Source: Reclinomonas americana ATCC 50394
Taxonomy: Eukaryota
Assembly (NCBI GenBank): GCA_048213135.1
Contig: PS015363.1
Span: forward strand, 66,158-86,157
Length of the DNA: 20,000 nt
Direction of reading: 5' to 3'
Shown: positions 1 to 20,000 of the stretch, piece by piece
Numbering within the stretch: the first letter of the stretch is position 1
Layout: the number at the start of each line of letters is the position of its first letter
The notes under the pieces: generated by a model
Database searches by the model: none
Told to the model about the DNA's origin: nothing
What the model saw: only the letters and a program-made list of their open reading frames with translations
Program-made: the position numbers and the translations under genes

Positions 1-81
1 TGTATTATTCTGTGTCGCCGAGCGCTCGCCGTGTACCTGCTATCTTCCCTCCTTTCTTCTCCTCCCGTCTGCATCTTGCGG

Positions 82-2027
82 ATGATGCAGCAGCAGCAGG
101 CCGAGGCCTTTGGCACGGTGTCGCGATCGTCGGGCCCGCACCATGCTAGCGCTGACGCTGGCATGCTGCTGCCTCCGCTGCTGCTGCCGCCCCCTTCGCT
201 GCCACTTCCTGCAAGCACCGTACACATGGCGGTGCCGGTAGCCATCGAGGAGAGGCCGGCCGACAGTGCAAGCGGCCGCCGTTTCTCCCTCACCTTGCCC
301 GATGTGGCCATGACGCTGGAAGACGCCTCCCGACTGCACGCCGAGGACAGTGACGACGACGAAGAGGACTACGAGCTCGACGAGGATAACGACGACGACG
401 GTGACGAGGGGGGAGGCAGGCAACGTGACGGCCTTCGCAGCGGCGGCGGAGTCGCCACGGCTGCCACCACCGCAGCAACTCCGGCCGGCGCGGCTGCAAG
501 AAGCCGCGCCACAGCTGCAGGAAAGCGCAAGATCGAAATGATGTTTCTGGAGGCCAAGAACCGCCGCCATATTACATTCAGCAAACGCAAGGGCGGACTG
601 ATGAAGAAGGTGAGGAGAGCCGATTTACGCGACACAGCTGTCTGCAAATAGTAGTTGACACTCACCGCTGCGCATGCGCTGCGTACAGGCGTACGAGTTG
701 AGTGTGCTGGCGGCTGCACAAGTGCTGGTGCTGGTCGCCTCCGACAAGTGCCACGTGTACACGTTTGCCACGAGCAAGTTGCAGCCAGTGGTCACACGTC
801 CGGAGGGCAAAGGACTCGTGCAGATGTGCCTCAACATGCTTGACTCGGACGAAGAAGACGACGAGGATGGAGTCGACAACGTCAAGGAGGAGGCTGGTGG
901 GCGCCGCCGAGGGAAGCAGCCAGCCGGACGACAGCAGCGACGAAATACAAAAGACCGTGTTCGACAACAACTCCAGTTGCCACAGCTGCCACCGGCTCCA
1001 CCACCACTTCTTCTTGATCTTCCTCCGCTGCCACTGCCGCCCCCACCACCGCCACCGCCAGTGCTGATGGCAGTACCAGCGGAGTCTCGCGGAGACCACC
1101 CACCGCTGCCTATCTCTGAATCAGGCAACATCAGTTGGGTTCTTGCTGCTGTATTTCCTTTTATTCGCACAAAGAAGTTTGCGCTCACCACCATATTTGG
1201 CAATCACACAGGTATCCAGACAAACACAGGAGTGAGCCCCTGGCGACGTGCACTGCCGTCGGCGTCATACAGCGCACCAGATCCGGGACCACATTATCTG
1301 TATGCAGAGGCGCCCCCGTCACCTGCTGCGCGCTCCGCATACAGTTCTGGTACCATCCCGTATCACCAGTTGCTGCCTCCCCCGCCTCTGTCGTCGCTTC
1401 CTCTCCCACCACCACCACCACCACCACCACCACCACCGCCGCCACCACCAACTTCCTTGTACCCACCCAGCCGATCGTACGTACCCATTGCTCCCGAGCT
1501 GTCCCTGGTCGAGGCTTCATCGTTCGTCGGCCACGGTGGTTCATCTCTCGGCCTGTCGCCACACACTCACAGCCGTCTGCGATCCGATGGCATCAGCCAG
1601 CCGGTGAGTGGACGCAACTCGGCGGAGAAAGTCGCGACCGGAAAAATCGATATCTCACGTGTGCCTACAATATATACAGCACGGACTGTCGAGCCCGACA
1701 GGCAGCTCCACGCCACGTCGCCTGTCGAATCCGTTTCTCACCGACTTGTTGGCCTCGCCTTCGTCGTCGTTCATGCAACGCACCTCTTCTGGCGCTTCGC
1801 TCACGCAGTATGCATGCCAGCTGCCGAGCCATCCGCCGGATTCACCGCGCATCCCGCTGCAACAGCTGATCAACAGGAAGCCGTCCATGCCGCCGACTCC
1901 GCCGAGCACCACCGCCTCAACGACGACGACGACCACCACCACCACAACAGCAACTTCTCACGGAACTCCGCTACGTCGTGCTCCCTCCGCGCGGTCACTC
2001 AGCTTCTCCAACTCGGGCGGCTTATGA
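82..2027 (+). CDS. SRF/MCM1-type (type I) MADS-box transcription factor; 4 exons (82-609, 689-1133, 1212-1603, 1680-2027)
   Basis: Splicing intron 610-688 gives GKRKIEMMFLEAKNRRHITFSKRKGGLMKK|AYELSVLAAAQVLVLVASDKCHVYTFATSKLQPVVTRPEGKGLVQMCLN, a MADS box plus SRF SAM-like extension. Acidic N-terminal region and Pro/Ser/Thr-rich C-terminal region. Introns 1134-1211 and 1604-1679 are inferred from GT..AG and composition; stop TGA at 2025-2027. The start ATG at 82 is the first in-frame ATG within the window. Confidence 0.9.
1406..1450 (+). repeat. (CCA/CCG)n trinucleotide repeat encoding a poly-proline tract
   Basis: ccaccaccaccacca... run in exon 3 of the MADS gene. Confidence 0.9.
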
Positions 2028-2095
2028 ACTCAGCCACCGCACGCACGCTCTCGACGACCATGTATCATCACACCGTTTGCATCATGTACTGCACA

Positions 2096-2096
<1 letters not shown>

Positions 2097-2123
<27 letters not shown>
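2097..2123. repeat. (CA)n microsatellite between the convergent MADS and MNS1 stop codons
   Basis: perfect cacacaca... run. Confidence 0.95.
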
Positions 2124-2128
<5 letters not shown>

Positions 2129-2204
2129 AAATACACAAAAGCATTTTCCAATGTGCCCTCTTCCTTCTCACTCACTCTCACTCTCTGTCGCCTTCGCGTG
2201 CTGT

Positions 2205-4928
2205 CTAGCGACGAGGGGCTGATCGTGATGGGCCAGCCGAGGGCGGTGAACTGCCACTGCCCAGCTCGTTGATAAAGTAGTCGCGGAGATCTGGCGGCAG
2301 GGCATCGAGGTCGCGCGCATCGCGGAACACACCCTTCGGCAGGAACTTGAGCAGCTTGGAAGCATGCTCCCGAATCATGCGCTGTCGCTCCTGCTCGATA
2401 ATGGCACGACGAGCAGCCTGTCGTGACTCCTCGTCCTCCATCTCCTGGCGCTCACGCTGCCGCTGCTCCTCCACCATGCGCCGACGTTCCTCAATGAGTC
2501 GGTCAACCTGAATGACACGAGTGAGTTGTCGTCGTCAGTGATTTGCATGCGCATGGCCAAGACAAACTCTCCCACTCACCTCCTTGCGGTGGTCCATTTG
2601 CTTGCGACGACGCTTCTCTTGGCTGAGTTGCTCCAGGCGATCGTCTTCTGCGAACTTTTCCAGCATCTGGCGACGGAACTCGTCCTCCTCCAGGCGCTCG
2701 GCTTCCGCACGCTCGGCCTTGACACGCATCTGGAACTCGTTGGCCTGAATCATCTCCAGACGAGAGCGGATGCGCTTCTCGTTCTCCTCACGCTCCTTCT
2801 CGCGCTGCTTCTTGGCCTCCTCCTCCAAGTGCAGCTCCACCAGCAAGTTCTCGAACTCTTCCTGCTTGGCGCGCTCCTGCAGAATGCGCTCCGATTGCTG
2901 CACACACGTACACAGAAAACAGACACTGTCAGTCACCAGTTATGAGAGAAGAGATGAAGAGCGTGTGCAAAGACGCAACAATGGCAAGCAAACGGTCCTT
3001 CTCGGCCTGCACACCCGCACGCTTGGCCTCGCTGACTGCTGCTCGCGACTCTTGCTCCTCCAGGTATCGGCGAATCTACACGAGAAAAAATGCACTCACA
3101 TAAGTTGAACGGACCGGAGATGCTACACAAAATCCACGTGACAAACCTGCTCGTTCTCCTCCTGCTGTCTCCGTCTCTCGTTCTCTNNNNNNNNNNNNNN
3201 NNNNNNNNNNNNNNNNNNNNNNNNNNNNNNNNNNNNNNNNNNNNNNNNNNNNNNNNNNNNNNNNNNNNNNNNNNNNNNNNNNNNNNNNNNNNNNNNNNNN
3301 NNNNNNNNNNNNNNNNNNNNNNNNNNNNNNNNNNNNNNNNNNNNNNNNNNNNNNNNNNNNNNNNNNNNNNNNNNNNNNNNNNNNNNNNNNNNNNNNNNNN
3401 NNNNNNNNNNNNNNNNNNNNNNNNNNNNNNNNNNNNNNNNNNNNNNNNNNNNNNNNNNNNNNNNNNNNNNNNNNNNNNNNNNNNNNNNNNNNNNNNNNNN
3501 NNNNNNNNNNNNNNNNNNNNNNNNNNNNNNNNNNNNNNNNNNNNNNNNNNNNNNNNNNNNNNNNNNNNNNNNNNNNNNNNNNNNNNNNNNNNNNNNNNNN
3601 NNNNNNNNNNNNNNNNNNNNNNNNNNNNNNNNNNNNNNNNNNNNNNNNNNNNNNNNNNNNNNNNNNNNNNNNNNNNNNNNNNNNNNNNNNNNNNNNNNNN
3701 NNNNNNNNNNNNNNNNNNNNNNNNNNNNNNNNNNNNNNNNNNNNNNNNNNNNNNNNNNNNNNNNNNNNNNNNNNNNNNNNNNNNNNNNNNNNNNNNNNNN
3801 NNNNNNNNNNNNNNNNNNNNNNNNNNNNNNNNNNNNNNNNNNNNNNNNNNNNNNNNNNCGCAGCACCTCCTGCTGCTGCAGGAACTCGCGAACGAATGCC
3901 TGCGTCTCCTCCTGCTTGCGCATGCGGTCCAGCTGTTCGCGCTCGTCCTCCAGCTGGATCTTACGCACGAGCTCGTCAATCGCATCCTTCTCGCGGAGGA
4001 ACTCCTCATACGCATGCTGGCGTGCAATCTCGCGCTCCTCCATCTGCTGCTGCAGCATGACCTTGCCCTCCAGCAAGTGCTCGTGTCGCAGTCGCTCCTT
4101 CTCGCGCTCCGCAGCGTCAGCCGCCAAACGCGCCTGCTCCATCTCATCCGCCTTGACTCGGTCGTATTCCTGCACCGCACAAGGTGAGCCCTCACAACAG
4201 CCATGTGTGTGTGTGCGTGTGCGCGTGGACGCACCGCATCCTGCTGTTGCCGAATGCGTGCCTCCTCCACCTGATTGGCACGCTCCATGCTGACATACGC
4301 CACACGCAGCTTCGACTCCAAGTCCCTCAACTCATCGCTCTCCTCGCGAATGCGCTGCGNNNNNNNNNNNNNNNNNNNNCCATTGTTCATCATCATTACC
4401 ATCATTATCATGATCAGAGGAGAGCACACTGCCAGAGTCTCTCTCACCTGCACAACCTTCTCTTGTCGCAGTTGCTCTGTGCGACGGCGACTGATCTCAT
4501 TGGCAATGCGCTCCTCCTCCTCCACCAGGCGCTGCTGTTGCACGCGCGCGCGCTCCGACTACATCACACACACACAGGCGACATGACATGAGTGACACAC
4601 TCACACGTGCTGTCTGTCTCTCTTCAGAGCGCGCGCGCGCAACTTCCTCCATGGCCTGCTCAAGTGCCAGCTCCCGCTCGTACTCATCCAGCTCCTTCTG
4701 GCGACGAAGGCGCGTCACCTTTCCGTCAGAGTACTGCGCGCCCGCAGTCAGACTGTGTGTGGTCAGCATGCCCTTGAGATCCTGCTGAAAGTGGTCGCGT
4801 TGCCGCTCCTTTTGCATGCGCATCTCATAGAGTCTGCGAGTCGCCTGTTTGCGCGCACACACACAGGTAGAGTGAGTCACGCAGACAGCAGAAAGAGAGA
4901 GAGAGAGAGCGTGGTGCTGGCGGACCAT
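2205..4928 (-). CDS. MNS1: Meiosis-specific nuclear structural protein 1 (coiled-coil ciliary microtubule inner protein, TPH domain); 7 visible introns
   Basis: Spliced product is an E/R/Q-rich coiled coil with MNS1 hallmarks: RIREESDELRDLESKLRVAY, AYEEFLREKDAIDELVRKIQLED, MLEKFAEDDRLEQLSQEKRRRKQMDHRKEV and IIEQERQRMIREHASKLLKFLPKGVF. Probable ATG-only first coding exon at 4928-4926, followed by intron 4925-4845. Stop TAG at 2207-2205. Confidence 0.88.
3187..3858. other. assembly gap (672 N) inside an MNS1 exon
   Basis: run of N. Confidence 1.
4360..4379. other. assembly gap (20 N) inside an MNS1 intron
   Basis: run of N within intron 4447-4355. Confidence 1.
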
Positions 4929-4979
4929 TTTCGTGTGAGCAAACGGTTGTGGGTGTGAGTCATCGATCTACGGTCTACA

Positions 4980-7900
4980 TTAGTGCGTTTTTGGCTGTTC
5001 GCGCAAACATGTCTCCACGAGGCGCGTCACTCGCTGGCCGAGATCGTCCACCTGCGGGTGAATGCTGAGCAGAGTGAAGAACAGTGAACGAGAAGGCAAC
5101 ATGGTGTGCCGGACCTGATGATTCCACGAGACCACGAGTCGTGAGCTGCGGCAGGCCACCGACACGCCGCCGACGTTGATAAAGTCAGGCGCCGACGATG
5201 AGATGGGCACGGAGTCGGACACGGCTCTGTTATGTACGACGTGAATTGTGCGAATGGGGACGAAGGGGAGAGCGCGACGAACTGAGAGAGGGAGCACAGA
5301 ATGCCCTCGAGGGTCGCCAGGCCTTCGGCGTCCGAGGCCACGCGGTGCACTACGGTGTGTTTTAGGCGGGTGACCGACACGCCGAGTGTTTGTTCCGCCT
5401 CTGTTGGCGACACAAGCACCGGGACCTGCGGGAGGAGGTCACTCACCAAAGAGCGAGAAAAACATCGCGCTCTTCAAACACCACCACCAACCTCGCGATC
5501 CCGCAGGAGCAGCACGCCACGCACGGGGACCGAGTCACCGGGACAGCCGCCATCGGCTCCCGTCACTACCAGACATTATCACACTACTGTCAAAGTGCTG
5601 TTCAGAACTGAAGCGGTGTGATTGTGGACGCAACTGGCGGCAAGTCGGCCGCGGCTTTCCGCTTGCAGCGACGCCGAAATGTCGACACTCATGGCGGGGC
5701 CGGGTGGCACCGACAGCTGTGTATGAGAGGAACTTGCAATGATAAGTGGCACGTAGGTCAGCACTCTCATGTGCAAGGTGGAGCACGCAACCGAGGCCGC
5801 TCCATCTTCCTCCATCTCGAGAAATCGCGCATCATCTGGTGTGCCCTGGATGCTCACCGAGGTCCCATTCGGCGGCGTCTCCACCGGCACGCCGATTTCA
5901 CGCTCGATGCGTCGCTTCAAGTGCGCCCTGTCGCGGCAACGAGAGTGAGACGGAGAGAAGACAGCAATATTTCGCTCAAGACAGCGCGCACATTTTGGCC
6001 TTCTCGCCATGCACCAGCATGACGTTGCGCGGCTGCACCTGACGAATGAGCTGGAAAATGCCCTTGGCATCGGTGTGCGCACTGAAAGACATGTTCTCCA
6101 CGCGCATCTGCACCCGCACTCGTGTCTTGCGGTCAATGTCGACTTCGGGAGCGCCAGACAGGATCTTGGCGCCGACCGTGCCCGGCACGCAGTACCTACA
6201 CTCGCCCCCCGCCCCACGAATCAGTAATCCAGTGGACGGCGCCTTCGTATGCAAGACTGACGCACCCTGGAATGACCACCATGTTCTTCTCGTCTTCACA
6301 CCAGGCGCGGAACACCTCCAGCGACAAACCCGCGTGCAGCATACCAGGTGTGGCGAACAGGACGCACGGTCCAGGTGCGCGCATGAGCGACCGGTCAAAG
6401 GCCTTGATGTGCCGAAAGTCGAACATGTTGCTACAAGCACGGAAAGAACGTGAGCGTTAACTCGGTCGCCACTCCCTCACTCACTCAGCAGCTCACCGAT
6501 CAGTGAACGTGGTCCGGATCTTCTCGTTCGTCCACTGAATGTACAGCTGATAGTACAAGTTGGCCTTCTCGACCAGTCCTGTGCAGAGGCGCAGACCATC
6601 ATCAGCTTCTGTCGCCACCCTTGCCAGCGAGAAAATGTATCGTACCCGCTGAAAAGTACACTGGCACCGTCAAACCCATGCGCTCCCAGTACGTCTCGAT
6701 GAGAATGCACAGCTCTTGCGCTCGACCGAGTGCAAACACCGGAATCAACACCTGCGCCCCGCCACGTGAGCCACGCCACTCCGACGCACACACACACACA
6801 TAGGAGAGTCACAAAAGACCTTGCCACCACGCTGCACCACTTGATGCACGTTGGCCAGGAAGGTGCTCTCGCGAGTGCGTTTCGAGTCGCGCACAGTCGT
6901 GGCGTAGCTGAGCTCAAAAAGTGAGCGCGTGGGTGAATAATAGGGAAAGGGATCACGCGTCACGCACGTGGACTCGGTAATGAGAAGATCTGGTCGCAAA
7001 AGGTCGGCGCTGGCCGCTCCCAAGTGTCGATCCGGTGTCATGTTGTAGTCGCCCGTGTAGAGCACACTCTCGCCGCCGCATCGCACGTGGAACATGGCGG
7101 CGCCGAGCACCTGCAGAATGCTCGCGTGAGAAGGAGACGGAGAGAGTGCCAAAGAGAGGGTCGACCACGCAACATGGCCGGCGTAGTACGCCGTGATCTC
7201 CATGTCATCGTCGACCACCACAGTCTCACGCAGCTTGACGCAAATCACTGCGCGCCCGCGCCCGCGCGCGCATGTGAGTGACAAAATCACCAATACACGA
7301 CTGGTGCAACGATACAGCAGTGCCTCACCCTTCTTCATGCACGCCGCAATGTCGTCGGCCGTGAAAAAATCAGTCTCGCCTCGCCGATCCACCGCAATGC
7401 GTCGAAAGTCTTCCAGCAGAATCGGGCAAATGGCGCGCGTGGGACCCTGCCAACGCGCAACAAGTGAGTGAAAGCTGTCTCCTCACAGCTCAGCGCTCCC
7501 TTCCACGCAACTGTCATATACACTGGTCCACTGTAGCCGCACTGCTCGGTAAAGTACGGCAGCGATCCGCAGTGATCCAAGTGACTGCTCACAATCGATT
7601 CTTGAGACAACACACTCTCACTCTGCCTGCGTGCATGCAAAAGTGTACGCAACAAGTGCGAGATGATCACACAGTCGATGATCTGACTGTAGTCGCCTGT
7701 GCCGGCACCTCGCAGGAACGCAAAGTCGGGGAAGCGTCGAGCATCATTGAATCCCATGTGCATTCCACAGTCAAACATGATGTTGCGCCCACTGTGTGCA
7801 TGTGTGTGTGAGAGAGAGAGAGAGAGACAGGCAGGCAGAGAGGAAACAAGGTGAGTGCTTCTGCACGCGATACACGCACCCCAGCGTGACGACAACACAC

Positions 7901-8030
7901 GAGCGACCGACATCTTGCCTGTGAGTGTGTGCACGCATGCATGTGCGATGAGTGAGTGAGTGGACGTGTGTGTCAGTCACACGCAAGCTGTGTGAATGAC
8001 CAACCCTGCGCCGAGACACACGACTCGCAT
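4980..8030 (-). CDS. INTS11: Integrator complex subunit 11 / CPSF73-II (metallo-beta-lactamase + beta-CASP RNA endonuclease); about 17 introns
   Basis: Spliced motifs [162 protein letters not shown] and C-terminal SWNHQ. The QDVGRSC, GMHMG and YNMTPDRHL motifs distinguish it from CPSF3. Stop TAA at 4982-4980. A short extra 5' exon upstream of 8030 is possible. Confidence 0.95.
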
Positions 8031-8116
8031 GCTGCGTGCTATGCGTGCAATCGTGTGCAGGACGACGACGACGGACCAAACATTGCATTGTCGCTTACAC
8101 TCCCGCTCCCCTGTCT

Positions 8117-9024
8117 NNNNNNNNNNNNNNNNNNNNNNNNNNNNNNNNNNNNNNNNNNNNNNNNNNNNNNNNNNNNNNNNNNNNNNNNNNNNNNNNNNNN
8201 NNNNNNNNNNNNNNNNNNNNNNNNNNNNNNNNNNNNNNNNNNNNNNNNNNNNNNNNNNNNNNNNNNNNNNNNNNNNNNNNNNNNNNNNNNNNNNNNNNNN
8301 NNNNNNNNNNNNNNNNNNNNNNNNNNNNNNNNNNNNNNNNNNNNNNNNNNNNNNNNNNNNNNNNNNNNNNNNNNNNNNNNNNNNNNNNNNNNNNNNNNNN
8401 NNNNNNNNNNNNNNNNNNNNNNNNNNNNNNNNNNNNNNNNNNNNNNNNNNNNNNNNNNNNNNNNNNNNNNNNNNNNNNNNNNNNNNNNNNNNNNNNNNNN
8501 NNNNNNNNNNNNNNNNNNNNNNNNNNNNNNNNNNNNNNNNNNNNNNNNNNNNNNNNNNNNNNNNNNNNNNNNNNNNNNNNNNNNNNNNNNNNNNNNNNNN
8601 NNNNNNNNNNNNNNNNNNNNNNNNNNNNNNNNNNNNNNNNNNNNNNNNNNNNNNNNNNNNNNNNNNNNNNNNNNNNNNNNNNNNNNNNNNNNNNNNNNNN
8701 NNNNNNNNNNNNNNNNNNNNNNNNNNNNNNNNNNNNNNNNNNNNNNNNNNNNNNNNNNNNNNNNNNNNNNNNNNNNNNNNNNNNNNNNNNNNNNNNNNNN
8801 NNNNNNNNNNNNNNNNNNNNNNNNNNNNNNNNNNNNNNNNNNNNNNNNNNNNNNNNNNNNNNNNNNNNNNNNNNNNNNNNNNNNNNNNNNNNNNNNNNNN
8901 NNNNNNNNNNNNNNNNNNNNNNNNNNNNNNNNNNNNNNNNNNNNNNNNNNNNNNNNNNNNNNNNNNNNNNNNNNNNNNNNNNNNNNNNNNNNNNNNNNNN
9001 NNNNNNNNNNNNNNNNNNNNNNNN
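8117..9024. other. assembly gap (908 N) between the 7TM gene tail and the INTS11 5' end
   Basis: run of N. Confidence 1.
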
Positions 9025-11576
9025 GAACCACCTGACGCCGCCGCTGCAGCAGCCGTAGCAGCGGTACTCGTGCCTGTGGAGGCAAAGCGACGATTTGAAC
9101 CACTTGGCACCAGTGAGCCATGCGGGCTCTTCCCTGTGCTGCTGTTGGAGGACCTCGGTGTGCCGTCGCGACTGCCACCGCCATTGATGCTCATGCCGAA
9201 CGGCGCGTACTCGTCTTGGTCACGTGCGCCGCCGCCGCTGCCGCCACCGCCACCACGTCTGGGTGACGATTGCGACGAGGGCGTGCCGCTGCGTCCCTCC
9301 AACAGCAACGGCGACTCGTCGACAAACGAGTGCGGCTGCGATTGTGAGCCCTCCACCTTGTCGCCCGTCGCCATTCGTCGATGCGATGACACGGCAGTGG
9401 GCTGGGCAGCCTGCTGGCCGCGGATTTCTCGTCGGCTCGGTCGACGCGAACCCAGAAGCGCATCGGCAGCNNNNNNNNNNNNNNNNNNNNNNNNNNNNNN
9501 NNNNNNNNNNNNNNNNNNNNNNNNNNNNNNNNNNNNNNNNNNNNNNNNNNNNNNNNNNNNNNNNNNNNNNNNNNNNNNNNNNNNNNNNNNNNNNNNNNNN
9601 NNNNNNNNNNNNNNNNNNNNNNNNNNNNNNNNNNNNNNNNNNNNNNNNNNNNNNNNNNNNNNNNNNNNNNNNNNNNNNNNNNNNNNNNNNNNNNNNNNNN
9701 NNNNNNNNNNNNNNNNNNNNNNNNNNNNNNNNNNNNNNNNNNNNNNNNNNNNNNNNNNNNNNNNNNNNNNNNNNNNNNNNNNNNNNNNNNNNNNNNNNNN
9801 NNNNNNNNNNNNNNNNNNNNNNNNNNNNNNNNNNNNNNNNNNNNNNNNNNNNNNNNNNNNNNNNNNNNNNNNNNNNNNNNNNNNNNNNNNNNNNNNNNNN
9901 NNNNNNNNNNNNNNNNNNNNNNNNNNNNNNNNNNNNNNNNNNNAGCCATCGAGGTCGGCGACATGTCGCCTCGCGCGGGACTCTGCACCGTGCCGCTTCC
10001 ACCGTTACTGTCGGTGGAGCTGTTGGGTACAGAGATCGTGTGCGCTCCTGAGCCGCTCGGCGTGCTGTCGCCACCAACAGACGCGGCAGCGGCGGCAGTT
10101 CGGCCCGACACATCGACCCGCACAAACGCGGGCGCGGCCGACGGCACCGACACTGACAGCGACATTGGCTGGCGGTGTGGATCGTCGACACCGTCGACGG
10201 TGTTGACCAGGCAGTCTGCTTGCGATGACACCCGCTGCAGCGCGCGAACAATGTCATGAAACGAGGTGTGTGTGTGTGTGTGTGACACGTGCATAAGTCA
10301 ACAAACATACCTGTGGCAACTCCGGATTGATCACCAGCGGAGATTGTTCGCTCACGAGCGACGGGTTGGTGATTGGCGACTTGATACGCAGGATCAGGAG
10401 GCTCACGCAAATGGGCACAAAGTCGAGAGTCATGGACACAATGGCAACTGCGTGCACGGAGAGAGAAAGAAACATGAGCACAATGACGGAGATGCACATT
10501 TTTGGGTTGTTGTCATCCGCTCAACTAAAGAAGCGTGAGTCTGGGTTGGACCAGAGCGCCTGATGGCGCACAGCCACAGTCGCGTCCATGACGCAGCGCG
10601 CAATCAGCATGACGCCAAACATGACGCTGATGACAAACACCTTGGCATGCACACAATGGTGTCAGATGCGACTGCTGCATCGGAGACAAGCGTGCAAGAA
10701 AAGAAATATTCTCCGTCACCATTCGCACGTGCGAAAAGTTGGCCGTCTCGTCCTTGACGCCGCCGACCATGGCGCGATGCGTGAAGAAGTACCAGAAGAG
10801 GAAGAACACAACAATCGACGCCGACAGAATTGCATGATATGAAAACTGCCGCGCCACAAGATCAGTGCGAGTGGTGCACTGGGCGGTGCTTGCTTTTCCT
10901 TCTTCAACAAACCTGCAACTCCCACACCCACGACGCGTGCGGACCCAGCACCACAAAGCCGATAAGCAAGCCCCACTCCAGCGCATGAAGCTGCACATGT
11001 GCAAAGGAAGATTCGATGAGATGAGGGGAGAGGGAGTCTCTCACTCGTGACATGCGTACCAACAGGTTGATGCCGAAGAAGAGCTTGGCTGGCCGTCGCA
11101 AGAAGCGATGCACGTGCTGCATGGAGTACGAGTTCGACAAGTGCAGCAGACTCGACCTGTGCGCCAGTGTGTCAGCGCACGCACACGCACATGTGGAGAG
11201 GAGATGCGAAGGCCTCTCACCAGCACATGACCAGCGGGAAGAACGCCGAGTAGTAGAGCATGGAGCAGCCAAAGTACGTCACAATCATTAGTGTGGGCGG
11301 GAATAAGTGACCATCGTAGGGTAAGTCAAAGAACTGTGCCGCTCGACCTGCATGTGCGCACGTGCTGGTCATTACACAGCAGCACTTGTGCAGACAGACA
11401 GACAGACACACGCACACACTGTCTCCATCACACTCACCGAGTAGCACTGGTATCACGAGGAAAAAGAAGACCTTTTGCGGAGGATACGACCGCGGAAACT
11501 TGTGGCAGTGTGCGACAAACTCGTGGCTCGCAAAGAGGAAGAGCAGCACGTAGAGACCAGCCATGGTGTAGCACAT
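9025..11576 (-). CDS. GPR137/TOM1/THH1-like seven-transmembrane protein with a long low-complexity cytosolic tail; 3' end runs into a gap
   Basis: GCC-ATG at 11576. Seven introns give seven hydrophobic segments: MAGLYVLLFLFAS, QKVFFFLVIPVLLGRAAQFF, FGCSMLYYSAFFPLVMCW, LFFGINLLLHALEWGLLIGFVVL, YHAILSASIVVFFLFWYFF, VFVISVMFGVMLIARCVM and FIAIVSMTLDFVPICVSLLIL. The QK.F..L...R, F..L...W, TM6 Arg and TM7 D/E-x-x-P pattern resembles the DUF1084/GPR137 family. A Ser/Gly-rich tail follows. Confidence 0.7.
9471..9943. other. assembly gap (473 N) inside the 7TM tail exon
   Basis: run of N. Confidence 1.
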
Positions 11577-11689
11577 GGCGGGCCCAGCTGTCACCAAAAA
11601 GAGAGAGAGGAGTGAGTGAGCGAGTGTTTCAGACACGCACTTCACTGCGCACAGTCTCGCGACTGAAAGATGCGCGTGTGCAGAGAGGA

Positions 11690-12050
11690 ACGACAGATGC
11701 ACACACGCACACACAGACGGAACGAGAGAGAAAGAGAGAGGAGTGGACACGCAAGCGAGGAGAAACACGACGACACTGACCTCACTTACAAAACACGACA
11801 GGAATCGACACTCACTTCGCGTCTCTCTCTTCCTCTCTCTCTCACACTCACACTCACACACTCATACACAGAGGGAGAGACACACACACGCGCGCACGCA
11901 CCAGCCTCCAACGCATTTGTCATTCTGTGTGACTCCACGCGCACACTCGCACGCACACACACTCACTCACTCGCCCTCTCCAACTGCCACCGCAGACACG
12001 CAAAGAGACACGCGCAACAGCACACAACACACGCGCTCTCTTCCTCCACT
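11690..12050. promoter_or_regulatory. (CA)n/(GA)n/(CT)n-rich divergent intergenic region, probable bidirectional promoter and 5' UTRs
   Basis: Lies between divergent ATGs at 11576 (-) and 12154 (+) and is dense in degenerate dinucleotide repeats. No specific promoter motif identified. Confidence 0.45.
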
Positions 12051-12153
12051 CTCTGCTTTTGGATTCACCGCCCGTCCGACCCATCGGCTTCCCGCGCACA
12101 CGCGAGCCCGGATATCTTGCGCCATCTGTCCCGCTTATTTTCTGAGTTTCACA

Positions 12154-15100
12154 ATGCGAAGGCCACGGTTAGCACCGTGTGCCGCCGCACCGTGGCAAAG
12201 ATTACCACTCACACTGATAGTGATGGTGGTGGTGGTGGTGGTGATGGCAATGGTTGTCATTGCTCAGGGGGAGGAGGAGGAGAGTGGAGAGTGGATGCAC
12301 GAGCTGTCGCCGATTGATCTCAGTCAGGGTGCGTGCGTCTGCTCTGTGTGCTGTGTGTGTCTGCTGCGTGTGTGTGTTGCTCATGTGCGTGCGTGTGTGC
12401 AGTGGAGCAAGGGCCCAAGTCGGCGACGGGTCAGCACTTCCCGAATGTCGGCAAGCAACCGCCGCCGTCGCTGCCGGATCCGCGGCCACCGGTGCCGCTG
12501 AACAACGACTCGCCGCACACACTGCCGACGGCGTCGGGTGTGGTTGCGCCGCCAGGGCCGGTGGGTAGTGTGCCGGGAGGACCGGCCACGGCGGGCACGC
12601 TGGCGACACCGTCGACGCAGATTGCGGGCACGACGGTTCATCAGCTGGCGCCCGAGGTGAAGCCGCAGGATACGCTGACTCCTGTGCCGGATACGCTGGT
12701 GCCGGTGACGGTCACTGGACCCGGGTGCAGTCTGGGCGAGAAGCGCAAGCCAGAGGAGATTATCGGCAAGCCATCGGGAGCGTCGGCCGTCAAACCGGTG
12801 CCGCCCGCCATCAAGAAGATTGTGCCGCGCATCAAGACCGTGCTGGATCAATTGGAGGTGTGTGTGTGCGTGGTGATTGCGGAGAACCATGGATGGCACA
12901 CTGCGGCTCACGATCGCGCTCTTGTTTCTCGTCACAGCGTCGACCAATCAACTGCTCCCCAAAGCTGAACTCAGTGCTCCGCGCCGTGCAAAACAGCATG
13001 ATGGAGGCGCGCACGGCGTGTCAGAAGCCTCTGATTTGCATCGAGGGTATTCGTCGTTGGCAGTACCAGGTACTTTGTGTGTGTGTGTGTGTGTATGATG
13101 ATAAGCGTGTCGCGATGGATTTGCTGACAAGTGCGACAGATCTCAAACGGTCGCACACACTGGGCACGCCTGGTGGTCTCAGGGCACGAAGTGGTGGCGC
13201 AAGTGTGGGAGACTCCGTCTATCGAGACAGAGTATGCCAGTTCGTCGATTCCGAGTGCCAAGGGCAATGCGTTTCGTCACTTGCTGCTGTGCTGTTGACG
13301 ATGTGCTGTAGTTCGTCAGCCCACTGTGATGATGCAGTGTGACCGACAATGCGGAACGCATGACTGTGGTGGGCCTCTTCCGTCCGCGCCAGTCGCAGAC
13401 GGAGGCGCGACAACCACTCGATGTCTGTGCGCTCGGTGCGCGGCCAGCCGCCACCGCCAGCGACTGCGCACACGCCGATCTGTCCTCGCTCAAGGCCACG
13501 ATTACCAACTTTAATCAGTATGTGGAGCTCGACGGTGATCTAACTCCGCTGCACGTCGACATGTTGCGTTTCTGGGATCGTACAGGAGGTCGTGAGGGCA
13601 TGTATTTGTGCTGATGCGCTGTGTGCAGCATGGAGGATGCCGATGTGGATGAGGTGGACGGCGAGAGTGGCGAGACGCGCAACTTGGTGGAGCCCGAGGT
13701 GCTCAACTCGGAGCTGGAGGTCGACGAGATTGACGAGGCTTCCAAGTTGTCGCTGGCGGAGATTGTGGAGTCACGCTTGTCGGTGTCCGAGTACGATTTC
13801 CGCAACGTGGCCGACAAGCTCAAGTGCCCCGTGCGCGTTCTCGACCAGCGGTTCTGGTGAGAGTCTTCTCCATATGCAGCAGTTGGCAGCTGTGAGCGCC
13901 CTCCACTGATCCTGCATTGTGTCCACAGTGGTGGCAGTTGGGCGTTCTCGGCCGCCACCTCACTGTCGGCAAGTTTGTGCATCGTGACGCAGGTTGGAAA
14001 ACGCCCTTCTTTACTGCTGTTCTTCACTGCCGTGTAGCAGCGCACTGACTGGTGGTGATAGGGTCGCGACACGGCACTGGTGAGCCCGCAAGACATTATC
14101 TCGTGCACTGGTCGCGGTGACGGCTGTCGTGGCGGTCACTACTATCGCACGTACAAGCAGATGGCCAAGAAGAAGCTGCAGGTGTGTGTGCGCACGCGCT
14201 GGAGGTCGACCTTGTGGAGCTTGTGTTGACGCGGCTCTTGTTTTCATGCACGTCAGGTTCTCTTTGACGAGTGCCACCCGTTCGTGTCGGCGGATATCAC
14301 ACTGGGCGAAAAGTGTGGTGTCACCGCTCCGCTGCAACAGTGCAAGAACCCTCGTCGCATCGGGGCTGCAAACACGCGCTATCTCGCTGCACTGGATTCG
14401 CCAGGCGCCGAGGATGCGTTGAAACGAGCCATTCGTCGGGTGGGTGCTGTCAGTGCCGAAATCGTCGTGCATCGCTCGTTCTACAAGTACTCGGGTGGTG
14501 AGTGGGGGAGTGTTTCACAACGACGACAGACTCACATCACATCGTACTCACTGCTTTTTGATGTGCAGGCATCTACACGGCCAAGCAGGCCGATGTGGTC
14601 GACGGTCTGCATGCTGTCACAGTGATTGGCTGGGGCGACGATCCGCAGGCGCCGTACTGGATCATTCAGAACTCGTGCGTCAGTTGCTAATGTGGCTTGG
14701 AGTGACTGGCAACTGAATCGATTGTTAACGTTCTCGTTGTTGCTGCAGGTGGGGTGAATTGTGGGGCGAGAAGGGATTTGCGCGCATCGCTCGCGACAAG
14801 GCCACCATTGACAAGCTGGGACTGCGCAACTTTGTGTGGGTCGACGCCACTCCGAGCGTTGTGTGCAACAAGATCAATTGCGTGCATGGCATGACCTCGG
14901 CAGACTGCAACACGTGCTCGTGCGACGAAGGATGGAGTGGACCCGATTGCAACAGTTGTGTGTGCAGAAGGGAAGAGAAGGAGTGTGCGTGCGTACATTG
15001 CTGACGTGCAGTGTCTGTGTTTCAGAGTGCACGCTAAAGTGCTACAATGGCGGCGAAGTGGACACTGCCGCCTGCCAGTGCATGTGCCCGGACGGATTTG

Positions 15101-18001
15101 GTGGCGTGCAGTGCGAACTGAGTTGCGTTGCCGAGAGTCGACATGGTGTTTATCTCGCTCGTGGTTGCTGACGGCGAGTGACAGGCATCACACCACTGCA
15201 CGGTCTTATCGGCGTTGTTCCGCTGTGCAAGCGTTCTGATTTCGGTGTGCGCCTCACTGGTTTCCGAGCTCATGAAAAGGTATGCATGCTCTCCACGCGT
15301 CTTGAGCAGCGAACGGAAGACTCAAATCGACGGCTGTGCAGGATTTCATCATTGTGACACGACACCCGAACCCCCCGCGTGACACCTCTGGCAAGTGGAA
15401 CACTCTGATCAGCAACAGGCTGCCGTGCAAGGGCGTGTGTCCGCCGGGCCCCGTAGATGTGCACCTCAGCCTGTCCGGTTTGCAGTCCGGTCGCTATGTC
15501 GTTGCGCACAGACCGTTTCCCTTTTCGTGTTTCTCTGCTTCCCTTCCTCATCACCTGCTCGCCAGATCTGGTACATGCAGGCGCAGACGGCGAATGCATT
15601 CGGTCAGGAGACAGGCTACGAGGCGCAGGTGCCACTGAACATTGAGATCGAGGGCGTGCCGTCCAGCTGTGCGTCACTCGTCTCTTTAGCCAGTGCCGAT
15701 GTGAGAGTGTCTCCCTGACATCTTGTTGATGTCCATGCGCAGCCTGGGCCAAGATCAATCCCACACCCGCGATTTTGGCACCGGCGGCCGAAGTGATTCC
15801 GGTGCCGCCGCCGCGCTGCACGGTGGTTCCCGGCCAGGTACGCGGCAAGTGGCTGTACAATCCGTTCGACGATGTCGCACCGGCAGCCGTCGACCCGCTG
15901 ACCGACATGCCGGTGACGGAGCTGGATGGATTCCCGGTCGACAAGGAGGTCGCGGATGCCATTCGCAAGGTCGACGACGACGCGTCGGTGGAGATCCTCG
16001 CGCCCAAGACGCAGGCCCCGAAAGACCCGAATCAGGCGTTGCCGGTACCCGGCACTCCGTACATTGATCCGTGCACGTCGCCCACGTACACGGAGCTGAC
16101 CGTCACGTTCAAGCGCGCCCCCGGTCTGAAGGATGTCGGCATTCTGCACTACGAAGTGGAGCGCAGCTCAGACGCACTGTTCAACGAGGGTGTGGAGCGC
16201 AGTGTGGTGGCCCCCGACGGTTTCAACACCTCCAAAGTGCGGCACACTGTCCGCGGACTCGCCGCCGGTCGCGCCAATTATGTACGTGCACGAGTGGTGA
16301 CGGTGACTGGTCGCTCCGGTCCGTGGAGCAAGACAAGCCAGCCGCTACGCACGGCTGGATCACCCAGTTGAGTATGAGGCAATCGTTCATTTTTCTCTGA
16401 ACCACCATCATCTAACTCATGGTTCGTGCAGACGGGCAATGCAACGTGCCGCTCTTCACCTCGCCGGCCATTGCCTACGCATCCGCACCGTACATGATGG
16501 TGAGTGTGAGGCGAATCTGTTTGCAGCACCGGTTCGCGAAAAATGACGCGATGGCATTATGTTGCAGGGAACGCCGGGAGTCGAACAGTGCCCACTGAAT
16601 CAGGGAGTAGCCAGCTGCTGCACCAAGCAGTCGGTGAAATGTTTCGTCGTGCACGCAATCGTGTGTGTGTCGTCTGTGTGGTCGAGACGAGAAACTGATC
16701 CGTGGTGGTGGTGTGTGCAGTCATGAAAGAGGACCTGACGAACCAGGCCTCGGTTTACGCCCGCGGACCCGACGGCTTCCTCGACATGGTGGAGCGCCTG
16801 GTGACGATGGTACGCGTTTTTCTTCTGCACTGCTCTCCAGAGTACTGCATCCTCATCCATGCACGCATTGCACAGGCTGCGCACTGGACGACATACACTG
16901 CCGGTGTGCAGGCGTGGCCGAGGGTGCGGCAGGCGCAGCAGCGGGCACTCGACACGGCGTACAGGTTCGCGTCGGACAACCGCGCACTGATTGAGCAGTG
17001 CTTCACCACCACCCACCGTTACCTGGCCGGACTGTACTGTTTGGGATGCCGTGGCGACTGGGGTCTGTACATGTCGCAGTCATCGCTCGGTTTCACCACC
17101 GTGGCGTTGCACACGTCGACGTGCGACAAACTGGAACAAGGTAATATATGGGCAATGATCGAGTGGTGGTGGTGGTGGTGGTGAGTCTCATTGTGGCACG
17201 CGACAGACTGTGCGGCATTTGTCGATGCGTACCACGTGGCCGTGCGTGATATCAACGGGATTTATGCGGCCGGCTTTGGTGGTGAACTGCCGCCGAACCG
17301 TCCGGTGGAGGTGCCGACCGAGTCGCCTTGCGCGCACACGTTCGAGAACCAAAAGTCGCTCATCAAGTGCCGCACGCACGTGTGCCAGACTGTGTTTGGT
17401 GGTGCGTTGTGCTTCACTCGCTTGTTTCACCGTGCATCGTGGTGTTGACAAGTGCACTTGTGTTTGCGCAGGCACCGACATTCGTTTCGGAGCATCGCGC
17501 AAGTTGCGAGCAGTGCACTCGGCGTCGTCTTTTCCTCCAGCCCCCCACCCGCGTTCTCACATTGTTTGTGCAGGACCGACTTGTCGTCGGAGGTGCTGCT
17601 GACGAGTGCCGAGGTGGCAAGCGAGGAGACCAACAACTTTTCCGACATTTTGTTGTATGGCGGCACTCAGGGCACTCCACCTGCAGCGGTGCGTTGTACA
17701 TATCGTTATCACGCACTTTCGTTGCGTGTACTGACGCAAAGAGAGACACAGGTGGCCAATGTGTACTCGGACAAGGGTTACAACTTGTTTGGCATTCAGG
17801 CGCCCCCACCAATCCCAAACCTCAACAGTGGCTTGCAACGTTGCGTCTCGCGGCTGTCTTGCTCTTTTCTGTCTCTCTCGCTCACCCATTTCCCTCTTTG
17901 CAGGCTCGTTGCCCAAAAACTCGTCAACAAGAGCATCGACAGTCAGCGGTTGGTTGTTGCTCTTCGCCGTGGCTGTTGTCACTGCGCTAGTGGCTTGGTG
18001 A
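12154..18001 (+). CDS. Large secreted, probably GPI- or membrane-anchored mosaic protein: signal peptide, Pro/Thr-rich region, cystatin-like domain, C1A papain-fold domain (Cys to Ser), 2 EGF-like repeats, beta-sandwich, FN3, folate-receptor-like Cys-rich domain; about 24 introns
   Basis: A continuous frame is obtained with GT-AG introns at donors 12329, 12858, 13070, 13271, 13563, 13857, 13993, 14182, 14498, 14675, 14955, 15122, 15280, 15501, 15669, 16367, 16500, 16641, 16810, 17141, 17402, 17503, 17689 and 17840. N-terminal LIVMVVVVVVMAMVVIA. Papain motifs YDFR, DQRFCGGSWAFS, SPQDIISC, GCRGG, FYKYSGGIY, HAVTVIGWG and YWIIQNSWGELWGEKGF. EGF motifs CSCDEGWSGPDC and CMCPDGFGGVQC. FN3 motif ...HYEVE...GL...YVRAR...GPWS. 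Hydrophobic C-terminus WLLLFAVAVVTALVAW*. Confidence 0.8.
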
Positions 18002-18112
18002 ATACAGTAAAAACAACAAGACAAAGAAAACGCTCACTCACAAATGCCACTCAAAGCAATGCATTACCGTGCTCTCTCTCTCTCTCTCCTACTGCTACGC
18101 TTGTTACGATTT

Positions 18113-20000
18113 TCAACTGCTTAGTGCCATGCCGAATGCCTCGTATGCCGGCAGTGGTTCGGCGTTACCGTACAGCAGCACAGTTGGCGGCTTGCCCTTG
18201 ATGACGCGCGCGGCCACCCGTCGCACATCCTCAATGCTGACCTCGTCGATCTTGGTGCACAGCTCCTCACTCGACAAGTGCTTCCCGTATGTCAACATCT
18301 GGCGACCCATGTCCTCCGTCATGCCACCACGCATCTCGCGACCCATCAGCAGACTCATCTTGAGTTGATTCTTGGCACGGGCCACCTCGTGCAGCCAGAT
18401 CGGGTCTGCAGAGACGAGCAGGGTGAGCGCAGTGAGCGAGGCGTCTGCGGGAAATCACCCTCACCTGCATCGAGGTACAGCTTGCGCAGCTCGGCCACCA
18501 ACACTCGCACACAATCCTCGACATTCTCGTGGAAGGTGTTGGCGTAGATACCCCACAGACCGCCGTCGGTGTACGTGTGCACGTTGGNNNNNNNNNNNNN
18601 NNNNNNNNNNNNNNNNNNNNNNNNNNNNNNNNNNNNNNNNNNNNNNNNNNNNNNNNNNNNNNNNNNNNNNNNNNNNNNNNNNNNNNNNNNNNNNNNNNNN
18701 NNNNNNNNNNNNNNNNNNNNNNNNNNNNNNNNNNNNNNNNNNNNNNNNNNNNNNAGACGGCGGCGTTGATCCAGCCGTACCGGTTCAGCACACGCAGGTA
18801 CCTGTGCTACACGATCAGTGGACGGCAGCAGGGTCATGGGCAGCGGGGGGTGCAGCCACGCAACAGTCGGCTGTACATGCCCTTGCCGGGCCCGCCGGCC
18901 GAGAACGAGTTGCCACCGCCCATCATCATGTGCAACACGTACAGTGCGTACACGTCGGGGTCGTGCCACGAGGGCGCTGCGACGAGTGCAAGTGAGATGG
19001 AGCGACGGTCGGTCCGCGAGTGAGCAGAGGCATGTACCATCAAAGAAAATGCCGAGGTGCGTCAGCGGCGGCAGATGCGTGGGATTGTGTGGCACCTCCA
19101 ACACGTGCTCGCGGAAGTAGCCGCCAGTGTAGACCGACGGCGACTTCTCGATCTCCAAAACGTGACCCTGCCGATCGACTTGTCGGTGCGGAACCTTGGC
19201 AAAGAACTGATTGGCCAGGTGCACCAGGGTTTCGTGAGCCATGCCTGCGACCAAGAAGAGGTAGGTGGTGTGAGCACCGCGCAGCACAAGCCGACGACTA
19301 ACACACACACGCACCCGTGCCCGACAAGACAATGCGCGGTCCAACGGCGTGCCTGCGCAGATACTCGCGCAGTGTTTGCGGTGTTATCTGGGCGGCCTCG
19401 GCAGGCGTCGGCATGAGCGGGTTGCCAATGGCACTCCGCGGATAGGCGATGCGATGGGCGATCTCGGTAATCAACGAGTTGTGGTTGCGCTCGAGGTCCT
19501 CCAGCTCAAACTCCAGAATCTGCCTCTGCTCCTCCATATCCTCGTCGGCAAAGCGCGGCTGCAGCACCGACTGCAACCGGAGGAGGGAATGAGCGTTTAT
19601 GCAACGCGGAATGCGTGACAGATGCGCGCGCACGCACCTGCGAAATGATCTCGAGCATGCGCGGCAAGTTGTCCGGCAACACCTCCGCGCGATACACGAG
19701 GAACTCGCGCTCGGCATCCGACGAGAACTTGCCTCCCATCGACTCGAGCTCCGCCTGCACCTGCGACGCCGTCACACTCCCGTATCCCTGTTCGCCCACC
19801 CGCATGTCAGACTCGTGAAAGGATACGAGCGTGTGACAATGAGACCTTGAAGGCCAGGCGCGTGAGAAAGTACGTGGCTCCACGCTCTGTGGGCCTCTCG
19901 AAGCGCGAGCCCGTGTTGATGAAGAGTCCCACGCTGCACACGTTCTCCGGTCGATTCTGCACCACCACGATGGTGGGAAAATATGCTCACTCACTCTGTC
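18113..20000 (-). CDS. PMPCA: Mitochondrial-processing peptidase alpha subunit (M16B, non-catalytic); 5' end lies outside the window
   Basis: [13 protein letters not shown], degenerate zinc motif (YFLTR in place of HxxEH), YTGG, the diagnostic glycine-rich loop [36 protein letters not shown] and ARAKNQLK...[11 protein letters not shown]. Six visible introns. Stop TGA at 18115-18113. Confidence 0.93.
18588..18754. other. assembly gap (167 N) inside an MPP-alpha exon
   Basis: run of N. Confidence 1.

What the first reader, a model, noticed from the sequence alone, without database searches (positions are those of the whole stretch)
1134..18864. A major class of one-base-shifted 5' splice sites (GT-T-GCG / GT-T-GAG) used in all six genes
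Seen: of about 64 introns placed by hand, 13 start GTTGCG. On the minus strand the G is at 2979, 4643, 5634, 5791, 7173, 7511, 7653 and 18864; on the plus strand at 13563, 15122, 15501, 17503 and 17840. Four more start GTTG[A/G/T]G (1134+, 10525-, 14955+, 16367+) and three start GTTGGT/GTTGGA (5491-, 8004-, 13993+), so about 20/64 begin GTTG. Most other donors are GTGCGT/GTGAGT-like, and GTAAG is essentially absent. The shifted sites look like this genome's own consensus (GTGCGT, GTGAGT) with an extra T after +2, which moves the conserved +5 G to +6. Several are fixed by conserved protein motifs (SHF|HLDH, AGH|VLG, YSRL|YL). Established: U1 can pair with 5' splice sites in bulged registers, but such sites are a small minority in studied model organisms. 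Inference: this lineage may have a variant U1/U6 snRNA or an altered U1-C/Prp8 that makes the bulged register routine, or a burst of intron gain from one source.
Basis: partly seen in the sequence, partly recalled or inferred. Interest (0 to 1): 0.82.

Follow-up and report, generated by a model that had tools for sequence, protein, structure and literature searches.

The report
One-base-shifted GTTGCG splice donors
About three in ten introns in this stretch of an unidentified protist genome begin GTTGCG, the usual donor signal pushed one base into the intron, a layout that is a rare oddity in humans.

Summary
I rebuilt all six genes: 63 complete GT-AG introns of 58-90 nt, plus one spanning a gap, give stop-free proteins. 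Homologous proteins pin four GTTGCG donors to the base: 7653, 7511 and 7173 in INTS11, and 18864 in alpha-MPP. GTTGCG marks 13 of 63 donors but only 3 of 1159 other sense-strand GTs.

Eighteen donors form a distinct class, H|GTT[G/T][C/A]GT(G). Its whole profile, exon side included, equals the main class G|GTG[C/A]GT(G) moved one base. It has -1G in 1 of 18 against 39 of 45.

The introner idea fails. The introns are not alike, and three sit at ancient positions that carry ordinary donors in other eukaryotes.

No RNA reads, whole genome or U1 gene could be reached, so real splicing, genome-wide frequency and snRNA changes are untested. The lineage is unknown. I rate it a new variant of a known kind.

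The parts
82..2027 (+). Gene G1, SRF-type MADS-box protein; 3 introns with donors at 610 GTGAGG, 1134 GTTGGG and 1604 GTGAGT
   Evidence: Stop-free model. Pfam SRF-TF is split by the 610 intron.
2203..4928 (-). Gene G2, TPH-domain coiled-coil protein (MNS1-like); 6 complete introns plus one across a 20-N gap; two longer gaps lie inside the gene
   Evidence: TPH, 1.9e-15. Homologues pin the 2579 intron and the gap-spanning intron.
4980..8030 (-). Gene G3, Integrator subunit 11 (INTS11); 17 introns, 5 of them GTTGCG and 2 GTTGGT
   Evidence: Named hits are INTS11. Alignment to P0004. Stop-free 613-aa model.
9025..11576 (-). Gene G4, multi-pass membrane protein of no recognised family; 7 introns; its 3' part is broken by gaps
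   Evidence: No Pfam hit for one exon.
12154..18001 (+). Gene G5, 1393-aa secreted protein: papain-like domain, EGF-like repeats, fn3 and a hydrophobic C-terminal tail; 24 introns
   Evidence: Stop-free model. Cathepsin K/B matches. Weak fn3.
18113..20000 (-). Gene G6, mitochondrial processing peptidase alpha subunit (M16), cut off by the window end; 6 introns
4637..4643 (-). Shifted donor a|GTTGCGC, 85-nt intron
   Evidence: Retention causes a frameshift. The only alternative is a 46-nt GTGAGT intron. Homologue alignments begin at the downstream exon start.
2973..2979 (-). Shifted donor t|GTTGCGT, 82-nt intron
   Evidence: Stop and frameshift if retained. No in-phase alternative.
7647..7653 (-). 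Shifted donor t|GTTGCGT inside the SHF|HLDH motif
   Evidence: Pinned by P0004. Same position and phase as introns in L025/L056, L047, L051 and L064-66.
7505..7511 (-). Shifted donor a|GTTGCGT (YMT|GPT)
   Evidence: Pinned by P0004. Same position as introns in L051/L066, L071, L080 and L050.
7167..7173 (-). Shifted donor t|GTTGCGT (AGH|VLG)
   Evidence: Pinned by P0004. Same position as introns in L051 and L064-66.
5785..5791 (-). Shifted donor g|GTTGCGT, 75-nt intron; the only member of the class with -1G
   Evidence: Not forced by the reading frame. It has a CTGAC branch-like motif and a CAG end.
5628..5634 (-). Shifted donor a|GTTGCGT, 69-nt intron
   Evidence: Stop if retained. No alternative.
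10519..10525 (-). Shifted donor a|GTTGAGC, 78-nt intron
   Evidence: TGA immediately if read through. No alternative.
13271..13277 (+). Probable shifted donor c|GTTTCGT
   Evidence: Ambiguous. An intron is forced here, but the neutral parser's donor at 13289 fits too, with a 49-nt intron.
13563..13569 (+). Shifted donor t|GTTGCGT, 66-nt intron
   Evidence: Stop if retained. No alternative.
14955..14961 (+). Shifted donor a|GTTGTGT between EGF-like repeats
   Evidence: Stop and frameshift if retained. One alternative lies 18 nt upstream.
15122..15128 (+). Shifted donor a|GTTGCGT, 63-nt intron
   Evidence: Stop if retained. One alternative lies 21 nt upstream.
15501..15507 (+). Shifted donor c|GTTGCGC
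   Evidence: Ambiguous with GTCGTT three bases upstream.
16367..16373 (+). Shifted donor a|GTTGAGT, 65-nt intron
   Evidence: TGA immediately if read through. No alternative.
16641..16647 (+). Probable shifted donor t|GTTTCGT
   Evidence: Ambiguous with GTGTGT 24 nt downstream.
17503..17509 (+). Shifted donor a|GTTGCGA, following a 31-nt exon
   Evidence: Frameshift if retained. No in-phase alternative. The neutral parser preferred a single 150-nt intron.
17840..17846 (+). Shifted donor c|GTTGCGT, last intron of G5
   Evidence: Removal gives a hydrophobic C-terminal tail and a stop. One alternative lies 12 nt upstream.
18858..18864 (-). Shifted donor t|GTTGCGT (MYSRL|YLRVLN)
   Evidence: Pinned by P0124, P0125 and P0127.
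1134..1140 (+). a|GTTGGGT donor; class unclear because it has G at both +5 and +6
   Evidence: 78-nt in-frame intron without a stop, so it rests on intron-like features only.
7998..8004 (-). g|GTTGGTC donor in the ordinary register (-1G, +5G)
   Evidence: Pinned by P0004, [15 protein letters not shown].
5485..5491 (-). g|GTTGGTG donor in the ordinary register
   Evidence: Gap-free weak alignment to P0004.
13993..13999 (+). g|GTTGGAA donor in the ordinary register, inside the papain-like domain
   Evidence: Stop if retained. The downstream exon aligns to cathepsin K from residue 48.

Best explanation
These are ordinary U2-type GT-AG introns of a gene-dense, intron-rich and so far unplaced eukaryote whose splicing machinery accepts two donor layouts.

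Class I is G|GUG[C/A]GU(G). Class II, about 28% of introns here, is H|GUU[G/U][C/A]GU(G). Laid side by side, GGUGCGUG and GUUGCGUG differ in one base, and in class II the cut falls one base further upstream.

The most likely mechanism is that U1 snRNA binds both classes in the same way. In class II the intron's +1G sits where -1G normally pairs (U1 C9), +2U is mismatched, and UGCGU(G) pairs as usual. This is the 'shifted register' known from a few human sites. The later machinery (U6, U5, Prp8) then cuts at the only GU on offer.

Such sites can arise from class I by duplication of the T at +2, which leaves the exon boundary untouched.

Shown here: the sites, their enrichment at donors, the one-base shift of the whole profile, the loss of -1G, and the ancient positions of three of the introns.

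Inferred: the U1 register, and the prediction that this lineage's U1 5' end pairs better with GCG (ACGYAC-like rather than ACUUAC).
For: - Thirteen GTTGCG and 20 GTTG donors among 63 introns give stop-free models of all six genes.
- Four GTTGCG donors are pinned to the base by homologues.
- GTTGCG marks 13 of 63 donors against 3 of 1159 other sense-strand GTs.
- Aligned slot by slot, class I positions -1..+8 match class II positions +1..+9. The counts are G 39/45 vs 18/18, then G 45/45 vs T 18/18 (the one differing slot), T vs T, G 27/45 vs 16/18, C 20/45 vs 15/18, G 38/45 vs 18/18, T 26/45 vs 14/18, and G 20/45 vs 8/18. The exon side shifts too: A 19/45 at class I -2 vs 8/18 at class II -1.
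- -1G occurs in 1 of 18 class II donors against 39 of 45 class I donors (p = 1.6e-9).
- Duplex folding pairs +1G with U1 C9 in 9 of 18 class II sites and with C8 in 1 of 18, once U1 carries G opposite the C.
- GCG:GAG is 13:2 in class II against 12:11 in class I (p = 0.039). A weaker register that tolerates only the best-pairing block would give this.
- Introns 7653, 7511 and 7173 share position and phase with introns that start GTGAGA, GTGAGT, GTACGC, GTATCG, GTAAGT, GTGTGC or GTATGT in other eukaryotes.
- None of 33 INTS11 donors from other eukaryotes starts GTTG, against 7 of 17 in this gene.
- The shifted register and the +2/+3 bulge register are established for human U1 (PMC4856993, Introduction and Table 3).
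- U1 5' ends that co-vary with the donor consensus are reported for Entamoeba and Mastigamoeba (bioRxiv 10.1101/2022.06.08.495308, passages).
Against: - There is no RNA evidence that these junctions are used.
- Only 20 kb and 63 introns were examined. I curated the catalogue knowing the claim, and in ambiguous class I cases I preferred donors with -1G.
- With the standard U1 5' end, class II pairs very weakly in any register (mean -1.8 kcal/mol against -6.7 for class I). The model therefore needs an unseen U1 variant or protein help.
- U6 pairing would also have to shift or bulge, and nothing here speaks to that.
- The -1 A preference (8 of 18) is modest.
- Five of the 18 class II donors are ambiguous or not forced by the reading frame: 15501, 13271, 16641, 5791 and 17840.
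Confidence: 0.55

Rival explanations
1. Bulged register. U1 pairs +1G with C8 and +2U with A7 as usual, the extra U at +3 bulges out, and GCGU pairs one step later.
For: It explains the displacement of +4..+8 equally well. A +2/+3 bulge register is experimentally established in human cells (PMC4856993, Fig. 1C legend and Table 3).
Against: It keeps U1 C9 facing -1, so -1G should stay favoured. Instead -1G is 1 of 18 against 39 of 45, and the exon-side profile shifts too. Duplex folding picks C8 for +1G in 1 of 18 (variant U1s) or 2 of 18 (standard U1) class II sites.
Confidence: 0.2
2. Two U1 snRNAs. A second U1 gene copy with a 5' end complementary to GUUGCGU serves class II, and a standard-like copy serves class I.
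For: Class II is sharply defined and nearly invariant: GTTGCG in 13 of 18. It pairs very poorly with the standard U1. Changed U1 5' ends exist in Entamoeba and Mastigamoeba, and mixed standard and modified copies are mentioned for Physarum.
Against: There is no U1 gene to look at. The slot-by-slot identity of the two classes is explained more simply by one U1.
Confidence: 0.12
3. Gene-model artefact. The GTTGCG sites are not the real donors, and the true boundaries lie elsewhere or the stretches are coding.
For: There is no RNA. Three of the 13 GTTGCG introns are in-frame without stops. 15501 has a tandem alternative and 4643 a short-intron alternative.
Against: Four sites are pinned by conserved protein sequence. 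Reading them as GC-AG introns three bases later would add a residue to SHFHLDH, AGHVLG, YMTGPT and MYSRLYL, against all homologues. The hexamer is enriched 100-fold at donors. The -1 signature was not used to place class II sites.
Confidence: 0.04
4. A burst of intron gain from one mobile source (introner-like), which carried GTTGCG in with it.
For: One hexamer recurs in five of the six genes.
Against: GTTGCG introns are no more alike than any other pair: mean local score 7.8 against 8.0, with the top scores coming from TG/CA microsatellites. Three lie at positions shared with distant eukaryotes. Lengths and composition match the other introns.
Confidence: 0.02

Closest known systems
Shifted-register 5' splice sites of human genes (Roca & Krainer 2009, cited as ref. 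10 in PMC4856993)
   Same: All U1 pairs move one position relative to the cut, so +1G takes the place of -1G. The test oligonucleotide ACA/GUCAAGUAUA in PMC4856993 has the same geometry as A/GUUGCGUG here.
   Different: In humans this is a handful of atypical sites (my recollection; the 2009 paper is not held). Here it is 18 of 63 introns with a near-invariant sequence, built on a GCG core rather than AAG.
Bulge +2/+3 and +3 registers of human 5' splice sites (PMC4856993, Table 3)
   Same: An extra U after GU displaces +5G to +6.
   Different: They account for 68 and 51 of 201,541 human sites. The exon-side preference expected for a bulge is absent here.
Lineage-wide altered donor consensus with co-evolved U1: Entamoeba GUUUGU(U) with U1 AACAAAC, and Mastigamoeba GUGCGC with U1 ACGUAC (bioRxiv 10.1101/2022.06.08.495308)
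   Same: A whole lineage departs from GUAAGU. Mastigamoeba, Thecamonas and Mamiellales also prefer C at +4, as class I does here.
   Different: Those are single consensus sequences in the ordinary register. Here two registers coexist within the same genes, and the U1 is unknown.
Introner elements (Micromonas and others; PMC3879977, search listing only)
   Same: Many short introns share a conserved start.
   Different: Here there is no sequence similarity beyond the donor, and at least three introns sit at ancient positions.

Membership tests
U2-type GT-AG spliceosomal introns | GT at the 5' end and AG at the 3' end | tested here: met
   63 of 63 in the catalogue. The base before AG is C in 56, T in 6 and A in 1.
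U2-type GT-AG spliceosomal introns | Branch-point-like YTVAY (mostly CTSAY) motif upstream of the 3' end | tested here: met
   Found in 57 of 63 introns: 18 of 20 GTTG introns and 39 of 43 others.
U2-type GT-AG spliceosomal introns | Removal restores a conserved reading frame | tested here: met
   INTS11 is collinear with P0004 across 12 N-terminal introns. Alpha-MPP is collinear across 18864. MNS1-like is collinear across 2579.
U2-type GT-AG spliceosomal introns | Spliced in RNA | not testable with these tools
   No RNA run was listed.
Shifted-register 5' splice sites | The consensus, exon side included, is displaced one base towards the intron | tested here: met
   Slot-by-slot table. Overlap is 0.471 shifted against 0.147 unshifted.
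Shifted-register 5' splice sites | +1G replaces -1G as the partner of U1 C9, so -1G is not needed | tested here: met
   -1G in 1 of 18 against 39 of 45. This is a statistical inference, not a pairing assay.
Shifted-register 5' splice sites | Rescue by compensatory U1 mutations in the shifted register only | not testable with these tools
   This is an experiment.
Bulged (+2/+3) register 5' splice sites | Canonical pairing of -1, +1 and +2 is kept, and only downstream pairs are displaced | tested here: not met
   The -1G preference is lost and the exon profile is shifted.
Introner / transposon-derived introns | Sequence similarity among copies | tested here: not met
Introner / transposon-derived introns | Lineage-specific insertion positions | tested here: not met
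   Three of the 13 are at positions shared with other eukaryotes. The other ten were not tested.
U12-type introns | Donor /RTATCCTT | tested here: not met
   No such donor appears among the 63.
Lineages with co-evolved U1 snRNA | The U1 5' end is changed to match the donor consensus | not testable with these tools
   No genome is held and there is no snRNA in the window.

The most novel reading that the evidence does not exclude
A eukaryotic lineage in which the one-base-shifted U1 register is a routine, genome-wide mode of donor recognition, used by about three introns in ten, old conserved ones included. U1 binding and the cleavage site would then be uncoupled at scale, with the cut set by the later spliceosome. 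This is probably enabled by a U1 5' end retuned to GCG.
Probability: 0.35. Interest if true: 0.8.

Novelty: new variant of a known kind. Interest (0 to 1): 0.62.

Why it matters
How the cut site is fixed when U1 pairs out of register has been studied on a few human sites and on engineered constructs. An organism that uses such a register for a large share of its introns would be a natural system for that question. It would let one ask which later component (U6, U5, Prp8) sets the cut, whether U1 co-evolved, and how a second donor grammar spreads through old introns by a one-base T duplication.

There is also a practical side. Gene finders trained on GTRAGT-type donors will misplace roughly a third of the exon boundaries in this genome. 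My own neutral parser mis-set many of them.

Tried and rejected
- Whole genome: none is held, so no genome-wide logo or U1/U6 search was possible.
- Rfam on the window: nothing at gathering score.
- Earlier findings of this scan: nothing by place, words or sequence.
- Protein search with the 207-aa G5 exon: no relatives. The Atlas gave only fn3-like bacterial clusters.
- Metagenome scan with P0004: 80 loci, but none closer than 68% in the best segment. No sister genome was found to test donor conservation. The loci served for intron positions and as a control.
- PDB search to pin 13993: the downstream exon aligns to cathepsin K from residue 48, the 21-aa upstream exon found nothing, and the spacing is off by two residues. 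This is inconclusive.
- MNS1-like homologues: alignments begin at the exon starts after the 2979 and 4643 introns and say nothing on their donors.
- GC-AG reading (GTT kept as a codon, intron starting GCG): rejected at the four pinned sites, because it adds a residue that no homologue has.
- Lineage: the INTS11 tree puts the window plus P0004 on a long branch outside the named opisthokonts, amoebozoans and plants, next to Tetrahymena. That is too weak to name a group.
- Absence of the organism's own proteins: no protein identical to the window's exons appeared, so its proteome seems absent from that collection.
- Literature: no splice-site use of GTTGCG/GUUGCG(U) among the 16 papers listed of 17 holding a term. 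There was no paper on lineage-wide shifted registers and nothing relevant for GUGCGU/GTGCGT donors beyond Micromonas.
- Supplements were not opened, and a donor table in some genome paper's supplement could already show this.
I used single-exon references instead.


Full report
**What the window is.** It is 20 kb of eukaryotic DNA with about 58% G+C outside 2240 N in five assembly gaps. No whole genome is held. It carries six closely packed genes:
- G1 (+, 82-2027): SRF-type MADS-box protein.
- G2 (-, 4928-2203): TPH-domain, MNS1-like coiled-coil protein.
- G3 (-, 8030-4980): Integrator subunit 11, named from the hits. It is a beta-CASP nuclease.
- G4 (-, from 11576): membrane protein of no recognised family.
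- G5 (+, 12154-18001): 1393-aa protein with a papain-like domain, EGF-like repeats and fn3.
- G6 (-, 20000-18113): alpha subunit of the mitochondrial processing peptidase.

The gene names rest.

**Rebuilding the introns.** I first ran a dynamic-programming parser that scores codon usage and accepts any GT as donor with no preference at +3..+6. It recovered 7 of the 13 GTTGCG donors (4643, 2979, 7511, 7173, 5791, 5634, 13563), plus 10525 and 14955. It also chose wrong in-phase neighbours elsewhere, as homologues later showed.

I then curated all genes by hand from the sense strands and checked them by translation. There are 63 complete GT-AG introns of 58-90 nt, and all six models are free of internal stops. 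A 64th intron has its donor GTGAGA at 4447 and crosses a 20-N gap. MNS1-like homologues show the break exactly there.

**Checking the observation.** Donor hexamers over the 63 introns are GTTGCG 13, GTGCGT 11, GTGAG[T/G/A/C] 11, GTAAG 0 and GTTG 20.

GTTGCG is not over-represented in the window as a whole: 24 matches against 19.7 expected. It is concentrated at donors: 13 of 63 donors against 3 of 1159 other sense-strand GTs in the gene spans (odds ratio 100, p = 2.6e-15).

**Independent anchors.**
- P0004 is a 706-aa protein on a 2163-nt contig. It is 77.5% identical to the window's INTS11 over 458 aligned columns.
- P0004 is collinear with the window across [15 protein letters not shown] (8004), SHF|HLDH (7653), YMT|GPT (7511) and AGH|VLG (7173), and across eight ordinary donors.
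- P0124, P0125 and P0127 fix MYSRL|YLRVLN at 18864.
- Reading these sites as GC-AG introns three bases later would add a residue that no homologue has.
- Retention gives a stop or frameshift for 10 of the 13 GTTGCG introns.
- Eight of the 13 have no in-phase alternative GT that would give a 55-95 nt intron.

**Caveats on the catalogue.** 15501 is tandem with GTCGTT. 4643 has a 46-nt GTGAGT alternative, shorter than every other intron here. 1134, 5791 and 17840 rest on intron-like features alone. The catalogue was curated with the claim in mind.

**Two classes of donor.** Splitting by sequence gives a clean dichotomy.

Class II has +3T, +5 not G and +6G. It holds 18 donors: 13 GTTGCG, 2 GTTGAG, 1 GTTGTG and 2 less certain GTTTCG. 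The three GTTGGT/GTTGGA donors and the two GTTTGT donors keep +5G and -1G, so they belong with the ordinary class I.

Aligning class I positions -1..+8 with class II positions +1..+9 gives the same profile in every slot but one:

| Slot (class I position) | Class I | Class II |
|---|---|---|
| -1 | G 39/45 | G 18/18 |
| +1 | G 45/45 | T 18/18 |
| +2 | T 45/45 | T 18/18 |
| +3 | G 27/45 | G 16/18 |
| +4 | C 20/45 | C 15/18 |
| +5 | G 38/45 | G 18/18 |
| +6 | T 26/45 | T 14/18 |
| +7 | G 20/45 | G 8/18 |

The exon side shifts as well: A is 19/45 at class I -2 and 8/18 at class II -1. Profile overlap over +3..+8 is 0.471 shifted against 0.147 unshifted. Class II has -1G in 1 of 18 against 39 of 45 for class I (p = 1.6e-9). 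I did not use position -1 when placing class II sites.

**Mechanism.** GGUGCGUG and GUUGCGUG differ in one base, and the cut moves one base upstream. That is the geometry of the shifted U1 register described for human sites: +1G pairs with U1 C9, and every downstream pair is displaced by one (PMC4856993, Introduction and 'shifted' passages; the original 2009 paper is not held).

That is not seen.

Nearest-neighbour duplex folding gives the following:
- With the standard U1 5' end, class II pairs at a mean of -1.8 kcal/mol against -6.7 for class I.
- With a G opposite the C (ACGUAC, as reported for Mastigamoeba, or ACGCAC), class II reaches -5.0 or -7.0 kcal/mol.
- In those cases +1G pairs with C9 in 9 of 18 sites and with C8 in 1 of 18.

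Class II prefers GCG over GAG by 13:2, against 12:11 in class I (p = 0.039). This points the same way. I therefore predict a U1 5' end retuned to GCG. This is inference, because no U1 gene could be examined.

**Origin of the introns.** GTTGCG introns are no more similar to each other than any other intron pair (mean local score 7.8 against 8.0). The best scores come from TG/CA microsatellites.

Eighty INTS11 loci were fetched from metagenomes. In them, introns at the same codon and phase as three of the window's introns recur with ordinary donors:
- 7653: L025/L056, L047, L051, L064-66, with donors GTGAGA, GTGAGT and GTACGC.
- 7511: L051/L066, L071, L080, L050, with donors GTATCG, GTAAGT, GTGTGC and GTATCT.
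- 7173: L051, L064-66, with donor GTATGT.

Across 33 distinct refined junctions in those loci, none starts GTTG and 2 have +3T. The window's INTS11 has 7 GTTG donors among 17 introns.

So old introns acquired the shifted donor in place. The simplest route is duplication of the T at +2, which leaves the exon boundary unchanged. The introner hypothesis is not supported.

**Comparison with what is known.**
- In humans the +2/+3 and +3 bulge registers were projected for 68 and 51 of 201,541 sites, and all non-canonical registers together for 2.1% after curation (PMC4856993, section 18 and Table 3).
- Lineage-wide departures from GUAAGU are known. Entamoeba uses GUUUGU(U) with U1 AACAAAC, and Mastigamoeba uses GUGCGC with U1 ACGUAC. 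Thecamonas prefers +4C and Mamiellales use GYGCGY, both with a standard U1 (bioRxiv 10.1101/2022.06.08.495308, passages).
- Class I here belongs with the +4C group.
- I found no report of two registers coexisting at comparable frequency, nor of GTTGCG or GUUGCG as a donor. Supplements were not read, and the organism is unidentified. Prior description in a genome paper cannot be excluded.

**Verdict.** It is a new variant of a known kind. Its weight depends on RNA evidence and on whether the 28% holds genome-wide.

Noticed in passing
window 13930-13992 (+): The papain-like domain of G5 reads CGGSWAFS where papain-family enzymes have CGSCWAFS (motif recalled from memory). The catalytic cysteine appears to be replaced by serine, while the His (HAV) and Asn (NSWG) regions are present. 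It may be a serine-nucleophile or inactive papain-like protein.
   Followed up: partly
window 4926-4982 (-): The INTS11 stop codon (4982-4980) and the proposed start codon of the next gene on the same strand (4928-4926) are only about 50 nt apart. The proposed first exon of G2 would be the ATG alone, followed by a GTCCGC intron. Either the spacing is extremely tight or the true G2 start lies elsewhere.
   Followed up: no
whole window: Intron lengths are very tightly distributed: all 63 fall between 58 and 90 nt. Fifty-six of 63 end in CAG, and 57 of 63 have a branch-like YTVAY (mostly CTSAY) motif.
   Followed up: yes
window 17472-17502 (+): A 31-nt micro-exon in G5 lies between a GTGCGT intron and a GTTGCG intron. 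The neutral parser preferred a single 150-nt intron here instead.
   Followed up: partly
window 3146 and 10912 (-): Two CAG|GTTTGT donors match the Entamoeba-type hexamer. Here they are in the ordinary register, with -1G.
   Followed up: partly
window 2090-2125, 7795-7830, 10265-10285, 11690-11990, 13075-13095: Many (CA)n/(TG)n and (GA)n microsatellites lie in introns and between genes. They cause the highest intron-to-intron similarity scores.
   Followed up: partly
P0004: P0004 is an unnamed 706-aa INTS11 on a 2163-nt contig with no room for introns. It was by far the closest relative among the 120 best hits listed of 746 in the one large search of this gene (81% over the exon, the next-best hit 76%). 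This suggests a sparsely sampled lineage.
   Followed up: partly

What the first reader, a model, noticed from the sequence alone, without database searches (positions are those of the whole stretch)
12154..18001. Unfamiliar surface-protein architecture: cystatin + papain pseudo-protease + EGF + FN3 + folate-receptor-like + GPI/TM tail
Seen: one spliced frame of roughly 1,400 aa (estimate) links a signal peptide, a Pro/Thr stalk, a cystatin-like region, an acidic linker, a papain fold, two EGF repeats, a beta-rich domain, FN3, a helical Cys-rich domain and a hydrophobic C-terminus. I do not recognise this combination from any characterised family. Inference: a cell-surface adhesion or receptor protein, or a protease trap or decoy. 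The weakest link is the FN3-to-Cys-rich junction, which needs the shifted donor A|GTTGAGT at 16367 (acceptor 16431) to skip TGA 16369-16371.
Basis: partly seen in the sequence, partly recalled or inferred. Interest (0 to 1): 0.75.

Follow-up and report, generated by a model that had tools for sequence, protein, structure and literature searches.

The report
Mosaic GPI-anchored surface protein gene
This is a real, roughly 25-exon gene of a GC-rich protist that encodes a large cell-surface protein made of a protease-like domain lacking its catalytic cysteine, adhesion-type modules and a rare cysteine-rich tail domain; the domain combination is unusual, though none of the recognisable domain types is new.

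Summary
The finding is largely real. One + strand gene runs from ATG 12154 to TGA 18001. It can be spliced through 24 GT..AG introns of 56-111 nt into about 1,357 codons.

**Supported**
- A signal-peptide-like N-terminus and a Pro/Thr-rich stretch.
- An acidic segment.
- A cathepsin-B-like papain domain with Ser at the nucleophile position, and His and Asn kept.
- Two EGF signatures and an FN3 that scores below threshold.
- A Cys-rich helical module and a hydrophobic C-terminal tail that looks like a GPI signal.

**Not supported**
- The cystatin label.
- Folate-receptor membership.

The tail module has four stand-alone relatives. One is an unnamed Vitrella brassicaformis protein, and none matches a relevant Pfam family. 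A profile of the family hits only glypican-1 in the PDB sequences, and only weakly (E 0.024).

The FN3-to-Cys-rich junction is the weak point. Donor 16367 scores poorly, and a better donor at 16372 would leave TGA in frame. A single gene is still favoured. The tail module starts exactly at the one available acceptor, and it has no signal peptide of its own.

I found no protein with the same architecture, but the papain part was never used as a database query.

Verdict: a new combination of known module types. Interest is moderate. Transcript evidence is missing.

The parts
12154..12267 (+). Start codon and signal-peptide-like N-terminus (aa 1-38). The poly-Val core is encoded by a (GTG)n run.
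   Evidence: This is the first in-frame ATG after the stop at 11617-19. The hydrophobic segment is aa 14-40 with a Kyte-Doolittle maximum of 3.62. (GTG)9 lies at 12220-12247. Cleavage was not predicted because no SignalP was available.
12268..12857 (+). Pro/Thr/Ser-rich low-complexity region (aa 39-210), made of the end of exon 1 (to 12328) and exon 2 (12403-12857).
   Evidence: Pro 18%, Ser+Thr 16%. No Pfam family. In-frame GC3 of exon 2 is 0.77.
12938..13517 (+). Exons 3 (12938-13069), 4 (13140-13231, or ending at 13270) and 5 (13338-13517).
   Evidence: No Pfam hit at E<=1 except DUF6973 at 0.22. No PDB-sequence hit at E<=10 for exons 3 and 5. The fold is unassigned. The exon 4 donor is ambiguous.
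13629..13795 (+). Acidic segment (aa 345-400), in the first part of exon 6.
   Evidence: Asp+Glu 34%. In-frame GC3 of exon 6 is 0.85. The PDB search of exon 6 found only chance hits.
13796..14873 (+). Papain-fold (Peptidase C1) domain of cathepsin-B type, spread over the end of exon 6, exons 7-10 and the start of exon 11.
   Evidence: Pfam PF00112 matches four consecutive pieces in collinear order (E 0.15, 8.5e-4, 0.074, 2.3e-7). For exon 10 against PDB sequences, 20 of the best 21 rows are cathepsin B or B-like, with a best E of 3.2e-4. Exon 11 starts with a match to cathepsin K 184-202 at E 0.11.
13936..13938 (+). AGT (Ser) codon at the position of the papain catalytic cysteine.
   Evidence: Direct reading of exon 7. 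The assignment to the nucleophile position rests on the recalled papain active-site motif and on the Pfam match at profile positions 24-47.
14610..14612 (+). CAT (His) codon aligned with the catalytic histidine.
   Evidence: Aligned with the His of the cathepsin B-like peptidase 3qsd.
14670..14672 (+). AAC (Asn) codon aligned with the catalytic-triad asparagine.
   Evidence: This is the last aligned column of the alignment. It is followed across intron 10 by the Ser-Trp-Gly motif.
14864..15121 (+). Two EGF-like repeats. EGF1 is at the end of exon 11 (to 14954). EGF2 is exon 12 (15026-15121).
   Evidence: Two matches to the recalled EGF signature pattern, at aa 654-668 and 685-696, with 11 Cys in 58 aa. 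Pfam gives only weak hits: JAG1-like_EGF2 at 0.096 and VWF at 0.13.
15185..15668 (+). Exons 13 (15185-15279), 14 (15342-15500) and 15 (15566-15668). These are the least certain exon borders.
   Evidence: No Pfam hit. In-frame GC3 is 0.45 in exon 13 and 0.74 and 0.79 in exons 14 and 15. The dynamic-programming model chose other borders, with introns of 164 and 128 nt.
15743..16366 (+). Exon 16: Pro-rich linker (aa 819-920) followed by an FN3-like domain (Pfam match at nt 16075-16341).
   Evidence: fn3 at E 2.1e-4 and 21.9 bits against a cut-off of 25, covering profile positions 9-82 of 84. The first Atlas hit scores 0.90 and is an fn3 cluster, and 21 of 30 hits fall in that set. AlphaFold2 on the exon alone failed, with pLDDT 38.5.
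16367..16431 (+). Intron 16, the critical FN3-to-Cys-rich junction. The donor is GT at 16367 and the stop TGA lies at 16369-71. A rival donor GT lies at 16372, and the acceptor is AG at 16430-31.
   Evidence: Donor scores are 0.4 bits for 16367, 5.0 for 16372 and 3.5 for 16319. The acceptor scores 7.6. It is the only AG between the in-frame TAA at 16413-15 and the first Cys codon of the next module. The intron is 65 nt and phase 1.
16432..17827 (+). Cys-rich helical module (aa 1026-1325, 13 Cys). Exons 17-24: 16432-16499, 16568-16664, 16721-16809, 16912-17140, 17207-17401, 17472-17502, 17574-17688, 17752-17827.
   Evidence: HMMER against 1.84 billion representatives gave hits P0001 and P0003. 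tblastn of P0001 and P0004 on the window gave about 8e-10 on exon 20. blastp was collinear over exons 17-24 (E 3e-14 and 7e-16). The Cys spacing is shared. The family profile hits only glypican-1 in PDB sequences, at E 0.024. Exon 22 is weak, with GC3 0.44.
17904..18001 (+). Last exon: a Ser/Thr-rich spacer, a 16-residue hydrophobic end (nt 17951-17998) and the stop TGA at 17999-18001. It looks like a GPI-attachment signal.
   Evidence: The hydrophobic segment at aa 1336-1357 runs to the last residue. The strong polypyrimidine acceptor scores 10.9 bits. Relatives P0001, P0003, P0004 and P0005 end the same way. No GPI predictor was available.

Best explanation
**What it is.** This is one protein-coding gene of a GC-rich, intron-rich eukaryote. 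The organism was not identified. The gene encodes a roughly 1,350-aa mosaic glycoprotein of the cell surface.

**Inferred route to the surface.** The N-terminal signal sequence takes the protein into the ER. The C-terminal hydrophobic peptide is then exchanged for a GPI anchor.

**Order of modules, from the membrane outward**
- A helical Cys-rich domain with 12 family-typical cysteines plus one extra. It belongs to a small uncharacterised family and distantly recalls the glypican / folate-receptor / Frizzled cysteine-rich-domain (CRD) superfamily.
- An FN3-like domain.
- A Pro-rich linker.
- An unassigned region of about 120 aa.
- Two EGF repeats.
- A cathepsin-B-like papain domain.
- An acidic segment and an unassigned region of about 130 aa, which may be a pro-region.
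- A Pro/Thr-rich, probably O-glycosylated, N-terminal tail.

**How it probably works (inference).** The papain domain keeps the oxyanion Gln, the His and the Asn but has Ser in place of the nucleophilic Cys. The most likely role is a non-catalytic or very weakly catalytic binding head for peptides or proteins. Other inactive papain-fold proteins, such as TINAG and TINAGL1, work this way. The protein would then be an adhesion or ligand-capture molecule rather than a degradative protease.

**Shown:** the gene structure in outline, the domain content and the Cys-to-Ser change.

**Inferred:** secretion, GPI anchoring, use of donor 16367, lack of proteolytic activity, and the binding role.
For: **Gene model**
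- The spliced frame runs through 25 exons. All 24 introns are GT..AG and 56-111 nt long.
- In-frame GC3 is the highest of the three codon positions in 20 of 25 exons.

**Papain domain**
- Peptidase_C1 matches are collinear on 4 exon pieces.
- Exon 10 matches cathepsin B-type chains in 20 of the best 21 rows, with His and Asn aligned.
- Ser at the nucleophile position is read directly from exon 7.

**Other modules**
- fn3 at E 2.1e-4, with an Atlas lead of 0.90.
- Two EGF signatures and only two hydrophobic segments, one at each end.

**Tail module**
- Homologous to P0001 and P0004, collinear over exons 17-24, and to P0003 and P0005.
- All four relatives are 348-479 aa and have an N-terminal hydrophobic leader and a hydrophobic C-terminal end.
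- The mature start of P0001 aligns with the first residues of exon 17.

**Fusion into one gene**
- Upstream of exon 17 there is an in-frame TAA at 16413-15 and only one AG.
- The only alternative start, ATG 16419, gives no hydrophobic leader.
- The fn3 profile match reaches nt 16341, beyond the rival donor at 16319.

**Other**
- No Pfam hit on 9 antisense ORFs.
- TINAG and TINAL are listed as inactive papain-like proteins that act in cell-matrix interaction (PMC10318531, passages read).
Against: - There is no transcript or protein evidence of any kind.
- Donor 16367 scores 0.4 bits. 67% of the 518 GTs in the gene score at least as well, and the neighbouring donor at 16372 scores 5.0 but would end the frame at TGA.
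- Only one Peptidase_C1 piece exceeds Pfam's cut-off, and fn3 stays below its cut-off.
- Exons 13 and 22 have low in-frame GC3, 0.45 and 0.44.
- The dynamic-programming models differ from the hand model in exons 4, 12-15, 16 and 22-25.
- The splice-site matrices were trained on introns I chose myself, so they are partly circular.
- The spliced protein could not be given to Pfam, AlphaFold or a signal/GPI predictor as one chain.
- A Ser-His-Asn triad can be catalytic in some papain-fold proteins (recalled: silicateins), so inactivity is not shown.
- The gene's own protein was not found in the protein collections. There is therefore no independent annotation to compare with.
Confidence: 0.65

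Rival explanations
1. There are two genes. The upstream gene ends at TGA 16369-71 and encodes a secreted papain-like/EGF/FN3 protein. Exons 17-25 form a separate gene for a stand-alone GPI-anchored Cys-rich protein like P0001.
For: All four detected relatives of the tail module are stand-alone proteins of 348-479 aa. Donor 16367 is weak at 0.4 bits, and the stronger donor at 16372 leaves TGA in frame.
Against: Only 60 nt separate the TGA from exon 17. The in-frame TAA at 16413-15 leaves ATG 16419 as the sole possible start, and it gives a short non-hydrophobic N-terminus directly before the first Cys. All four relatives carry an N-terminal hydrophobic leader. A disulfide-rich domain with a GPI-like signal needs ER entry. 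The one acceptor at 16430-31 scores 7.6 bits, and every in-frame donor candidate joins it to the upstream gene.
Confidence: 0.12
2. There is one gene with two products. Splicing at the weak donor 16367 gives the GPI-anchored full-length protein. Use of the stronger donor 16372, or retention of intron 16, puts TGA in frame and gives a shorter secreted form without the Cys-rich module, or an unstable mRNA.
For: Two GT donors lie 5 nt apart, scoring 0.4 and 5.0 bits. If the intron is retained, the stop falls at codon 1.
Against: The idea rests on sequence alone. The matrices come from 23 self-chosen introns. An mRNA with a stop followed by eight further introns would normally be degraded (general knowledge of nonsense-mediated decay, not tested here).
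Confidence: 0.2
3. The papain-like domain is an active hydrolase that uses Ser-His-Asn. The protein would then be a surface-tethered enzyme rather than a binding protein.
For: Gln, His and Asn of the active site are all retained. A silicatein alpha chain is among the weak PDB hits of exon 11, at E 0.61. Ser-type papain-fold enzymes exist (recalled: silicateins).
Against: Known Cys-to-Ser papain-fold proteins such as TINAG and TINAL are classed as inactive (PMC10318531). A Ser in a thiol-protease active site is generally a poor nucleophile (general enzymology, not tested here).
Confidence: 0.2
4. The locus is a decaying pseudogene, or a draft-assembly artefact, in which the TGA at 16369-71 is a real disruption.
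For: The window comes from a gapped draft with 5 N-runs and 2,240 N. The gene's protein is absent from the protein collections searched.
Against: No other frame break is needed across 25 exons. The codon-position GC bias persists on both sides of the junction. All 12 family-typical cysteines of the tail module are intact.
Confidence: 0.05

Closest known systems
TINAG / TINAGL1 (tubulointerstitial nephritis antigen family, animal matrix proteins)
   Same: A cathepsin-B-type papain fold that lacks the catalytic cysteine, combined with small Cys-rich modules in a secreted protein that acts by binding rather than cleaving. PMC10318531 lists TINAG and TINAL as inactive papain-like proteins.
   Different: In TINAG the small Cys-rich modules lie N-terminal to the protease-like domain (recalled). 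Here two EGF repeats follow it, and then come an unassigned region, FN3, a large Cys-rich module and a GPI-like signal. Orthology was not tested.
Glypicans (GPI-anchored proteoglycans) and the FZ-CRD / NPC1 / folate-receptor / glypican homologous group of ECOD
   Same: A signal peptide, then an extracellular helical cysteine-rich domain, then a C-terminal GPI-type signal. The N-terminal C..C..CC motif and a later C-x(n)-C-x2-C motif resemble the glypican/FRBP 12-Cys pattern quoted in PMC4256011 and seen. The only PDB-sequence hit of the family profile is glypican-1, at equivalent N-terminal positions (E 0.024).
   Different: No Pfam Glypican or Folate_rec match for any family member. The spacers differ: x12 here against x8, and a C-x6-C pair where glypicans have C-x3-C-x6-C. 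The low-confidence model found no structural match among solved structures. No clear heparan-sulfate attachment cluster was seen. The module is about 300 aa, against a glypican core of about 450 aa.
Stand-alone relatives P0001, P0004, P0005 (unnamed, JGI) and P0003 (unnamed protein product, Vitrella brassicaformis CCMP3155)
   Same: They share the Cys-rich module, the cysteine spacing and the hydrophobic C-terminal end.
   Different: They consist of the module alone, or of two copies in P0003, behind their own signal peptide. They have no papain, EGF or FN3 parts. Identity to the window's module is only about 21-35%.
Plasmodium SERA5-type and sponge silicatein-type papain-fold proteins with Ser at the nucleophile position (recalled from memory, not tested here)
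   Same: Cys-to-Ser replacement with His and Asn kept.
   Different: As recalled, both lineages are closer to cathepsin L than to cathepsin B. Neither has EGF, FN3 or CRD modules or a GPI signal.

Membership tests
Peptidase C1 (papain family, PF00112) | Sequence match to the family profile over the whole domain. | tested here: inconclusive
   Four exon pieces match collinearly at profile positions 24-189, but only one (31.6 bits) passes the 20.7-bit cut-off. The spliced domain could not be scanned as one chain.
Peptidase C1 (papain family, PF00112) | Catalytic cysteine as the nucleophile. | tested here: not met
   The codon at 13936-38 is AGT (Ser) in the active-site motif. The position was assigned from the recalled motif and from the Pfam match at profile positions 24-47.
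Peptidase C1 (papain family, PF00112) | Catalytic His and Asn. | tested here: met
   His (14610-12) and Asn (14670-72) align with those of cathepsin B-like chains.
Cathepsin B subfamily | Closest similarity to cathepsin B, and presence of the occluding loop. | tested here: inconclusive
   For exon 10, 20 of the best 21 PDB rows are cathepsin B or B-like. Exons 9 and 11 weakly prefer cathepsin L and K, at E 0.97 and 0.11. The occluding loop was not assessed.
TINAG / TINAGL1 | Cathepsin-B-like domain without the catalytic Cys, preceded by N-terminal small Cys-rich modules, in a secreted matrix protein. | tested here: inconclusive
   The Cys-to-Ser change and cathepsin-B affinity are met. The module order differs, because the EGF repeats lie C-terminal.
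Cystatin | Match to a cystatin profile or fold. | tested here: not met
   No Pfam hit at E<=1 on the three pieces. No PDB-sequence hit at E<=10 for exons 3 and 5. This is an exon-by-exon test only, so sensitivity is low.
EGF-like domain | Six-cysteine pattern and a profile match. | tested here: inconclusive
   Two matches to the recalled signature pattern. Pfam gave only weak hits, at E 0.096 and 0.13.
Fibronectin type III (PF00041) | Profile match at or above the gathering score. | tested here: inconclusive
   21.9 bits against a cut-off of 25, E 2.1e-4, covering profile positions 9-82 of 84. The Atlas first hit scores 0.90 and is an fn3 cluster. The single-sequence fold failed.
Folate receptor family (PF03024) | Profile match. 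| tested here: not met
   No hit on the window pieces or on any of the 6 rows of alignment A3 at E<=10. The Atlas shows a Folate_rec cluster at 0.80, which is chance level.
Glypican (PF01153) | Profile match, conserved cysteine pattern, GPI signal, and heparan-sulfate attachment sites near the C-terminus. | tested here: inconclusive
   No Pfam hit. The family profile against PDB sequences hits only glypican-1, at E 0.024. The Cys pattern is partly similar. A GPI-like tail is present. Attachment sites were not evident. Foldseek found no match.
GPI-anchored protein | N-terminal signal peptide plus a C-terminal signal made of small residues, a spacer and a hydrophobic end that reaches the last residue. 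| tested here: inconclusive
   Both hydrophobic segments are present, and they are the only two in 1,357 aa. No SignalP or GPI predictor was available, and anchoring itself cannot be tested here.

The most novel reading that the evidence does not exclude
The C-terminal module and its four stand-alone relatives, one of them from the chromerid alga Vitrella, are true but very distant homologues of animal glypicans. The glypican body plan (signal peptide, helical 12-Cys domain, GPI anchor) would then exist outside animals. In this gene it has been joined by phase-1 exon shuffling to EGF, FN3 and a Ser-type cathepsin-B-like head. The tandem donors at 16367 and 16372 would switch between an anchored and a released form.
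Probability: 0.2. Interest if true: 0.65.

Novelty: new variant of a known kind. Interest (0 to 1): 0.45.

Why it matters
Each recognisable module type is known, and odd mosaics of extracellular modules are common in protists, so the surprise is moderate. Two points deserve follow-up.

- **A rare tail family.** The tail module defines a very small, unnamed family of proteins with a GPI-like C-terminal signal. An exhaustive HMMER search of 1.84 billion representative proteins with a 161-aa piece of the module gave two true relatives, and two word-based searches seeded with them added two more. The family's only profile link is to glypican-1. If that link is real, it bears on where the glypican / folate-receptor type of surface cysteine-rich domain came from.
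- **An inactive-looking protease head.** A cathepsin-B-type domain with Ser as nucleophile, displayed on the cell surface, parallels the animal TINAG proteins. It would add a case for asking what inactive papain folds bind.

Tried and rejected
**Searches that found nothing useful**
- Word-based search for longer proteins with the FN3 exon: none of 5,122 candidates passed.
- PDB-sequence searches: the Cys-rich ORF gave only Inscuteable at E 0.76, P0001 gave a tail fibre at E 0.29, and exon 7 (21 aa) gave no hit. Exons 3 and 5 gave no hit, and exon 6 gave chance hits only.
- Pfam on P0001 and P0003 and on all 6 rows of alignment A3: only chance hits such as CoV_S2, GA and FIVAR.
- Rfam over the window: no match.
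- Pfam on 9 antisense ORFs: no match.

**Structure work**
- AlphaFold2 of P0001 with a 6-row alignment gave mean pLDDT 55.1 and long helices only. Foldseek against the PDB gave 0 matches at E<=0.001. The best was ClyA at 0.18, a generic helical bundle.
- AlphaFold2 of exon 16 alone gave pLDDT 38.5 and was unusable.

**Other leads**
- Atlas on P0001 scored 0.80 at best, which is chance level.
- Ab initio dynamic programming over-split the gene at a low intron penalty (35 exons). At higher penalties it produced a 3-nt terminal exon and dropped the hydrophobic tail. I rejected this in favour of the hand model, which keeps introns within 56-111 nt and keeps the GPI-like end shared with the relatives.
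- P0002 (1,806 aa, repetitive) was rejected as spurious. Its best-scoring match (query residues 61-98 of the 161-aa ORF) falls almost entirely within the intron-derived stretch.
- Literature searches for the architecture and for glypicans outside animals turned up nothing that describes this protein.
- Two papers, Pei & Grishin 2012 and Filmus 2008, were not held.

**Not done**
- The organism could not be identified.
- No supplementary files were consulted.

Full report
**Setting.** The window is eukaryotic DNA of about 57-62% G+C outside five runs of N, which total 2,240 N. The neighbouring genes are ordinary.
- An SRF-type MADS-box gene lies at the left end on the + strand.
- A trichohyalin-plectin-homology gene, which I read as MNS1-like, lies at 2205-4331 on the - strand.
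- A beta-CASP RNA-metabolising metallo-beta-lactamase lies at about 5976-7482 on the - strand, with an RMMBL hit at E 8.7e-14.
- An M16 peptidase lies at 18113-19383 on the - strand.

Rfam finds nothing in the window. I could not identify the organism.

**Checking the observation: the gene model.**
- I read 12000-18300 and built the exon chain by hand, checking every junction by translation.
- The model has 25 exons from ATG 12154 to TGA 17999-18001 and gives 1,357 aa. All 24 introns are GT..AG and fall within a narrow range of 56-111 nt.
- Donor hexamers recur. Six of 24 begin GTTG and five are GTGCGT.
- The third codon position is the most G+C-rich of the three positions in 20 of 25 exons. 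Exon 7 ties, and exons 1, 9, 13 and 22 do not show the bias.
- A simple dynamic-programming gene finder of my own gave the same chain for exons 1-3 and 5-11. It differed in exons 4, 12-15, 16 and 22-25, and at every penalty setting it produced an implausible 3-nt last exon.
- I keep the hand model for three reasons. It keeps intron lengths inside the observed range. It keeps the whole fn3 match. It also keeps the hydrophobic C-terminus that the relatives share.
- Exons 4, 13-15 and 22 remain provisional. Plausible alternative models range from about 1,180 to 1,357 aa.
- Nine long antisense ORFs have no Pfam match.

**Domains that hold up.**
- *Papain domain, profile matches.* Pfam scanning of 22 stop-to-stop pieces gave Peptidase_C1 on four consecutive pieces, in the correct order along the profile: 24-47, 49-83, 98-159 and 153-189. 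The E-values were 0.15, 8.5e-4, 0.074 and 2.3e-7, and only the last is above the curated cut-off.
- *Papain domain, subfamily.* Exon 10 searched against all PDB sequences gave 59 hits. Of the best 21 rows, 20 are cathepsin B, procathepsin B or cathepsin-B-like, with a best E of 3.2e-4. The catalytic His and Asn are aligned. Exons 9 and 11 give only weak cathepsin L and K hits.
- *Papain domain, active site.* In exon 7 the active-site motif carries Ser (AGT 13936-38) where papain-family enzymes have the nucleophilic Cys. The preceding Gln and the disulfide Cys are kept. This is a direct reading, and the motif itself is recalled from memory.
- *FN3.* The FN3 call is sub-threshold but consistent. 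It scores 21.9 bits against a cut-off of 25, with E 2.1e-4, and covers profile positions 9-82 of 84. The first Atlas hit scores 0.90 and is an fn3 cluster. Folding the exon on its own failed.
- *EGF.* Two strings match the EGF signature pattern, which I recalled from memory. Pfam support is weak.
- *Termini and composition.* Only two hydrophobic segments exist, aa 14-40 and aa 1336-1357, and the second runs to the last residue.

**Domains that do not hold up.**
- The 'cystatin-like' region (exons 3-5) has no Pfam hit at E<=1 and no PDB-sequence hit at E<=10 for exons 3 and 5. These exon-by-exon tests are insensitive, so the label is unsupported rather than disproved.
- The 'beta-rich' region has no match at all.
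- 'Folate-receptor-like' has no Pfam support.

**The C-terminal module.**
- *Relatives found.* A 161-aa ORF (16699-17181) contains exons 19 and 20 and the in-frame intron between them. I searched it with HMMER against 1.84 billion representative proteins and got three hits at E<=0.001. P0002 matches mainly the intron-derived stretch, so I discarded it. P0001 (348 aa) and P0003 (479 aa) are real.
- *Follow-up searches.* These added P0004 and P0005. P0003 is an unnamed protein product of Vitrella brassicaformis, and the other three are unnamed JGI sequences.
- *Shared design.* All four have a hydrophobic leader, a Cys-rich region predicted to be helical, and a hydrophobic C-terminal end.
- *Collinear alignment.* Inside a script, the spliced model aligns collinearly with P0001 (its residues 21-239 against model 1028-1258, E 3e-14). 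It also aligns with P0004 (48-313 against 1051-1315, E 7e-16). This covers exons 17-24 and is independent support for that part of the exon chain.
- *Cysteine spacing.* The shared spacing is C-x26-30-C-x6-8-CC-x66-75-C-x12-C-x2-C-x23-33-C-x6-C. The window, P0001 and P0004 have three further cysteines.
- *Family assignment.* No member has a relevant Pfam match. A profile of the family searched against all PDB sequences returns only glypican-1. Three sequence variants match, at E 0.024-0.028. The family's C..CC region aligns with the equivalent N-terminal region of glypican-1.
- *Context from ECOD.* The ECOD paper places the Frizzled CRD, NPC1, folate receptor and glypican in one homologous group. 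It gives a 12-Cys pattern for glypicans and folate/riboflavin-binding proteins that resembles this family's pattern in outline (PMC4256011, passages read).
- *Limits.* The structural test was uninformative. The model had pLDDT 55, and no Foldseek match was better than E 0.18. I therefore treat 'glypican / folate-receptor superfamily' as a lead, not a membership.

**The weak junction.**
- The FN3 frame stops at TGA 16369-71.
- Exon 17 is bounded upstream by an in-frame TAA at 16413-15. The only AG between that stop and the first Cys codon is at 16430-31, and it scores 7.6 bits.
- The coding sequence of the tail module can therefore be reached in only two ways: by splicing into 16432, or by starting at ATG 16419. 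Starting at 16419 gives five non-hydrophobic residues before the first Cys and no signal peptide. All four relatives do have a leader.
- Every in-frame donor candidate joins 16432 to the upstream gene. This favours one gene.
- Which donor is used is less clear. 16367 keeps the complete fn3 match, which reaches nt 16341, but it scores only 0.4 bits. 16319 scores 3.5 but removes the last strand of the domain. 16372 scores 5.0 but leaves TGA as the last codon of the exon.
- The matrices come from 23 introns of my own model, so they are weak evidence. Two products from one gene, one anchored and one truncated, is a possibility worth testing.

**Mechanism.**
- I infer ER entry and GPI anchoring, with the Cys-rich module nearest the membrane and the papain-like domain and Pro/Thr tail outermost.
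- The Pro/Thr stretch lies at the distal end, so it is not a stalk.
- The papain-like head lacks the thiol nucleophile but keeps the rest of the active site. It most likely binds rather than cleaves, as TINAG and TINAL do. Those are listed as inactive papain-like proteins that affect cell-matrix interaction (PMC10318531, passages read).
- An active Ser-His-Asn hydrolase is the main functional rival.

**Comparison and novelty.**
- No protein with this architecture turned up. However, I never queried with the papain part, and the gene's own product is absent from the collections.
- The literature searches found no description of such a protein. [quoted passage not shown] I saw no paper that reports them outside animals, but my searches were few.
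- In my model, all five module boundaries (introns 11, 12, 15, 16 and 24) are phase 1, against 10 of 24 introns overall. That is the pattern recalled from exon shuffling of extracellular modules. It was chosen post hoc and depends on the model.

**Verdict.** This is a real gene encoding a new arrangement of known module types plus one rare, unnamed Cys-rich family. The finding is of moderate interest. Transcript data are the decisive missing piece.

Noticed in passing
window 16364-16374: Two GT donors lie 5 nt apart around the in-frame TGA. The weak one (16367) skips the stop. The stronger one (16372) makes TGA the last codon of the exon. This could be a switch between an anchored and a truncated product.
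   Followed up: partly
window 12154-18001 (introns 11, 12, 15, 16, 24): In my model all five boundaries between extracellular modules are phase-1 introns, against 10 of 24 introns overall. This recalls the exon-shuffling pattern, but it was chosen post hoc and depends on the model.
   Followed up: partly
window 13993, 14955, 15122, 15501, 16367, 17503: Six of 24 donors begin GTTG and five are GTGCGT, which is an unusual donor repertoire. The GTTG donor at 13993 is backed by continuity of the papain-domain match.
   Followed up: partly
window 12220-12247 and 17163-17183: (GTG)n microsatellites. The first encodes the poly-Val core of the signal sequence and the second lies inside intron 20. CA/GT/CT-rich low-complexity DNA fills 11391-11972, upstream of the start.
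   Followed up: no
window 1-1000 (+): An SRF-type MADS-box transcription factor gene, split by an intron (PF00319 profile positions 3-23 and 23-48 on two pieces).
   Followed up: no
window 2205-4331 (-): A coiled-coil gene with the trichohyalin-plectin-homology domain, covering profile positions 39-352 over three pieces. It is interrupted by the N-run at 3187-3858. I read it as MNS1-like, which would suggest a flagellated life stage (the MNS1 reading is my own).
   Followed up: no
window 5976-7482 (-): A beta-CASP metallo-beta-lactamase gene of CPSF73 / Integrator-11 type (RMMBL at E 8.7e-14, Lactamase_B_6 at E 0.002).
   Followed up: no
window 18113-19383 (-): An M16 peptidase gene, like a mitochondrial processing peptidase. 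It is arranged tail to tail with the studied gene. Its last ORF ends about 110 nt from the stop at 18001, so the 3' UTRs must nearly touch or overlap. It is interrupted by the N-run at 18588-18754.
   Followed up: no
protein P0003 (Vitrella brassicaformis), residues 55-192 and 254-358: The Vitrella relative carries two almost identical copies of the core of the Cys-rich module, which is an internal duplication.
   Followed up: no
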